Sequence record: MZ422438.1
Reading direction: 5' to 3' (one strand)
Length of the DNA stretch: 64,000 nt
The notes below the pieces were generated by a model, which was given only the letters and a program-made list of their open reading frames with translations, made no database searches and was not told where the DNA came from. Below, one piece after another: positions 1 through 64,000 of this stretch. The translations under genes were made by a program, and so were the position numbers. The number at the start of each line of letters is the position of its first letter. The first letter of the stretch is position 1.

Positions 1-1540
1 CCAGTTGAGTTTGACGAAAAAGCATGTCTTCTACATCTACCGGTACATCTGAAATATCTTTCTTACATTTACTACATGTTAATCCATGAATTGCATAAGA
101 AATACCATATTTATCAGATTGCTCACTAATCATTTCACTAAGACTCTTCATGTCACTAACTTCAAGATTACTAATGATCTTAAGAATTTGTTCTGGGTTT
201 GTTACTTTTACAAATTTAAGTTCTCCAGTTTTTTCCAATCTATCTAGGTCAGGAACCATTATTTTTTTAGTGAATAAAATTAGATCAATATAATCTCTAA
301 CTTCATCATAGCTTTCAGGTTTAATATATGATAGTAATGTTAATTTATCTTTTAGTGAAGGTATTTGAATATCGAATACCATTTTACTTAACGGCATTTG
401 GGAACGAGTGATCTTATTTACTGCTGAATACTTTTTAATGACGCTTGGATCTTTAACTGTATCAGTAATTTGTTTTAAACGAGAATATGTTTCTTCATTC
501 TTAACAACAATAAGATTCTCATTATAAGCTTTAACATTCCTCATAACGTTTCCACATGATCCACACTTAATATCAAAAGAAGTTCCACGTGGGAATGTTT
601 GACAGAATAGTCCGTAAATTAAAGTATCTAGATCATAGATAGATGTAATGTCAATGAATGTATCCCAATCTAATTTACCTAGTGTAGTGGAATTAATTTT
701 ACTAAAGTATGTTTGATATTGACGTAATGTAGATTCATATGCAGAAGCGGTGCTTGATGAGATAGAAAGCATATCATTCATACGTAGACTCTCTACATGA
801 GCAATATATGCTGATTGATTTAATGTAACTTGATAAGTAGGGCTTCCTGTTAATGCATATTTAAATTTATCAAAATTAATATCTTTAAATTTATCTTCAT
901 CATCAATAATTAATGAGTCGATATCTTTTAAATTATCAATTTTTGCTTTATCAAGAATATCTTTAACTGAGTCTTTTTTAGGTTCTTGTTTAATTTCAGT
1001 TAATGTTTCATCTACTTGTANGTTGTTAATATTTTCTTGATTAATTGGGTCTTTAATAGGAATCTCATCACTTGGTTCTTCAAAAATTCCTTTAATCTCT
1101 TCTTCTTCTTTTTTCTCATTATCAGGAACATCATCAGGTATTGGATTTCCATCTAAAGGCTCAATGTCTGATGGATTATACGCAAATTGTTCTTCATTTT
1201 CTTGTGATTTTTGTTCATATTGATATTGTTGAGTCATTGCTTGTTCGGTATTTTCATTTTCTCCAGTATTATTCGTTACTGAGGAATCTTCTTCTTTCTG
1301 GTAAACATCAATACCTGTACCAGAGAGAGATAAGTTAGGATCAATATTCTCTTCTTTTTTAGCTTCTTCAGATTTTCTACGTTGCTCTGCTTCTAGAAAT
1401 AATTTTGCTACATGTTGAGGATCTTCACCTACTACTTGGGCATGTAACATTGCTATTTCTAGATCGCTCATCTTTTTATCGGGAATATTAATATTTGTAG
1501 GAATATTGTTATTTTCATTATTATCTGATTTTAATACCAT
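1..1540 (-). CDS. Baseplate hub assembly protein, T4 gp26-like, with a long acidic N-terminal region; runs off the window start
   Basis: Not in the ORF track. Manual translation from ATG 1540 (RBS GGAGG) is open to position 1: MVLKSDNNEN...FDIKCGSCG...GLTCSKCKKDISDVPVDVEDMLFRQTQL. The two CxxC motifs and the position after a gp25-like gene fit gp26-like proteins. Confidence 0.6.
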   Translation of the reverse strand, partial: MVLKSDNNENNNIPTNINIPDKKMSDLEIAMLHAQVVGEDPQHVAKLFLEAEQRRKSEEAKKEENIDPNLSLSGTGIDVYQKEEDSSVTNNTGENENTEQAMTQQYQYEQKSQENEEQFAYNPSDIEPLDGNPIPDDVPDNEKKEEEEIKGIFEEPSDEIPIKDPINQENINNXQVDETLTEIKQEPKKDSVKDILDKAKIDNLKDIDSLIIDDEDKFKDINFDKFKYALTGSPTYQVTLNQSAYIAHVESLRMNDMLSISSSTASAYESTLRQYQTYFSKINSTTLGKLDWDTFIDITSIYDLDTLIYGLFCQTFPRGTSFDIKCGSCGNVMRNVKAYNENLIVVKNEETYSRLKQITDTVKDPSVIKKYSAVNKITRSQMPLSKMVFDIQIPSLKDKLTLLSYIKPESYDEVRDYIDLILFTKKIMVPDLDRLEKTGELKFVKVTNPEQILKIISNLEVSDMKSLSEMISEQSDKYGISYAIHGLTCSKCKKDISDVPVDVEDMLFRQTQL

Positions 1541-1574
1541 TGTATATTTTACCTCCACATAATTTATATTATTT

Positions 1575-2054
1575 TTAATTATACATTATTTTTGATACAG
1601 TTGTATTTGTTTTATTATTGTATCCATATAATAATCCAAAGTTTAGATTAGTAGTAGTATTAGAATCTACTAAATTAATATCTATATAAAACGTATTTAC
1701 ATTTACGTTTGAATTACTAGAAAGAACGTTTTTAACATTTTGTATATTAATCTTTACAACGATATCTTGATGTACAATATATGATTCTATTTGATTTTCA
1801 ATTTTACTTTGAAGTTCTAATCTAGTTTCCNTATCCAAGATTTCATATAAATATAATCCGATACCGATGCCCATATTAGGTTGGTTCGGGTACGTTCCTT
1901 GCTCTATTATAATTAAATTTTGGATCTGTTGTGCTAATGCTTCTAGGTTTTCTCTTAATATTGGTTGATTGAAGTCATCCCTCTCTAGTATAACTTCAGG
2001 TCTGAATGATATATTTGATTCATCCGCTTTAAAGTCTGCCATAATTTTCACCAC
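1575..2054 (-). CDS. Baseplate wedge protein, gp25/GpW-like
   Basis: LAQQIQNLIIIEQGTYPNQPNMGIGIGLYLYE matches the gp25-family NLLxTxxGxxPxxPxxGxGL pattern; 159 aa. Confidence 0.7.
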   Translation of the reverse strand: MVKIMADFKADESNISFRPEVILERDDFNQPILRENLEALAQQIQNLIIIEQGTYPNQPNMGIGIGLYLYEILDXETRLELQSKIENQIESYIVHQDIVVKINIQNVKNVLSSNSNVNVNTFYIDINLVDSNTTTNLNFGLLYGYNNKTNTTVSKIMYN

Positions 2055-2097
2055 TTTCTATTTAAAGTATTCTATAAAAATCAATAGCTTTTAATTA

Positions 2098-2109
2098 TAA
2101 TTATATGTT
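2098..2109 (-). promoter_or_regulatory. AR9-type late promoter AACA-N6-TA
   Basis: Minus strand AACA TATAAT TA, 44 nt upstream of the gp25-like start. Confidence 0.55.
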
Positions 2110-2349
2110 GCAGTAAAAATTAACATTTTAAAAAATTATTTGTGAACAATATTATATATAAGTTTAGAAAAATTTTTTTCTGGGTTTATATAATACTTAA
2201 ATATCACTAAATTGTTTAAAATACTCGGGTTGTAGTTCACATTGTTGACTAACCATTTAAATAATATAATTACATTTAGTGATATTATACATATCTTTCA
2301 TCATAACATTATTCTAAAAAATAATGTTATGATGAATATTGTTTTAATG

Positions 2350-2361
2350 AACATATACTTA
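2350..2361 (+). promoter_or_regulatory. AR9-type late promoter AACA-N6-TA
   Basis: AACA TATACT TA, ending 15 nt before ATG 2376; a second match lies at 2145-2156. Confidence 0.5.
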
Positions 2362-2375
2362 TTATAGATATATTA

Positions 2376-3119
2376 ATGCAGAAAGAAGTGAATATTTTGA
2401 AACAATTTAAATGTCCATATGACAGAAAGATATTTGTAAATAAAAAGGCATTATATGATTATATGGAAAAGAATTATTCAGATCAATTAAATGGACTATC
2501 TCCGGCTAATGCTTATTTTAATATCAAGTATAACAAAACACATGGTAGATGTATTGTATGCGGTAAGAATACACCATTTAACGAAACTACTGAAAAGTAT
2601 GATCGTTTATGTTCAGATAAATGTAAAATTAAATATAGAAAGCAGTTTGTAGAGAGAATGAAAAAAGTTCACGGAACAGATACTCTATTAAGAGATCCTG
2701 AAATGCAGAAAAGAATGTTAGCTAATCGTAAAATTGCAGGAGTATATACGTGGTCTGATGGTAGTAAATTTAAATATGTGGGTAGTTATGAGAAAGATGC
2801 GTTAGAATATATGGATAAGATATTAGGATTTCACTCTAAGGATATTATTGTTCCTTCTCCAATAATCTTTGATTATACGCTTGATGGTAAAAAACATTTC
2901 TATATACCAGATATATTTATTGTTCCTTTCAACATNGTGGTAGAAGTAAAAGGTACTAACAATCATTACCAAACTAGGGATAGACGTACTGAAGATGCTA
3001 AGGATAAAGCGGTTCTTAAGACAAAGTATCGTTATGCAAAATTAGTTGACAAGAAATATGACAAGTTCAATGACATTATTGAGAATCTTAAAGAATCAAA
3101 GGACGATAAAGTCCGTTAA
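2376..3119 (+). CDS. Zn-finger plus PD-(D/E)xK (TnsA-N-like) putative endonuclease
   Basis: N-terminal CPY, CIVC and C..C Zn ligands; C-terminal FYIPDIFI...VVEVKG nuclease motif. Confidence 0.55.
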   Translation: MQKEVNILKQFKCPYDRKIFVNKKALYDYMEKNYSDQLNGLSPANAYFNIKYNKTHGRCIVCGKNTPFNETTEKYDRLCSDKCKIKYRKQFVERMKKVHGTDTLLRDPEMQKRMLANRKIAGVYTWSDGSKFKYVGSYEKDALEYMDKILGFHSKDIIVPSPIIFDYTLDGKKHFYIPDIFIVPFNXVVEVKGTNNHYQTRDRRTEDAKDKAVLKTKYRYAKLVDKKYDKFNDIIENLKESKDDKVR

Positions 3120-3137
3120 TATAAATAAAATTTTAAA

Positions 3138-3197
3138 CCCTCATTTCAATAATATATTATAATTAAGATAATGTATATTATCATATTGAAATGAGGG
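3138..3197 (+). promoter_or_regulatory. 14-bp inverted repeat enclosing an early-type promoter, with its right arm overlapping the RBS of the kinase gene
   Basis: CCCTCATTTCAATA (3138-3151) pairs with TATTGAAATGAGGG (3184-3197); the loop contains ATATATTATAATT (3152-3164). Confidence 0.5.
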
Positions 3198-3204
3198 GAT
3201 TTTA

Positions 3205-3771
3205 TTGGAAAATAAGAAACGTAAATTCTTGGCACTGTGTGGAATTAGTGGTTCGGGTAAGAATTCTGTTGAATCTATACTTGATGGTTATTATGATAAT
3301 GTTAATGGAGTGTTTTTTAAAAAACTAAATCAAGTAACAACTAGGAATATTCGAAATACTGATGAATTTAATAGTGGAATATATAGTTTTATAACTATAG
3401 ATATTTATAATCTAATAAAAGAAAATCTCATTGGAAAAACAGTTATCGATAATAAATATTATTATGGTACGCTTGATACTAGTACTACAGATGGTTGTAT
3501 TAATACTATTATTGTCAATGCAAAAGGATTATCTAATCTTAAGAATGATCTTAATAATAAGTATGGTGAAGATAACTATGACCTATTTGTATTGCAGATT
3601 GCTAATAATACTCCTGTGGAAAGAAGAAATAGAGACGCAGAATTTATCAGAGGTGAATATAATGATTTAAAAGGATTGTCTAACGCAACTCTTATAAATA
3701 ATCCTAGTAAATGGTTAACTGTCTCTGACGTAATTAACTGTCTTAAGAAAGAAGGTTTTTTGGATACATGA
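3205..3771 (+). CDS. Guanylate kinase-like nucleoside monophosphate kinase
   Basis: P-loop GISGSGKNS followed by the gmk-type VTTRNIR and YYYGT motifs. Confidence 0.7.
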   Translation: MENKKRKFLALCGISGSGKNSVESILDGYYDNVNGVFFKKLNQVTTRNIRNTDEFNSGIYSFITIDIYNLIKENLIGKTVIDNKYYYGTLDTSTTDGCINTIIVNAKGLSNLKNDLNNKYGEDNYDLFVLQIANNTPVERRNRDAEFIRGEYNDLKGLSNATLINNPSKWLTVSDVINCLKKEGFLDT

Positions 3772-4562
3772 CATTAGTTAGTCATACTAAGTTATATGAA
3801 AAAACAAATTATCGTAATAAAAGAATTAGCTATATTAAAAATACGTTGATTACTGAGTTTGATATAAAAAGTGCTGGTCTAAATATTCTATATGAAATGG
3901 AATATTTAGACCAAAATCAATATGAAAAATTATTATCAATGGAAAAGTATGAAAGAAACNTTACAATCGGAAAGATATTAAGGTCTAATAAAGAAATGAA
4001 TGAAGCATTATCATTTGGTTTTTCAGAAGCGAGAAGATTATTTTTCGAATTAAATCAAATTGATGATTCAGAATTATTATCTATTAAGAAGGATGCAATA
4101 TTTCTTATAGGTAGAAATAATATAAATATTAACGGTAATGTTTCTGAATTTATAAAATTTAGACCAAAGAAATCTTATACAACGTTTGTTGAAGTGTTAG
4201 ACCGAGAACACTATTTGAACTTTGAAAGCGAAGAAATAATTTATGATATTAAAGGATACTCTAGTGATATTAAAGATATTCATAATGAATATTTATTAAA
4301 GGATCTTCTTAATGTAATGAAGTTTGATTATGTTAATGATAAAGATAGAATATTTGAATATTTAGCAGTTCTTAAGGATGACCTAATTAAATATAGACTT
4401 CCAGTATCATACTATAATGATATTAAAGTAGGAAAATATATTGTAGAAATGGGTAACGCATTATTTGATCTAGATAATATTAATGATAATATTAAGCAAT
4501 ATTGCCTGTTGTCTAATAATCTTAGTTTTATTTTAAATCTAATCAATAAGACTCTTTCATAA
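3768..4562 (+). CDS. Jumbo-phage protein with DNA polymerase palm-like motifs
   Basis: EFDIKSAGLNIL resembles polymerase motif A (DxxS) and LSIKKDAIF resembles motif C. The similarity is weak. Confidence 0.35.
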   Translation: MTLVSHTKLYEKTNYRNKRISYIKNTLITEFDIKSAGLNILYEMEYLDQNQYEKLLSMEKYERNXTIGKILRSNKEMNEALSFGFSEARRLFFELNQIDDSELLSIKKDAIFLIGRNNININGNVSEFIKFRPKKSYTTFVEVLDREHYLNFESEEIIYDIKGYSSDIKDIHNEYLLKDLLNVMKFDYVNDKDRIFEYLAVLKDDLIKYRLPVSYYNDIKVGKYIVEMGNALFDLDNINDNIKQYCLLSNNLSFILNLINKTLS

Positions 4563-4645
4563 AAAAAAAATAAATAATATATTAAGGTAACGATCATTAA
4601 TTTGATNGTTACCTCTTTTTTTTTTTTTCTATGATCCATAATATA

Positions 4646-5218
4646 CTATATATTTACAGATTTTATTTTCTTGTCAATCGTTAATGATACTTCAGTCATG
4701 ATAAGCATAATCTTGCTCATAACATATTCCTCAATATGTTCTTCTGAAATGATGGTAGAAACCCTATATTTTAAGTCACTAGACATTCTTTCTACAACTT
4801 CATTAGTACATGATATAACAGATTCTTCAAATTCATCTGTAGTTGTATCGATATCTATATCATCACTAAGTTCACTCTGATCTTCATCAATAGATGTTTC
4901 AGTAGTCGCAGTATTTTCTACATATTCATTTCCTTCATTGTCATACTGAATATTCATACCATTAATTGCAGTAACTTCACTTAATCTAGGAAGTATTCTA
5001 TCAATACTTTCAGCAATTAAATTATTCTTTACTATCCATATGCTAATATCAATAAGAATATCTAATTCCTTTAGTGCTTTTTCACCATCAATATTATTAT
5101 GCATCATTCTATTATTACGGTTAGATTTAATAATCAATCTTCCAATAATTATATGTGTAATAAATATAATTATTAGTATTGAAGGTACTGTAATGTAAAA
5201 TAAATTTGTAGTCATCAA
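4646..5218 (-). CDS. Membrane-anchored acidic hypothetical protein
   Basis: N-terminal hydrophobic helix and acidic body; 190 aa. Confidence 0.6.
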   Translation of the reverse strand: MMTTNLFYITVPSILIIIFITHIIIGRLIIKSNRNNRMMHNNIDGEKALKELDILIDISIWIVKNNLIAESIDRILPRLSEVTAINGMNIQYDNEGNEYVENTATTETSIDEDQSELSDDIDIDTTTDEFEESVISCTNEVVERMSSDLKYRVSTIISEEHIEEYVMSKIMLIMTEVSLTIDKKIKSVNI

Positions 5219-5244
5219 ATAAACTTCCCCTATTCATTTATTAT

Positions 5245-5752
5245 TTATATATAATTATTCATACTAAAAACTTGAATTTTATTTTCTTCTAAGAAAGATA
5301 CAACTTCCTGAGAATTATCATATTCTTCTAAATAATATACTTTAGATATTCCTGAAGCAATAATCGTTTTGGCACAATTAAAGCATGGTGAATGAGTAAT
5401 AAACATTCGATGCGCCTTCTGTATTTCCAGAGTTTCTAGCCACCTTAGATATTGCGTTTATTTCTGCATGTATTTCATATTTTAATGACCATTTATGATG
5501 AATTTCCATATCTTCACATAAATAAAATTTCTTTCCTTGACTTTCAATATAATAATCTTTGCGACAAATGAAATACGATTGTGAAGTATACCATAATCCT
5601 TCTTTCTTTATGAATATATCATTACAGTTAGCGTATCCACTAGGGGTTCCATTAATTCCTGAAGATATAATGGAGTTATTCTTAACAATAATGCAGGAGA
5701 CTTTCTTTGCAGAGCATTTACTTATTTCTGACATTCTTATTGCAATATTCAT
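5245..5752 (-). CDS. dCMP deaminase (one apparent +1 frameshift near 5407)
   Basis: SKCSAKKVSC, SGINGTP and HAEINAI motifs. The PCFNCAKTIIASGI Zn motif continues in the shifted frame to TAA at 5245. Confidence 0.85.
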
Positions 5753-5879
5753 AAAGTTTACTTCGTTTGTCGTAAATAGTCATCCATATTATTATCTTCA
5801 TTATCTATAAATATATCTACCAAGATATGGCCACTGATCTTATTCTAATTATAATAAATTATTTGAAATGATGCATTGT

Positions 5880-7070
5880 TTAAATACTTTTAATTTTCCG
5901 AATGTTAATGTTAATATCAACACGATTTATAAAATTGTCAATTTCTGTATCTGTATTAGAGAACATATTTTCAAAGATATCAAACTTTATAATTCGATAA
6001 AAGCTATCTTGACTTATATAATGTGCAATATTATTAACAATATTATCATTATCTGTAAGATAAAGATACTTCACAACAAGACTAAGCGTTGTTAATATTA
6101 GTCTGTATATTTCTTTTATACGATAATCGTTTATATTTTTATCTATAATTAACGTATCATATGATTCTGTCTGGAAGTTAAATTTATATGTTTCTTGAGA
6201 ATTTACTTTCTTCATCAAACTAATTATAGATACTGCGTTTGATGGCATTTTTTTCACTTTTGGAAATATCAATTCTTTATTATTTATTCTTCTTTTTGTA
6301 TCTTTTATTAATTCATCAATAAATTTTGAAAATTCGGCATTATATAACTCATCATTACTTAGATCCATATTTTTTTGTAGTTCAATATACATTTTAAATT
6401 CTAGTTCCAATCTATTTAATATATGAACTTCATGCTTTGATAATAAGTTAATATATAATACGTTTATTGTAGGAAATTTAATATTGGATTTATCATCAGT
6501 ATCTATATCAGTGGATTCTATATAGTATGATGAGGGTGAAATATAATTTTTATATTTATACATATGCGTATATGAGTAAATAACTAATTCATTAGTATAC
6601 GTAAAATTCATTAAATTATCATTATCATAATTATCCACTTCAATATAGTTGTTTATTATTGCATCTTTTCGACTGATTAACGATCTTTCTTTATTATATT
6701 TGTGCATTATAAAAGAGATATATCTATTATTATTTATATAATTAGATGAATCGATAAACATGTCATATTCTTGTAATTCTTCAAAACATAGTTCTAAAAT
6801 ATTTGCAAGCAATATTTGAATTATATTTCTATTATCTTTTATTTTATTATAACCATAATAATTTTTGTGACTTATCATAGGAATATCTGAAAATATGATG
6901 TAATTTTCAGAAGTAAGAAAAAAATTAGAATTATTTAAATCATTGAAGATACCAGTAATTTTACTGATATCTTCAAGACTTATATTTTTAAATTTTTCAT
7001 AGTTCCATAAATTTCTCACTTTAATATTATGGTTAGCATCAGTATAGAAATATTTAGTATCAATATTCAT
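5880..7070 (-). CDS. Hypothetical protein ending in RKIKSI
   Basis: 396-aa ORF carrying the shared C-terminal motif. Confidence 0.75.
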   Translation of the reverse strand: MNIDTKYFYTDANHNIKVRNLWNYEKFKNISLEDISKITGIFNDLNNSNFFLTSENYIIFSDIPMISHKNYYGYNKIKDNRNIIQILLANILELCFEELQEYDMFIDSSNYINNNRYISFIMHKYNKERSLISRKDAIINNYIEVDNYDNDNLMNFTYTNELVIYSYTHMYKYKNYISPSSYYIESTDIDTDDKSNIKFPTINVLYINLLSKHEVHILNRLELEFKMYIELQKNMDLSNDELYNAEFSKFIDELIKDTKRRINNKELIFPKVKKMPSNAVSIISLMKKVNSQETYKFNFQTESYDTLIIDKNINDYRIKEIYRLILTTLSLVVKYLYLTDNDNIVNNIAHYISQDSFYRIIKFDIFENMFSNTDTEIDNFINRVDININIRKIKSI

Positions 7071-7098
7071 TAACTAATCACTATCCTTATATAATATT

Positions 7099-8658
7099 TT
7101 AGTATCGATATTTACTTTTGTTTTTAAAGTTAACGTCTCTTACTGTTCCTGGAGGATTATTGATTGATAATCCTGCATTATTATTACTTTCTGTAAGAAG
7201 CCAGATAGTATATCCTTTAGGTTTCTTACAATCAAGCGTATTCTCACCAAAACCATCCGTAATAATAATATTAATATCTGATCGAATATTTTCATTAATA
7301 TATTTAATTGGAGCAGTCAATGTAGTTCCACCATAAGCAGTTCTTTCAAATTTACGTAATCTATCTTTCTTAGATAACGGATATACATCATGAACCATTG
7401 TATCAAAGTGAATTACATATAGTTTACTTTTAATATTTGAAATAATCTGACGAATTTGATCAAAAGCCAAAGCCACTTCTTCGTCACTCATTGATCCTGA
7501 CATGGTCGATAGCTACGGTAATTTTAGATTCACATTCGACATTCTTCCTAATAAGTCACCACGATCTGGCATTCTTCTATTTCTACGCAGATTAGTTCTT
7601 TTATAAGGAACTTTTAAAGAACCAATCTTCGTACGTAAGATTTGTTGCCAAGGAATAACTTTTTCCTTATTAATATTTTCTAGAAATTTATTAATAGAAA
7701 CAGGAACTGATCCGGCTAAAGATAGTCGTTCAATAGTATTTTCGATATTTTGTTTTATTGAACGTTGAATGTCTTCTTCAGAATAATCGCCGTTTTTCCA
7801 TTTTGAGTGAGAAGAATTAGCACTATTATTCATGTTAATGCGTATCTTTCTTACCTTCTGAATCTAATTCATTACCTAGATCATTTTCATCTTTTCCGTA
7901 TTCATGAGATTTGCCAGTATTACCATTAGAAGAACCTTCTTCTTCATTTTCGCTGTCATTATCTCCACCATTATCAGTATCAGATGAATCATCATCATTA
8001 TTCCCACTTTGATTACTTGGCATTCCATTATTATTTTGACCGCTTTTATTATTTTCATTAGCTTCTAATAATGCATCCATATAGTATTCAAAAGATTTAT
8101 CTTTTTCCAAATCCTTATTATTAGTTAACATTCTTACATAATCTAGTGTAATAGAACCTTCTGGAATATCATCAATATATTGATTAATAGAACAATCCAT
8201 AGCAATATTTGCCATATGCATGAAGTCTTGATTTTTACTAATCGACTTATTCTTCAATATCGGAAAATATGATTATTTGAAATATGAAGTAATTCATGAG
8301 TAATAACTGCAATGAATTCTCGATCATTAAACATTAAAATTTTATATGGATTTAGATATAATGTAAATGTATCTTTAAATGTATTTTCAGCATAGCTAAC
8401 TGCTGCCGGAGCAAAGTTCGGATCATGAACAACTTCTTTAATCATATTAATTGTAAATAGAGCAAAGAATTTGTCATCATTAATGTTATCACTAATTAAA
8501 TTAGTGAATGTTAACTTAATATATGCTTCAAATGCTTTTTCTAACTTTTTTGAAGCTTCAAGAGGTAAAAGCTTCTCCTTACCATAATATTCAAGAAGAA
8601 ACTTTTTTAATTCTTTTCTAGTCATACTATTAGAATTATAATTATCTAAAGTAGGCAT
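7099..8658 (-). pseudogene. Metallopeptidase-vWA domain protein (DUF2201-like), split into 4 ORFs
   Basis: HELLH zincin motif, ANIAMDCSINQYI, VIPWQQILR, a broken (T)VAID-SGSM MIDAS motif and GGT...TDG; frameshifts near 8255, 7834 and 7505-7545. Confidence 0.75.
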
Positions 8659-9950
8659 TAATATCCTCCACCGATCTAATTATTTTAAACGGTTTACTAA
8701 TTTTTTGATTGATTGCGATATATTCATCATATTGATAAACTCTGTTATAGAAATCATCTGCAGTATTATTTACGAGTCTAATTAACATTGCAAAAGTACT
8801 CATGATAACTTCTTCTTCTCCCAAAGTATCTACAAATTTAATATAGTTCGCAGTCATTCTATCTAAATCTTTTTTATTTTTTACTCGTTTACTATCGTTA
8901 CCCATTTCACGAACAACATAATTAATTACATAACGACTAAGTAGTGTTTTACGTAAGTTTGTTTCCTCTTTAATTTGGGTCAATAGTTTTTCATCTTTAG
9001 ATAAGTTTGGGTTATCGATAATCAATTCAGCTCGGATCATAGGGTTTGTTTTGTCTTTTAGGAAATTAAAGAATAATGAAGTAGCTTTCGAACCTAGATT
9101 ACCTTCAAACACTGCACGTAGTTTATGACTAATAGATACTGTATCTTCTGGGAATTGTTTCATATGTTCATAATACGCATCAGAACTACGTTTCCATGAA
9201 CGTGGAGTAGGTGACTTACCTAATGCTTGAATTTTCTACAAATGACAGCAACTCAGGATTTGTTGCAATAAATTCAGAAATATCTTCATGAATGTTTGGT
9301 CGAATATATAGTGGAGTAGAAGTATTTGCATCTACATATTCAAATTCTTGAATAGCCCAATCTAACCATTCTTCTGGATCTGGATCTAGTCTAAGATCTG
9401 TAAATAGGTTATGTAGGGCATAGTTCATTGTGTTTACTTGATAATCAATACCGTCACTGTTTTCATCTGTAGGATTTCCTGCAGTAATAATATATAATTC
9501 TTCTGGAAGAGAGTATTGATGAATTCTCCGATCAAGAATAATATTCATTAACTCTTGTTGAACAGCTAAATCTGAACGGTTAAGTTCATCGATAAATAGT
9601 AATGGAATTTTTCCATTATCTGCAATCTTATATAGTTTACCAATTGTACTATGAATAGTATATTCATTTTCTTTAGGTTGTTCTTCATTTTTAAACCATG
9701 TTTTGATATTTGTAAGTTTAAATTTATTTTTAGGTTCTGCAATATGAGGGATACTGTTAATTTCTCCTTCTTTAAGTAAGTTACCATCAAGCTTAACAAA
9801 CTCAATTAAGTCACCATTTCTTTCATTATAACGTTCAACAAATAATTAAGCCAAACTAGATTTTACGATCCCTGCATGACCTTCAATAAATGGTACGCTT
9901 CCTGAAGCTACCACTACGCCTACTACATCTAACAAGTCTGACATTTTCAT
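8642..9950 (-). pseudogene. MoxR-type AAA+ ATPase, disrupted
   Basis: Walker A reads GHAGIVKS (G to V), in-frame TAA at about 9847, Walker B LLFIDELNRS, TAGNP, and SPTPRSW after a frameshift at about 9220. Confidence 0.8.
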
Positions 9951-10098
9951 AAATAAATTCCACCAATCTATATTTTTTATTTTATTACTAATTTATAATA
10001 TATATTTATAAATTATTTATAATTGTGTATATCACGCTACTAATTTTGGTTAATGTTTCTTCAAGGTTTAAAAATGAAGAACTTTCTTATCATCATTT

Positions 10099-10665
10099 TT
10101 ATACTTCTAATGCAAGATTGTCAAATCTATGATTATATTCAATAAAGTGAGGAAGTAATTCTTCTGGAATATATCGATTTCTTTTTGATGTACCTTTTTT
10201 AAATGAATTAGTAGTATGTCCTTTAACCCACGTAAAATTAAATTCATATTGAGAAGAACTATTATTAATAATATTTACTAATAACTTCCACATCTCAGCA
10301 TTCTTTACTGGTGTTCCTGAACTACTCATCCAGTTTCGATTAATCCATCCAGTCATATATTCTGTAATACCTCTGATAACGTATTGACTATCTGAAACAA
10401 CACTAATATTAAACTTTTCTTTATTACCATTCTTATAATTATCTCTCATAATATGCGCTATTCCATAAATAACGGCTAATAATTCATTTTGGTTAATTGT
10501 TGAATCATGAAAAGATCTTTTAATACTGTATAGCGTATTAAATTCGGTGTCAGTAATATAGCATCCAAATCCTCCATACATAGGCTTACTGGGGTCTTTC
10601 CTACCATTATTAAAGCTACTTGCATCCGTAAATAAATATATGTAATTTGTATTATCGTTGTCCAA
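10099..10665 (-). CDS. rnhA: Ribonuclease HI
   Basis: LFTDASS, TINQNELLAV, VSDSQYVIRGITEYMTGW, PVKNAEMW and WVKGHT motifs. Confidence 0.92.
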   Translation of the reverse strand: MDNDNTNYIYLFTDASSFNNGRKDPSKPMYGGFGCYITDTEFNTLYSIKRSFHDSTINQNELLAVIYGIAHIMRDNYKNGNKEKFNISVVSDSQYVIRGITEYMTGWINRNWMSSSGTPVKNAEMWKLLVNIINNSSSQYEFNFTWVKGHTTNSFKKGTSKRNRYIPEELLPHFIEYNHRFDNLALEV

Positions 10666-10748
10666 TATATTTTCACTCCCACGTTTAGTTATTTCTTTTC
10701 GCCTATATTCTATTATTGTAATTCTAGAATAAAAAATTAATTATAATA

Positions 10749-10760
10749 AACAATATAATA
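10749..10760 (+). promoter_or_regulatory. AR9-type late promoter AACA-N6-TA
   Basis: AACA ATATAA TA, 32 nt before ATG 10792. Confidence 0.55.
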
Positions 10761-10791
10761 TAAGCACTTCTATAAGAAAGGTCTGATATTT

Positions 10792-11541
10792 ATGAAAGTT
10801 CCAAATAAGAATATAATAAATGATATTATAGATAAGGAACTAGAAGAAAATAAAACATTTGTAGTAGATACTAATGAATTTGATACTGAGAATATGATCA
10901 ATAGTGTTGTTCCTAGTGAAGAAAAATTTAATAAAGCTATTGAAAAAATTATTCGTAAGTCTAATGAATATCGTAGATATATCGGAATACTGAAAAATAA
11001 TATTGATCTAACTTCTTGTAAATTTTTGAAACGTGTTGATGTTTCTGAAATAAGAAGAGTTAATATTGAAATGCATCATTACCCATTTACTCTCTATGAC
11101 ATCGTATCTATGCATCGAGAACGTATCAAGCAAGATTTAGGTGAATTTTATTCATATGATACATTCACAATTGCAGAAAATATTATGAAAATGCACTATG
11201 AGAATAAAATCGGTATTGTACCTTTATCATATACTGCTCATGAATTAGCTCATTCCGGAAAACTAGTTATTCCTCTTAATAAAGATTATGTCTTTGGTAA
11301 CTGGCAAGAATTAGAAAAAGAAGATATTATTATTACAGATAGTATGCGAAAGCAACTAGAAGTATTAGAACAAATGACAAATAGTATTGAGTCTGGAAGC
11401 CTTAACTCAAACGAAGATCTATTTAGTAATATTCAGACTGTAATCAATATGAAAAGTTCTGGAATACCAAATAAGATTATAAAGGAAAAATCAATCATTG
11501 AGGATATTAATAATCCTGAAACTGATGAAGATATAATATAA
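10792..11541 (+). CDS. Jumbo-phage protein with a His-rich HNH-like motif (paralogue of 57688)
   Basis: EMHHYPFTLYDIV...IGIVPLSYTAHELAHSG. Confidence 0.6.
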   Translation: MKVPNKNIINDIIDKELEENKTFVVDTNEFDTENMINSVVPSEEKFNKAIEKIIRKSNEYRRYIGILKNNIDLTSCKFLKRVDVSEIRRVNIEMHHYPFTLYDIVSMHRERIKQDLGEFYSYDTFTIAENIMKMHYENKIGIVPLSYTAHELAHSGKLVIPLNKDYVFGNWQELEKEDIIITDSMRKQLEVLEQMTNSIESGSLNSNEDLFSNIQTVINMKSSGIPNKIIKEKSIIEDINNPETDEDII

Positions 11542-11546
11542 TAAAA

Positions 11547-11583
11547 ATCCCTTAACGTATAATAATACTATACGTTAAGGGAT
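11547..11583. terminator. Bidirectional hairpin terminator
   Basis: 15-bp perfect inverted repeat ATCCCTTAACGTATA/TATACGTTAAGGGAT between convergent genes. Confidence 0.7.
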
Positions 11584-11594
11584 ATAATGTTATA

Positions 11595-12578
11595 TTATGA
11601 TTTTTTGCCATTAACTTGATCTAATAACTTATATATGAATAATTCTTTATATACTTTCTGATCTCTATTATATTTATCAATAGTTGCTTTTTCATCATCA
11701 GAAATAACTTCTGTACTAAAGTCTTTAACTTTAATAACCATATCTAACTCTGTGTTTAAAGATTCTGATTTTAATACGATATGGAATAAATTTATGAATT
11801 TAGTATTTTCACCTTCAATAAATTCATAATTATCTAATAAAGAAATTTTCTTATCAACATCAGAAGAACTAAATATTTTTCCAAAGAAATCATCAATATA
11901 TTGATTAATTGATAGTTTAATAATTTCTTCTTCACTATAATTTTTATTAGTTGGAATATCCTGAGTGTACCAAATTTTTTGAATTTTATCATGGAGCAAT
12001 ACATTAAATACGCCCGGAGAATTTACCATAATATTGCTAACAACAAAGCTAATACTAAACGTATATACCTTTGGCTTAGTTTCTAATTTATCATCTGAGT
12101 TACATGATCCTTCTGATGAAGTAAAGTTATAAAATGTATTAAATTCTTTTACAAACTGAGCATATAATCTTTCAATAAAATTATCTTCAAAAGGTCCAAA
12201 ATCTGTACTTAATGGAAGTTCAAGGTCTCCACTCTCCATTAAATTAATTGCTTCTTGAATTGATTCAATTAATATATCAATCTTACTATTTACTTCATTA
12301 TCAATACGATCAGTTACACCTTTCGGACCATAGATATTTAACGTCATATATTCATTATTGTTATCATTCTTATTAAGTACGTCATATGTTACACTAGTAA
12401 TAACTTCACAATTACGTGAAAAATCCAATTCTTTATCAGTGATATCATCTAAATCTTTGATATCACCAATAATTCTTAAACTAATAGCATCCTCAATATT
12501 AGGCATCCTAATTCCACATCCATTTCTTTTTATTTGATAATAATTTATTAATAAATAAATATAATTTTTTACATTCAT
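11595..12578 (-). CDS. Hypothetical protein
   Basis: 327-aa ORF; the true start is probably at MPNIED. Confidence 0.7.
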   Translation of the reverse strand: MNVKNYIYLLINYYQIKRNGCGIRMPNIEDAISLRIIGDIKDLDDITDKELDFSRNCEVITSVTYDVLNKNDNNNEYMTLNIYGPKGVTDRIDNEVNSKIDILIESIQEAINLMESGDLELPLSTDFGPFEDNFIERLYAQFVKEFNTFYNFTSSEGSCNSDDKLETKPKVYTFSISFVVSNIMVNSPGVFNVLLHDKIQKIWYTQDIPTNKNYSEEEIIKLSINQYIDDFFGKIFSSSDVDKKISLLDNYEFIEGENTKFINLFHIVLKSESLNTELDMVIKVKDFSTEVISDDEKATIDKYNRDQKVYKELFIYKLLDQVNGKKS

Positions 12579-12589
12579 TTACAAGATTA

Positions 12590-12635
12590 TACATTCCCTA
12601 TAACTATGATATATTCAATAGTTATAGGGAATGTA
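12590..12635 (-). terminator. Hairpin terminator
   Basis: 18-bp perfect inverted repeat TACATTCCCTATAACTAT/ATAGTTATAGGGAATGTA. Confidence 0.65.
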
Positions 12636-12646
12636 TTTATAATTAA

Positions 12647-12865
12647 TTAGTGCATTGTATTAATATATTGTATATACGATGAAGCGTTATCCTTTATTAC
12701 ATTATCATGTTGTCTTATTTCATATTTCGTTAACATGATATTAATGAAGATATAAGTTATAATAAAGAATATATAACTAAGTATTAATAGTTTTAATAAT
12801 AGTTTATTTTTAGTTCGATTATCTTGGTTTTCATCAGTATCTATATTTTTTCTTAAATTCTTCAT
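12647..12865 (-). CDS. Small single-pass membrane protein
   Basis: 72 aa with one hydrophobic helix; RBS GGGGA. Confidence 0.6.
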   Translation of the reverse strand: MKNLRKNIDTDENQDNRTKNKLLLKLLILSYIFFIITYIFINIMLTKYEIRQHDNVIKDNASSYIQYINTMH

Positions 12866-12936
12866 TAAAAAGTCCCCCTTTTATTCTATATATTATATTG
12901 TTTTTTAATAAAAGCGTAATAAACGAATATATAGAC

Positions 12937-12949
12937 ATATATTATAATT
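12937..12949 (+). promoter_or_regulatory. Early-type promoter element ATATATTATAATT
   Basis: Identical 13-mer at 3152, 12937, 58322 (+) and 37942 (-), each upstream of a gene start. Confidence 0.5.
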
Positions 12950-12992
12950 ATGATAAAATAATAAATAATATAAAGAAAAGGATGATATTATA

Positions 12993-13133
12993 ATGAAAAA
13001 ATTTGTACAAGTATTATTAGTAGGAGTTCTATTAGCAGTAGCAGTAACAATTGTAACTATTAACGTTACAGAAAGTAATAACGGTACAATGCAAAAAGAA
13101 TTATTACCAAAAGTAATTTTAAATAGACAATAG
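12993..13133 (+). CDS. 46-aa signal-peptide-bearing small protein (Phr/AimP-like propeptide architecture)
   Basis: Not in the ORF track: MKKFVQVLLVGVLLAVAVTIVTINVTESNNGTMQKELLPKVILNRQ, with RBS AAAGGA, its own promoter element and a terminator. Confidence 0.75.
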   Translation: MKKFVQVLLVGVLLAVAVTIVTINVTESNNGTMQKELLPKVILNRQ

Positions 13134-13165
13134 TATAATTACTACTATTGTCTATTTTTTTTTTT
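13121..13165 (+). terminator. Rho-independent terminator of the peptide gene
   Basis: AAATAGACAATAGT/ACTATTGTCTATTT stem followed by a T-run. Confidence 0.7.
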
Positions 13166-13314
13166 AGTTGATTAAGAATATTTTATCATAATCTAGATTA
13201 TCGTTGAATTCTAAAAAGAAGTCCCCAACATTACTTACTGTACATTTTCTAATAGAAGATACTCCTTCATCTATTGGTGTAGTCTTATTTACTTCTAGCT
13301 CCATACTATTATCA

Positions 13315-13596
13315 CTATAAACTCAGGATAGATATTTTCCAAGAATAGATAACTTCTACATTTTCTTCATTTAATACTTTTTGTATCATGTATAAGTGAT
13401 ATATATTGTCATCATCCCTCTTCATATCGTTTGGGAAGATGTATCCAATAGTTTTATCATTCTTATCAAAATAAAAATTTTCCACAATAAATTCTTTGAC
13501 AAGATTAGTATTCAGTAATTCAATAGCGTTATTTAAGAAATCTTGTCTAAATAAACCTAAATTATGAATATTGATTTCTAGCATATTATAATCCAC
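13315..13596 (-). CDS. Hypothetical protein
   Basis: 93-aa ORF with RBS. Confidence 0.55.
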   Translation of the reverse strand: MDYNMLEINIHNLGLFRQDFLNNAIELLNTNLVKEFIVENFYFDKNDKTIGYIFPNDMKRDDDNIYHLYMIQKVLNEENVEVIYSWKISILSL

Positions 13597-13614
13597 ACCT
13601 TTTTCTTTTTTCTT

Positions 13615-14028
13615 TTAAGATATTAATTCATTATTAAGATAAATGTTTACACTAAAGTCATCTTTAGAAGTATTATTTATTTCTAACGTAATAATGTAAT
13701 CATTGTTAGCACTATAAAAGATGTATTCTTTTATATACCTAAAATTATGTTGTTTATCAATAAATGAATCAATCGTGTTTGATGTAATATCCCCCTTATA
13801 ATCTTTGATATAATTCTTATCAAAATATATTTTTGCTTTATATATCTTTTCTTTAATATATTCAAAAGATTCTTTGTTATCTGCAGTAATTGTAACTTGA
13901 TTATTTAGAAATTTGTTATAATCAATATTAAGTATATTTACTTCATTATGATTATAACAAACGTTCCATGCAGTAAATATTTCTTTTGAAATAAACTCAA
14001 AAATATTATTATCCCCACTGTTATTCAT
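13615..14028 (-). CDS. Hypothetical protein
   Basis: 137-aa ORF with RBS GGGGG. Confidence 0.65.
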   Translation of the reverse strand: MNNSGDNNIFEFISKEIFTAWNVCYNHNEVNILNIDYNKFLNNQVTITADNKESFEYIKEKIYKAKIYFDKNYIKDYKGDITSNTIDSFIDKQHNFRYIKEYIFYSANNDYIITLEINNTSKDDFSVNIYLNNELIS

Positions 14029-14147
14029 AATAAATTTCCCCCGATATATTTATTTGATATAGTAAGTTTTATTCTAATATTTATTTAAGTTTATAATGAT
14101 ATATTATAGATATGGCAAATATATAATATATATTTTAATTTTTCATT

Positions 14148-14159
14148 AACAATATTTTA
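14148..14159 (+). promoter_or_regulatory. AR9-type late promoter AACA-N6-TA
   Basis: AACA ATATTT TA, 22 nt before ATG 14181. Confidence 0.5.
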
Positions 14160-14180
14160 AGGAATAAGGAGTGCTGATTA

Positions 14181-14687
14181 ATGTATAGATATATACGTAC
14201 AAACGGTTCTATGCGAAATAAATTGAAAGAAATGAATATTGATAAGAATGACAGTATCTTTGAAAATACTGTTAAGATTATTAATGAATTAATAAATCAT
14301 TTCTATTCAATAAGTGAAGTATTTAACTTCATAGAAAAAGAAAATATTCATATCAATAATGAAGTGATGCAATATTTAAGTTCTGATGAATTTTATAAAT
14401 CTGCATATACTTCGAAAATAATGATGAAGAATCATATGTCTAAACATTCATTTATTCGCATGATAAAAAATGAATTGTGTTATCGTAATATTAGTTTTAT
14501 TTTTAATGATTCATTATTTACTAATGATGATATTGCCACGATAATAGTTAGGAATGATCTAGCTGAAATACCATTTGATATTATGGTTAAGGAAAATCCA
14601 TTAAGCTTGAAAGATTTTAAGAAGACTTTAAGATATAATAATTTAAATGATCATGAAAAATCTATTTTAGAATTACGTAATATTTAA
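14181..14687 (+). CDS. Hypothetical protein ending in ELRNI
   Basis: 168 aa; RBS AAGGAG; shared C-terminal motif. Confidence 0.75.
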   Translation: MYRYIRTNGSMRNKLKEMNIDKNDSIFENTVKIINELINHFYSISEVFNFIEKENIHINNEVMQYLSSDEFYKSAYTSKIMMKNHMSKHSFIRMIKNELCYRNISFIFNDSLFTNDDIATIIVRNDLAEIPFDIMVKENPLSLKDFKKTLRYNNLNDHEKSILELRNI

Positions 14688-14700
14688 ATTTATTAAGAAA

Positions 14701-14742
14701 AAAAAAAGATAACTATTGTAATTTTAATAGTTATCTTTTTTT
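14701..14742. terminator. Bidirectional terminator
   Basis: A7-GATAACTATT/AATAGTTATC-T7 inverted repeat between convergent genes. Confidence 0.7.
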
Positions 14743-14759
14743 CGGATCATAGAAATATT

Positions 14760-15764
14760 TTATATATTATATAGGATAATCATATTATATATCTTTAATG
14801 ATGATAATCTGTTGGCTAATTCTGGACTTCTTTTCTCTAATGAATAGATATCGATAGCTTCAATAAGATTAATTACTTTAATAAATCCTAGATTTCGATA
14901 TCTTTTATTTATTAAAACAAAATTAAGTAATTCTATGAATTGTATTAATCTTTCAGCATGATACAACGATTTTATTTTATATTTTTCTTCAACATCAGCG
15001 AGATCTAATCCATATTCTTTGTAGTAATTTTTCTTTAATAGCGGCTTCATCCTACGTATCATGATACTAATATATCTATTAAGTTCATTATAGGTAGTTT
15101 TAGTATTCTTATACACTGCCATTTTATGAGTTTTAAAGTAGTTATATAAGTAATCTATTATATCATTAAAGAAATATTCGTTTGCATAAATAATCTTTAT
15201 AAAACTAGACTTTGGCATAATAATATCTAATATTTTAGGGTTAATCGTAATCCGAGTATTTTCAACCCTTGATAAGAATTTAATATATGTTTCAGTTATA
15301 AATTTATATACAACTTCTGATTCAATATTAAACTTTTCACAAAAATTACATATGACATCATTGATATCATACTTATTATCACAACAGAAGACGTAAGACG
15401 AAATTGTATACAATAATATATATTCAGTATTATTATTATTACTATGACTAATATTATCATATAAATCACTTATCATGATCATCATATTTTCAGGTTTAAT
15501 ATCATATAAATAGAATATATTTTGATAGTATGATAATATTTGTTGACTTTTACGTTTATTATTCTTTAATAAGTACGTAATAATATTCATAGGTAATAAT
15601 GTAACCGATTCCGTATCTTTTTTATCTAATGCCCTATTATTACCTAAGTATGATAAGATATCGATAATATCACCAAAGTTAGAAATATCATTGTATATAT
15701 CTAGTATACTTTCAATGTTTTCATTTAATGACATTGGTTGTAATTTATATTTATACGTTATCAT
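14760..15764 (-). CDS. Hypothetical helical protein ending in LYNI
   Basis: 334-aa ORF. Confidence 0.75.
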   Translation of the reverse strand: MITYKYKLQPMSLNENIESILDIYNDISNFGDIIDILSYLGNNRALDKKDTESVTLLPMNIITYLLKNNKRKSQQILSYYQNIFYLYDIKPENMMIMISDLYDNISHSNNNNTEYILLYTISSYVFCCDNKYDINDVICNFCEKFNIESEVVYKFITETYIKFLSRVENTRITINPKILDIIMPKSSFIKIIYANEYFFNDIIDYLYNYFKTHKMAVYKNTKTTYNELNRYISIMIRRMKPLLKKNYYKEYGLDLADVEEKYKIKSLYHAERLIQFIELLNFVLINKRYRNLGFIKVINLIEAIDIYSLEKRSPELANRLSSLKIYNMIILYNI

Positions 15765-16696
15765 AATTTGTCACCTGTATTCTTTTCAATGATATTTCTA
15801 ATTTTATTATTAGTATATTCATCATTTGAGTAAATTCTAGGTAATATCTTTGGTTTATTCTTATTAGAAGGAAGATTATCAATTATTGAAAAAATTGATA
15901 TTACTTTATTAATAATATTTATAATATTGGTATTTTTAGATTTCAATAACTTATTAATGTCATATGATAATAATTCATTATCACTATCAAACTTCTTATA
16001 GAATGTAAAACCGTACATATTAATATTATTTTCTAGTAATATTAACGTATCCATAATATTATTATATCTTACGTCATCCAATTTATCTGAATACTCCGTT
16101 CTCATAACAAAGCTTATTACTTTAACAATAAAATCAACTACGTTATATTTATTTTTATATCTACGATATATTCTAGGATAATTGAATATAGAATTGATAA
16201 AAGTTGTATCTTTATACGTTATATAGGATACTGATATAGAAGGGTCTCCGGTATCAATAATTCTAGTAATATTTTCATATTCATCATCAATTATATTATC
16301 ATTGTTAAGATATTTTAACAATATATATTCAATATATAGTAAATTCATATTTAAAAAAGGATCTAATATACATTGAATTTCATTAAAATTTTTAATATTT
16401 ATATCATATCCCTCATACATTATAATATTTTCGATAAACCTTGATTTTTCAGTGCGAGAATAATCTTTAATTTTACAAATATTATTTTTTGTTAAGAGAC
16501 ATTTATACTTCATTGTATTGTTATTAATAACCATATCCCTAAAAATTTCTTTTGTATCTTTTGTAGGTTGATCTACATATTTAGAAAATTTACGATTAAA
16601 ATCAATTGTATCCCTTAATGATTTTGGATTATAGGTTCGTGAATTAATTTCTAAATATTCTTGAATGTCTGTATTAATTGATATACTATTTGTCAC
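15761..16696 (-). CDS. Hypothetical protein
   Basis: 311-aa ORF, translationally coupled to the next gene. Confidence 0.75.
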   Translation of the reverse strand: MTNSISINTDIQEYLEINSRTYNPKSLRDTIDFNRKFSKYVDQPTKDTKEIFRDMVINNNTMKYKCLLTKNNICKIKDYSRTEKSRFIENIIMYEGYDINIKNFNEIQCILDPFLNMNLLYIEYILLKYLNNDNIIDDEYENITRIIDTGDPSISVSYITYKDTTFINSIFNYPRIYRRYKNKYNVVDFIVKVISFVMRTEYSDKLDDVRYNNIMDTLILLENNINMYGFTFYKKFDSDNELLSYDINKLLKSKNTNIINIINKVISIFSIIDNLPSNKNKPKILPRIYSNDEYTNNKIRNIIEKNTGDKL

Positions 16697-16719
16697 GCTA
16701 TATCACGTCCTATCATTTA

Positions 16720-17724
16720 TTATATGCTTAACAAATTAATTCGGCTTTTCATTAACTTACATAATTCATCTATTCGTTTAATATTATTAAGAGTGTTCTT
16801 TCTTATTAATGAATTATGATTATCCGCACTAACATTATCTTCATATCTTCTAAATAATTCATAATTATTATTAGTATAATCTATAGAATCCAAAATTTTA
16901 ATACGTGCATTATTTTTTACGCTAGTCATTTTATTATTATTAAAATTAATATATAAGTTTAATAATTCAAAAATAATGGATATTCTATCAATACTGCTTT
17001 CAAATAATATTAGATCATCTTTATTGTTAAAATTAAGATATCTAGATATTCTTAATGCACTATGAGGGTCTATTCCGATAATACTGTTAATTGCTTTTTT
17101 ACTATTAAGTATTATATCTTTCTGATTATCTGTAAAAAATTTAGAATAACCACTACCATATATTGTATTGAATATTTTAGCCATTGATGATTTACTAATA
17201 AATTTTTTAAAATGTTTATCATCAATATCTCTAACGCCATATATCGCACAGAATAGATTGGTTGAATATAGATTCATTTTGTCAATCATAGTTAAATATT
17301 CATTATCTGTAATTGTAGAAGATTCTGAAATGCATGTTTTAAACTTTTCAGATATCCTATTTCTTATACCGAAGTCAGGATCATCGTCATTGGATATATT
17401 GTTATATGTGTCAAATAGTCTAAAAATAATTTTTCTAATGTATGAAGAGTTTATTTGTAAATTACTACTAGTATACTTATACTTCTTACTAGATGGTGAT
17501 ATAATAAAGTCAATTAAATCGTCAAACAGTACACTATACATGGAATTATTATTGATAAATGAATCATATAATTTGTCAATATTCTTCTTAGTAATTATAT
17601 AATTACTATAATTCATACTTCTTTTCGTATATATATGATTAATATTAACATATTGAGTATTATCCATAAAAGTACTAAACAGTTTATTGTATATTACGCT
17701 TGACCTAATACTATATTTAAACAT
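16720..17724 (-). CDS. Hypothetical protein ending in LLSI
   Basis: 334-aa ORF. Confidence 0.75.
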   Translation of the reverse strand: MFKYSIRSSVIYNKLFSTFMDNTQYVNINHIYTKRSMNYSNYIITKKNIDKLYDSFINNNSMYSVLFDDLIDFIISPSSKKYKYTSSNLQINSSYIRKIIFRLFDTYNNISNDDDPDFGIRNRISEKFKTCISESSTITDNEYLTMIDKMNLYSTNLFCAIYGVRDIDDKHFKKFISKSSMAKIFNTIYGSGYSKFFTDNQKDIILNSKKAINSIIGIDPHSALRISRYLNFNNKDDLILFESSIDRISIIFELLNLYINFNNNKMTSVKNNARIKILDSIDYTNNNYELFRRYEDNVSADNHNSLIRKNTLNNIKRIDELCKLMKSRINLLSI

Positions 17725-17738
17725 AATGTAATCCTTTC

Positions 17739-18212
17739 TTAAATATTAATGTCCTTAATATAATGACGTAATAATTCCTCGGATATTCCTAGTTCCTTAG
17801 ACATTACTTCAATAGGTTTGTTAAGATTCTTTTCAATATAGTCTGTTATATATTGTTCTGAACTACGTGAATTACCTACCTTAATATCAGTAGTACTTAA
17901 TGGCATTTTAAACCCAATAGTTCTTGGGTTAGTAATTTTTTCATATTCGGGAACTGGATCATTCTTAATAATATGGTCTGGTAGTTTCATATTATGTTTT
18001 TCTAGGCTACAATTATCCAATCTTTTAAGTTTATCTAATGATTCATTAGTAATGATAATCATTAGATCGTTTCTACTTAGGTCTACTGACATTTCTTTCA
18101 CATTTTCATCATAAAGTAGTGTAGACATATGACTAATAATATCATGTGAATTTTCCAATGTAATATTTTGATCCATATATTTTCTAATATATTCGACTAA
18201 TTTTTTCTGCAT
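17739..18212 (-). CDS. Hypothetical protein with a C-terminal HTH
   Basis: KPIEVMSKELGISEELLRHYI is HTH-like. Confidence 0.55.
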   Translation of the reverse strand: MQKKLVEYIRKYMDQNITLENSHDIISHMSTLLYDENVKEMSVDLSRNDLMIIITNESLDKLKRLDNCSLEKHNMKLPDHIIKNDPVPEYEKITNPRTIGFKMPLSTTDIKVGNSRSSEQYITDYIEKNLNKPIEVMSKELGISEELLRHYIKDINI

Positions 18213-18264
18213 ATTCCGATTCCACCAATCTATATTATTTATTAGAGATTATACGTATATCCAT

Positions 18265-18576
18265 TCAATTGTTAGGTTGTTTAGAATTACCTTCATTTAG
18301 TTTTATATTTAATACATATTGAATATTGTTTCCTTTATTAAATTTAATGTAATACTTAGTCATATCACCAGTAGTATTATTAATAAGTCTAATTGAATAG
18401 GATTTCTTACTATGTTTATTAATATGAGTATATAGATTATCTTCATCCTCTATAATGATATTCTTTTCTGTAAAGTAATCTAATATAGATTCTATTCGTT
18501 TTAATTTATTCATCCTTATCGATAATAATATCGATAAGGATGAGAATAATATAGTTAACATGATAAATATAATCAT
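18265..18576 (-). CDS. N-anchored membrane protein
   Basis: N-terminal TM helix; 103 aa. Confidence 0.6.
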   Translation of the reverse strand: MIIFIMLTILFSSLSILLSIRMNKLKRIESILDYFTEKNIIIEDEDNLYTHINKHSKKSYSIRLINNTTGDMTKYYIKFNKGNNIQYVLNIKLNEGNSKQPNN

Positions 18577-18893
18577 ATATCCATCGTTCCTTCCATATCT
18601 ATTTTATGGACATTCATTAAAGTAATATCATACTTTTTAACTTCAATATCAATTGCAGTATAGTTTACCATAAATGTATATCGATTCTTTCCAATTTTAC
18701 TAAGACTATTATATATCTGGATTGAATATTCACGGATATTTGGAGAAGTTATTATATTCGTATTCATTTTATTATCATATTCAGTTAATTTATCAATAAT
18801 TGAGTATGATAACATGATTTTTTTATGTACAATAGATCTGTACACTATTGAGACTATAAAGATTATAATCATAATCGATAATAATAATATCAT
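18573..18893 (-). CDS. N-anchored membrane protein
   Basis: N-terminal TM helix; 106 aa. Confidence 0.6.
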   Translation of the reverse strand: MILLLSIMIIIFIVSIVYRSIVHKKIMLSYSIIDKLTEYDNKMNTNIITSPNIREYSIQIYNSLSKIGKNRYTFMVNYTAIDIEVKKYDITLMNVHKIDMEGTMDI

Positions 18894-18917
18894 TTAAACA
18901 TCCTTTCTTATATAGAT

Positions 18918-19292
18918 TTATTTAATTTTTTGATTACTGATATACACAACTTCTTTAAAGTCTTCATCATATACTAATTCAAATTTATCGTTATTGTAGA
19001 AAAAAGTGTATGTATTATGAGTCCTATTTAAAGATCTTTCACAGTGATATAACAGATCTTTAAATACATTTTCCGGATTTACATAAGATTCCTCCATAAC
19101 ATTTTCATATCCAGAAAGAATTAAATAATTTCTAATGTCTGGATAGACTTTTTCCTTAAGAAACTTTGGATCCATTCTTTTTCTAAATTCAGCCCCAAGA
19201 ATATAATCATTTATAGAATCCATTATCTTATCAATAATTAAAAATCCGATTAACACTAAAAGTAATACTCCTACAATATTAAATAATAACAT
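18918..19292 (-). CDS. N-anchored membrane protein
   Basis: N-terminal TM helix; 124 aa. Confidence 0.6.
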   Translation of the reverse strand: MLLFNIVGVLLLVLIGFLIIDKIMDSINDYILGAEFRKRMDPKFLKEKVYPDIRNYLILSGYENVMEESYVNPENVFKDLLYHCERSLNRTHNTYTFFYNNDKFELVYDEDFKEVVYISNQKIK

Positions 19293-19591
19293 AAATTTAT
19301 CACTATCCTTTTCTTTTTATATATATATAAAAATCGATATCACTCCATTATAGTAACAATTATTGGAGTGATATCGATTTAATTTTAAGTTATATACTAA
19401 GAATTATTTCGTGAGATAAATATTTCTTAGTATAATGAAATAAACATGCTTTAGACTAATAATAAGATAAATTGTCAAGGGGAATTTGATCTTTATACAT
19501 TATTTTCATTTAATAACAAGTTTATTTATAATTCTAATTATTATATCAGAATTATAATATATTATTAAAATGTAACTATAAATTTTTATAA

Positions 19592-20476
19592 TTATACATT
19601 GATAATCATATCTACATTAATATTTTTCTGTTGAATCATTAGATTAGAATTCTTTAATGTATTATTAATTTTATTAATATTTAGGTTATCCGACTCAATA
19701 TATTTGTTGATAAATACATCAATGTATGCTTTTGGATTATTCATTGAATTAATAATCGTATCTTCCATATTATCAATAGGTTTAGGAGATATGACCATAT
19801 TGATAATAGATGACATTTCATTAGTCATTCCCGCTTCAATAGTAATCTTATCAAATATATTTTTTTCATCTTTCCATAAGGTATTATCAATATTCATTTT
19901 ATTAATATTGAATTCTTCTAAAATGAAACAATTGTTTTCTAATACATCTTTTATTTCATGAGTTAGAGTGATAACGTTTCTTAACCAAAAGGAACACTGT
20001 TTATTAAGTTCTTCTAGAATTACATTCTTTTGAGATATATTTTCCCTTAATTCATCAATATCCTTGGTGTAGTTATCATATCTATTTTTATATAAATTAT
20101 ATTCATCCATATTGGATTCTTCTAATTTTATATCCATAATTTCAGAAACAGCATTTTTTGCATCTATAAATTTAGATATCAATTTTTCAGATCGATTAAT
20201 AGTGAAACCATTAAAATATTCTTTTGCCTTACTATTAATACATAAATATGTATCATATAGGAAATTAATAGTTTTTTGTCTATTTTCCCTTAGCGTATTA
20301 AGATCTTTGTTATTCAATGATTTTCTAAATTTAACTGCTAATTCATAATCATTATCGATATTTGTACCTTCAGTGCTGATGATATTATAATAAGTAGTAG
20401 TATTCTTTTTTAAAGGTTTATTGATAATATTTAACTGAAATGTTCTAATTTCCTTCATACTTACTCCCACCACCAT
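19592..20476 (-). CDS. Coiled-coil hypothetical protein
   Basis: 294 aa with a heptad-rich central region. Confidence 0.7.
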   Translation of the reverse strand: MVVGVSMKEIRTFQLNIINKPLKKNTTTYYNIISTEGTNIDNDYELAVKFRKSLNNKDLNTLRENRQKTINFLYDTYLCINSKAKEYFNGFTINRSEKLISKFIDAKNAVSEIMDIKLEESNMDEYNLYKNRYDNYTKDIDELRENISQKNVILEELNKQCSFWLRNVITLTHEIKDVLENNCFILEEFNINKMNIDNTLWKDEKNIFDKITIEAGMTNEMSSIINMVISPKPIDNMEDTIINSMNNPKAYIDVFINKYIESDNLNINKINNTLKNSNLMIQQKNINVDMIINV

Positions 20477-20482
20477 TATTAT

Positions 20483-21121
20483 CTAAATATTTATCATACT
20501 AATAATATTATCTAATTTTTCACTTTTAACAATATTTTCATTTAATACTAAAACATCATTTATATATGGAAAACATTCTGTAATGTGTTTAATTATAAAT
20601 TCTGACGTAATAGATCTTTGATTCATTAGTACTTCTTTATGATTTAATTTATACCAGTATATTTCAATAAAGTCAATTGACAACTTTTGTCTTCTTGATA
20701 TAATATCCCAACAATCATCATCAATATATACTGATATAAGTTCATATAGCGTTTTTTCATCAAGATTAGCATAATAGATATTCTTCTTCATATATTGGGA
20801 AAACTTTATTAAGAATTCCTTACTATAGTTACAATGCATAACAATATGACTATCCCAAGGAATAAAATCTATATTTTGAGAGTATTCTTCAATTGTCATG
20901 TGTTTGTATATACTATGATCAATATATTCCCAAAATATTTTAGTTTGGTTTTTAGTAATAAATTTCATATACATTTTATTATATTTCACCCGATAACTAA
21001 ATCTAAACCATTCAGGATCATTTATATCTTCTTTTTTAGTCATATCAAGATTAAATAAGACCCCAATAAATAATCTTAGTTGATTTATAAATCGACCTTT
21101 ATACGTGTCCATTATATTCAA
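20483..21121 (-). CDS. Protein with degenerate Trp repeats
   Basis: CWDIISRRQKLSIDFIEIYWYKLN matches the 22-aa repeat; ends in MINI. Confidence 0.7.
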   Translation of the reverse strand: MNIMDTYKGRFINQLRLFIGVLFNLDMTKKEDINDPEWFRFSYRVKYNKMYMKFITKNQTKIFWEYIDHSIYKHMTIEEYSQNIDFIPWDSHIVMHCNYSKEFLIKFSQYMKKNIYYANLDEKTLYELISVYIDDDCWDIISRRQKLSIDFIEIYWYKLNHKEVLMNQRSITSEFIIKHITECFPYINDVLVLNENIVKSEKLDNIISMINI

Positions 21122-21232
21122 GTTATTCTTTTCCTTTCTTAATATAATTATATTCCATTTATATATTAACTATTTATTTTATACATATTAAAACCCAATA
21201 GATATATAGTAAATATCTATTGGGTTAGTGTT

Positions 21233-21544
21233 TTATTCAGAGATCTTAACTGTACATACTAATGGATTATGCTGTAATTCACTAACTAATTTAGGAATAG
21301 TTGTAAGTTTATATCTAATAGATGGATTTTGTTTTTCTTCTTCCAATATACTAATCGATTCATGAATTCGAATAATTTCTTCACGACTAATTGGTTTAAC
21401 AAATATTGCAGGCTTACCAGTATTAATATTGATTCCCTCAATAATATTCATTTCATCATGACTTGATAAGTAACCCACAATAATCTTAATATTTTTTAAA
21501 TCTTTATACGTTAATCTTGTTTCTAATAATGAATCATCTTTCAT
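21233..21544 (-). CDS. Hypothetical protein
   Basis: 103-aa ORF with RBS. Confidence 0.6.
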   Translation of the reverse strand: MKDDSLLETRLTYKDLKNIKIIVGYLSSHDEMNIIEGININTGKPAIFVKPISREEIIRIHESISILEEEKQNPSIRYKLTTIPKLVSELQHNPLVCTVKISE

Positions 21545-21636
21545 TACGCATAAACTTCCCTTCCAGTTTAAGTTTTATTTTATATAATTATTAGTTAAAC
21601 TAGTATATAAAAAATTAAACTGAATTATAGAATAAT

Positions 21637-22056
21637 TTATTTAAAAGAATATAACGTACCTTTCATATCATTATAATAACTATATTTAATCGATTTAAAT
21701 TTATCCATACTATTGAAGAAGATAAATTCCGGAGTATCTTTCTTAGGAGGATAGTTTACAATATCAATAATATGAGCGATAACTTGCATATCCATATCGG
21801 TATATTTAATATTAGATAGTTTTGTTTTTGATCGATTTACTGTAGTTTTTCTAGTCCTTTTATCAATGTAAATAGTAATTTCTTCGGGATTTTCAGTAAG
21901 TTCTTCATGAATTATATTGAGAAAATTTACCGCTTGAAGATACGGTACTAGCGATATTTCCATTGTACTATTAAAGTTTTCTTCATTACTTTTAGAGTTG
22001 ATCATATTTTTAATATTTTTTAGTTTACCTATTGTTTTTAACATTATAATTTCCAC
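21637..22056 (-). CDS. Hypothetical protein
   Basis: 139-aa ORF. Confidence 0.6.
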   Translation of the reverse strand: MEIIMLKTIGKLKNIKNMINSKSNEENFNSTMEISLVPYLQAVNFLNIIHEELTENPEEITIYIDKRTRKTTVNRSKTKLSNIKYTDMDMQVIAHIIDIVNYPPKKDTPEFIFFNSMDKFKSIKYSYYNDMKGTLYSFK

Positions 22057-22062
22057 CTTTAA

Positions 22063-22896
22063 TTATTTATTTGTTGTTATCATATTAATAAAAAATGTAT
22101 AGTCGATAAAATTAGACCCATTGTCTCTAATAATTTTTACATCATCTTTAAAATTAACATATTCTTTAATAAAATCGAGATTATGGGTTTTTCCTTTAAT
22201 CGATTTTGAGTCAATATCGTTAATTGCAAGATTTCTTATAACGTATGGACTATCTTTAGAATCATAATACAAGTTATGGATTCTAAGAATAAATATACTA
22301 TTATATAAATTTTCTTTTAAGAAAGATAAACTTTCAGTGAATCCTAATTCATGAGTCTTATCATTATATCCAGTAATATGACCAGTGCTGACATGTCCAT
22401 TACTATGGATAATTTCAACTTTATTATTAATTAATGATTCAATATTCGTTTCGTTTGTATACTTATCAAAAATAGTATGATTAGACGCATTATAAATATT
22501 AATATTCATATCGTCATCAATTGTATAAATATATTTTTTTGAGATAAGTTTATCGAGAATTAATTTTAATGTATTTTTTCTTAATTTAAATAAACGCTCT
22601 TTTAGATAACATACTTTATCAATATCCGGATACTTTTCTTTTAGTGAATAATCTTTATTGATAGTATTAACGTCAATATATGATATGTATTCAATATAAT
22701 GAAGATTAATAATATCATTATCATTAAATGATGTTAATTTCTTTTTAATTGTAGTGATATTCATTACTTCATAGTAAATATCATTATTAATCTTTTCTTT
22801 TAAACTAATAATCAATATTTCCTCAGACTTATCATTTGTAAATAAGAAACCTAAATTGCTCATAGCACTTTCAATAAAAGAAATATTATTATCCAT
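22063..22896 (-). CDS. Hypothetical protein
   Basis: 277-aa ORF with RBS AAAGGG. Confidence 0.7.
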   Translation of the reverse strand: MDNNISFIESAMSNLGFLFTNDKSEEILIISLKEKINNDIYYEVMNITTIKKKLTSFNDNDIINLHYIEYISYIDVNTINKDYSLKEKYPDIDKVCYLKERLFKLRKNTLKLILDKLISKKYIYTIDDDMNINIYNASNHTIFDKYTNETNIESLINNKVEIIHSNGHVSTGHITGYNDKTHELGFTESLSFLKENLYNSIFILRIHNLYYDSKDSPYVIRNLAINDIDSKSIKGKTHNLDFIKEYVNFKDDVKIIRDNGSNFIDYTFFINMITTNK

Positions 22897-22918
22897 TTAG
22901 ATTTACACCCTTTCTAAT

Positions 22919-23707
22919 CTATATATTCATTATAGTTAATGCATCTTTAAATTTTTGATCTTCATTCATATATTTAATTAAGTATGGATGTTCTTTAAAT
23001 TCATTATCATACTTAGTTAATTTATTATAGTATCTAATAATAAATTTTTTTGGTAAGTTTTCTTGACTTCTCGATATTTTGAACCATAAATTAGCATTAT
23101 CTAAGGGTACAGTGCTTAGTATATATTCAATTGATACTATTGGTAATTGGTATCTTGAAATAGTCATTATAATTGTGTGCAAGTCAAAATATTCTATATA
23201 TTTTAGTATTACGCTTAATTCTAATTTATGGTTTGAAACGATAATATAATTCCAGAATAATTTTGGAGCATATTTATCAAGAGAAATAATATTATCTATT
23301 GTTACATCATACTCAATATCGTATTGAGAGAATATTAATTCTGCAGTTATATTTTCCCAAATTTTAGTATTAATATCTATACTGTCTGCATACTTAATAA
23401 ATAGATTAATATCGTACAGTAATAGTTTATAATTATATCCTATGGAAAAATCTATATTGTCAAGAATATTAGGATTATTTCTCGATATATCTAATATTCT
23501 ATTGCATATTTCAGGAATATTGTGATCATATTTATATGAGTTAAATTGAGATTCAATAAAAGAAGGGTAGTAATTTTCTTCACCAGTATCATACTTTTTA
23601 TCAATATCTATAACTAATTTAATTATATCGATTTTTTCATTCTTTTTAGAAATAATAATTTTTCTTATATCTTCGTTACTAATAGGCTCGGTATCAGTTC
23701 TAGACAT
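22919..23707 (-). CDS. Protein with a degenerate Trp repeat
   Basis: LWFKISRSQENLPKKFIIRYYNKL; ends in TIMNI. Confidence 0.7.
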   Translation of the reverse strand: MSRTDTEPISNEDIRKIIISKKNEKIDIIKLVIDIDKKYDTGEENYYPSFIESQFNSYKYDHNIPEICNRILDISRNNPNILDNIDFSIGYNYKLLLYDINLFIKYADSIDINTKIWENITAELIFSQYDIEYDVTIDNIISLDKYAPKLFWNYIIVSNHKLELSVILKYIEYFDLHTIIMTISRYQLPIVSIEYILSTVPLDNANLWFKISRSQENLPKKFIIRYYNKLTKYDNEFKEHPYLIKYMNEDQKFKDALTIMNI

Positions 23708-23788
23708 AATATTCTAACAATCCTTTCTATTATTAAAAAATAAAATCTGAGACTATAATTGATCATATAGTCTCAGAAATATTTTATA

Positions 23789-24967
23789 TTAATCTTCTAA
23801 ATTATTATTTAATATATTCATAGACATATTAAAAATACTTCTTGAACGTTTACCGATACGATTTATTGTTTTTTCAGATATATTTAAATAATCTTTAAAT
23901 TTTATCGGAAAATACTTGAGGTACATAGAAATTTGTTCTGGATTATCAATAATATTGTTATCAATGATAGTTCGAACAACAGTATAAATTTGACCATTAA
24001 GTAATTCGTCAATAGTTGTTTGGATCGTATGCTTGAATAATTCATCCTTTCTTAAATGTTGATGATCTTTATACTCCATTTTCATTCTAACTTTAATATA
24101 AGGATCGTTATAATCTTGATGATCATTAACTAGAGATTCAGGATGAAATATTTCATTAAATAATTTAATATCGTCATTTTTTCCATATTTTATAATAATA
24201 TTTGTAATTAATAATCTCGAAATTTCACCAATTTCATTATAAGGAATTTCTGATTCTTCAAATTTTAATGTATAATTAATTTCTTTTAAATACTCATTAT
24301 AGTATCGGTATTTATAATTAGATGTTAATGCAAGAGAAGTTACAAAGTTAAGATTATTTTGATAACTTCCTACTAATCTAACTTCATTATAAAATACATT
24401 ATCCTTTATAAGTTGATTAATGATTTTATAATATCTTTGCATTAATACATTAAACTTATCGGTACTACAATTTTTTGGTTTAGTAATTGATTTAATTAAT
24501 GATTGTTGGGTATTAATTAAATTTTCCATTTCGCTAAAGTCTGAAAGAACAAACTTGTCAGGATCAATATTCTTTAATAAGTTATACGCATACATTAGAG
24601 TATTAACAATATCGTAATCACTACAAGAATAAATATGGTTATTTCGCATAAAATTATACTTGAATTCATCACTAATTTCAGTAATTTGGTATGGAATACC
24701 GTTATTAAGAAATGAAGTTATAATGTGTTTAACTTCTTGAACTGGTGAACCGGAATTAAATAATTTTTCAATACATTTAATTCCGTGATAACTGAATTCT
24801 AAGTCATCTATATCATTACAATAGTTCTTTTTAGGAACAATTGAATTCTTCGTAATATTCTTATGAATATTACGAAATTCCCTATGAAGATCTTTAAAGT
24901 TCTTTTTGAATGTATCATTATTACTAGTTTCTTTTAAATTAGCATAAATCTTAATTGTATTATTCAT
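23789..24967 (-). CDS. Hypothetical protein
   Basis: 392-aa ORF with RBS AAAGGA. Confidence 0.75.
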   Translation of the reverse strand: MNNTIKIYANLKETSNNDTFKKNFKDLHREFRNIHKNITKNSIVPKKNYCNDIDDLEFSYHGIKCIEKLFNSGSPVQEVKHIITSFLNNGIPYQITEISDEFKYNFMRNNHIYSCSDYDIVNTLMYAYNLLKNIDPDKFVLSDFSEMENLINTQQSLIKSITKPKNCSTDKFNVLMQRYYKIINQLIKDNVFYNEVRLVGSYQNNLNFVTSLALTSNYKYRYYNEYLKEINYTLKFEESEIPYNEIGEISRLLITNIIIKYGKNDDIKLFNEIFHPESLVNDHQDYNDPYIKVRMKMEYKDHQHLRKDELFKHTIQTTIDELLNGQIYTVVRTIIDNNIIDNPEQISMYLKYFPIKFKDYLNISEKTINRIGKRSRSIFNMSMNILNNNLED

Positions 24968-24992
24968 TATTTATCAATCCTTTAATATATTT

Positions 24993-25707
24993 TTATTTTT
25001 CAATATTAACTTTAAATTCTATTCCTTGATCTACCATATCATAATCAATATCAGCAACTCGACCAACGCTGATAATATATTGCTTGTACAATTCAGTATC
25101 TTTAAGATTATGACCAAGATATGCAGTATCATATCTGTCACTTTCAATCTCTCCTGGACTATATTGAACATTGGAGATCGGGTTATCATTTAGATCTTTT
25201 AATACGTTATATTCTTTACGATCAGTATCAAAAAGCCTATTCATTGAACCTTCAAAAGCTACTTCACCATCACTAAAATTTTCTATGATGAACTTACTGT
25301 TAAGAAATATAGTGAGTCAGTTGTTCTAACTTTATCATTAGGGTCAAAATTAGATGGTTTTGGGTCATTATCAAACTTAACCCCTTTATTAGGAATAATA
25401 TCCATACGAACTAGAGCTACTGTATAATCAGTGGCTTGTACTGGTCCGATTGTAAACACATAATTTTCAGGAGAATTAACGATAACTGTCATAATAATTT
25501 TATAATCATTATCATTAGTTACCCTATAGTCTCCTACCTCTGTAAGTTCATATTCTTCTTCTTTTTTGTTTTCATAAGGGGTTTAAGTTCTTGTATTTTT
25601 GATTGAACTGAATCTTTGTTAACATGATTACTATCATTATTTAATACAAAATAAATAACTACTGATAACCCTATTAATAATACTACAAATATTAATATTT
25701 TTTTCAT
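24993..25707 (-). pseudogene. Secreted or membrane-anchored protein split by two apparent frameshifts
   Basis: Starts MKKILIFVVLLIGLSVVIYFVL at 25707 (RBS GGAGG). Frameshifts near 25580 and 25300 join the track ORFs 25283-25492 and 24993-25244 into about 237 aa. Confidence 0.6.
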
Positions 25708-25838
25708 TTGAAAGTTCCTCCGTTTTCTAGATTTTTATTGATTTTATATATTACTTTTAAACCTTTAGCAAATCTTTTAGATTTTACATCTTTCATACTA
25801 ATTACATTACTTTTCTTAGCTACTTTTTTAATTTTCAT
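25704..25838 (-). CDS. Small basic protein (44 aa)
   Basis: MKIKKVAKKSNVISMKDVKSKRFAKGLKVIYKINKNLENGGTFK; RBS GGATGG; ATGA overlap with the next gene. Confidence 0.5.
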   Translation of the reverse strand: MKIKKVAKKSNVISMKDVKSKRFAKGLKVIYKINKNLENGGTFK

Positions 25839-25965
25839 AATTGATCCATCCTTTATATTTTATTTAATCATTATTATAATATATTAATGAAAATTATATT
25901 ATTACGCTAAAAAAAAAAAAATCCGTAATACTCATAAAAGAGTATTACGGGAATATTTATATTAT

Positions 25966-26700
25966 TTAAAATCTTTCACATATATGAAAACCATGATCAG
26001 TGGCTAATTTATAATCAAAGTTTAATCCTAGATTCATTAAATAAAACTTATCAGCTTCTTCCTTACTGAATGTATTGATTAATGTTTCTAGTGACATATG
26101 ACATTCTTTATCATAATCATAAGTTTCGCAAGAAGCATCATGATATATCTCATCAAAGTAACCTTGATGAATAAGACTTTCAATATCATCACCGAAATTA
26201 TTTGCGTCACCACTATAATATATTACTTTTTCATCAACCTTAATAATATATCCATACGTCATAATGCTCGGAGAATGTCCAACAGATACTGCTTTTATTT
26301 GAACGTTAGAGTCAATATGATAAAATTCATATTCTTCAATAAATTGTATTTTATAATCTACGTCTGCATGAACATCATTAATCTTTAATAAATTAACGAT
26401 ATTTTCACCATATGATAAAAATAGATTAACTTTTATATTATGAATATGTTTAAAGTATCTAATAAATGTTGGTAAGGAACCTATACGGTCAGCGTGAGTA
26501 TGAGTAATAATTACATTAATGCTATCAAAATTCTTTATCATACTATCCATAAAATAATCATCAATTAATATATCAAACACCATACTTCCACAATCAATAA
26601 GATAAAAATTGTTATTATTAATAAAGTATGCAGACGTATTTCCTAATTCTGTATTAAATTCATTTCCGGTTCCTATAAAATTTAGTAAATTATTATACAT
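25966..26700 (-). CDS. Metallo-beta-lactamase-fold hydrolase resembling anti-Pycsar Apyc1, with substituted metal ligands
   Basis: FIGTGNEFNTELGNTSAY...YLIDCGS, THTHADR (HxHxDH expected), GHS, YYSGD, IYHD and CHMSL motifs. Confidence 0.7.
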   Translation of the reverse strand: MYNNLLNFIGTGNEFNTELGNTSAYFINNNNFYLIDCGSMVFDILIDDYFMDSMIKNFDSINVIITHTHADRIGSLPTFIRYFKHIHNIKVNLFLSYGENIVNLLKINDVHADVDYKIQFIEEYEFYHIDSNVQIKAVSVGHSPSIMTYGYIIKVDEKVIYYSGDANNFGDDIESLIHQGYFDEIYHDASCETYDYDKECHMSLETLINTFSKEEADKFYLMNLGLNFDYKLATDHGFHICERF

Positions 26701-26748
26701 TTTATATACCGCCTTTATTTTTTTTTTTTATTATTTTTTCTAAAAAAA

Positions 26749-26784
26749 TATTGGATATTGTCATTTATTTGACAATATCCAATA
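26749..26784 (-). terminator. Hairpin (15-bp stem)
   Basis: TATTGGATATTGTCA/TGACAATATCCAATA. Confidence 0.6.
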
Positions 26785-26942
26785 AAATAAGGAAAGTGTA
26801 AACTAGTTAGAATATTACACTTTTAGACGAAAGAGTAATATGGAGATAACAACTAGTCGTACGGGATTAGAGATAGTTATATTTAGGCATAAGATTTACC
26901 TAAATATAATATATTATTATCCAAAATATTAATTTTTTATTT

Positions 26943-28430
26943 TTACAGTTTACGCATATAAATCTTCATTATAAGCGTATTGAATTCTTTATTGTATGAA
27001 TTAATATCCGTAATATTATAATTATGACCAATAAGATTATCATTGTTAATATTAGAATTATATACGCTAATTGCATTATTATATAATGCTTCTAATTCAT
27101 CATAATTTTCTAATAAACTATACTTGTAATGTATATATACAAAGTTACTTATAATCATATCGATAAATTTTGAATCGATATTTGCAAAATATATTTTACT
27201 AGAATTAGATATAAGCGTTGGTATTGTAAAATTACCATGATACATTTCAGCATTAAAATAATTCTTCTTACATATTTCATAAATAACAGTATCGTCATTA
27301 CTATTTAGATATTCATTATACGTCATATTAATAAAATTTGCAAGATTGATTGGTTCTGTTTTGATATTTGAATAGACGATATTATTATATGATTTATAAT
27401 CGTGTAGCGTAGATCGTAATACATTTTCAGTAATTACACTATTACTACGAGAAAAATTTTCTTTATATTGAAAGTACTTTTCAATATTAATTCTTAAGCA
27501 ATTATTAACTTCTTCTAGATTAGATCTAGATTCATTATTCGAAGTATCAATAATATCTTCCTTAATATAATTTCGCAGACTTTTCTCATCAGGATTATTA
27601 TGTAATATATCTACTATAATAATCGCAGTTTTAATTAGTATATCCGTAGATTTTTTATCCGATCTATTTCCAAAATTAATAATATTTCTTAAGAAATAAA
27701 TTAATATCTTTGGATCATAGTTATACATATTATATATCATGCTGACAAATATATTGTTAATTCCAATTCTTCCATTAAGAATATGTTCTATAAAATAATA
27801 ATACTTATTTGTAGAATCTTCATTATATTTATTATTAGCAATATACGCTGATTGGTTGGATACACGAATAAAGCTTGAATATAATGCAGAGATATAACTA
27901 TTATTAAAATAAATAGTTGGAACGATATTACAAAAGAAATCAGCTAATTCTTTAATATCTATAATATTTAGTATAGATTTTTTATAATACTTCATAAATT
28001 CTTTTGGCGTATATTGGAGATTATCAATCTTGATCTTTTCAGTGTCAAACATAAGAGCGTGGGACTCATTTATAAATATATTAAAATCATATATATTTGA
28101 AGTGAATATATCTTTTAGGAAACTATATTTATCTTTGATTAATGAATACATTGTATTTCTAATCATATTTTGAAAATATATAATTCGTAGATTATTACTT
28201 TTTTTAGTATTGTCAGAATCGACTAATGATTTAATTTCTTTATAATATTTTGATAGATTAGATTTGGAAAAAGTTTCGTTAAATTCTTTACAATCATCTA
28301 AAAATTTGTTATATACTTTATCGACAAGATCACTATTACTGATTTCATGAGTATCATATTTATTTTTTATTTTATCGATAGAATTTTCGTCATAATAAAT
28401 TCTATCGATAAAACTACTAATTATCGGCAT
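26943..28430 (-). CDS. Hypothetical helical protein
   Basis: 495-aa ORF. Confidence 0.75.
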   Translation of the reverse strand: MPIISSFIDRIYYDENSIDKIKNKYDTHEISNSDLVDKVYNKFLDDCKEFNETFSKSNLSKYYKEIKSLVDSDNTKKSNNLRIIYFQNMIRNTMYSLIKDKYSFLKDIFTSNIYDFNIFINESHALMFDTEKIKIDNLQYTPKEFMKYYKKSILNIIDIKELADFFCNIVPTIYFNNSYISALYSSFIRVSNQSAYIANNKYNEDSTNKYYYFIEHILNGRIGINNIFVSMIYNMYNYDPKILIYFLRNIINFGNRSDKKSTDILIKTAIIIVDILHNNPDEKSLRNYIKEDIIDTSNNESRSNLEEVNNCLRINIEKYFQYKENFSRSNSVITENVLRSTLHDYKSYNNIVYSNIKTEPINLANFINMTYNEYLNSNDDTVIYEICKKNYFNAEMYHGNFTIPTLISNSSKIYFANIDSKFIDMIISNFVYIHYKYSLLENYDELEALYNNAISVYNSNINNDNLIGHNYNITDINSYNKEFNTLIMKIYMRKL

Positions 28431-28439
28431 GTTGATGTA

Positions 28440-29045
28440 TCACTTCTTTCCATTGATATAGTGCATAATGTCAATATGTAACAAAATGCTCTTACTCTGA
28501 TCTCTACTGGCATTACAATAATCAAATTCATGCTGATAATGATCCAATAACATTAATGCATAGTTATATTGATTTTGGATGATGCTTGAAATATTATTAC
28601 TTAATTTATATTCTAAATATTCAATAATATTTAGAACTTCATTGTCAATAGGATTAATTTTTTCATAATTATTTAATAAGTAATGATATACATTTTTATA
28701 AATTTCGACAGAATCATTACTTATTTGAATGTCATTATTTATTGAAAAACAAAATAACGAATTAAAATCATTAGGATCAATTAATAGTTTTTCTAAAATA
28801 ATCTTAGTCTTTTCACTTTCTTTATATTCAATCCATCTTACAGGGATATATTCAGCTCTCTGCATGCTAATGAGAGATTTAAATAACTTAATTGAATTTT
28901 TCTTTTCTTGCAAACTATATTTACTAAAAATATAATTTATCATATTTTCTACAAAAAGATTAATTCTACCAATAGTATGGTTTACTGTAGCCATGTTTGT
29001 TCCTTCAATAATATGATCTTTACTGCTAACATTAATAATAAACAT
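28440..29045 (-). CDS. Hypothetical protein
   Basis: 201-aa ORF. Confidence 0.7.
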   Translation of the reverse strand: MFIINVSSKDHIIEGTNMATVNHTIGRINLFVENMINYIFSKYSLQEKKNSIKLFKSLISMQRAEYIPVRWIEYKESEKTKIILEKLLIDPNDFNSLFCFSINNDIQISNDSVEIYKNVYHYLLNNYEKINPIDNEVLNIIEYLEYKLSNNISSIIQNQYNYALMLLDHYQHEFDYCNASRDQSKSILLHIDIMHYINGKK

Positions 29046-29345
29046 TCTTTATCATCCTTCACTGTTTTATTTTATTCACATTATTATAATATATACTTAT
29101 CTTATTAGTAAAAAAAGAACTATCACATTTTATTATGTAATAGTTCTTCTATGGATTAATTGATGAATTAATTTCTGTACTATTATTTATTCGGTTAATT
29201 TTATCTTCTAAAGATATCAACCTAATAACATTTTTTTTTTTATTTGTCATATAAAATAAATCACTCTTTTATTCATAATTATTCTATTATCATATGCACT
29301 TCTTTATAAGATATATTTATAGAAACTGTATATTAATAACAGTTT

Positions 29346-30044
29346 CTATATTAATGATAGTTTAACTTTATCAAAGATGTTTCTATGATTAAGAGAATTC
29401 TTAATAAGGTCATTAATAGTTATATTTATGTGGTAAGGTTTTACATTATCTTCTGCATTATAAATCTGTAAATTTATATTGTATCCATTTACTATAAATT
29501 TATAATATACCGAAACATATTCTCTTGTTACTGGTTGCTTAAAACGGTCAGACGTAAAAGTATAATTAAATGTATAAGAATCAATATAACCATTATTAGT
29601 TGATAAATCACTGATATTATAAGTATATTCATCGATGTCTGATGGGTCAAGATCTGTATTATTTCTAATAAATTCATAGATCATACTTTTTAGGATTTCC
29701 GATAGATATGTGATAGTTAATATTGAAGAACTAAATCTTTTACTATTAAATTTTTCTTTTATATTGTAAGTATTATCATTATATTCAATATCTTTTGATG
29801 GAATATTATAATTAGATGTAAACATTTCGTTAAATGTTTTTCGTTCTTCAGAAGTTAATTCATTTAATGTTTTAATTAATTCTTTGTCATTATATAATAA
29901 AAATGAATTAATTATATGGTACGTAATATTCCCATTAACATGTAAAGGTTTACTTAAAAATCCTAGAGATTTTACCATTAGATAATTTCCTTTCTTTTTT
30001 TTTTTAATATTAATTTTAGATATTATACATTTTAATTCTATCAT
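29346..30044 (-). CDS. Hypothetical protein
   Basis: 232-aa ORF; the true start may be downstream at MVKSL. Confidence 0.65.
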   Translation of the reverse strand: MIELKCIISKINIKKKKKGNYLMVKSLGFLSKPLHVNGNITYHIINSFLLYNDKELIKTLNELTSEERKTFNEMFTSNYNIPSKDIEYNDNTYNIKEKFNSKRFSSSILTITYLSEILKSMIYEFIRNNTDLDPSDIDEYTYNISDLSTNNGYIDSYTFNYTFTSDRFKQPVTREYVSVYYKFIVNGYNINLQIYNAEDNVKPYHINITINDLIKNSLNHRNIFDKVKLSLI

Positions 30045-30076
30045 AATATTTGATATTCTACTTCTTTCCTTTATAC

Positions 30077-30652
30077 TTATATGGATTCAAGAATCATTTT
30101 ATCATATATTTTCATATGTTTCCCACAATCAAATAATAGATCAATCATATTAATATTTTTGTTAAAAATTTTATCATTAATGAAAAAATCAATATCTAAT
30201 TCATTGCTATCTTTATCCATACTAAATTTAATTTTGTCAGAAATAAATGTAAATTTAGTATAAGGATGATAATTCTCCATAAATTTATATTCGGGTATAT
30301 CTTGAATTCTTATTAGGGCAGAGACTTCAAATTTTAATATTAATGCTAAAAATTTCTTAAAGAAATTAGATTCTAGTATATTCCAGACGCCAAAAATATC
30401 ATTCTCTCGATATTTACTAAAACTAAATATACGCTCTAAGTTATCAATCATTTCCATATTATTTAGTTTTGTCAATTTTTCTTCTAAGTCATCATAAATC
30501 TCAAATATTTGTACAATATCATTTTGATTTGTTTCGAAAATATACATAGATACTATTTCCTCATACACGCTATTATCTATGTATGGAATAAATGAATTTT
30601 TAGCTGAATCTTTAATCTGTTTTATATTTTTCATGTATACCATTCCTTTCAT
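30077..30652 (-). CDS. Hypothetical protein ending in ILESI
   Basis: 191-aa ORF. Confidence 0.7.
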   Translation of the reverse strand: MKGMVYMKNIKQIKDSAKNSFIPYIDNSVYEEIVSMYIFETNQNDIVQIFEIYDDLEEKLTKLNNMEMIDNLERIFSFSKYRENDIFGVWNILESNFFKKFLALILKFEVSALIRIQDIPEYKFMENYHPYTKFTFISDKIKFSMDKDSNELDIDFFINDKIFNKNINMIDLLFDCGKHMKIYDKMILESI

Positions 30653-30727
30653 TCTTTAATTTCAAGAATATTATGTGGGAAGATATCAATTAAAGATACC
30701 TTCCCACATAATATATGTAACGATTGT

Positions 30728-31096
30728 TTAGTACAACATATCACTATATTTATTCATAATATTCTTTGTAAATATATAAAGGACTTGTTCAAATTCAATA
30801 TCGGTCAAACATAATTTACCGTAGGCTTGACGATTACAAAATGATGAGATAGTTGATAATGAATTACCATGAAAAACCATTCTTTCAAGCACTCTGTTTT
30901 GATTGTCATTAAGCTTATCATATTTTTCTTGGGAAGTGATCATTTTATGAGTCATACTTAATAGATCGCCTTCTAAAGTATTAGGGAAAACATAATTACC
31001 TTCAGAATTTAAATAAAAATGGTTAAATCGATTTAATATTTCTTTTTGATAATTTTCTTTTGTTTTATTCAACACTATTAAAACCCCCATAACCAA
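30728..31096 (-). CDS. Hypothetical protein
   Basis: 122-aa ORF. Confidence 0.55.
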   Translation of the reverse strand: MVMGVLIVLNKTKENYQKEILNRFNHFYLNSEGNYVFPNTLEGDLLSMTHKMITSQEKYDKLNDNQNRVLERMVFHGNSLSTISSFCNRQAYGKLCLTDIEFEQVLYIFTKNIMNKYSDMLY

Positions 31097-31236
31097 TTAG
31101 AATTATTTATATACTATATATTTATTTATTAGTATATCAATTTATTTTGAGTAATATGGAAAAAATTATTTTAAAATCCCTAAATAAACATATAAGTTTA
31201 CTTAAGGATCATAGATATTTTTAATTCTTTATTTTA

Positions 31237-31830
31237 TTAAATACTTTTTAATTTATTAATATCAATTAATTTCTTTTTCATACTTTCAGGTAATATTTCA
31301 TCATGATACTTTAATATTAAAGGAATATTTAATTTATCAATATACGTATCAATAAATTCTAGTGATATATCTTGACATTTGCTAATAATATCCCAATTAA
31401 CTTTATCTTGAAACTCAATAATAAAGTCTTCTGATAATGTCTGGTACCAACTAATAAAGTACCAATCTAAAGAATCTTTGAATCTACGAATAAAATCTTC
31501 TGATAATTTCTGTTGTGAACTAATATTATACCAATCTAATTCATCTTGGAACCTTTCAATAAATTCTTCTGATAATGTCTCGATACCTACTGATGCTAAA
31601 CCAGTTTAATTTATCTTGAAACTTTTCAATGAATTCTTCTGATAACTCTTGATGTATGCTGATGCTAGACCAGTTTAATTTATCTTGAAACTTTTCGATA
31701 AATTCTTCGGATAATTTCTGTTGTGAACTAATATTATACCAATCTATTTTATCCTGAAACTTCTCAATGAATTCTTCTGATAATGTCTGATTCCTACTGA
31801 CATGATTCCTATTAATGGTTATTTTTCCAT
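31237..31830 (-). pseudogene. Trp-repeat protein with one +1 frameshift near 31580 (missing from the ORF track)
   Basis: MEKITINRNHVSRNQTLSEEFIEKFQDKIDW...; an extra G in TATCGAGAC; the shifted frame ends LIDINKLKSI. Confidence 0.8.
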
Positions 31831-31897
31831 AAATAAGTATACCACCTTTTTGCTATATACTTTTTAATTTAATAATTTCTTTATGTTTATTAATAAA

Positions 31898-32740
31898 TTA
31901 TCGTGATACATTTTGAATCGATTCAATATAATGCCAATTTACTTTATTCTGAAACTTCTCAATAAACTTTTCCGAAAATTTCTGTTCTCTACTGATATAA
32001 CTCCAATTTACTTTATCTTGAAATTTTTCGATGAATTCTTCTGATAGTTTTTGGTCAGACGATATATAGTCCCAATCTACTTTATCTTGAAACTCTTCGA
32101 TGAATTTTTCGGATAATCTCTGATATATACTAATATGCTTCCAATTAACTTTATCTTGAAATTTTCTAATTAATTCTTCTGATAATTTCTGGCATAAACC
32201 AATATAATGCCAATCTACTTTATCCTGAAACTTCTCAATGAATTCTTCGGATAATTTATAATATTCAGAGATACTACACCAATTAACTTTATCCTGAAAC
32301 TTTTCAATAAACTGCTCAGATAATTTCTGATATGAACTAATATTGTACCAAACTACTTTATCCTGATATTTAGAAATAAAATTTTCTGATAAGTTCTTTT
32401 GATCCCTACTAATATTGTACCAAACTACTTTATCTTGAAACTCTTCAATAAACTGCTCAGATAATGTCTGATACCAACTAATATTGTACCAATTAACTTT
32501 ATTCTGATATTTAGAAATAAAATTTTCTGATAAGTTCTTTTGATCCTTACTAATATAATACCAATCTACTTTATCCTGAAACTTTTCAATGAATTCTTCT
32601 GATAATTTTTGATGTGAGCTAATATATTTCCAATCTACTTTATCCTGAAACTTTTCAATGAATTCTTCGGATAATTTTTTCTTCCAACTAATCTCAGTCC
32701 AATCTACTTTTACTGAATCATCAACGATTATTTTATCCAT
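31898..32740 (-). CDS. Trp-repeat (22-aa solenoid) protein
   Basis: About 12 repeats; lacks the family C-terminal cap. Confidence 0.9.
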   Translation of the reverse strand: MDKIIVDDSVKVDWTEISWKKKLSEEFIEKFQDKVDWKYISSHQKLSEEFIEKFQDKVDWYYISKDQKNLSENFISKYQNKVNWYNISWYQTLSEQFIEEFQDKVVWYNISRDQKNLSENFISKYQDKVVWYNISSYQKLSEQFIEKFQDKVNWCSISEYYKLSEEFIEKFQDKVDWHYIGLCQKLSEELIRKFQDKVNWKHISIYQRLSEKFIEEFQDKVDWDYISSDQKLSEEFIEKFQDKVNWSYISREQKFSEKFIEKFQNKVNWHYIESIQNVSR

Positions 32741-32768
32741 AGATAATATTACATCCTTTCTTTTTTCA

Positions 32769-33458
32769 CTATATACTTTTTAATTTATCAATAGCAATCA
32801 ATTTATCCATTGTTTCTTCAGATAGTGTATCTTCGTATCTATATATTAGATATTTAACGTATAATTTATGCATATATCTAATAATGAATTCTTCCGATAA
32901 TTCTTGATGCATACTAATAGCTTTCCAATTAATTTTATCCTGAAACTCTTCAATAAAATTTTCAGACAATGTCTGATATTTGCTAATTTCATTCCAATCT
33001 ACCATATCCTGACAGTTACGAATAAAATCTTCTGATAAGTCTCGAACTGACGAAGAAGCATGCCGCCAATTAACATTTTCTGGAAATTTTAGAATAAGGT
33101 CATTAGATACATTTCTATTTAAGCAAAAATAATCCCAACATATCTTATCTTGAAATTTGGCAATAAATGATTCACTATTTAATTTCTGATGCATACTGAT
33201 TTCATTCCAATTAACTCTATCCTGAAACTCTTCAATGAATTCTTCTGATAGTTTTTGGTCAGACGATATATATTGCCAATTAACTTTATCTTGATATTTA
33301 CGAATAAATTTTTCCGATAATTTTTGGTATTGACTTATAATATCCCAGTTTAATTTATCTTGATATTTAATGATAAACTTTTCAGGCAATTCTTCATTAT
33401 ATGCAATATATTCCCAGTTAGGTTCAACAGTAAAATTATATTTTTCATTATACTTCAT
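32769..33458 (-). CDS. Trp-repeat protein
   Basis: About 9 repeats; ends DKLKSI. Confidence 0.9.
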   Translation of the reverse strand: MKYNEKYNFTVEPNWEYIAYNEELPEKFIIKYQDKLNWDIISQYQKLSEKFIRKYQDKVNWQYISSDQKLSEEFIEEFQDRVNWNEISMHQKLNSESFIAKFQDKICWDYFCLNRNVSNDLILKFPENVNWRHASSSVRDLSEDFIRNCQDMVDWNEISKYQTLSENFIEEFQDKINWKAISMHQELSEEFIIRYMHKLYVKYLIYRYEDTLSEETMDKLIAIDKLKSI

Positions 33459-33483
33459 AGGAAACCCTCTTTCTTTTAAGCTA

Positions 33484-34116
33484 TTATATATTCTTCATTA
33501 TAGTAATATTAGTCAGCTTATCTATAGTTTTCTGAGATAACGAGTTTTTATGAATTTCAAGTACGAATTCAATATCCAAGCAATGAATATTCCTAAGAAT
33601 AAAATCATCTGACAATTTCTGGTATTGGATAATAAAATCCCAGTACACTTTATTTCCAAAATTTTCAATGAATTCTTCTGATAATTTTTGATATTGGGAA
33701 ATATTATACCAATTAACTCTATCTTGAAACTCAATAATAAAGTCTTCTGATAATGTCTGGTACCAACTAATTTCATTCCAATCTACTATATTCTGACAAT
33801 TACGAATAAGATCTTCTGATAGCTTTTGGTTTATACTGATGTAGTACCAATTAACTCTATCCTGAAACTTAATAATAAATGAATCAGATAATTCCTGAAA
33901 TATACTAATATATTTCCAATTAACCATGTCTTGATATTTATGGATAAGTTTTTCTGATAATTTCTGTTTTATACTAATAAAGTCCCAATCTAATTTGTCT
34001 TGAAAAGTATCAATAAATTTTTCATTCAACATTATGTTCTTAGATATGTATGTCCAATCAATTTTATCATCATTTATGTTAATATCATTAGTTTTAATGT
34101 ACTCGTTAATATTCAT
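33484..34116 (-). CDS. Trp-repeat protein
   Basis: About 8 repeats; ends TIMKNI. Confidence 0.9.
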   Translation of the reverse strand: MNINEYIKTNDININDDKIDWTYISKNIMLNEKFIDTFQDKLDWDFISIKQKLSEKLIHKYQDMVNWKYISIFQELSDSFIIKFQDRVNWYYISINQKLSEDLIRNCQNIVDWNEISWYQTLSEDFIIEFQDRVNWYNISQYQKLSEEFIENFGNKVYWDFIIQYQKLSDDFILRNIHCLDIEFVLEIHKNSLSQKTIDKLTNITIMKNI

Positions 34117-34262
34117 AAATTATAACCACCTTATTTTTCTTCTATATGTATAATATATAATTTTAATTTATGTTAGATGTATAAAAAAAAGGAAATGCGT
34201 ATTTAATAAATGTATAATTCCTATATAATTATTATATTATATAAGAATTATACATTTAGTAG

Positions 34263-34964
34263 TTATATATGTCTTAATGCATCAATTTCCTCTAATCTAT
34301 TTATGAATTCTTTAGATAATGATTCTGAATTATTATTTATTATTGAACTAATCGATACTTTATCAATATGATTATTAATAAATTCTTCTGATAATTGTTG
34401 CTCTCCACTAATAACGTTCCAATTAACTTTATCTTGAAATTTATCAATAAAAGATTCCGATAATGTCTGATATCTACTAATATAGTACCAACTAAGTTTA
34501 TCTTGAAATTTCTCAATGAATTCTTCTGATAATTGTTGATCTGTACTAATAACATCCCAGTCTACTTTATCCTGATATTTACGAATAAATTTTTCCGATA
34601 ATATTTGGTATTGACTTATAATATCCCAGTTTAATTTATCTTGAAATTTCTCAATGAATTCTTCTGATAATTTCTGTTGTGAACTAATAATGTACCAATC
34701 TATTTTATCTTGGAACCTTTCAATGAATTCTTCTGATAATTTTCGATACCTGCTGATGCTAGACCAGTTTAATTTATCTTGGAACTTCTCAATGAATTCC
34801 TCAGATAATTCTTGATGTATACTGATGCTAGACCAGTTTAATTTATCTTGGAACTTCTCAATGAATTCCTCAGATAACTTTTGATTTCTACTAATATCAT
34901 ACCAATCTAATTTATTTTTCAGATTATTAATAAAATCTTTATCATCTAAGTTTTTATTTTTCAT
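34263..34964 (-). CDS. Trp-repeat protein
   Basis: About 9 repeats; ends DALRHI. Confidence 0.9.
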   Translation of the reverse strand: MKNKNLDDKDFINNLKNKLDWYDISRNQKLSEEFIEKFQDKLNWSSISIHQELSEEFIEKFQDKLNWSSISRYRKLSEEFIERFQDKIDWYIISSQQKLSEEFIEKFQDKLNWDIISQYQILSEKFIRKYQDKVDWDVISTDQQLSEEFIEKFQDKLSWYYISRYQTLSESFIDKFQDKVNWNVISGEQQLSEEFINNHIDKVSISSIINNNSESLSKEFINRLEEIDALRHI

Positions 34965-34991
34965 AAGTATATCAATCCTTTATACTAATAT

Positions 34992-35897
34992 TTAAACATG
35001 TCTTAATTTATTAATTTCTTTTAATTTATCTACAAATTCTTTAGATAATGATTTTGAATTGTATTGTAGTAATGCTTCAAGATTTAATTTATTTAGATAT
35101 TTATGGATAAATGTCTTAGATAACTTTTGGTTTCTACTAATAGACTCCCAGTTTAATTTATCCTGAAACTTAATGATAAATTCTTCTGATAATACTTGAC
35201 ATGCACCAATATATTGCCAGTTAATCCTATTTTGGAACTTCTCAATGAATTCTTCTGATAATTGTTGCTCTTCACTAATAACGTCCCAATCAATTTTATC
35301 TTGAAATTTATCAATAAAAGTTTCAGATAATTTTTGGAACCGACTAATTAAGTACCAATTTACATTACTCTGAAACTCTTCAATAAATTCTTCTGATAAC
35401 TTTTGATGTTCACAGATTAAAAGCCAATTTACATTACTCTGAAATTTACGAATAGATTCTTCAGATAATTTTTGAGATCGACTAACTTGACTCCAGATTA
35501 ATTTATTTTGAAACTTACTAATAAATTCTCCTGACAGTTTTTCACATTGAGATATATAATACCAATCCAATTTATCTTGGAACTTCTCGATAAACTCTTC
35601 AGATAATTTTTGATATGTTACAATAAAATCCCAGTCAACAGTATTCTGAAACTTATCAATAAAAGTTTCAGATAATTTTTGATATATGCTGATATAAAAC
35701 CAATTAACTTTATCTTGGAATTCTTCGATGAATTCTTCTGATAGTTTTTGGTATATACTGATATTTGACCATACTACTTTATCTTGGAATTTTCTAATAA
35801 AGTCTTCAGATAATGTACGTTTTTCACATAATAACCCCCAATTAATCTTTTCGGGGAATTCACTTATAAACTCTTCGGTTAGGTTTTTATTCCACAT
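34992..35897 (-). CDS. Trp-repeat protein
   Basis: About 12 repeats; ends NKLRHV. Confidence 0.9.
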   Translation of the reverse strand: MWNKNLTEEFISEFPEKINWGLLCEKRTLSEDFIRKFQDKVVWSNISIYQKLSEEFIEEFQDKVNWFYISIYQKLSETFIDKFQNTVDWDFIVTYQKLSEEFIEKFQDKLDWYYISQCEKLSGEFISKFQNKLIWSQVSRSQKLSEESIRKFQSNVNWLLICEHQKLSEEFIEEFQSNVNWYLISRFQKLSETFIDKFQDKIDWDVISEEQQLSEEFIEKFQNRINWQYIGACQVLSEEFIIKFQDKLNWESISRNQKLSKTFIHKYLNKLNLEALLQYNSKSLSKEFVDKLKEINKLRHV

Positions 35898-35929
35898 AAA
35901 AGTATACCATTCCTTCTCTATAAAGATAT

Positions 35930-36976
35930 TTAGATACTTTTTATTTTATTAATTTGAATTAGTTTATTTAACAATTGAGGTGATAATAATTCTGAATTGT
36001 ACTGTATTAGGTGTTCAATATTTAATTTATTTAAATGATTATAGATAAACTTCTCAGATAATTTTTGATATCTGCTAATATAATCCCAATTAACTTTATC
36101 TTGGAACTTAATGATAAAGTTTTCTGATAGTTTTTGATATTGACTTGTAGCATCCCAATCAAGCTTATTCTGAAAATCAGTGATGAATTCTTCCGATAAT
36201 ATTTGATATTGACTAACATCCTCCCAATCATTTATCATATCTTGAAACTTAATGATAAAGTTTTCTGACAATTTATGATAAATTACGACTAAGTACCAAT
36301 TAAGTTTATATCTAAATTTTTCGATGAATTCTTCTGATAATTTTTGATCTCCACTAATAGTATGCCAATCAATATTGTCCTGAAGTTCTTCGATGAATTC
36401 TTCGGATAATTCTTGATATTCACTAATATTAATCCAATTAACTTTATCTTTAAATCTAGCAATAAAGTCTTCTGATAATTTCTGATATTGGCTTATATTA
36501 TACCAATCTACATTGTTTTGAAATTCTTCAATAAAGTCTTCCGATAATTCTTGATATCGACTAATAATATCCCATTTTAAATTATTCTGGAATTTACGGA
36601 TAAAGTCTTCCGATAATTCTTGATATCGACTAATAATATCCCATTTTACATTATTCTGGAATTTGCGAATAAAGTCTTCTGATAATTTCTGATATTCACT
36701 AATATTAGTCCAGTCAACTTTATCTTGAAATTCGATAATAAATTTCTTTGATAGTTTTTGATGTTTAGAAATACTGTGCCAATTTACTTTATCTTGAAAC
36801 TCACGGATAAATTTTTCCGATAATTTTTGATATTTACTAACGTCTGTCCATCTAATAATATCTTGATATTCACGGATAAAATCTTCAGGCAACTTAACAC
36901 ATGATACCGTAGTATACCAATCATAACCAAACCTTTCAAGTGTTACGTGACTTATATTATTATTGACTGTTTCCAT
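35930..36976 (-). CDS. Trp-repeat protein
   Basis: About 14 repeats; ends NKIKSI. Confidence 0.9.
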   Translation of the reverse strand: METVNNNISHVTLERFGYDWYTTVSCVKLPEDFIREYQDIIRWTDVSKYQKLSEKFIREFQDKVNWHSISKHQKLSKKFIIEFQDKVDWTNISEYQKLSEDFIRKFQNNVKWDIISRYQELSEDFIRKFQNNLKWDIISRYQELSEDFIEEFQNNVDWYNISQYQKLSEDFIARFKDKVNWINISEYQELSEEFIEELQDNIDWHTISGDQKLSEEFIEKFRYKLNWYLVVIYHKLSENFIIKFQDMINDWEDVSQYQILSEEFITDFQNKLDWDATSQYQKLSENFIIKFQDKVNWDYISRYQKLSEKFIYNHLNKLNIEHLIQYNSELLSPQLLNKLIQINKIKSI

Positions 36977-37126
36977 AGTACTTAATTCCTCCTATAATAT
37001 CATTTTTAATCTTATTAAGAAATTAGACCAAGTTAATATCTAATTTTTTGAAGTATAAATTAATAAATTCCTCTAATAGTTTTATGAAAATAAAATATAT
37101 TCTCAGTATATTTATTATGTGAAAAA

Positions 37127-37888
37127 TCAGCACATATTCATCATATCATTAATAATACGCTTTCTCTCTTTTTTTGATACAATGTAATACGTGTTATCAA
37201 TATAATTAAATTCTTTAATAAAATCTTCCGATAATATTTGATATCGACTTATAATATCCCAGTTTACATTATCTTGAAACTCATGGATAAAATCTTCAGA
37301 TAATTTTTGGTACATACTAATATAATCCCAATCTACTTTATCCTGAAATTCTCTAATAGAGTCTTCTGACAATCTTTGATATATGCTAATATTTTCCCAG
37401 TCTACATTATCTTGGAATTCTTCAGATAATTTTTGATACCTTGAAGATTGATACAAATTTGTAATTTTATTATATTCAATATTAATATCATTGTTATATT
37501 TGATATCGCTATCATGATTATCATTATTATTTAGTGATAACACATGATTTTTATCTTTTATAACATTATCATATTTTGGAATATACAATATTAAGGGATC
37601 ATTATTACTATTATCATCTAGATTTTTTGAAATTTCAATATTAGCGGAATTAGATTTAATTTTATCAATATATACTTTATTTCTAAATTCTATAATAAAC
37701 TTTTTGGATAGTTTTTGCGAATTGGATAATTTTTGTGAAAATATAAGATGTTCCCAATATAATTCCGATTCATATTTTCTTATAAATTCTTCAGACAATC
37801 CTCTGGTTCTATCAATCATGTTCCAATTTAAATTATATGGATTAAGTTCGACAATCTCTTCGACAGTATAATAACAATTAATATCCAT
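37127..37888 (-). CDS. Trp-repeat protein with a non-repeat insertion
   Basis: Repeats flank an Asn/Asp-rich spacer; first gene of the array. Confidence 0.8.
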   Translation of the reverse strand: MDINCYYTVEEIVELNPYNLNWNMIDRTRGLSEEFIRKYESELYWEHLIFSQKLSNSQKLSKKFIIEFRNKVYIDKIKSNSANIEISKNLDDNSNNDPLILYIPKYDNVIKDKNHVLSLNNNDNHDSDIKYNNDINIEYNKITNLYQSSRYQKLSEEFQDNVDWENISIYQRLSEDSIREFQDKVDWDYISMYQKLSEDFIHEFQDNVNWDIISRYQILSEDFIKEFNYIDNTYYIVSKKERKRIINDMMNMC

Positions 37889-37941
37889 AATAATCCCTCA
37901 TTTCATTTATTATTTTAATATATGATGCATTTATACATTAT

Positions 37942-37954
37942 AATTATAATATAT
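37942..37954 (-). promoter_or_regulatory. Early-type promoter element upstream of the Trp-repeat array
   Basis: ATATATTATAATT on the minus strand, 54 nt upstream of 37888. Confidence 0.45.
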
Positions 37955-38174
37955 ATTTATCCTATAAGTTATAAAAAAAAAAATCAAACGTGATATATAA
38001 TGATTATCACGTTTGATATGTAATTATTTTTTAAGAATGTTTAATAGTCTTAGAGAATATTCTAAATATTTAGATTGATTTTTTACATTGTAAGTTATTA
38101 ATAATAATAATGAAGAGAGAAGGAACAGATCTCCTGATTTACAATAATCTTTTTGATATTTTCCATACATTACA

Positions 38175-38546
38175 TTACATTTCAATAGCGTTAATAAGAT
38201 CTAATTCTGCAATAAGCTGACTTACTCGGTGATCTGATAGATTTTTCCTATTTTGAATTTCTTGTTCTTTTGCTTCATCTAAAATATTATTTAATGCTAA
38301 CATAATTCTATCTAATAGAACCATCGATTCCTTATAAACTTTTACAGAATTTTCACGATTTTTAAGAATATTTATTAAATTACTGAGACTTAATTCATAC
38401 TGTCTTATTTCTTCGCCATGATTATTGATTTTTGTAAGTTCAAGTTTTGCAATAAATAACCGAATAATATCAATATTCCTATCCCTATTATCCATTAATA
38501 GAATTATATTTTTTAGATTTTCGCAAATACCATCAACTGATACCAT
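38175..38546 (-). CDS. Helical protein, possibly XpaC-like
   Basis: The C-terminal coiled segment ending IAELDLINAIEM resembles those of 38546 and 43655. Confidence 0.4.
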   Translation of the reverse strand: MVSVDGICENLKNIILLMDNRDRNIDIIRLFIAKLELTKINNHGEEIRQYELSLSNLINILKNRENSVKVYKESMVLLDRIMLALNNILDEAKEQEIQNRKNLSDHRVSQLIAELDLINAIEM

Positions 38547-39412
38547 TATATTTCACCTTCTATTCTACTTTTAGTAAACATATTAAGTGCTTCTAATTCA
38601 TTATTGATCATTTCCAAATTTACTTCTTGTAAATTCTTTTCTTTCATTAATTTAATTTGTTCTTGATTTTCTTTTTCTTTTTCTACAGATTTAGTAATTA
38701 CTTCTTCAATCTTAACAAGTAATGAATTTACTGTTGTATATACTTCATCTGAAAATATTGCACTATTTTCATTTAAGTGTCCAATAATTATATCATTTAT
38801 GCTTGATAAACTTAATCTAATTTTATCATGTGTATGGATATTGTATTTTAATAGATTAGATACTTTTTTGTTTTTCATTAATGAATTAATAGTTCTTCTT
38901 AATCGATTATTATAGTTTTTATCTTTAAAGTATTGAATATACTCGATATTTTTATTAATGAATTTAATAAAATCAATAGCGTCCATATCCGGAATATATT
39001 TTTCAGTTGAATAAATTATTGCATTATCATTATTATTTTTATATCTTAGTGAGTTTGATCTAGTTAAGTGCCTATTTATATATCTAAGATCATTTGTAGC
39101 TTGATCTATTTCACTGAAATTAACGGAATCATCTCTTACAATATCTTTATAGTCACGAAGTATTAAATATCCTGAACTAATAATACCTTTAGTTAAATGA
39201 TTATTTTTAATGCGCATATAAGTCTCAATATTATTTTTAATAATATTGAGGCAACTTTGGATATTTAATGAATCAATATTATTTAAACTAATATATTCGA
39301 TTTCATTAAACAATTTAGACAATTCTTTACTTCTAGATAAATTTTCTGAAAGTAAAAATTTATCTAAAAGATCATCATTCTTATTATTTTTTATTTTAAT
39401 AAATTTAAACAT
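38546..39412 (-). CDS. Helical protein, possibly XpaC-like
   Basis: 288 aa; C-terminal MINNELEALNMF. Confidence 0.4.
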   Translation of the reverse strand: MFKFIKIKNNKNDDLLDKFLLSENLSRSKELSKLFNEIEYISLNNIDSLNIQSCLNIIKNNIETYMRIKNNHLTKGIISSGYLILRDYKDIVRDDSVNFSEIDQATNDLRYINRHLTRSNSLRYKNNNDNAIIYSTEKYIPDMDAIDFIKFINKNIEYIQYFKDKNYNNRLRRTINSLMKNKKVSNLLKYNIHTHDKIRLSLSSINDIIIGHLNENSAIFSDEVYTTVNSLLVKIEEVITKSVEKEKENQEQIKLMKEKNLQEVNLEMINNELEALNMFTKSRIEGEI

Positions 39413-39485
39413 TCGATCACCATCCAGTTAATTATTATAATTCTTTCTAATCTTTGTTATATAAATTTATTATCATTTCGAAAAT

Positions 39486-39677
39486 TCAGATATTTCTCAA
39501 TTCTCTGATCTTAACTAATTTACGCTTTATTTTATTAGATATTAGTTTATCATGTGATATCAATAGATCAATATCTAATTTCTTGAAGAATATATTAATG
39601 AATTCTTCTGATAAATTTTCACAATATATAGATTTGCCCTTCCAGTTGATTGTACTATTATTTTCAATAGATAAGTA
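39486..39677 (-). other. Start-less 63-codon ORF: one Trp repeat plus the family cap, in frame behind the stop of 39678-40175
   Basis: YLSIENNSTINWKGKSIYCENLSEEFINIFFKKLDIDLLISHDKLISNKIKRKLVKIRELRNI*. Confidence 0.6.
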
Positions 39678-40175
39678 TTAATCTTCAGTTAGATCAATAA
39701 TATCTTCAAGATGTGAACCAAAAGTAGAATAGTCTATTAACCATATTTCTTTTAATGGGTCTTCTTCAAGAAAGATTGCAATATCTTTTGCATGTTTCTT
39801 AATTTTATCCACAATATAATTATACGTTCGATCAGCACCACTAGGATTCTTAATGGATCTTAGAAAAACGTCATCATAAGATTCAGTTTCAATAATATGA
39901 TATCCTTCATAAGTTTTATTTCCTTTTTGTAACGTCACCGATCTTAATACACTTTTTCGAGTTTCTTTAATGCCAATTAGGTCAGCTAAATTAATTACTT
40001 CTTTTTTATTCAGATCAATTCCATTTTCTAGTACAAAAGGAACTGGTTGTAGGTTCTCGTATTCCTCATCATCAATATCACTTAGTGAATTAATATATTC
40101 TAAAGCATCATTATATGATTTAAATACCTTATGTTTATTCTTTTCCGTATTAGTAATTTTATATTTGATTGTCAT
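39678..40175 (-). CDS. Hypothetical protein
   Basis: 165-aa ORF with RBS AAGGGA. Confidence 0.7.
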   Translation of the reverse strand: MTIKYKITNTEKNKHKVFKSYNDALEYINSLSDIDDEEYENLQPVPFVLENGIDLNKKEVINLADLIGIKETRKSVLRSVTLQKGNKTYEGYHIIETESYDDVFLRSIKNPSGADRTYNYIVDKIKKHAKDIAIFLEEDPLKEIWLIDYSTFGSHLEDIIDLTED

Positions 40176-40198
40176 AGACCATCAATCCCTTCATTTAG

Positions 40199-40957
40199 TT
40201 AATTTTTATTTTTAAATTCTAGTTTAATATTATTACTCTGAACCTTACGTAAATACGATAATATCGAATTCACCTTTACTTTCCATACATCATTCACAAC
40301 AGAAAGTATTTGCTTCATCCGATAATATATCTGATTATTATTATCGATGGCAAGAATTATACTCATATGCTGAGCCTGAATTACCTTATCAATCGTAATA
40401 ATATCGTACAAGTTTCTTTCATTTCTACTTTTAATTAATTCTTCGCCATCATTATACTTAATTGGTCTTATCTTCATAAGTTCACTAACAGATTTAATAA
40501 TTTCAGACGTATTTATACATTCCATATTATCATTCAAAATTTCTTTTAAATATTGAATATTATTATCTGTCTGCTTAATATTATTTAATAAGTATACTTC
40601 ATATTCTGCGATAATAAATAAAATATCCTTATATTTTTCACGAACAGTACTAATCTCACGATTATTTCGAATATTATAGTCACTATCAATATTGGACATC
40701 ATTCTCATAATAGTATCAGATTTTTCTTCAATATAATTAATATACGTTTCATTATATGCGTAACGTATAATATCCTTTGATACTTGGTTATTTATTGACT
40801 GAAGTTTATGCGATATTTCAAAGATCTCTATTTTACGATTAACTACGTCATAATATATTTCTTGAGCTTCTTTCTTTTTATCCAGTGATAAGCTTGAATA
40901 CGTAGGAACTTTATCATACATAGCAGGATGTATATACAATATATTATCTCCTTTCAT
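40199..40957 (-). CDS. Toxic anion resistance (TelA/YaaN)-like coiled-coil protein
   Basis: The C-terminal QAQHMSIILAIDNNNQIYYRMKQILSVVNDVWK resembles the TelA IRLIQxxNxxLxxKI...IPLWK region. Confidence 0.45.
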   Translation of the reverse strand: MKGDNILYIHPAMYDKVPTYSSLSLDKKKEAQEIYYDVVNRKIEIFEISHKLQSINNQVSKDIIRYAYNETYINYIEEKSDTIMRMMSNIDSDYNIRNNREISTVREKYKDILFIIAEYEVYLLNNIKQTDNNIQYLKEILNDNMECINTSEIIKSVSELMKIRPIKYNDGEELIKSRNERNLYDIITIDKVIQAQHMSIILAIDNNNQIYYRMKQILSVVNDVWKVKVNSILSYLRKVQSNNIKLEFKNKN

Positions 40958-41077
40958 TATTATTATTATTGTTGATTTATTAAATATATATTAATAATAT
41001 ATATGCATTTTTATAATAAAGTTTAATATTATTCCCTAATACAAGAATTTACATTTATCTTGTATTAGGGAACAAAT

Positions 41078-41269
41078 TTATTTATTTTGATCTATATTAA
41101 TAAAATATAATACCCAAAAAGACCATATTAACCCAAAGATGATTATTAAAAATCTAAAAATTAATGAATCTATAAGCAATCCTAATATAATTAATATTAG
41201 TGACATTATGGTTAAAATCATTAATACTATTTCTTTATGATCTTTTAATAAGTTAAATATTTTTTTCAT
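41078..41269 (-). CDS. Small two-TM membrane protein
   Basis: 63 aa with two hydrophobic segments. Confidence 0.6.
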   Translation of the reverse strand: MKKIFNLLKDHKEIVLMILTIMSLILIILGLLIDSLIFRFLIIIFGLIWSFWVLYFINIDQNK

Positions 41270-41501
41270 AATAAAACCCCCATTATAATATAATAATTAA
41301 ATGTATAAAAAAATTAAATCATAAAATTTAATTTATGTAACTTGTTAGGGGAGAACGAGTTACGTCGTATCTCTTGCGTTATCAACAATATTTATAGTTG
41401 TTCATAAATATTATGACTTTTGTATTTTGCATTTTTGTTATTTCCAATAATTGTTATATAGTTTTGGTATATTAATCTATATATTATTTCATCATTACAA
41501 T

Positions 41502-41666
41502 AGAACCAACCTTATAGTAAAAATTATATATAAAGAATAAAAAATCTATATAATTTACCTTCGGTATAAGGATTGTTACATAGAAGGAAAGATCTACATA
41601 TTTTTATTAAAAAGCATATATGGATTTATAGTTAAGTCAGAACCAACCCTATAGTAAAAATTATAT
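41502..41666. repeat. Two 28-nt direct repeats in a ~590-nt non-coding gap
   Basis: AGAACCAACCYTATAGTAAAAATTATAT at 41502 and 41639 (1 mismatch). Confidence 0.85.
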
Positions 41667-41861
41667 TAATAATTATATTTTATTATGAGTTTAATGCTTC
41701 GTTGTAAGAATCTTTACATGCACGGATAAATTATAGTTAATTGTTATGTATAATATATCCAAGCATGTAAGGTTTCTTAGATTATTTTTATTTTTTATTA
41801 TTTTAATAACTAATAAAGATATTAAACTTAATTTATTTCGTTATATATAATATTAAAGTAA

Positions 41862-42146
41862 TTATTTATCTATATGATTTACTTCTATAACTTTAATTTC
41901 TAGTTCTGAAACTTCTTCGTGTTTTCTGAATACTGATGCAGTATTTCTTGTAACGTATATTTTATGTTTTCCGGGAATCCATTCAATATTGATTTTAAGA
42001 TTATCCTGAATCATTTTAATGAGCGTTAGTCTACTAGCTTTATTTACTAATTCGCCCCAAAGGTAATATTCATTATAACCATTATTCCTAAGAATGTCTA
42101 ATTCTTTTTTTGATAATTTGTATTTTGTTTCATAAGTTATTTCCAT
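41862..42146 (-). CDS. Hypothetical protein
   Basis: 94 aa; RBS AAAGGTGG. Confidence 0.65.
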   Translation of the reverse strand: MEITYETKYKLSKKELDILRNNGYNEYYLWGELVNKASRLTLIKMIQDNLKINIEWIPGKHKIYVTRNTASVFRKHEEVSELEIKVIEVNHIDK

Positions 42147-42179
42147 GATTTATTAATTATCCACCTTTATTTATTATTT

Positions 42180-42590
42180 TTAAAGATCAATAATGTTATC
42201 TAGATGTAAAGATTCTTTATCTAATGAATTATTATCGATAATATAGTTAATTCTTGATTTAACGATGACGTCAGTTATTCTCTTAATTTCTTTAATGCAG
42301 GCACTATATAATTCATTCTTGTCTATTTTTGTTATCTTTAAGGTAAGATCTTCAAGCTTTTCGTAATCAATTGGTTGTTCACGTCCATACATAATCCAAC
42401 TTGTATATCCACTACTTACTTTTTTTCTTTTCAGTATTTCAGTGTTATAGTAATTTGTGATGGTAGAAAAATATTTTTGCCTTTTTCTTTTAATACTTTT
42501 AAAGTATATTTTGTTGTCTGAATGAACGCAGAATTTTAAGTTAAATGAATTGTTAATAAGAACTTCAAAATCTAAATCATCTAATACCAT
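42180..42590 (-). CDS. Hypothetical protein
   Basis: 136-aa ORF. Confidence 0.65.
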   Translation of the reverse strand: MVLDDLDFEVLINNSFNLKFCVHSDNKIYFKSIKRKRQKYFSTITNYYNTEILKRKKVSSGYTSWIMYGREQPIDYEKLEDLTLKITKIDKNELYSACIKEIKRITDVIVKSRINYIIDNNSLDKESLHLDNIIDL

Positions 42591-42607
42591 TTAATAATTC
42601 ATTCCTT

Positions 42608-43288
42608 TCATTTATTTAATTGTTTTATGCTCCAAAGAATATCTGATTTTAAGTCTTCTAGGAATTTTACCGTACTAATAATAGTGTTTTCGTGTAAGTA
42701 ATCTTTTTCTAGTATCATTCTTTCTTTATATATTTCAATTAATTGGAATAATCTTTCTTTATGTTTAGAAAGATAAGCATAACCTAAGATTTCTGCTGAG
42801 AAGACGATATATTCATCATTCAAATTATCAATTCTTTTTTGAGACAGATTATTATCATTTTTATAAGACGTCATAATTTCAGAGATTAGATCATAATATA
42901 AGTTACTTAATACTTTTATTGTCTTTTCTATTAACCTATTAAATTTTTCTGCTTTTTCTTCTTGAATTAAAATAATCGTATCATTAATAGCATTATTATA
43001 GGAATATTCTTCATTGCTGTAAAGATATGTTTTCTTTTTATCTTCTAATTTCTTTTCTATTTCCTTAATAGTATTGATTTGTATTTTTATACTATTAATT
43101 GAATCATCATCGCTGATTGGGATATTGTCCATCTTTTTAATAAGAGACGTATCCGTTTTTAAATAATTATCTTTAGTATCAATCGCTACCTTATTACCAT
43201 CTAATTCTTTTATTATACCTTCTTTTGTAACGCCATTATGCATTACTTTTACACGTTCACCTATCTCAAACTTTTCCATCATTTTCAC
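42608..43288 (-). CDS. Hypothetical protein with an SH3/KOW-like N-terminus
   Basis: FEIGERVKVMHNGVTKEGIIKELDG. Confidence 0.55.
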   Translation of the reverse strand: MKMMEKFEIGERVKVMHNGVTKEGIIKELDGNKVAIDTKDNYLKTDTSLIKKMDNIPISDDDSINSIKIQINTIKEIEKKLEDKKKTYLYSNEEYSYNNAINDTIILIQEEKAEKFNRLIEKTIKVLSNLYYDLISEIMTSYKNDNNLSQKRIDNLNDEYIVFSAEILGYAYLSKHKERLFQLIEIYKERMILEKDYLHENTIISTVKFLEDLKSDILWSIKQLNK

Positions 43289-43551
43289 CCCACATCTATT
43301 TCTTCAATAGGAACTGCAAATTGCCAATAACGCTCATCTGATGACTTTATTTGTTCTTTTGTTAACTTAGTAGTAAACCCAGATGATATTTGAAAAGGAA
43401 TAAGTTGTCTTTTTGCAAACATACCACTTACGCCTGTAGAAGGGTTTATCGCTAGATATAAATAATCATTAACTTTTTTAGAAACATTTTTATCCCATTT
43501 CAGTTCATTATTTTCAATAAATTGAACTTGTTCGTCTATTTCGAATTTCAT
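43285..43551 (-). CDS. Small phage protein with a DUF1642-like C-terminus
   Basis: TKLTKEQIKSSDERYWQFAVPIEE is typical of Bacillota phage proteins. Confidence 0.5.
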   Translation of the reverse strand: MKFEIDEQVQFIENNELKWDKNVSKKVNDYLYLAINPSTGVSGMFAKRQLIPFQISSGFTTKLTKEQIKSSDERYWQFAVPIEEIDVG

Positions 43552-43654
43552 AAATATGATTTCTTAAATTAATTATTTTTTCACTAATAGTCTTATCAAT
43601 ATTAATAATATTATTTTTCTTCTTTTTAAAAAACATATTCACCATTCCTTTAAC

Positions 43655-44548
43655 TTATTCATTCTTTAATTTTTTGTTAATTGAATCTTTACTAATATTT
43701 CGAATAATTTCTAGTTCATCAGATAATATATCATCAATAGTATTATTCTTAGATATTTTAATATTTTTATCCATATCTTTATATACTTCGAATATTTTAG
43801 AGAAATCGTTATAGATAGTAATTAATATTTCTTTAATTTTTTCATACATAGATTTGGTAATTATTCCTTCAGTCTCTTGACCAATATTAATAATAATATT
43901 GTAAATATTATTAATTGTATCAATATACTGGGAGAGTTCTTCAGTGAATTCATTTTTTTGTTGATTTAATATTGACATATTATCAGACTTAATAAGTATT
44001 TTATCGATTATATCTAAAAGTTTAACATGATAATTAGTTTTACCATTTACACCCATTACATAATCATATAACGGTTTAGATCTATTAATATTTTCGTCAA
44101 TTTCATTATCTGATAATCTATCGTAGTTATACAAACGATATCCACCTTTTTTTAATATATTATACCTTTTTACATATGGATGAGATTTATTAATATTAAT
44201 TTTGAAATCATATACTATATTTTTAATACTAAATTTATCATACATAATCTGATACTCATAACTAATAGTAGAACGTTCTCGGATGTAGTATTTTTTATCC
44301 ATAAAGATATTATCAAAGTATTCATAATATTCTTGGGGTGAAGGTAGTTTGTCTGTAGTAATTTGAATTATTGATACCTTATGAATTGATTCAACTAAGG
44401 TATTAATAATTTGCTTTCTTAATTTGATTAATTCATTATCGATAGTTATAACCGATTCTGTATCTGATAATTCATCAGTAATCACATCTTCAGGTTCTTC
44501 ATTATTTATTTTTTTATGTGATTTTCTTTTAAAAAACATGTTCATCAT
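43655..44548 (-). CDS. Helical protein, possibly XpaC-like
   Basis: 297 aa; C-terminal ILSDELEIIRNI. Confidence 0.4.
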   Translation of the reverse strand: MMNMFFKRKSHKKINNEEPEDVITDELSDTESVITIDNELIKLRKQIINTLVESIHKVSIIQITTDKLPSPQEYYEYFDNIFMDKKYYIRERSTISYEYQIMYDKFSIKNIVYDFKININKSHPYVKRYNILKKGGYRLYNYDRLSDNEIDENINRSKPLYDYVMGVNGKTNYHVKLLDIIDKILIKSDNMSILNQQKNEFTEELSQYIDTINNIYNIIINIGQETEGIITKSMYEKIKEILITIYNDFSKIFEVYKDMDKNIKISKNNTIDDILSDELEIIRNISKDSINKKLKNE

Positions 44549-44657
44549 TCCTTTTCTATAATATTTATTTAATTTATTAATAACAATAAAGTTTTTTCTT
44601 TAGTAACTATCTTTTTAAAATATTAGTTTATCATTACAGGAATAACTAATTTAATAG

Positions 44658-45173
44658 TTATTCCTGTAATAATTTTTCTTTTAATTTATATCTTCGTATA
44701 TAATAAGATACTGAATCATTTTTCATATGAACATTGGTTGAGATTTCAGAGATAGTTGCTTTTGGATTCTTTTTTAGATATTCTAAGATACTATTGATTC
44801 TTGAATTAGTAGAATCATCATCACTATTTCGAATACCTTTAATTTTTCGATTATATTTAATATTATTCTTTTTAATATATGACTGAATTGTGTGATATTC
44901 TACATTAAAATGTTTTGCAATTTCTGTCATTGTTAAATTCGGATTTTCTTCAATAAATTTGGATAATCCTTCAATTTTTACTTTTATTTTCGGACCAATA
45001 CCTTTTTTACTTACATATGGTAGATCATATTTTTTAATCTTTTCCCTTAATGTATTTGGAACATAGTAAATTTTTTCAGATAATTCATTAACTGATAATT
45101 CGGGATTTTTCATAATGATATTTCTTAGATATTCTTTTTCCTGAATTTGATCTTTAGAAAGTTTTTTGATCAT
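44658..45173 (-). CDS. Triple-HTH repeat DNA-binding protein
   Basis: Three NP-x-[LA][ST]-x-x-EI units, e.g. NPNLTMTEIAKHFNVEYHTIQSYI. Confidence 0.7.
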   Translation of the reverse strand: MIKKLSKDQIQEKEYLRNIIMKNPELSVNELSEKIYYVPNTLREKIKKYDLPYVSKKGIGPKIKVKIEGLSKFIEENPNLTMTEIAKHFNVEYHTIQSYIKKNNIKYNRKIKGIRNSDDDSTNSRINSILEYLKKNPKATISEISTNVHMKNDSVSYYIRRYKLKEKLLQE

Positions 45174-45190
45174 TATATATACCTTCTTTG

Positions 45191-45670
45191 TTATATAATT
45201 TTTCTACTTTTATTAATTCGTCTAATATAATTATTAATTGTAGATACATTTGCATTAAAATGTTTAGCAATCTTGCTTGCTGTAGCTTCAGGATATTTTA
45301 TCATAAAATTAATAATTTCATTATCATCAAACATTTTATCCACCCTTTTACTTTTATAGGGGATATTGTTTCTTTTAATTGTATTACCAATAAATGACTT
45401 TGATACATAAAAGTGTTTTGCAATTTTATCTAATGTTAAGTCAGGATTATCGCTAATATATTTAGAAAGGTCGTTAATATTGATAATATCTTCATAAATA
45501 ACAGTATCGTTATCATAATTATATTGCATATTATATTCCTTAATATATTTACGGATGGTTGGTGCAGAGTAACCAGTTCCTGATGCAATTTTCTTTATTG
45601 AATGAGTAGGGTTACTATTAATATATTCTTTAATAATATTAGGATCTACTTTTTTCAAAACTTTATTCAC
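45191..45670 (-). CDS. Triple-HTH repeat DNA-binding protein (paralogue of 44658)
   Basis: NPTHSIKKIASGTGYS, NPDLTLDKIAKHFYVS and YPEATASKIAKHFNAN units. Confidence 0.7.
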   Translation of the reverse strand: MNKVLKKVDPNIIKEYINSNPTHSIKKIASGTGYSAPTIRKYIKEYNMQYNYDNDTVIYEDIININDLSKYISDNPDLTLDKIAKHFYVSKSFIGNTIKRNNIPYKSKRVDKMFDDNEIINFMIKYPEATASKIAKHFNANVSTINNYIRRINKSRKII

Positions 45671-45682
45671 AACACTTTCATT

Positions 45683-46129
45683 TTATTTAGTATTCTTCTT
45701 TTCCTTAGCAAAGTATGCAATTAGTATGTATATTATCATAGATATTAATGTTATTATATCTAAGACATATTCATTAATAGTTATTGCATTATGGTGTATT
45801 CCATATAAGAATGTATATATTGTGGTATACACATTATTGAATATAAGGATTATTAGAGGTATATACCTCATTTTATAACGAAGTTTATATAGGGATACTT
45901 CATGACTACTATATAGTAATAATCCAATAAGAAGATTAGCCGTTAATGCTAATGTATATGTTATTTTTTCAGACAATACTTCATTAGTAGTAAATAAATT
46001 TATTGTAAGAAATATAATCATAAAGAATATAAATAAGCTTGTTATTAGTCTAGTTCGAATATCAATTTTTTCATTATTAATACACGATATATAGACTAAT
46101 AAAAAGATTACAAGATTTGTTAGTAACAT
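45683..46129 (-). CDS. Multi-pass membrane protein
   Basis: 148 aa with about 4-5 TM segments. Confidence 0.65.
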   Translation of the reverse strand: MLLTNLVIFLLVYISCINNEKIDIRTRLITSLFIFFMIIFLTINLFTTNEVLSEKITYTLALTANLLIGLLLYSSHEVSLYKLRYKMRYIPLIILIFNNVYTTIYTFLYGIHHNAITINEYVLDIITLISMIIYILIAYFAKEKKNTK

Positions 46130-46204
46130 ATAATAATAATCCTACTTTCCATATACTTATAAGAAGAATCCCCATTAATAAAGGATTCTTCTTATAATCT
46201 AAAT

Positions 46205-46903
46205 TTATTTTACATATACTTTATATGATTCAAGTAATTTATTTTTCTTTGATAGTTTAGTATTGATAAGTTTTCTGAAAAATAACTTTGTGTTGAAAGA
46301 GATTTGCGTTAATTCTGTTTTATCTTCACCAAAATTAGTGCTTTCGTAAGATGCGGCTGATTTAATTACACCCCTATTAATAAGATTTTCTTCAGAATAT
46401 GTAGATAATTTACCGTTATTACCAATCATAACTACAAATTCAATTGATTCATCAATATTGCCGATAAAATGTTTTAAATTTTCAATAAAAATTCTTTTTT
46501 CATTAAATGTTCTAAGTCTACGTTTTCTATCAATTTCAATAATAAATGCTTTCGGTTTCTTTTTGATATTATTAAATAGTTTAATAATATCTTCTTTAAT
46601 AAATTTTAGATTAGTATCACTGGTGATATAGTATTGTAAGTAATATTCTTCAGATTTTAAATTATTTACTTTTTTGGTAATATCATAAAAAGTAGTAGTT
46701 TCAATTAATGGAATAATATAGTTACTTTTAATACTCGTGATAGCAGTATTAATACCAGTGACATCTTTATCGCCAATCACAATTGTTTTTTTATTCTTCT
46801 TAGCAAATTTTTCTAGATTATCAATCATTCTTGAGAAATCAGTTTTCTTAGTTTTTTTATTAGATCTTAACAAACTTGCAACATTTAACATATAGTTTAC
46901 CAT
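46205..46903 (-). CDS. Hypothetical protein
   Basis: 232-aa ORF. Confidence 0.7.
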   Translation of the reverse strand: MVNYMLNVASLLRSNKKTKKTDFSRMIDNLEKFAKKNKKTIVIGDKDVTGINTAITSIKSNYIIPLIETTTFYDITKKVNNLKSEEYYLQYYITSDTNLKFIKEDIIKLFNNIKKKPKAFIIEIDRKRRLRTFNEKRIFIENLKHFIGNIDESIEFVVMIGNNGKLSTYSEENLINRGVIKSAASYESTNFGEDKTELTQISFNTKLFFRKLINTKLSKKNKLLESYKVYVK

Positions 46904-47021
46904 CCTTTTTATTTTTTAGGTTTTTTATTTACAAACAGTAGAATAATAATGGCAACGCCAATTCCAATAATTGCAGGAAGTAAATCTTTAAATATATCCA
47001 TGTCGAATCACCTTTTATATT

Positions 47022-47639
47022 TTATTTTTTGTATACATATTCCGTATCATAATTTTCAATAATAAGTTTAACAGTTCCATGAGAAACTCCAAGAGATCTT
47101 GCAATCTTAGCAATTGAAAATTCAGGATGTTCCATTATAATATTATTAACAGATTCTATAATTTTTTCATTAGTTAAAGAATTATTAGACATATTAACTT
47201 GGTTATACGTTGCGATACTAAATTTATATTCTTCAAATAGACTAATAATATATTCTTCGGAGAATCCTGTATCTTCAGATAATCTTGCTGGAGTCATAAT
47301 ATCATTACTGTCTAATACAATTTTACTTAATCTTTTAAAGTCTGATAATCGTGTATCAATCTTCATATCTGAAATGCTCATTTTTTGAAGTCTAATAGAT
47401 GAAATATCTTTTCCTTCTTCTTTCATAATTCTTCTAATAGTTGATTTTGCAATTGAAAATTCAACATTACATTTTTCAGCAATTTCTAATATTGTCATTT
47501 CAGGATTATTACGATAAGTATAAATAATATCTTTAGTCATCTTACTAAATTTATCATTATGCTCATAAGTTTCTCTTCTCTCTCTTCTTTGTCTTCTTCT
47601 ACTTTCTGCACTTGTTAAAACATTTTGACTCATTACCAT
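47022..47639 (-). CDS. Multi-HTH DNA-binding protein
   Basis: NPEMTILEIAEKCNV and HPEFSIAKIARSLGVSHGTVKLI. Confidence 0.65.
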   Translation of the reverse strand: MVMSQNVLTSAESRRRQRRERRETYEHNDKFSKMTKDIIYTYRNNPEMTILEIAEKCNVEFSIAKSTIRRIMKEEGKDISSIRLQKMSISDMKIDTRLSDFKRLSKIVLDSNDIMTPARLSEDTGFSEEYIISLFEEYKFSIATYNQVNMSNNSLTNEKIIESVNNIIMEHPEFSIAKIARSLGVSHGTVKLIIENYDTEYVYKK

Positions 47640-47718
47640 GATAATCTTCCACCCTTTTTAATTAATTTAATAAATTGTATTAATATAAGATTATAAAGTA
47701 TATCTATGATAGTTTAAA

Positions 47719-48300
47719 TTAAATATATTGTAATCGTTTATCACATGCCTGAATTACAATAGCATCCCATAAAGCATTATGTTTATCTTCATTTACTATG
47801 ACATTAATATATTCACTAGCAAATTCTTCACGATTAATATCCGGATCAATATTTTTAGTTCTAAATACTGTAGAAATATCATAATAGTACATGTCAACAA
47901 ATTCTGGAATTAATGTAGCATCTTTTCCTTTATTAATTAGATCCACAAATAACATCCAATCGTATGCCATTAAGTCACTAACAAATACTAGTTTTTCAGA
48001 ACTATGCTTAGCATTATATGATAACCATTCGATAATTTTATCAGAAACTTCATCTTTAGTTCCATATACTATAGTTGTCTTAGCATTATCCGATTTTGAT
48101 GCTAATGCGTCATGTTTGTTAAAAAATCGAAGTTTAGGAATAACATTATCATTCACCCAAACACTTGATTTCGTTGTATCAAAATTAGATACTTCCGCAT
48201 AAAATAGTCTACCGTACGTATCTACCATTCCAATACTAATTAGGTCGGCATCTTTTGTTAAATTTGTAAATTCTGTATCAAAATATATCTTATTATCCAT
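47719..48300 (-). CDS. DEDDh 3'-5' exo(ribo)nuclease (Rv2179c/DUF5051-like)
   Basis: IYFDTEFT, LISIGMV, AYDWMLF and HNALWDA motifs. Confidence 0.8.
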   Translation of the reverse strand: MDNKIYFDTEFTNLTKDADLISIGMVDTYGRLFYAEVSNFDTTKSSVWVNDNVIPKLRFFNKHDALASKSDNAKTTIVYGTKDEVSDKIIEWLSYNAKHSSEKLVFVSDLMAYDWMLFVDLINKGKDATLIPEFVDMYYYDISTVFRTKNIDPDINREEFASEYINVIVNEDKHNALWDAIVIQACDKRLQYI

Positions 48301-48325
48301 AATGTACCAACTTTCTTTAATTTGT

Positions 48326-48682
48326 CTATATATTTCTCAATATAATACTTGATAAGAAATTATTGAATTCTTTTATTAATCGATCTAGCGCCTTATCATT
48401 AAGTAATGAATTTATATTTATAAATATGGATTGATTATCAATAAATTTATTGATATCTTTTATATCTATAACAATTAAGAACTTACCATTATCATCTTTA
48501 TATAAAGAACTATTGATTGATTCTAATTTTTTATTTATATATAACATTTTACCATCAACAATAAATTTAGGGTTAGTATACACTAATTGAAACATACCAT
48601 TAGAACATTTCGATTCAATAGGTAAATATTTATACATCTTATATTCATCTATAGATATAATATCAATAATGCATGTAAACAA
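48326..48682 (-). CDS. Hypothetical protein ending in ILRNI
   Basis: 118-aa ORF with the shared C-terminal motif. Confidence 0.6.
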   Translation of the reverse strand: MFTCIIDIISIDEYKMYKYLPIESKCSNGMFQLVYTNPKFIVDGKMLYINKKLESINSSLYKDDNGKFLIVIDIKDINKFIDNQSIFININSLLNDKALDRLIKEFNNFLSSIILRNI

Positions 48683-48822
48683 ATATCTTTTAATGATTTT
48701 TCACCCCTATAATTTATAATTTTGATACTATAAAATAAATATCATATTTATAAATAATTATTATTCTAAAAAAATAAAAAATTCGATTAATGATATATGA
48801 CATATCATTAATCGAATATAAT

Positions 48823-49590
48823 CTATTTAAGTATAGATACTGTTACGTTAGATGTCCCACTAGAACCTATTTGCGATTTATCAATTAATAAATCAATTTT
48901 ATTCCCAATAATTGCGCTTCCCGTATCACATGCTTTAGCGATAAATGAATTACCATTAGGATATGTAATTCTTAAAATACTGTTCATTGGAATTACTGAT
49001 GTATCTACAGCTACAATACGATGACCTTCTGGAGAATAAATAGTGTTACTCACTTTAGTTCCATTAGCAGTAATTCCTGTGCTTGGAGTATAATCATCCC
49101 CAACCGCATATACTGTCATACGAAAAGAACCAATTTTTCTGTATGAAGAATTTTCTTTAGTTGAAACATTCCGTACAGTTTTTTTATTTTTTACTTTATG
49201 ACCTTTGTTTAATTTTAATTTCTTGATAAGTTTAATATTATCATTCTTAATATTTTTAATAATTGTATCTTTATCTTTAATTTTCTTTGTAAGTTCTTTT
49301 ATATCAGTAGACATTTTATTACTTTTATTAACAATATTTTCATTTTGTTCTTCTAGATTATTATTGATTTTATTCTGTTTTAATATTAATTTTTCCTGAC
49401 TTTGGATCATATGGTTTAGATTAGATTGATGAATCGTTTGAAATGCTGTTAACGATAGTAGTAGAATTACGATAATTGATACGCATGTAGTTTTAATATT
49501 CATTCGATTCAATTTCTTTTTCTTATGCATAGATTCCTCCATTTCTATTATAACATTAATACTATTTGCTATAGTAAAATTATATATCAA
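48823..49590 (-). CDS. 3D-domain peptidoglycan-active protein with a TM anchor and coiled coil
   Basis: FRMTVY, GITANGT, IVAVDTSVIPMNS and ACDTGSAIIGNKIDL motifs. Confidence 0.85.
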   Translation of the reverse strand: MIYNFTIANSINVIIEMEESMHKKKKLNRMNIKTTCVSIIVILLLSLTAFQTIHQSNLNHMIQSQEKLILKQNKINNNLEEQNENIVNKSNKMSTDIKELTKKIKDKDTIIKNIKNDNIKLIKKLKLNKGHKVKNKKTVRNVSTKENSSYRKIGSFRMTVYAVGDDYTPSTGITANGTKVSNTIYSPEGHRIVAVDTSVIPMNSILRITYPNGNSFIAKACDTGSAIIGNKIDLLIDKSQIGSSGTSNVTVSILK

Positions 49591-49655
49591 AAAACCGTAG
49601 TATATTATTATTGTTTTAATATACTACGGTTTCTTATTTTATTTTATATTATTTT

Positions 49656-50108
49656 TTAAACAATATTACTAAGAATTTTTGGCGTTTTTTCCACAAAATA
49701 AATTTCATCTGAATTGATCTCAATGATATTGGCAATTAGTTTTCTAATAAATCCAACAATATTACTGATATGGATAATTTTATTTTCGTTAAGAATTGAG
49801 AAGTTATCTAGTAATCCATTAACTTTTAGATTGATATATGAATATGATTCTTTATCAATATAAAATTCAATAAGGTCGGAATCGATAATCCTAACATTAA
49901 CTATATTATACAAATTTGCTTTGTTTTTACTATTAATGTCACTAATAAGTTTATCATAATCATCTTTATCCGGAGTATGAAAATAATATGGATTTAAAAG
50001 ATTAATAAAATTGATCTGATATTCTTTTCCTAAAATATTAAAAACTAATCCATTTTTTTCTGAAAATTTAGTTGTAAGAACTTTATCTATAATCACTTTC
50101 TGTTCCAT
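49656..50108 (-). CDS. Hypothetical protein
   Basis: 150-aa ORF. Confidence 0.65.
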   Translation of the reverse strand: MEQKVIIDKVLTTKFSEKNGLVFNILGKEYQINFINLLNPYYFHTPDKDDYDKLISDINSKNKANLYNIVNVRIIDSDLIEFYIDKESYSYINLKVNGLLDNFSILNENKIIHISNIVGFIRKLIANIIEINSDEIYFVEKTPKILSNIV

Positions 50109-50221
50109 TTAAACCACACTCCTATACCATATTATTAGTATTAATAACTTATTGTATTAAGTTATTATAAAATACCCAATACGTTAAATAATAAACGTAT
50201 TGGGAGTATTAATACTAATAA

Positions 50222-50764
50222 TTATTGAATTCTATCTTTAATTACAACTATTGTTTTATGGAAATTACTAACAAATTTAATATTTGTGTCATAATATTTA
50301 TTTCTAATATTATTAGGGATGTGACCAATAATATCACTATAAATAGTATCAATAGTCTTATCGATATTTTCAATATCCGTATATACATAATGAGATAAGT
50401 TATTTACAATAATTTTTCCAATATCAATATATTCATTTTCAAACATATTAGTATATTCTTCAGGACGTAGTAAATTCCTAAATAGATTTTCAATATTATT
50501 AATAATTACATCAATATTTTCATCATTAATAATATCATCGATATCATTATTAATAATAATATCAACAATTTCATCTACATAATAATTAACATTGTCTTTT
50601 TGATTTTCAGTAATACCGATTAATCCATCAACTTGCTCTACTTTACCTGGATTATCATCATAGATATTACTATCCATTGATGTTGAAACGTTATCCATTT
50701 CATTAACGCTTGAATCTTCTTTATTCCTACCACTAAATAACTTATTAAATAATTTCTTAAACAT
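50222..50764 (-). CDS. Acidic hypothetical protein
   Basis: 180 aa; RBS AAAGGAG. Confidence 0.65.
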   Translation of the reverse strand: MFKKLFNKLFSGRNKEDSSVNEMDNVSTSMDSNIYDDNPGKVEQVDGLIGITENQKDNVNYYVDEIVDIIINNDIDDIINDENIDVIINNIENLFRNLLRPEEYTNMFENEYIDIGKIIVNNLSHYVYTDIENIDKTIDTIYSDIIGHIPNNIRNKYYDTNIKFVSNFHKTIVVIKDRIQ

Positions 50765-50881
50765 ACAAATCTCTCCTTTTATACTATATTTTACTATTAT
50801 TATAATATATAAATAAAAAAATGATTAAATTAGTATATCTCCAATCAATTTATATTTTGATTAGAGATATACTAATTATTT

Positions 50882-52778
50882 TTAACTTATATAATCATCG
50901 ATATTTATTTCTTTAAGTTTAATCGACATATCATGAAATGCTTTATATTGATAGGTAATTTTTTGAAGTTATCTCCAAATTTTCCCCCAATCCAAACCGT
51001 ACGTGAGACTTTCATCTCATACGGCTTTCCATCTACTAGGAATCTAAACCTAATCTGTTATGTATCTTTCTTTTTAGTAGACTAAGGACTTTCCCTAATT
51101 TATATTTCTATAAATATTATCGGTATCTTATCCTCGCTTTCAATCCAAATAAAATTTCAGTTATAGTCCAGATTAGACTTTCCGAGAAATAAGTATTATA
51201 TTAATACTTTTGGATCTTCCCATGTTTCTATAGACTTAGGTTTATTATATAACTTAGGACTTTTCTAGACCATATATCTTACTTCTTAACATGATAAGCT
51301 AATAAGGTTATTATCAATGATTAATAACTATTAGAAGATATATTTATACATTACTGTATAGGATTAAGTCATTATAGAAAATTAGTTAAATCTATCCATA
51401 TTATACTACCCAAACCAAGATATCTTATCCTTTTTAATTAAAAGGACAATCTTCTTGACTTCATCCAGCTTCACACATAGTAATTACTTGCTATGCATGT
51501 GGAATATTATTTTCAGGAAAATCTTAGAATCTTTGTTATCTAAGTCCTTGATCAGTCTATAAATTAAATTATATAAAAATATAATTCCTACAATCCCTCA
51601 TATTAAAATAATGATTTCTGTAGAACATGTCACACCATTGATAATCCAGTTAATGCATTCCCAATACCATTCGCAATTAGCCCAACATTCTTAATTCCCA
51701 TTTGATAGTATAGTTCGCCTGCACATTTATTACAGATATGTTCAGACTTACAGTATAATGGACTACGCATTTCAACATTCTTATTAATAAATTTACCTTT
51801 ATTTTCTTCGGTAATTTGCGTTAATTTATCACCGTCTTTTACATAACGAGTAATAAATAAATTAATATTATTATTTGTAAGTGTAATATTTAAATATTTT
51901 TTAGATTTACAATCACTTCCATGATCGCCAAGAATTATTGACTGAAATGCAGTGGCAAGTTTTTTCGCTTCATATCCACCATCTTGAGTACCAATAGCAC
52001 GACTTGCACTAGCACTTGTAATAATTTCTGCATATTGATATAGTTCGTCAGGAGGAATACCATCGTCTAGTGAAGCCATACTAACTCGAACATCATTTGG
52101 GTCCGCATAACTTTTAGTTACACCTCTAGCTACCGCTGTTTGTTTAAAGTTATTATTAAAACTTCCACGGCTTCCACTATCATAAATATCCATATCGGAA
52201 GCATCTTTAAGAATATCATGGGATAATGTTAATAATTCTTTTTCTATTTTAGATACAGTAACAATATCCCCAGAATCAATTGCCTTTTTATGCTTAACAA
52301 TCAGTTCTTCTTTACGAGATTTTACTTGAGGAGGAGTCATCATTAAAGTTGTACTAAGTGATGTTGCAATGAATTTAGTTATACCAAAGCCCAGCCATTG
52401 CATCTTATCAATATAATTACTAAAATCAGCTACAGTAATTTTATCTTCTAATAAGAGAGTACTTAATTGTTTATCTAACTTACTAATAGCCCCACCATCC
52501 ATTGGATGATTAATATATCCAATATATCTTCCTAATTTTGCATCAATAATTAATAGGTTAAAGATATATCGACCTACTGTAGTAGTAATTTTATCTTTAT
52601 TAAAATGAATATTTGATTCTAATTCAAAATAATCACTTGGGTCAAACTTTGCATCTTCATTTTTGGTATATGCAAATAATTCTTGTAATTTTTCCATAGT
52701 GATATCATTCTCTGAAAGATTAAGAATCTCAATCTTTCTAGCATCACTAATCTTTTTACCTTTATATGCTTTTTGCAA
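50882..52778 (-). CDS. Multisubunit RNA polymerase beta' C-terminal subunit; two exons (52778-51636 and 50944-50882)
   Basis: TTVGRYIFN, SRAIGTQDGGYEAKK (bridge helix) and RSPLYC...ICNKCAG (Zn). Splicing gives LTGLSM|KAFHDMSIKLKEINIDDYIS*, which restores the trigger-loop motif. The upstream late promoter suggests the virion RNAP (inference). Confidence 0.9.
50945..51635 (-). mobile_element. ORF-less group II intron (691 nt, IIB-like)
   Basis: 5' GTGTGACATG; D5 AAGCCGTATGAGATGAAAGTCTCACGTACGGTTT (51027-50994); D6 with a bulged A 8 nt from the ...CAATAT 3' end; EBS1 CATTGA in a stem-loop complements exon TCAATG; EBS2 TAATCC complements GGATTA; short DIV. Confidence 0.93.
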
Positions 52779-52815
52779 CTATATTCACATCCTTTATAAA
52801 TTATATCCTTTAATA

Positions 52816-52827
52816 TAAATAAATGTT
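52816..52827 (-). promoter_or_regulatory. AR9-type late promoter AACA-N6-TA for the RNAP subunit gene
   Basis: AACA TTTATT TA, 38 nt upstream of 52778. Confidence 0.55.
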
Positions 52828-52875
52828 CTATTAGATAATAAAATTGTTAGGATCATAGAAAAAAAAAAATATAAC

Positions 52876-53352
52876 CTAGATATCTAGGTTATATTTCTTA
52901 ATATAATCTGACCATAAAGAATTAATACTTTCCTTATCTTGAACGCTTATTATGTCTTTTAATTCAATTTTATTATTTTCTTCAAAGTATATATACGATA
53001 ATATACTGGAGATTGCATCATAACCTTGTTCATCCGTATTAATATAAACGTTATCATCATTACCATAATCCATAAATGTATTATATGATCTTTTTGATTT
53101 TATTTGTACTGGTTGATGATTAATTACTACGTCTGTTCCATTCCTATCTAAATATGCAGAACATTCCATCCAAAATTTAATTTTCTTTTTATTAAATATA
53201 TTCTGAACTTTTCCTAGAATTCCCATTACTGCAATTTCTGCATAGTGACCTTCATTAAGCATTGGTGGCAGTTTATCAATACATTTTCCGTTGAATCCTT
53301 CTTTTCTTGCTTGGTTCTTATAATAGTTCAATTCATTTAAATTAATATACAT
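52876..53352 (-). CDS. Putative PD-(D/E)xK nuclease-fold protein
   Basis: GHYAE...DRNGTDVVI...VQIKS pattern. Confidence 0.45.
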   Translation of the reverse strand: MYINLNELNYYKNQARKEGFNGKCIDKLPPMLNEGHYAEIAVMGILGKVQNIFNKKKIKFWMECSAYLDRNGTDVVINHQPVQIKSKRSYNTFMDYGNDDNVYINTDEQGYDAISSILSYIYFEENNKIELKDIISVQDKESINSLWSDYIKKYNLDI

Positions 53353-53391
53353 CGTAATATTCCCCCACTAATCGTATTATTTATAGTATTA

Positions 53392-53616
53392 TTATTTTTT
53401 CACAATTCTTACATTTGGTTCGATAAATTTAATAAAACAAAATTTCATTGATAGCTTTATAATAGTATATGTAGTTGCAATCATAAATACAATATTAATG
53501 AATATATTATTGTCATAGTTCCACAATACTACGTTTGAAGCAATAATTAATAGAATGGTCAGTATTACCGTTATCATAATTGAGATAAAGATCTTGTTTA
53601 CTATACGATTATTCAT
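53392..53616 (-). CDS. Small membrane protein
   Basis: 74 aa with two TM helices. Confidence 0.55.
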   Translation of the reverse strand: MNNRIVNKIFISIMITVILTILLIIASNVVLWNYDNNIFINIVFMIATTYTIIKLSMKFCFIKFIEPNVRIVKK

Positions 53617-53617
53617 A

Positions 53618-54016
53618 TCATTTCCCTACCTTACTTTTACTTTTTATAAACATGTCTACTTTATTACGAGAATCCAAGTATTCAGAGAACTGATCGATGA
53701 AAAGATTTATTGATATGTTATATGTTAAGTATGAGAATGAAATCGATACTAATAAGTCTAGGTAAATATTATTATTTCTAAAACATACTTCATTAATAAA
53801 AAGAAACCATAATGATGACGTAATAATAATATTAAATATTACTTTGGTGATAAGATTTCTAAATAATTTATCACTAGAATAGATACTTAGTATACTTTCC
53901 TCTCTCTCAAAATTAAATATAGCCATTACAGTTCTTAACATATTTTTTCTACTTTTAATTTCGATATTCTTAATTAAAAAGTTGCATAAGAATAACACTG
54001 CTTTATTTATGTACAT
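53618..54016 (-). CDS. Membrane protein
   Basis: 132 aa with hydrophobic segments. Confidence 0.55.
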   Translation of the reverse strand: MYINKAVLFLCNFLIKNIEIKSRKNMLRTVMAIFNFEREESILSIYSSDKLFRNLITKVIFNIIITSSLWFLFINEVCFRNNNIYLDLLVSISFSYLTYNISINLFIDQFSEYLDSRNKVDMFIKSKSKVGK

Positions 54017-54146
54017 TATATAATCAACCCTTCTTTTTTTTATTTAATCATTATTATAATATATCATTAAAACTTGTATTATTACATTTTTTATAAATTA
54101 GAGGGATATGACAAGTTATATGTCATATCCCTCTAATAAATATAAT

Positions 54147-54905
54147 TTATGCTACGTAAATAATATATTCCATTTCAATATTTGTAGATAATCCACTTAA
54201 TGAGATAGAATCAAAAGTCAATCTTGATCCACAACTAATGTTTTCATAAGAGTTTTTAGTTTCATTGTATCTACCTAACCATAAACATAATTCATTGATC
54301 ATTCCACCACGACATTCACTAGGGTCGATAGTTAATGATAGACTATATGAAACTTCTCCAGTAAATGTATTAATATTCCAACCTTTAGAATTACCAAAAG
54401 GTTTTGAATTTGTAGCACCATTAAATCGTTTACCATAATATTTTACAGTACCATCCGGATCAGCTTGTGGTAAATAATATTTCATTTTTTGTTCATCAGT
54501 AAGCTCTTTTACAATAGAGGGATTATCTTGAGTTTCAGTATCATTATCCTTATCAGGGTCTACTGTAATAAAAGGAAATTTTTGAGCTAATCCATTATCA
54601 TTAAATTTTGGAGCAACTGGAGTGAATGGACTAGCATTAATATCCGCCCCTCCTTCTCCTACTGAGAATAGACAGATTGATCTTGCAGGATCATAGACTT
54701 CGTTGTATGTTGATGGATGTTTTTCTTTTAATAATGCTTCCATTACAAATACACGAGTTCTTTGTAAAATTAAATTATCTTGAATATTGATTACTTGTTT
54801 TGTATCTGCATTACGGAAAATAACTTTTCCTCGAATTCCTTTATCTGAATCTGCAGTACCAATATTATCTTCAAAAATTTCTTGAATGTTATTATCTTTA
54901 GACAT
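54147..54905 (-). CDS. Virion structural protein (baseplate/tail-associated)
   Basis: NLILQ...FSVGEGG...INELCLW...SRLTF resembles tail-collar/baseplate proteins; located in a late operon. Confidence 0.5.
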   Translation of the reverse strand: MSKDNNIQEIFEDNIGTADSDKGIRGKVIFRNADTKQVINIQDNLILQRTRVFVMEALLKEKHPSTYNEVYDPARSICLFSVGEGGADINASPFTPVAPKFNDNGLAQKFPFITVDPDKDNDTETQDNPSIVKELTDEQKMKYYLPQADPDGTVKYYGKRFNGATNSKPFGNSKGWNINTFTGEVSYSLSLTIDPSECRGGMINELCLWLGRYNETKNSYENISCGSRLTFDSISLSGLSTNIEMEYIIYVA

Positions 54906-54950
54906 AATGTGGATTACACTTCCTATTCATTTATTTTATAGATATCGATC

Positions 54951-57560
54951 TTAATCATTTGATTTAATAAATAATTTATCACTAAACGTTATATTATCAT
55001 CAAGACGTTTTGTTAAGTTTAAACTATGAGAATCAATTATAGAAATATAATCCCTAAATAGTATTCCACCTATTTTAGTGACATCCATGGTATCAAACAA
55101 TCTTATACTGTTATCCATTTTACTATCAAACTTATAAATAGAACTACTATAAACTGTATCGATAGTATAGGATTTAAATACTTTTATGAGGATATAAATA
55201 TATGATTTTACATAATCAGATAGACCAATCGTATTATTTTGAGTTAAGAAATCATATTCCCCTAGATTTAAATGATTATCAATACTTTCAACAAGTTCAA
55301 ATATTCTTTCACGATATATATCATCTTTACTTAATGAATCAATATCGTATATATTAATATCTACTTCTGTATAGAAATATAAGTTTGGATCATTATCTTT
55401 TAAGTAATCTGTAAACGTATTATATTTTGAGAAAATATCCATATTTAAATCATTTGTAAATTTTTCATTCCATAATTTATTAAACAAACTATATAGTTTA
55501 TAATCATTTGTATTAATAATTGTTTCTTCTAAGTCTTCCCTTAGTTTTTCATTATATCGGTATATTTTTGCGAAGTCATTCATAGTATATCTTCTTTTAT
55601 TATTGACTATTTCATCATATGAACCAAAAACATCTATAAATACCGATAAATTCTTATAGTTTATTAGCTGTTTTCGATAAATATATTCATTGACTGAAAT
55701 AGCTTCATCAATAGCTGAAGGAATCATATCAATAACTTTTCTAAAGTTCTCAATAGTTTTATTTCGATTATATATATCGAAAACGGTACTTAACCTGTTA
55801 ATACCAAGCTTATTTATAAAGTCTCGCATTTCAGACATTATTACCACGTTGTCCATACCAAACTGGAATATCTTATCAGTACTAATATATTTAATATCTA
55901 CCTGATAATTAACAAATCTTGATAGTAATTGTTTCAATAGACTATATTCCGATATTATAGACATTGATATTTTTCTATTTTTATCAAGAAGAATATTCAT
56001 TAAGTATTCTAATCCATCATAAATATTACCATTCTTAATGTGATTTTCTAATTTCTTAGAACCGTTAATACTTTGGATGTATTCTGAAGTGAACTGCATT
56101 TGGTTTTGGTAAACTATTGAAGAATTATACATTGCTACAATACTATCAAAATCTTGGTCTATATCTAAGTCAAATCCTTTCAACTTAAATCGATTTAGAT
56201 AACCCATAATATTTTCCCATTCTCGTACTCTGAATTTTCGTTTATTCCAGAAAAGATATTTTCTTAATGAAATAATAATATCATTTACATTTTTATCAAT
56301 ATCATATCCGTAGGTATGTTCTAAGAATGGAATTTTTCTAATTTTATCAGACCAATTCATTCTTTTTAATACCAGTGTTATTAATGCAACAATAGCATCA
56401 AATATATGAATTTCACTATCAGAGATATTGCGGTTATTAAATTTAAAGTCAATATTCTCAAGATTAACTACTTTTGAAGCTTCTTGATAGGTAATATTAT
56501 TATCACTAGCATATTTATTGATTATTGCTCTATTTTTAATTTCTAGGTCATTTAATAATCCATAAAAGTATGATAATTGTTTCGAATTATTAATCAGATC
56601 AAGAACAATATCGACTGAAATATACTTTGTATTTATAATATTGAATGATTGTTCTAGTATATTTTTCTTTTCAGCTCGCCAATAGGGATCACCTTCAGTA
56701 ATTGCGTCATAATCTACCCTAGGATGAAGCGAAAAATTTAATTCTTCATCAATAGGAACTTTATAGAATTCTAGTGAGTCATCACCGCCTAGATTATTTT
56801 TCTTAGCAAGCATATACCTATTTATCTGTACATTATCAAAAGAGAAAAGATTCTTTATGACATTGAATACATCATTATCTCCCTTGTTACTAATCATTTC
56901 ATTTATGAATCGATAAATTCTTCGTTGATAATTTACTGGAACAGAATCAAAATAATCTAATCCCCATGATATAAATCCATTTTTTAATTTTTTTCTATCA
57001 TAAGTATCAATATTAAAGTATCCTTCCATAGTCTTATTAATATAACGCATTATAGTCATAAATATTAGATATTCTCGATATACTTCACGATTATATGTTT
57101 GATTACTAAATGCTTCAGTAAACGTAACATTTAGGAAATAATTAATCGATTCATAGTAAGCTTCATTAAATAAACTTTTATGCCATTTATCTAATGTATT
57201 ACTAGTTTCTTTAAGTATATAGAAATCTTTTGCTCTTCTTGCTGAAGCATAATCAATATTATATCGATTAAATAAATCTTTATAATAAGGGTTTGATTCA
57301 TTATATCCTTTAATGATATTTGATTTTTCTGATTCTGAAAGTTCCGAATCACTATCATATATAGCACTTAAATATCTACTAGAATTTAATAGTGATGAAG
57401 GAGTTTCATTTGCTTCTGCCAATTGAGTATCCTTAATTACTAGTCCACGAGCATAATTTATAACATCTTTTATTTCATTAATATCCTAGTCTTTAAATGC
57501 ATTATAAAAATAATATGGTGTATATTTTCTTAACATCTCTTCTTTAAATTCATTGACCAA
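54951..57560 (-). CDS. Large virion/baseplate structural protein; N-terminus extends to TTG 57560 across a TAG and a frameshift
   Basis: 823-aa ORF with YQRRIYRFINEMISNKG. The upstream frame stays open to a TAG at 57486-57488; RBS GGTGG and a late promoter lie before 57560. Confidence 0.6.
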
Positions 57561-57597
57561 TTAAAAACGCCACCATTCTATTATTATTTTTATATTA

Positions 57598-57609
57598 TAA
57601 AGAGTTGTT
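57598..57609 (-). promoter_or_regulatory. AR9-type late promoter
   Basis: AACA ACTCTT TA on the minus strand. Confidence 0.5.
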
Positions 57610-57644
57610 CATAAGTTATAATATCTTTTTAGTTTTGATATAGA

Positions 57645-57656
57645 AACAATATACTA
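57645..57656 (+). promoter_or_regulatory. AR9-type late promoter (divergent)
   Basis: AACA ATATAC TA, 32 nt before 57688. Confidence 0.55.
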
Positions 57657-57687
57657 TATATTAAAATAAAGTTAGGGTGATTTATAT

Positions 57688-58312
57688 ATGAATATTAAAA
57701 AAATAAATAAGAATAAAACAGTAAGTAATATTGTATCTATCAGTAAAGATGGAAATATAATTCTTAAGGATAAGAATTATACAAGTGATAATTTTTTAGA
57801 CTCATTCTATATAAAGTCACTGGATAGTAAATCTATGAATAAATTTATAAAAAATATAGAATCATTAATTCGAACATCATTAGAGTATTCTAGATATATT
57901 GGGTATTTATCTACAGTTCAAAATATCAATACAGATGCAATTATGGCAAATATTAATTCTGATGATGCCAGTCTAGAGTTTCATCATTATCCATTTACTC
58001 TTTATGATATTGTAGAAATTGTTATAAATAAAAATATTGCATTACAAGAAAATTTTACATCAATATCTATAGCTAGGGAAGTTTTAAAATTACATTATGA
58101 TAATATGATAGGATTATCTAGAGTCAGTAGAACGGTACATCAATTAGCTCATGCCGGCGAAATTTTTATTCCATTAGATAGTATATTTGGAAGGGTTAAT
58201 GATGTTCGTTAATGATTTTTATGAATATATTTATCAAGAACACATTATTACGTATAATAAGATTATTGAAATTTATAATAATAAGAATTATGATAATGAT
58301 ATAACAAAATAA
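57688..58312 (+). CDS. His-rich HNH-like protein, paralogue of 10792 (apparent +1 frameshift near 58204)
   Basis: LEFHHYPFTLYDIV...IGLSRVSRTVHQLAHAG; the shifted frame continues FVNDFYEYI...DITK* to 58312. Confidence 0.6.
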
Positions 58313-58364
58313 TTTTTAGTTATATATTATAATTAAAATAATAACTATTATAGGTGGCGATTAT

Positions 58365-58994
58365 ATGAAAAAAGGAATAGACGATTATATTAATAAATAT
58401 ATAAGTGATGATCCAGAGACTCAAAAAGAAATAGATCTCATTGTAAGTAAAATAAATGATTTTAATAATAATTGTATTGAATTGATGAATGATGAAAATA
58501 TGATCTGTGAAGAAAATATTATTAATGGTACCATTAATGAAGTTAAAGACATTCTATTAACGTTATCAAATACATTTACATCTGTTTATATGGCGAACAG
58601 AGTTATTGAAAATATTGAATTATTTATAAATGGTGAAAATGACGAAGAGCTTCATGAATATATTTATATAATGCAAGATTCAATTGAAGATTTTGATGAT
58701 ATTCCTTTATATGACAAAACGTTATTGTCTGAAGCGATTAATACCATTCAGCGAGCAGAATTTCTAAATATGATACTCAAAGAAATACATATCTCAATAT
58801 ATTTAGAAAAAACACTGAAATTATTAAACGATATTATGGATTATAATAGTGATAATTTGCCTTATGATATGTCTATAGAAATTAATGCATTACTGATGAG
58901 TTCTGAGTATACATTATCAGTTATATTAAGTCAATTTAATCATATTATAACTAAGTCATATACTAAATATCTAAAGATCGTTGACATTATCTAA
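58365..58994 (+). CDS. Acidic helical hypothetical protein
   Basis: 209 aa; early element at 58322. Confidence 0.7.
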   Translation: MKKGIDDYINKYISDDPETQKEIDLIVSKINDFNNNCIELMNDENMICEENIINGTINEVKDILLTLSNTFTSVYMANRVIENIELFINGENDEELHEYIYIMQDSIEDFDDIPLYDKTLLSEAINTIQRAEFLNMILKEIHISIYLEKTLKLLNDIMDYNSDNLPYDMSIEINALLMSSEYTLSVILSQFNHIITKSYTKYLKIVDII

Positions 58995-59042
58995 TTTTAA
59001 ACCTAATACCATAATTTTATGGTATTAGGTTAATTTTTTTTT

Positions 59043-60323
59043 TTATTTTTTAAGGTTTAAACTACCTAGCACATTTGTTTCTTTATTTCTAATTCTTTCA
59101 TCAACAGTATTTAATAATTTTAAATTACCATAAATTACTACTGCATAGGTTTTATTTTCTTCCGGATTTTTTGTTTTAACAATTAATTTATCAAAATCAA
59201 CAGAATATTCATCTTCTGTAAGCATTCTGTTATTTGCAAATATTTTTACTTCAATACATTTATCCATATTTCCATTATTTTTTTCAATTTCTTTAGCAAC
59301 ACGAATTAGTCCTGAAGACATTATTGATTTAATATCCAATTCATCATATGCTACATTAAAGTCAGGAATAAATTCTGAGAAATATAAGATTTGCTTTTCA
59401 TTAAGAGTTGGAGGTATTAAATCTTTTTGAGTTATAATATTAAACTTAAATGTATCACTATTATCTATTTCTGGAATATCTTTTATAATATTTTCGTTTC
59501 GCATTTCTAAAATAAATGATCCCGGCATCCATAATTCTGCAGTCATTGCATATCGCACTTCAGAATAAGAATTGATTAGATTATTCATTATTTTTTGAGA
59601 ATTTGCTAATTCTGGATATCTTAACATGATATTTGCAGGATACTCGCACATATAGGTAGGATTATTTGTAGACATATTTATTTTTTCTATAATTGGGTTT
59701 AGTGAATGAGATAATAAATATTCACGTAATTTATCTTTATCTTCTTCATTATCAAAATCTAAACCTAATACATTACATATATTCAATATAAATGATAATG
59801 GTATTTCATAAGGTATTCTAATATCATTAAGGTAATTTACTCCGTTATTCTCAAAATTCTGATTTAAGAAATTTAAGTTATTCCAAGCAGAAAGTTCACT
59901 AGGGAGTTTCATGTATATATCAAAACGTAATTTTATCCGATTAGGAATATAAAAAATACGAATATCATTTTCATGATCTTCAAATACCATTTTGTATTCT
60001 TTGTGTTTATTACGATTTTTTATATAATATTGATGAGTAGACCAAAAAGGTAATATATCAATAAATGTATCACCTAACTCAAATTTAGGGGAGATTCCAA
60101 TGTATGGTTTAGGCATATCAGTAAATAACCCTTTACCATTACTAAAATTAGTCGAATTTAATGATTCACCGATATATACCTTTTTAAAATATTTAGGTGG
60201 AAATTTGCTTATAAAATAGTTTGATATGAATGATGATACGCCACTAATAACATTATGTATAGATGGACTAGCAGTACATAATGCTACACTATTATTATAT
60301 TCAGATCTTGCAGGATCTAACAT
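59043..60323 (-). CDS. Virion structural protein (tail/neck-associated); true start probably ATG 60323
   Basis: RBS AAAGGCGTGA and a late promoter (60344-60355) lie inside the 5' end of the track ORF, which supports MLDPARS as the start. Confidence 0.55.
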   Translation of the reverse strand: MLDPARSEYNNSVALCTASPSIHNVISGVSSFISNYFISKFPPKYFKKVYIGESLNSTNFSNGKGLFTDMPKPYIGISPKFELGDTFIDILPFWSTHQYYIKNRNKHKEYKMVFEDHENDIRIFYIPNRIKLRFDIYMKLPSELSAWNNLNFLNQNFENNGVNYLNDIRIPYEIPLSFILNICNVLGLDFDNEEDKDKLREYLLSHSLNPIIEKINMSTNNPTYMCEYPANIMLRYPELANSQKIMNNLINSYSEVRYAMTAELWMPGSFILEMRNENIIKDIPEIDNSDTFKFNIITQKDLIPPTLNEKQILYFSEFIPDFNVAYDELDIKSIMSSGLIRVAKEIEKNNGNMDKCIEVKIFANNRMLTEDEYSVDFDKLIVKTKNPEENKTYAVVIYGNLKLLNTVDERIRNKETNVLGSLNLKK

Positions 60324-60343
60324 AAGAGAATCACGCCTTTCTA

Positions 60344-60355
60344 TATAATGTTGTT
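60344..60355 (-). promoter_or_regulatory. AR9-type late promoter
   Basis: AACA ACATTA TA on the minus strand. Confidence 0.5.
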
Positions 60356-60506
60356 CACAAAACAAAAAACCCCTATTACTATAGTTATATAGTAATAGGG
60401 TAAAAGATCAGAGATTGTGGGATCTCTAAAAGTGTGAAGTACAGAAAGCATATACAATAGGTTAAAAAATAAAAGGTTAAAAAAATCCTATCGTATAATA
60501 TATTAT

Positions 60507-61010
60507 TTAGAAAATTACGCTTAAAAAAATAATATTATCTCTAGGTACTGATGCTCGAATTGTATACATGTTTGAAATGATGAATTTATCAAAGTCGAAA
60601 TCTTCTCCAACAATTTCTTCAAACTCTTCATTTCCTCTAATAAATTTATTAATGATAATAGTAGTTTTATTAATAATTTCGTTAGTCAAGATAACCTGTA
60701 CTTTTTCTACATATTTATTCATGTTTTTATCATCATTTTGATTTTTAACTTCAGGAAAATTTTCATTTTCCGGTTTATTTAGTTTTAATACAAATTCAGG
60801 ATTATCCTTATTAATAAAGATTCTTGAATTATTATCTTTAAAATCAACTTTTTCTGATTCATCAATAATTTTTCTTAATTCATTAACTAAATTTTCTTTA
60901 CCGATAAAACTAATAATGTTATTTCGGATAGCAATTTCTTTTCTGAGTTTAATCAGTTTTTCATCATCAATCATCTCATTTAGTCTTTTCTCATTTTCAT
61001 TATAAATCAT
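60507..61010 (-). CDS. Hypothetical protein
   Basis: 167 aa, coupled to rusA. Confidence 0.65.
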   Translation of the reverse strand: MIYNENEKRLNEMIDDEKLIKLRKEIAIRNNIISFIGKENLVNELRKIIDESEKVDFKDNNSRIFINKDNPEFVLKLNKPENENFPEVKNQNDDKNMNKYVEKVQVILTNEIINKTTIIINKFIRGNEEFEEIVGEDFDFDKFIISNMYTIRASVPRDNIIFLSVIF

Positions 61011-61731
61011 CTTGTATTTTCTTCCCTTCTAATTCCTTTTCAGGATTATATGTTAATTCACTATTAATTTCATTATTTTTAATTTTCATTGCAAGATCTA
61101 ATATGTCATCATCTAGTGTTTTTTTAAGTTCTTTACTTATGCGTATATTTTTTGAATTTGGGTTTTCTTTAAATCTTATTATTAGATTTGTTTCTGGATG
61201 AGTATTATAACGTTTTTCAGATATTAACCGATATACTTGATTATCATCTTTCCATAGTATTTTATTTAATAAGTCCATTAATGTTTTTTGATAATTATCG
61301 ATATCTGGTTTTTTAATTCTTTTTTCCTGATTTGTCAACATTAGATATATTTTATAAAGGCTATTTCCAAACTTTGTTGGAATATTACTAAATATGGATT
61401 CTAATTCTATTGGACCTTCAAAAGCGTTTTCATTAAAAGGTATTTTATTCTTATGAACTGAATTATATTCGTTTATAGATTTAATTAATATTTTTCGAAA
61501 TTCATTTTTATACCCACCTAATGGATCGTATGTGCTACCAATGATATTAAATCTATGTCGTTGATACGGTAATATTTCCCTATCAATATTAATATGTATT
61601 TCATTTTTATCAAATTTAATGATATCTATATTTGCATTTAAGATATACATCTTAAAATTTCTCGATTTTGGTTTTTTAATTTTTATATCCAAAGGTTTTT
61701 CTTCACCATTAGGAATAGGTCTTTTTTTCAT
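61000..61731 (-). CDS. rusA: Holliday junction resolvase, RusA family
   Basis: KKPDIDNYQKTLMDLLNKILWKDDNQV matches the RusA catalytic Asp motif. Confidence 0.85.
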   Translation of the reverse strand: MKKRPIPNGEEKPLDIKIKKPKSRNFKMYILNANIDIIKFDKNEIHINIDREILPYQRHRFNIIGSTYDPLGGYKNEFRKILIKSINEYNSVHKNKIPFNENAFEGPIELESIFSNIPTKFGNSLYKIYLMLTNQEKRIKKPDIDNYQKTLMDLLNKILWKDDNQVYRLISEKRYNTHPETNLIIRFKENPNSKNIRISKELKKTLDDDILDLAMKIKNNEINSELTYNPEKELEGKKIQDDL

Positions 61732-61853
61732 TACTGCTTCTCACCTCCAAAAGTATTAGTATATAAATAATTATTATTCAATAATTATAATTTTTTAAAG
61801 TAAAAATATACTCATATCAATCATTTTAATATATCACGATATATGATAATTAA

Positions 61854-62261
61854 TTAATTGATATGAGTATATAAGTTATATAAAATACTGATGCCATTAT
61901 TAATATTAATGCAGTTACTATATAATATATTAACTGCATTATTTTGCTTTTCAGATCTATTTATTCTAAACGTCATATTCATATGACGTTCTATTTCTTT
62001 AAATAATTTATCCATAAAGTTTTCAATATCAGAAGTAGTTTTCTTAATGGGTTTAATTTCTTTAATTATTTCATTAGTATATTTATTCGTTTCATCTGCT
62101 TGTTCTTTAATTGCATTTAAAACAGCATCAGTTTTCTTCTTATGTGCTTCAAATTCTTCTTTTGTAATATATTTTTCTTTATCAATATATTTATCGTTAT
62201 CTTTTCTTTTAAATATCCTTTTTAGTAGTGCAGTGAACTTTTCCATCATCCTTAAACCCAC
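61854..62261 (-). CDS. Coiled-coil protein (lysis-cassette associated)
   Basis: YITKEEFEAHKKKTD resembles the N-terminus of the neighbouring 62269 protein. Confidence 0.5.
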   Translation of the reverse strand: MGLRMMEKFTALLKRIFKRKDNDKYIDKEKYITKEEFEAHKKKTDAVLNAIKEQADETNKYTNEIIKEIKPIKKTTSDIENFMDKLFKEIERHMNMTFRINRSEKQNNAVNILYSNCININNGISILYNLYTHIN

Positions 62262-62268
62262 CTTATTT

Positions 62269-62730
62269 TTATTTTAATAAAAGGTCGGGTACGATATTAA
62301 TAGCTGAAACAATTATACCACTCAGAGCAGGTAACAATGCTAACCATATTTTATTTCTGCTTTCACTATTATCTAATTTATGACTATGTGATAATTGTGT
62401 TGTTTCAAGATTCCCTATTCGTTCATCTGAAGATTTTGTAAATGAATCTATTTTTGTCCTAGTTTCATTTTTAACTTCCTCGATATTTGAATTAAATCTT
62501 TCACCAAGATCATCAATTTTATTAAAAATTTGACTTGAGAAATCATCAAATTTTTCTTTAATATTATCTACATTTTGACTTATTTTAGCAATCTCTATAT
62601 TTGTATCATTTAGTTTTGTTGAATTTTCATCAGTTTTCTTCTTAATATCTGAAGTAGTTTGATTATAGTTGTCGATAAAAAGTTTAAATTCATTTCTGGA
62701 AACTAGTTCTTTTTCTGAGTTATTTGCCAA
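62269..62730 (-). CDS. XhlA-like coiled-coil protein with a C-terminal TM helix (holin-associated)
   Basis: LVSRNEF...coiled coil...IWLALLPALSGIIVSAINIV. Confidence 0.5.
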   Translation of the reverse strand: MANNSEKELVSRNEFKLFIDNYNQTTSDIKKKTDENSTKLNDTNIEIAKISQNVDNIKEKFDDFSSQIFNKIDDLGERFNSNIEEVKNETRTKIDSFTKSSDERIGNLETTQLSHSHKLDNSESRNKIWLALLPALSGIIVSAINIVPDLLLK

Positions 62731-63164
62731 AACCTCACCCCCCCAGTTATAGTAGCCATACCGTTAAATACCGATATGATTAATAGACGGTTAAAGTTTG
62801 ACTTAATGAGAGTATTTGTATCGTTTACTGCAGAAGCATAAATTATCCATGCTATTGTTGCAAAGAAACATGATATCGCTATTATAATATATCTAGAGGG
62901 TTTCTTATAAGATATAAACGCCGATATAATGAGTAATGAACCAGTAACAACAAAGATATATGACCATATAATTATGGGAAATACCCTATTTAACATAATA
63001 TATGTTTCAGAAGTAAGTAATACACTAGATTCGGCAATATTAAAACTGATTCCCGTACTTAATGATAATAATCCTAATAGGATTAATAGAGATTGTTCCA
63101 TCAAAAGAATATAATTAAATTCATTCATAAATTTTTTAATTATATTTTTCATTATAATAAACAA
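62703..63164 (-). CDS. Multi-TM holin-like membrane protein
   Basis: Four hydrophobic helices; lies next to the XhlA-like gene. Confidence 0.5.
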   Translation of the reverse strand: MFIIMKNIIKKFMNEFNYILLMEQSLLILLGLLSLSTGISFNIAESSVLLTSETYIMLNRVFPIIIWSYIFVVTGSLLIISAFISYKKPSRYIIIAISCFFATIAWIIYASAVNDTNTLIKSNFNRLLIISVFNGMATITGGVRFWQITQKKN

Positions 63165-63169
63165 TCCTT

Positions 63170-64000
63170 TCAGAAAATATCAATAGCACTTACCCGATTT
63201 AATAATTCATTCCACTGAGCTTCAGTCGGAAATCCATTATCACCTTTTGCACCTTTAAGACTAGCTAACCATTCAGCTTCAGTTCCACTAAATCCAGATG
63301 CTTTTGCTAGGTCGTAAGCAGACTTACCGTTATCACCAGTGCTTCCTTTATCGCCTTTATCACCTTTTGCGCCTTTAATACTAGCTAACCATTGAGTTAA
63401 TGTACCGTTAAATCCATCAGCAACTGCTAAGTAGTAAGCAGACTTACCGTTATCACCATTATCACCTTTTGCGCCTTTAAGACTAGCTAACCATTCAGCT
63501 TCAGTTCCACTAAATCCAGCTAATTTTGCTAGTTCGTAAGCAGACTTACCGTTATCTCCAGTGCTTCCTTTATCGCCTTTTGCACCTTTAATACTAACTA
63601 ACCATTCGGCTTCAGTTCCACTAAAGCCGGCTAATTTTGCTAGTTCGTAAGCAGAATTACCGTTATCACCAGTGCTTCCTTTATCGCCTTTGTCGCCTTT
63701 TGCACCTTTAAGACTAGCTAACCATTCGGCTTCAGTTCCACTAAATCCATCTAATTTTGCTAGATCGTAAGCAGACTTACCCTCTTCACCATCAACTCCG
63801 GGATCACCCTTTGGTCCACGGTCACTATCGGAAACGGTATCATCTACGATATCTTCATTAGGTTTATGATAGTTAACTTGAGATATTTCATCAATATTAC
63901 TAATTACATTAGTAACTCTTCCCGCTTCAGAATACGTTAATACAAGTTCATCACGATCATATTTTAATGTACCACTACGTTTAATATCTTTTACTAGTAC
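63170..64000 (-). CDS. Collagen-like tail/whisker protein with 5 GKSAY repeats; 5' end outside the window
   Basis: Not in the ORF track. The frame is open from 64000 to TGA 63170, with repeats GKSAY[DE]LAK.GFSGTEAEWLASLKGAKGD separated by Gly-X-Y triplets. Confidence 0.85.
   Translation of the reverse strand, partial: VLVKDIKRSGTLKYDRDELVLTYSEAGRVTNVISNIDEISQVNYHKPNEDIVDDTVSDSDRGPKGDPGVDGEEGKSAYDLAKLDGFSGTEAEWLASLKGAKGDKGDKGSTGDNGNSAYELAKLAGFSGTEAEWLVSIKGAKGDKGSTGDNGKSAYELAKLAGFSGTEAEWLASLKGAKGDNGDNGKSAYYLAVADGFNGTLTQWLASIKGAKGDKGDKGSTGDNGKSAYDLAKASGFSGTEAEWLASLKGAKGDNGFPTEAQWNELLNRVSAIDIF

Follow-up and report, generated by a model that had tools for sequence, protein, structure and literature searches.

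A shared C-terminal helix in the tryptophan repeat gene family and other accessory proteins of Listeria phage LPJP1

Proteins that end in the same few residues may do so through common ancestry, a common function or chance, and the left end of the LPJP1 genome raises this question for a whole block of accessory genes. The window analyzed here, 64,000 nucleotides, is identical in sequence to bases 1–64000 of MZ422438.1, the record of Listeria phage LPJP1, an AR9/PBS1-like jumbo phage of Listeria grayi with uracil-DNA. A preliminary description of the window had listed 17 C-termini, most of them ending in Ser, Asn or His followed by Ile ([S/N/H]-I), and had proposed that they form a common signal on mostly unrelated proteins. 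All 17 are present as written. Counting only ORFs that do not overlap and are 60 aa or longer, 14 of 86 carry the ending, where composition predicts 2.2 (binomial P 3.6e-8). At internal positions the frequency of the dipeptide is 2.8%, and it directly precedes 3.0% of stop triplets when all frames are counted, so the excess is not produced by AT bias or stop context, an objection that the preliminary description had itself raised. Ile is the last residue in 23 proteins where 11 are expected, and the [S/N/H]-I set explains this surplus. All 14 endings lie within a minus-strand accessory block at 4.6–48.7 kb (13 before 40 kb, the other at 48 kb); from 64 to 223 kb the count falls to chance level, with 3/134 against 2.7 expected. 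The recognizable core genes lack the ending, as had been stated, and the carriers are located away from structural genes. We confirm the shared ending as a real protein-level feature.

A scan with the AR9 early-promoter consensus (PMC5312081) returned three exact matches:

9995–10007, minus strand: exact consensus match
14123–14135, minus strand: exact consensus match
37946..37958, minus strand: exact consensus match, intergenic

When up to one mismatch is allowed, the minus strand has 14 matches, eight of them intergenic. Given the exact matches, the genes of the accessory block are probably early.

The tryptophan repeat gene family and its terminal helix

Of the 17 listed ends, nine are those of a single paralogous family, the tryptophan repeat gene family, and come from seven genes and two remnants; this removes over half of the list from the "mostly unrelated" carriers; the members at 20483 and 22919 had gone unrecognized. 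In the accessory block the family has expanded to nine genes and two remnants, and a 62-aa mini-gene outside the block consists of the end module alone. The architecture is one of 23-residue repeats in tandem, marked by a conserved Trp, and membership is based on a BLASTP cluster, a repeat HMM, periodicity (z 7–24) and hhalign matches to the end module (96–99.5%):

20483..21121, minus strand: degenerate family gene, 212 aa, ending SMINI (BLASTP cluster, end-module HMM, hhalign)
22919..23707, minus strand: degenerate family gene, 262 aa, ending TIMNI (BLASTP cluster, end-module HMM, hhalign)
31237..31897, minus strand: broken family copy, last piece ending KLKSI, with no CDS annotated in the record
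31898..32740, minus strand: tail-less family gene, 280 aa, ending right after a canonical repeat
32769..33458, minus strand: family gene, 229 aa, ending KLKSI (repeat HMM, periodicity, hhalign)
33484..34116, minus strand: family gene, 210 aa, ending IMKNI, the member with a predicted structure
34263..34964, minus strand: family gene, 233 aa, ending ALRHI (repeat HMM, periodicity, hhalign)
34992..35897, minus strand: family gene, 301 aa, ending KLRHV (repeat HMM, periodicity, hhalign)
35930..36976, minus strand: family gene, 348 aa, ending KIKSI (phrog_3532 match, E 1.4e-112)
37127..37888, minus strand: family gene, 253 aa, whose end (MMNMC) is divergent and untagged
39486..40175, minus strand: 165-aa ORF of unrelated body, then, in frame with it, 63 codons of a family end-module remnant with the ending ELRNI

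The gene at 32769 has nine stretches that fit the repeat-unit HMM, seven without doubt (E 4.9e-74), a lag-23 periodicity of z 11.5 and an end-module hhalign probability of 99.5%. At least 1710 database homologues are found for 34263, and tblastn places relatives of 35930 in phages BpSp, G, c-st and AgentSmith as well as in Gram-negative jumbo phages. In the H-V end of 34992, Val replaces Ile. Both degenerate genes fall inside the family BLASTP cluster and match the end module by HMM and hhalign (E 3.3e-5 and 96% for 20483; E 4.2e-5 and 97.9% for 22919), and both of these known members fail the periodicity test. The copy at 31237, which has no start codon, retains homologous pieces in two reading frames with seven repeat units in total, so it has suffered at least one break (frameshift). 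The remnant at 39486, unannotated and likewise without a start codon, comprises one repeat unit and the end module; if 39486..40175 was formerly one gene, it has been broken once, by a stop, an in-frame layout that would arise by accident with one-in-three odds. The tail-less gene at 31898 shows that family members can do without the tail.

The AlphaFold2 model of 33484 (mean pLDDT 93.9) shows each repeat as a pair of short helices and closes with a terminal helix at residues 195–209, with pLDDT 95 and 88 for the final two blocks; it has no PDB fold match with E <0.1. The family is thus confidently predicted to be an α-solenoid of 23-residue repeats, and in this high-confidence prediction the "tag" forms the end of its closing helix. 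Since the start of that helix is patterned like the first helix of the repeat unit, the helix resembles one last repeat in modified form. More generally, what was described as a tag is the final turn of an amphipathic C-terminal helix of ~13–18 residues, with which the family usually ends, and the earlier claim that such a helix precedes the ending stands. The six most informative positions of the tail (−1, −4, −5, −8, −11 and −12) lie inside a 120-degree arc of the helical wheel: −1 is aliphatic, −4 is Leu/Met, −5 is Lys, −8 is Thr/Ser, and −11 and −12 are charged. The hydrophobic positions that vary (−3, −6, −7, −10 and −14) occupy the opposite arc.

Carriers outside the family in LPJP1 and BpSp

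When the family is removed, 8/56 ORFs in the block still have the ending versus 3/155 elsewhere (Fisher P 0.0014), where ~1.4 of the eight would be expected by chance. N-I is then the most enriched terminal dipeptide of the block (5 versus 0.62 expected; P 4e-4, a value that loses significance under strict correction across all terminal dipeptides), and S-I ends number 3 versus 0.5 expected. With the exception of 5880, no relatives were detected for these eight carriers, which are listed here, seven of them with their rank among 218 LPJP1 C-termini under a tail matrix built from Bacillus phage BpSp:

4646..5215, minus strand: orphan, 189 aa, N-terminal hydrophobic segment, weak tail ending KSVNI (rank 37)
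5880..7070, minus strand: 396-aa protein ending RKIKSI (matched by an HMM of AR9 g030-036/BpSp gp088-091)
14181..14687, plus strand: orphan, 168 aa, ending ILELRNI (rank 5)
14760..15764, minus strand: orphan, 334 aa, ending IILYNI (rank 15)
16720..17724, minus strand: orphan, 334 aa, ending INLLSI (rank 7)
17739..18212, minus strand: orphan, 157 aa, ending IKDINI (rank 21)
30077..30634, minus strand: orphan, 185 aa, weak tail ending MILESI (rank 41)
48326..48682, minus strand: orphan, 118 aa, ending IILRNI (rank 18)

The protein at 5880 is a probable homologue of AR9 g030-036 and BpSp gp088-091, judged from profile matches: it is the top LPJP1 hit of their HMM (E 0.0031 in 220 proteins), and hhalign aligns 161 collinear columns at a probability of only 8.9%. 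A word search of 5.8 billion proteins returned no homologue of it. Its tail fits the LPJP1 family-tail matrix (p 0.0007), as does that of 48326 less closely (p 0.03), with p 0.14 for 30077 and 0.41 for 4646; the last two are possibly chance members of the set, in which one or two accidental tails are expected. An exhaustive search with 14181 matched only itself, and its C-terminus aligns to the family end module with an hhalign probability of 0.4%; its single-sequence model, the sole one for an orphan, is all-α with a terminal helix at 157–166 and a pLDDT of only 55. For 14760 no relatives were found in IMG/VR and no match in Pfam or PHROG, and 17739 gave no Pfam, PHROG or family match.

The orphan tails are individually weak, with scores from 3 to −11 versus 3 to 19 for the BpSp families. 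As a set they are distinct: scored only over positions −14 to −3 of the BpSp repeat-family matrix, without the last two residues, the eight carriers outscore other LPJP1 C-termini (P 3.7e-5, or 4.4e-5 minus 5880), and only 1 of 5001 column permutations matched or beat the observed score (P 2e-4). [S/N/H]-I is found in 4 of the 10 best-scoring non-family C-termini versus 11/208 overall (P 8e-4). In LPJP1 the tail bearers outside the family are 5880 and roughly four to six of the seven orphans. Because the periodicity test is blind even to 20483 and 22919, the unrelatedness of the orphans may reflect undetected homology, and they may be very diverged family members.

In BpSp, the record of which labels the homologues of the LPJP1 family "tryptophan repeat gene family protein", the tail is far more widespread: 74 of 299 ORFs score at or above 0, including ten outside the matrix training set (gp233-242, scores 11.8–21.1). 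Beside ~50 repeat-family genes, three non-repeat families (22 genes: gp108-119, gp088-091 and gp165-173) bear it. In profile–profile comparisons of bodies with the last 20 residues cut off, most repeat-family groups match one another at a probability of 92–99.9%, whereas the three other families match neither the repeat family nor each other (<1% throughout). Their tails nonetheless fit a matrix built from the repeat family only (Mann-Whitney P 8e-8, 9e-7 and 3e-13). The claim that the ending sits on unrelated proteins thus survives for bodies without detectable homology, in LPJP1 and far more clearly in BpSp, and fails for the nine family ends. Elsewhere, C-termini scoring at or above 0 number nine in the LPJP1 window, one in the rest of LPJP1, five in AR9 (all from a single family) and none of 59 in MarsHill 1–50 kb. 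In these counts, the distribution of the tail across phages follows the repeat family.

Selection on the tail and its possible role

Codon usage speaks to the level at which the ending is maintained. In LPJP1 the tail codons vary (Ser AGT/AGC/TCC, with AGC in 16720 and TCC in 30077; Arg CGT/AGA; Ile ATA/ATT/ATC), and all three stop codons are used. In BpSp the information sits in codon positions 1 and 2 (at codon −8, 2.06 bits at position 2 versus 0.28 at position 3) and drops to ~0.1 bit per base right past the stop across 56 tails; no conservation downstream of the stop was seen in the LPJP1 carriers either. This pattern places selection on the protein rather than the DNA. A promoter, terminator, ribosome-site context or recombination site overlapping gene 3′ ends is accordingly contradicted, and we give it next to no credence, even though AAT ATA TAA-type ends resemble AT-rich promoter elements, the stop of 4646 overlaps an early-promoter match that has one mismatch, and both ATA as the final codon (9/16 versus 29% usage) and TAG as the stop are used in excess. 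A promoter-like match touches only 1 of the 17 ends, and the motif precedes other-frame stops at the rate predicted by composition.

At the protein level, the same ending on unrelated LPJP1 proteins and on a quarter of BpSp genes looks like a reusable end piece. Our leading interpretation, to which we commit only tentatively and at a little under an even chance, is that the tail is a modular docking or assembly helix that joins many early accessory proteins to one partner. The hydrophobic, variable face would pack onto the attached body, while the conserved face would form a common binding surface across unrelated bodies; the tail would thereby recruit many different early accessory proteins to a single partner, and it would have spread within these genomes by duplication and the fusion of new bodies onto an existing 3′ end. 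A search for a phage-encoded hub specific to tail-bearing phages found none beyond the repeat family itself, which is also the only protein set common to LPJP1 and BpSp yet missing from AR9. The literature searched did not describe the tail or its occurrence on non-family proteins. For the PDZ-type hub among the earlier suggestions, the class I motif calls for S/T at the third-last residue, which 0 of the 17 ends have.

The most serious competitor, which we regard as rather unlikely, combines paralogy with chance: the tail would be only a structural cap that members of one fast-evolving superfamily inherit, with no shared function beyond folding, and the remaining carriers would be unrecognizably diverged members or accidental [S/N]-I ends in an Ile- and Asn-rich proteome. 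It draws strength from the nine family ends, from the decay of 20483 and 22919 to a loss of periodicity, from the ~1.4 accidental endings expected in the block, from a terminal helix that is predicted with high confidence to belong to the fold, and from a wider family that does not keep this end. Against it stand the block-confined excess of non-family carriers, the fit of their upstream residues to another phage's matrix, and BpSp, where the tail sits on gp108-119, a small family that looks α/β by sequence, and on two more families dissimilar to the solenoid, with the polar Thr −8 and Lys −5 kept across these different bodies. A C-terminal degron, an aliphatic, basic-flanked end through which a C-terminus-reading protease of host or phage would degrade early accessory proteins at a set time, is improbable. 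Non-polar C-termini, as well as the C-terminal signals of the ssrA tag and MuA transposase, are read by ClpX-type machines, the tail is always at the extreme C-terminus with an aliphatic last residue, the LPJP1 carriers lie in a probable early block, and in AR9 and BpSp the g030-036/gp088-091 family has genes for an AAA ATPase and a metallopeptidase immediately upstream. Yet the solenoid tail is confidently predicted to be helical rather than floppy, its one-faced periodic conservation reaches 13 residues back, beyond the needs of known short degrons, no search returned a known degron, and a quarter of BpSp genes would carry one. Packaging of tail-bearing proteins into the capsid for injection with the DNA, one of the functions first suggested, is more improbable still. 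Jumbo phages of this group do package many proteins, including a virion RNA polymerase (PMC5312081), and a signal common to otherwise different proteins would suit such a role. The AR9 record, however, labels proteins found in virions "virion protein", and its tail bearers (g030, g031 and g034-036) lack the label and lie downstream of annotated early promoters; the LPJP1 carriers similarly sit in a block with AR9-type early-promoter matches, apart from the structural genes.

Comparison with known systems

In how it may work, the tail resembles the end of the ankyrin-repeat proteins of poxviruses, a fast-evolving multigene family in which a C-terminal PRANC/F-box-like helical module docks one host partner. 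Both are large repeat-scaffold families of a big virus with a short, conserved C-terminal helical module; the sequences are unrelated, Pfam shows no PRANC or F-box in LPJP1, the bacterial hosts have no SCF ligase, and the LPJP1-type module is also found on non-repeat bodies. In dockerin–cohesin pairs and encapsulin cargo-loading peptides, a small C-terminal module brings unrelated proteins to one scaffold. The phage tail shares the placement of a C-terminal module on otherwise unrelated proteins, but it is a single helix, has no sequence or domain match to these systems, and no scaffold or shell partner was found. The ssrA tag and the MuA end, signals for bacterial AAA+ proteases, are short, unstructured and at the extreme C-terminus. 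The tail resembles them in position, in its aliphatic or small last residue and, in some classes, in basic residues upstream; it differs in being a 13-residue periodic helix within a predicted fold, and no search returned a relation.

AR9 g030-g036 and BpSp gp088-091, the only tail-bearing family with AR9 relatives, share with 5880 a similar length, collinear weak profile matches and Arg-Val at −14/−13 followed by a hydrophobic-periodic end; the profile match to 5880 is weak, and the AR9 ends are more acidic and score lower on the tail matrix. The tryptophan repeat gene family, named from the annotations of BpSp and phage G (phrog_3532, phrog_11920 and phrog_22019), includes the nine LPJP1 genes and two remnants as clear members. 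In most of its at least 1710 database homologues a different small domain closes the protein, and the K/R-S/N/H-I helical tail of LPJP1 is a lineage variant, from which the end of the phage G members differs by one residue.

Enrichment of the ending in the LPJP1 window

The window is identical in sequence to bases 1-64000 of MZ422438.1, the 223,580-bp genome of Listeria phage LPJP1 (host Listeria grayi), a jumbo phage whose DNA probably contains uracil (PMC8460666) and whose capsid and RNA polymerase genes link it to the Staphylococcus jumbo phages and to the Bacillus phages AR9, PBS1 and BpSp. Its G+C content is ~24%. Between 4.6 and ~50 kb the minus strand carries nearly all of the genes, and almost every one of them has a hypothetical annotation. 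The 17 C-termini for which the preliminary description proposed a shared terminal tag all exist in the window (carriers are named here by their lowest window coordinate), and the excess of [S/N/H]-I endings is borne out: they close 14 of the 86 ORFs of at least 60 aa, against 2.2 expected (P 3.6e-8). Composition and stop context fail to account for this excess, because the [S/N/H]-I dipeptide makes up 2.8% inside the window proteins and precedes 3.0% of stop triplets of any frame; the enrichment therefore persists when AT bias and stop context, the sources of artifact that had been named beforehand, are used as background. The remaining 160 kb of LPJP1 has 3 such endings in 134, with 2.7 expected, and the enrichment is demonstrably local to the window.

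We take the minus-strand accessory gene block (~4.6-48.7 kb) to be probable early genes because it contains matches to the early-promoter consensus published for AR9 (PMC5312081). The exact matches are:

9995-10007, minus strand, intergenic, exact AR9 early-promoter consensus
14123-14135, minus strand, intergenic, exact AR9 early-promoter consensus
37946-37958, minus strand, intergenic, exact AR9 early-promoter consensus

With one mismatch or fewer, the window has 14 minus-strand matches, eight of them between genes; the 11 that carry one mismatch include five that are intergenic. The total of 17 AR9 early-promoter matches in the window is not above the 11.8 +/- 3.3 of shuffled sequence. Judged by sequence, these matches suggest that the AR9-type virion-RNA-polymerase promoter has been kept in LPJP1. 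Promoter overlap was rejected as the source of the gene ends: 16 of the 17 stops have no consensus match, the sole case being the stop of 4646, which overlaps a one-mismatch match.

Several other features of the region were noted. Where the genes 14181-14687 (+) and 14760-15764 (-) converge, 14701-14742 looks like a bidirectional intrinsic terminator: a perfect inverted repeat of 17 bp encloses an 8-nt loop, with an A-run on one side and a T-run on the other. The tight packing of genes in the block is interrupted at 40958-41861 and 50765-51629, each just under 1 kb long and lacking a convincing ORF, and the five N bases of the window (1021, 1831, 2936, 3960 and 4607) are the same in the public record.

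The tryptophan repeat gene family and its terminal helix

The carriers had been described as mostly unrelated, a view that does not survive comparison of the proteins with one another: by BLASTP, repeat HMM and end-module profile, nine of the 17 ends, two remnants included, belong to one family. An all-against-all BLASTP of the ORFs places 20483, 22919, 31898, 32769, 33484, 34263, 34992, 35930 and 37127 in a single group, and the family is represented in the window by:

31898, 32769, 33484, 34263, 34992, 35930 and 37127, clear members with ~23-residue tandem repeats carrying a conserved Trp
20483 and 22919, degenerate members
31097-31897, stretch without an annotated gene, with a remnant of seven repeat units (31237-31897) broken by at least one frameshift
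39413-39677, stretch without an annotated gene, with a remnant of one repeat unit (39486-39677), a 63-codon end module

In the seven clear members a repeat-unit HMM matches 8-13 stretches per protein (E 4e-40 to 5e-141) and periodicity at lag 23 reaches z 7.5-24; the two degenerate members are tied in by BLASTP links and by an end-module profile probability of 96% and 98% (hhalign). The 39486 remnant stands in frame behind a 165-aa ORF with an unrelated body; if the two were ever one gene, a stop would be the single break between them. Broken genes were never translated across a stop, each piece being searched separately. BLASTP between the LPJP1 family and members in BpSp gives 2e-21 to 2e-58, and "tryptophan repeat gene family" is the name used, with no function assigned, in the BpSp record and the phage G paper. 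The family has at least 1710 database relatives and matches PHROGs without assigned function; no relative was found in Pfam, NCBIfam or the PDB, where a sequence search returned nothing below E 0.07.

Alignment of the paralogues, and of their end modules with those of BpSp, gives a constant order at the C-terminus: the last canonical repeat, a degenerate repeat lacking the Trp, and a final stretch whose beginning resembles a repeat unit's first helix and which continues as one longer helix up to the stop. AlphaFold2, run on the paralogue alignment, models the product of 33484-34116 as a confident alpha-solenoid (mean pLDDT 93.9). Each repeat is predicted to form two short helices, and residues 195-209 a terminal helix of 15 residues; pLDDT is 95 and 88 in the last two blocks. 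Foldseek found no PDB match to this model below E 0.1, the best (0.13) being a generic helical-repeat likeness.

Residue counts in the C-terminal tails (positions counted back from the C-terminus)
LPJP1 repeat family, nine tails
-1: I 8, V 1
-2: N 4, S 3, H 2
-3: K or R 7
-4: L 5, M 2, I 2
-7: I 8
BpSp, 66 tails
-1: L 31, I 25, V 9
-4: L 49, M 12
-5: K 46
-8: T 44, A 9
-11: K 29, E 20
-13: T 20, D 14, S 12

Within the family the "tag" is a terminal helix particular to a lineage rather than a universal signal, since two members, 31898 and 37127, lack it and most database relatives end otherwise: among the 120 best database relatives of 34263-34964, 48 end in D or E and 11 in I. Most relatives have instead a small C-terminal domain of another kind, well conserved and with an acidic last residue; some lie on contigs of 100-300 kb, and the record of one assigns it to a firefly genome. 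Outside the window, among late-region genes of LPJP1, a 62-aa gene (140609-140797) consists of the family end module alone and ends in ...NLTRI, and its neighbour, a 238-aa gene (141848-142564), has the tail-like end ...SVIDLKLV.

Tails on other proteins in LPJP1 and BpSp

The excess of non-family carriers in LPJP1 is moderate: outside the repeat family the ending occurs on 8 of 56 block ORFs vs 3 of 155 ORFs elsewhere (Fisher P 0.0014), N-I endings among the block's non-family ORFs number 5 vs 0.62 expected, and ~1.4 of the eight carriers would be expected by chance. These eight (4646, 5880, 14181, 14760, 16720, 17739, 30077 and 48326) are orphans, without a match in the rest of the genome (BLASTP), Pfam, PHROG or NCBIfam; 5880 has no relative among 5.8 billion proteins, 14181 none in an exhaustive 1.84-billion search, and neither 5880 nor 14760 has one in IMG/VR. 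Hidden membership of the repeat family was considered and rejected, the repeat-unit HMM and end-module HMMs of 25, 45 and 60 residues being negative. Comparison of the last 80 residues with the end module by hhalign stayed below 3% (controls 96-99.5%), and no lag-23 signal was found, in a test that also misses the known degenerate members 20483 and 22919. A single-sequence model of 14181 was poor (pLDDT 55).

When scored with a matrix of the LPJP1 family tails over positions -12 to -3 alone, the eight orphans come out above internal [S/N/H]-I sites (Fisher-combined P 2e-5) and above other C-termini (P 5e-4), the signal coming mainly from 5880, 14181 and 48326. Taken one by one the orphan tails score weakly, and the inclusion of 4646 and 30077 may be due to chance.

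The BpSp genome (KT895374) gives a larger sample, as dozens of its accessory proteins share one 13-residue C-terminal helix. A BpSp tail matrix scores 74 of 299 ORFs at >=0, and ten of these, left out of matrix building, still reach 11.8-21.1. The repeat superfamily supplies about 50 of the tail bearers; the non-repeat tail families are gp108-119 (~135 aa, with an alpha/beta look from sequence), gp088-091 (345-440 aa) and gp165-173. Once their last 20 residues are removed, profile-profile comparison of these three with the repeat groups and among themselves gives probabilities <1%, and a matrix made from repeat tails alone still matches their tails (P 8e-8 for gp108-119, 9e-7 for gp088-091 and 3e-13 for gp165-173). 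No relative of gp165-173 or gp108-119 was found among LPJP1 proteins.

LPJP1 and BpSp tails align across 12 residues without a gap; both have Lys at -5, charged residues at -12 and -11, and hydrophobic ones at -10, -7, -4 and -1. Applied to LPJP1, the BpSp matrix provides a test independent of the choice of carriers in the preliminary description. Of 218 LPJP1 C-termini its top eight are six family members together with 14181 and 16720; over positions -14 to -3 it places the eight orphans above the rest (P 3.7e-5, or 4.4e-5 without 5880), a score reached by 1 of 5001 column permutations; and among the ten best non-family C-termini four end in [S/N/H]-I, vs 11 of 208 overall (P 8e-4).

C-termini scoring >=0, by genome
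LPJP1 window: 9
Rest of LPJP1: 1
AR9: 5, all of the g030-036 family
Phage G, 40-kb piece: 1
Staphylococcus phage MarsHill, 1-50 kb: 0 of 59

A profile of AR9 g030-036 and BpSp gp088-091 finds 5880 as its best LPJP1 match, weakly (E 0.0031), and hhalign aligns 161 collinear columns at a probability of just 8.9%; 14760, 15761 and 16720 were rejected as LPJP1 equivalents of the AR9 family (hhalign <0.5%). In the AR9 and BpSp early operons, genes for an AAA ATPase and a metallopeptidase lie just upstream of this 345-440 aa tail-bearing family (AR9 g028-g036, piece 21938-30840; BpSp gp083-gp091, piece 11812-20938), and no Pfam-recognisable counterpart of the pair was found in the LPJP1 window.

For the most part, then, the tail in LPJP1 is the helix that closes a known repeat family, here expanded. 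As for a tail on unrelated proteins, the claim holds very clearly in BpSp and modestly in LPJP1, where the majority of carriers form one family and the eight others are without detectable membership. By sequence, the best reading of these eight is that unrelated bodies bear the same helix.

Candidate roles of the tail

The constraint on the tail is at the protein level: synonymous codons vary and information drops after the stop. LPJP1 tails use AGT, AGC and TCC for Ser, CGT and AGA for Arg, and ATA, ATT and ATC for Ile; all three stop codons occur, and ribosome-site-like purine runs are the one common downstream element. Across 56 BpSp tails it is codon positions 1 and 2 that hold the information, which drops to ~0.1 bit per base directly past the stop. 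A signal in the DNA, such as a recombination boundary, is hence disfavoured and was rejected, there being no conservation past the stop and free synonymous variation. Some codon preferences were observed: TAG stops are over-used after BpSp tails (27/74 vs 44/225, P 0.004) and stand at 5/17 after LPJP1 tails vs 14/86 overall, and ATA encodes the final Ile in 9 of 16 LPJP1 tails vs 29% in general usage; the TAG and ATA over-use may simply follow paralogy.

Plotted on a helical wheel, the six positions with the most information (-1, -4, -5, -8, -11 and -12) fall within a 120-degree arc, with the variable hydrophobic positions -3, -6, -7, -10 and -14 on the opposite side. The variable face would thus pack on the protein's own body, and the conserved face would form a shared binding surface; most likely the tail is a modular docking helix for one common, putative partner. 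The principal rival, a purely structural family cap plus chance, draws on the single family that makes up the majority of carriers and on the weakness of individual orphan tails, but polar Thr -8 and Lys -5 are kept across unrelated bodies, which argues for more than a hydrophobic cap. A C-terminal degron is a further rival: the tail may resemble ClpX-type C-terminal degrons, which are recognised and degraded through their terminal residues. Searches returned no named relative. The head packaging or ejection signal put forward in the preliminary description is disfavoured on indirect evidence: the AR9 relatives g030, g031 and g034-036 lie downstream of annotated early promoters and carry no "virion protein" label in the AR9 record. 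PDZ-type docking, also suggested there, does not fit. PDZ-binding ends have Ser/Thr third-last with a hydrophobic last residue (class I) or a hydrophobic third-last residue (class II), and the 17 ends do not conform to these classes: ten have K or R as the third-last residue, six a hydrophobic residue and one E, while S and T are absent from this position.

Non-family bodies with tails are abundant only in LPJP1 and BpSp, the two genomes with the repeat family, which is the only gene set common to both and missing from AR9; tblastn with the family found no member in AR9 or the Staphylococcus phages. Tail residues also drift together within each phage, position -2 being S/N/H in LPJP1 and mostly E/D in BpSp. 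It is conceivable, if rather unlikely in our estimate, that the tail is an address label read by the tryptophan-repeat solenoids or by another hub; proteome comparison found no phage-encoded hub specific to tail-bearing phages. Such a tail-and-receptor network, itself phage-encoded, would gather unrelated early accessory proteins in one assembly and would cover ~8% of LPJP1 genes and ~25% of BpSp genes.

No description of the tail was found in the literature searched. Most early accessory genes in jumbo phages are orphans, and a C-terminal helix conserved at the protein level would offer a handle for their study: it would mark orphans that probably act together, predict a common partner and give the first functional clue to the widespread tryptophan repeat gene family, and the tail matrix is a simple sequence test with which tail-bearing proteins can be sought in other genomes. 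Should the tail be merely a structural cap, the finding shrinks to the expansion, in one lineage, of a family already known. Neither the family members nor the orphans have a Pfam match at their C-termini to the poxvirus-type PRANC/F-box module (E up to 0.1). The tail is a helix common to a large repeat family and, as best read, to unrelated bodies in two phage lineages, one of Listeria and one of Bacillus.

Follow-up and report, generated by a model that had tools for sequence, protein, structure and literature searches.

An ORF-less group IIB intron at the trigger-loop site of the virion RNA polymerase middle β′ gene of Listeria phage LPJP1

The gene for the middle β′ subunit of the virion RNA polymerase (RNAP) of LPJP1, a 223,580-bp jumbo phage infecting Listeria grayi (MZ422438.1), is interrupted by a 691-nt insert that, judged by its sequence, is an ORF-less group IIB intron (I1). 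I1 is very probably a working intron that lies in the trigger loop, derives from an RT-encoding intron and probably uses a maturase acting in trans. The sequence shows what the intron is and how it is built, the restored frame and the β′ trigger-loop location; splicing in vivo and its dependence on such a trans-acting maturase are inferred. Positions refer to the window, i.e., the 64,000-nucleotide stretch of MZ422438.1 (bases 1-64000) that was analyzed, and intron positions (p) are related to it by window coordinate = 51636 − p.

I1 is already known. Merk, Jones and Eddy (NAR 2025) list it in their Table S1 at the same coordinates (MZ422438 51635→50945, 690 nt, IIB, D1D4-5, ORF-less), and it is therefore not new; the same row gives an AGC triad, the ends GTGTG...AT, pseudoknots as '+' and the intron-less homologue A0A141HSJ4 (PMC12350094). 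Phage group II introns were reported only in 2025, with I1 among the twenty founding examples (PMC12350094), so that I1 adds no new kind of element. The initial annotation of this DNA had regarded group II introns as uncommon in phages and the introns known in AR9 RNAP genes as group I. Both statements are out of date, as Merk et al. report phage group II introns and place some of them in the AR9/PBS1 virion RNAP β′ genes (PMC12350094). The original LPJP1 paper left introns unmentioned; it indicated that the phage contains uracil in its DNA and can be engineered by recombination (PMC8460666). Merk et al. give neither the trigger-loop position of I1 nor its specific likeness to the RT-encoding intron of LPJP1 in the D3-D4 region, and both are added here.

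Host gene and restored reading frame

The host gene lies on the minus strand and comprises the following features.

51636..52778, minus strand: first exon of the gene for the virion-RNAP middle β′ (381 codons, last residues ...GLSM; ORF list, PHROG 2962, TIGR02386, PDB β′ profile)
50945..51635, minus strand: ORF-less group IIB intron I1, 691 nt, 27.6% G+C, 5′ GUGUG, 3′ AU
50882..50944, minus strand: exon 2, KAFHDMSIKLKEINIDDYIS plus stop codon, absent from the GenBank annotation (junction translation, homologue C-termini)
50815..50875, minus strand: 19-bp hairpin (TTAGTATATCTCTAATCAA / TTGATTGGAGATATACTAA) and T-run directly 3′ of the exon 2 stop (read from the sequence)

Without splicing, the ORF (52778→51630, 382 aa) terminates in ...GLSMV*. 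The corresponding GenBank CDS, FPHOBKDP_00077 (51630..52778, minus), is labeled 'hypothetical protein' and extends into the intron, and GenBank has no feature between 50764 and 51630. Excision of the 691 nt (51635→50945) fuses TCA ATG to AAA GCA TTT CAT, and the product then ends in ...GLSMKAFHDMSIKLKEINIDDYIS*. The junction translation thus agrees with the earlier reading, in which the ORF stopped at LSMV* and removal of the 691 nt restored SMKAFHD. The intron is in phase 0: it separates the Met codon from the Lys codon of LSM/KAFHD, and the frame continues as ...GLSM followed by KAFHDMSIKLKEINIDDYIS*. The predicted junction in the spliced RNA is GGATTATCAATG joined to AAAGCATTTCAT. The GenBank CDS should be corrected by joining it across the intron. 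The hairpin and T-run that follow exon 2 are probably a terminator, as read from the sequence; no consensus terminator hairpin at 50815..50875 was among the items of the consensus scan.

The exon-1 protein matched PHROG 2962 'RNA polymerase beta subunit' (6.9e-76) and the NCBIfam model TIGR02386 rpoC (β′; 2.4e-12, model positions 540-898). A profile of 20 homologues aligned with bacterial β′ chains in PDB from residue ~585 to ~947; the alignment passes the bridge-helix region and terminates at ...IGEPGTQLT(M/L)RTFH. The homology therefore covers the part of bacterial β′ that follows the DPBB domain, takes in the bridge helix and reaches the trigger loop. The exon-1 protein itself had no match in PDB by phmmer and none in Pfam, and the β′ identity rests only on the homologue profile, PHROGs and NCBIfam. 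In AR9, the homologous protein carries the annotation of a virion RNAP subunit. Five pieces, namely N-, Mid- and C-β′ together with N- and C-β, make up the virion RNAPs of these phages (PMC7598289). This comparison of sequences identifies the host protein as the middle one of the three β′ pieces, not as a full β′. The initial annotation was thus right about β′ and about the site, with the qualification that the protein is only one piece of β′. The published Table S1 names the host 'viral RNA pol beta' and should be corrected to β′ rather than β (PMC12350094).

The large protein database returned 173 homologues of the middle β′ protein, most of them 395-410 aa long; the closest is only 54% identical. 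They run on through ...(M/L)KAFHD(M/T)S(I/L)K... and stop ~20 residues later. That the host protein is the Mid-β′ piece explains its C-terminus ~15 residues past FH, inside the trigger-loop region. On visual inspection, another ORF upstream of the gene (52876-53352) resembled a PD-(D/E)xK nuclease; it had no match in Pfam, PHROGs, NCBIfam or PDB, and this assignment was rejected.

The spliced tail KAFHDMSIKLKEINIDDYIS resembles the tails of homologues, e.g., KAFHDMSIKLKEVDPENYIS of P0008. Homologues extend beyond LSM: of the 57 IMG/VR loci, 46 continue uninterrupted through (M/L)(K/R).FH and have their stop ~15-20 residues further on. These data bear on the reading that the intron is dead, i.e., that the gene is a pseudogene or that the truncated 382-aa product functions without the KAFHD tail. 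We consider this highly improbable. It would fit the GenBank record, where only the truncated ORF appears. However, exon 2 is in frame and highly similar to homologue tails, (M/L)K.FH is kept in 46 of 57 homologues, and the catalytic elements of the intron (see below) are undamaged. Moreover, early transcription in the phage group of LPJP1 needs the virion RNAP (PMC7598289), and LPJP1 is a viable, plaque-forming phage (PMC8460666), which counts for a working intron.

Insertion site

As the profile aligns with β′ chains that end at ...QLT(M/L)RTFH, the intron lies between the equivalents of the trigger-loop Met and Arg. The insertion point, placed by this alignment, is thus the bacterial β′ trigger loop (...QLTM/RTFH), and the flanking residues are presumably M932 and R933 in E. 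coli numbering. The trigger loop, which I1 cuts, ranks among the best-conserved catalytic elements of multisubunit RNAPs, and the subunit concerned would have to be packaged into the virion. Only a spliced pre-mRNA would yield a subunit with the K/F/H residues of the trigger loop and with the conserved tail of 20 residues.

Covariance model R1, built from the D5/D6 sequences of seven phage introns, found no group II D5/D6 in 61 homologous loci, with the LPJP1 intron as its only hit, and Rfam scans of 4+6 homologous loci found no intron. Because neither R1 nor Rfam found one, the LPJP1 intron is unique among the sampled homologues.

In other phages, different and unrelated inserts occur at or close to the site of the LPJP1 intron.

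Splicing might also serve as a regulatory checkpoint for the timing or amount of virion RNAP produced, as the initial annotation had proposed. We regard such a role as improbable. The arguments for it are circumstantial: an essential catalytic motif is interrupted, and a candidate maturase is encoded in the DNA polymerase gene, which is presumably expressed before the virion components. In contrast, other phages have unrelated inserts at this site or close by, 46 of 57 homologues do without any insert, none of the 61 homologous loci has a group II D5/D6, and no switch-like feature was seen in the sequence. Selfish introns normally home into conserved catalytic sequence, which also counts against a checkpoint. 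The proposal thus gained no support.

Anatomy of the intron

The anatomy of I1 was assembled from Rfam alignments, minimum free energy (MFE) folds, a complementarity scan and an alignment of seven phage introns. All features are on the minus strand.

51636..51647, minus strand: exon sites IBS2 GGATTA (51647-51642) and IBS1 TCAATG (51641-51636), the final 12 exon bases (complementarity scan)
51221..51630, minus strand: domain 1, approximate (p6-415), closed by CAUGUU/AACAUG (MFE fold and seven-intron alignment)
51471-51468, minus strand: AAGC bulge (ε′/λ) in domain 1 (seven-intron alignment)
51396..51400, minus strand: UAUGG half of the presumed 11-nt GAAA-tetraloop receptor (ζ), with the CCUAAG half at 51258-51253 (motif in the alignment)
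51361..51366, minus strand: EBS2 TAATCC (p270-275), 47 nt upstream of EBS1
51314..51319, minus strand: EBS1 CATTGA (p317-322), in the 8-nt loop of the hairpin GTTATTA/TAATAAC
p416-446, minus strand: small stretch before domain 3, taken as domain 2
51120..51185, minus strand: domain 3, approximate (p451-516), with predicted boundaries (MFE fold and alignment)
51083..51115, minus strand: two small hairpins between D3 and D4 (p521-538, with a GAAA cap, and p539-553; fold and local alignment)
51032..51081, minus strand: domain 4 (p555-604), a 50-nt stem-loop TCTACTA/TAGTAGA with no ORF
50994..51027, minus strand: domain 5 (p609-642), 34 nt, AGC at 51026-51024, GAAA at 51013-51010, 2-nt bulge at ~51004-51002
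50947..50991, minus strand: domain 6, with the branch-point A 50952 bulged (Rfam alignment, RNAalifold model R1, pair counts)

Two Rfam families identified the insert. RF00029 (D5/D6) matched 50945-51029(-) with 66.4 bits (gathering cut-off 40, E 7e-11) and ended exactly at 50945, and RF02004 (group-II-D1D4-5) matched 51404-51540(-) with 43.2 bits (cut-off 34.5). These were the sole Rfam matches above gathering thresholds in the 64-kb window, and a permissive Rfam scan added nothing further near the intron. The longest stop-free stretch in the intron is 37 aa in sense and 58 aa in antisense orientation, so D4 encodes no RT/maturase. A 4-nt AARC bulge at ε′/λ is a hallmark of IIB introns, and I1 has AAGC at this position. 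Taken together, the 691-nt insert is classified from its sequence as a group II intron of subgroup IIB, ORF-less, with the anatomy listed above.

The intron features of the initial annotation were borne out: the GUGUG end, the 34-nt D5 with AGC, GAAA and CG bulge, the bulged A at −8 in D6, EBS1 and EBS2 complementary to the last 12 exon bases, and a D4 of about 50 nt without RT/maturase; the covariance-model matches point the same way. The D5 bulge is CG in the RNAalifold structure and AC in the other common register, which contains a U·G pair. Counted from the 3′ end, the branch-point A of D6 (p684, 50952) is base 8; it is unpaired in the RNAalifold consensus and located between G·U pairs. 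EBS1 and EBS2 each occur once in the intron and form 6+6 perfect Watson-Crick pairs with TCAATG and GGATTA. Both hexamers were found in D1 by chance in 1.1% of 20,000 dinucleotide-preserving shuffles, and in 0.25% with the correct order and spacing. Composition and folding energies count against a working intron. I1 is very A+U-rich (27.6% G+C). The z-score of the whole-intron fold was only −2.6, and D3 and D4 folded alone were no stabler than shuffles (one D4 fold ended at 51033 and not at 51032).

The expected mechanism for I1 is splicing by the usual branching pathway: EBS1 and EBS2 would hold the 5′ exon, and the bulged A of D6 (50952) would attack the 5′ splice site. D5, with its AGC triad, would provide the catalytic metals, and the GAAA loop of D5 would dock on UAUGG/CCUAAG, which we take, from established group II knowledge and on the motif only, to be the ζ receptor for this loop.

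Covariation across seven phage introns

The alignment comprised I1, the three other LPJP1 introns and the introns of c-st, PALS_2 and Internexus, with coordinates from Merk et al. Table S1. In the D5/D6 helices, 99.5% of cells were paired across the seven introns, and 12 of 27 pairs had changes on both sides. None of 500 shuffles and no slid register approached this level of pairing. All 14 pairs of D5 were kept in the seven introns, five of them with compensatory changes, and the basal helix of D6 also covaries. The ε-ε′ contact also covaries: in all seven introns, the final base of AAG(C/U) changes together with intron base 3 (four times as G-C, three times as A-U). The UAUGG...CCUAAG receptor motif was likewise kept in all seven, with minor variants, and in each of them EBS1 matched its own exon at six of six positions from a comparable place in D1.

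For EBS3/δ′, no D1 column convincingly covaried with the first base of the 3′ exon across the seven introns, which are poorly aligned in this part. Neither EBS3/IBS3 nor δ-δ′ or γ-γ′ could be placed in I1, which counts against the reading of I1 as a working intron.

Relation to the RT-encoding intron of LPJP1

LPJP1 has four group II introns, one RT-encoding and three ORF-less (PMC12350094). The RT-encoding intron (I3) interrupts the DNA polymerase gene (139556→137009, 2548 nt), and its IEP (ORF 138933-137137, 598 aa) has RVT_1 and HNH domains in Pfam. The initial annotation had envisaged mobilization of I1 by an RT encoded elsewhere; this RT had already been identified (PMC12350094) as that of I3, which alone encodes one in the genome. 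Pfam found no maturase domain in the I3 IEP at E < 0.01, whereas Merk et al. report that this protein also carries a maturase X domain (PMC12350094).

Local alignment of the D3-D4 region placed p491-578 of I1 against p535-623 of I3 with z = 10.4, compared to ≤5.4 for the five other introns. The shared stretch runs from the end of D3 across the two small hairpins and the 5′ side of D4 as far as the RT start codon. Among the aligned introns, the two D3-D4 hairpins are common to I1 and I3 only. The closing stems of D4 also align (TCTACTA/TAGTAGA in I1 and TCACTCA/TGAGTGA in I3). Overall identity of I1 and I3 is ~56%, which is not above that of I1 and other phage introns. Because p491-578 of I1 resembles I3 up to the start of its ORF, an ORF-deleted sibling is the simplest reading, and the alignment suggests that I1 is an I3-like RT-encoding intron after loss of its ORF. 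Beyond D4, the two introns share the IIB architecture and the D1D4-5 Rfam family; they differ in length, in the 598-aa IEP carried in D4 of I3, and in the triad, which is CGC in I3 and AGC in I1.

In Ll.LtrB and other well-studied introns, the primary maturase site is at the start of D4. Together with the segment shared by I1 and I3, this leads us to infer that the I3 protein may still bind I1. Protein help in splicing is also suggested by the weakness of the A+U-rich helices of I1. I1 would thus most likely have arisen from an I3-like RT-encoding intron via ORF loss, and the RT/maturase of I3 would probably be used in trans for efficient splicing of I1 and for any mobility.

More specifically, I1 might have kept the maturase-binding part of its sibling, in which case a complete virion RNAP would depend on the maturase of the DNA polymerase intron; we put this forward tentatively, as a doubtful extension of the comparison. 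If true, there would be a hierarchy of introns in one phage, with genes for replication, packaging (TerL intron) and virion transcription tied to one intron-encoded protein. That one RT acts in trans on the three ORF-less introns of LPJP1 is a speculation already in print (PMC12350094). As LPJP1 can be engineered by recombination (PMC8460666), it would be a workable phage system for the study of trans-acting maturases.

Alternatively, I1 could be a fully autonomous ribozyme, or use host factors only, and its likeness to I3 would then reflect common descent with no functional link. The catalytic and exon-binding elements of I1 are all intact, and phages that lack an RT intron (PALS_2, Internexus, c-st) can also have ORF-less IIB introns, both as expected for autonomy. 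The A+U-rich, weak helices do not fit, nor does the specific conservation of the D3-D4 segment as far as the start of the RT. Efficient protein-free splicing in vivo is known for few group II introns, and we regard autonomy as possible, though rather unlikely.

Comparison with other known introns

Searches with the whole intron against phages and plasmids (blastn) returned D5/D6 matches only, and for this reason no close relative or donor was found. In D5/D6, over ~90 nt, I1 was 88-89% identical to an ORF-less IIB intron of Clostridium phage c-st and to IIB introns with an RT on Bacillus thuringiensis plasmids (e.g., on pMC319, in a VirB4 gene). They also share the 5′ GUGUGAC and the D1 motifs AAGC/UGAAGUC with I1. 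In contrast to I1, they reside in other host genes, and they have no detectable DNA similarity to it beyond D5/D6. For one of these plasmid introns, the encoded RT has just 27% identity with the LPJP1 IEP.

The introns in the β′ N-terminal genes of AR9, PBS1, Internexus and MarsHill are, like I1, IIB introns of virion RNAP genes in the same jumbo phage group (PMC12350094). They differ from I1 in that they occupy another subunit gene and another site and have a CGC triad, and several of them carry a homing endonuclease, so that these are neither ORF-less nor tied to an RT (PMC12350094).

Annotation and flanks of the Mid-β′ gene

The GenBank record carries no intron, no joined CDS and no exon 2 for the Mid-β′ gene of LPJP1 (51630-52778 and 50882-50944), and its product is given as 'hypothetical protein'. 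The host gene of the intron is labelled 'viral RNA pol beta' in Table S1 of Merk et al. (PMC12350094), whereas our analysis identifies it as β′ (rpoC-like). The following features flank this gene:

52876-53352 (-): 158-aa ORF, directly upstream of the Mid-β′ gene
52864-52899 (-): A+U-rich long hairpin followed by a T-run, 3' of the upstream ORF; listed by the scan
50815-50875 (-): A+U-rich long hairpin followed by a T-run, 3' of the exon 2 stop; spotted by eye

Because a hairpin with a T-run lies on both flanks, the Mid-β′ gene is probably a separate transcription unit. The product of the 158-aa ORF contains a D...Q-x-K motif that is PD-(D/E)xK nuclease-like in look, but searches of Pfam, PHROGs, NCBIfam and PDB matched it to no family or structure.

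Observed and probable inserts at the trigger-loop site in other homologues

An insert of ~237 nt was observed in the Mid-β′ homologue of locus L044 (IMGVR_UViG_3300031555_004294, about 4858-5095). It lies two codons further downstream than the LPJP1 site and splits the codon for Phe in MKQ-F-HD, the trigger-loop motif. Exon bases ACAGU could pair with GCUGU located just within the insert, which would place a U·G pair at the junction. The last base of the insert is G. In this pairing and its terminal G, the insert resembles a small group I intron; a search of Rfam returned no match at E < 0.1.

The nearest homologue (P0002, 51% identity, from locus L003, Logan SRR22802518_1136, 6140-6253) ends with ...LALKQ*. 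This stop is at the same codon position as the break in L044, and the contig runs out ~100 nt further. Another insert probably lies here in the trigger loop. This putative insert, which begins ...CAGT|GAATTGCTGAAC, showed no similarity to the LPJP1 intron.

Other interruptions of Mid-β′ homologues

In locus L004 (ENA k141_142368, 6132-7030; protein P0066), the Mid-β′ frame breaks at ...NTIGE*, ~9 codons 5' of the LPJP1 insertion point, and picks up again ~900 nt further on (...ILNKSMKAFHDSTVHL...). The gap contains an antisense STIV_B116-like ORF and had no Rfam match. Several ORFs with CapR/DUF723/DUF4379 domains lie downstream, a type described as homing endonucleases by Merk et al. (PMC12350094).

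P0072, P0104, P0117 and other homologues (261-290 aa; loci L057-L059, about 4283 onward) end near residue 262. The break directly precedes the GGY motif of the bridge helix; ~1.5 kb downstream, the C-terminal portion restarts. The region had no match in Rfam. The break at residue ~262 appears to mark the Mid-β′ gene's second hot spot for insertion.

The Mid-β′ homologues of Staphylococcus phages AH12, Machias and LY01 (search matches H14, H18 and H19) were each matched as two pieces. These matches span ~1480 nt for ~377 codons, which indicates an insert of roughly 340 nt. In their sister phages Madawaska, MarsHill, S6 and PALS_2, the homologue is uninterrupted.

An intron common to LPJP1 and PALS_2

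The RNAP β C-terminal gene of LPJP1 contains an intron (164479-163854, locus L009) that is 71% identical to one in Staphylococcus phage PALS_2 (50111-50691, L011). The two introns occupy the identical site in orthologous genes (exons ...GACTAC|AACA and ...GTCTAC|AACA, respectively), and each has a matching EBS1. The pair represents one intron, orthologous or homed, that phages of different genera have in common.
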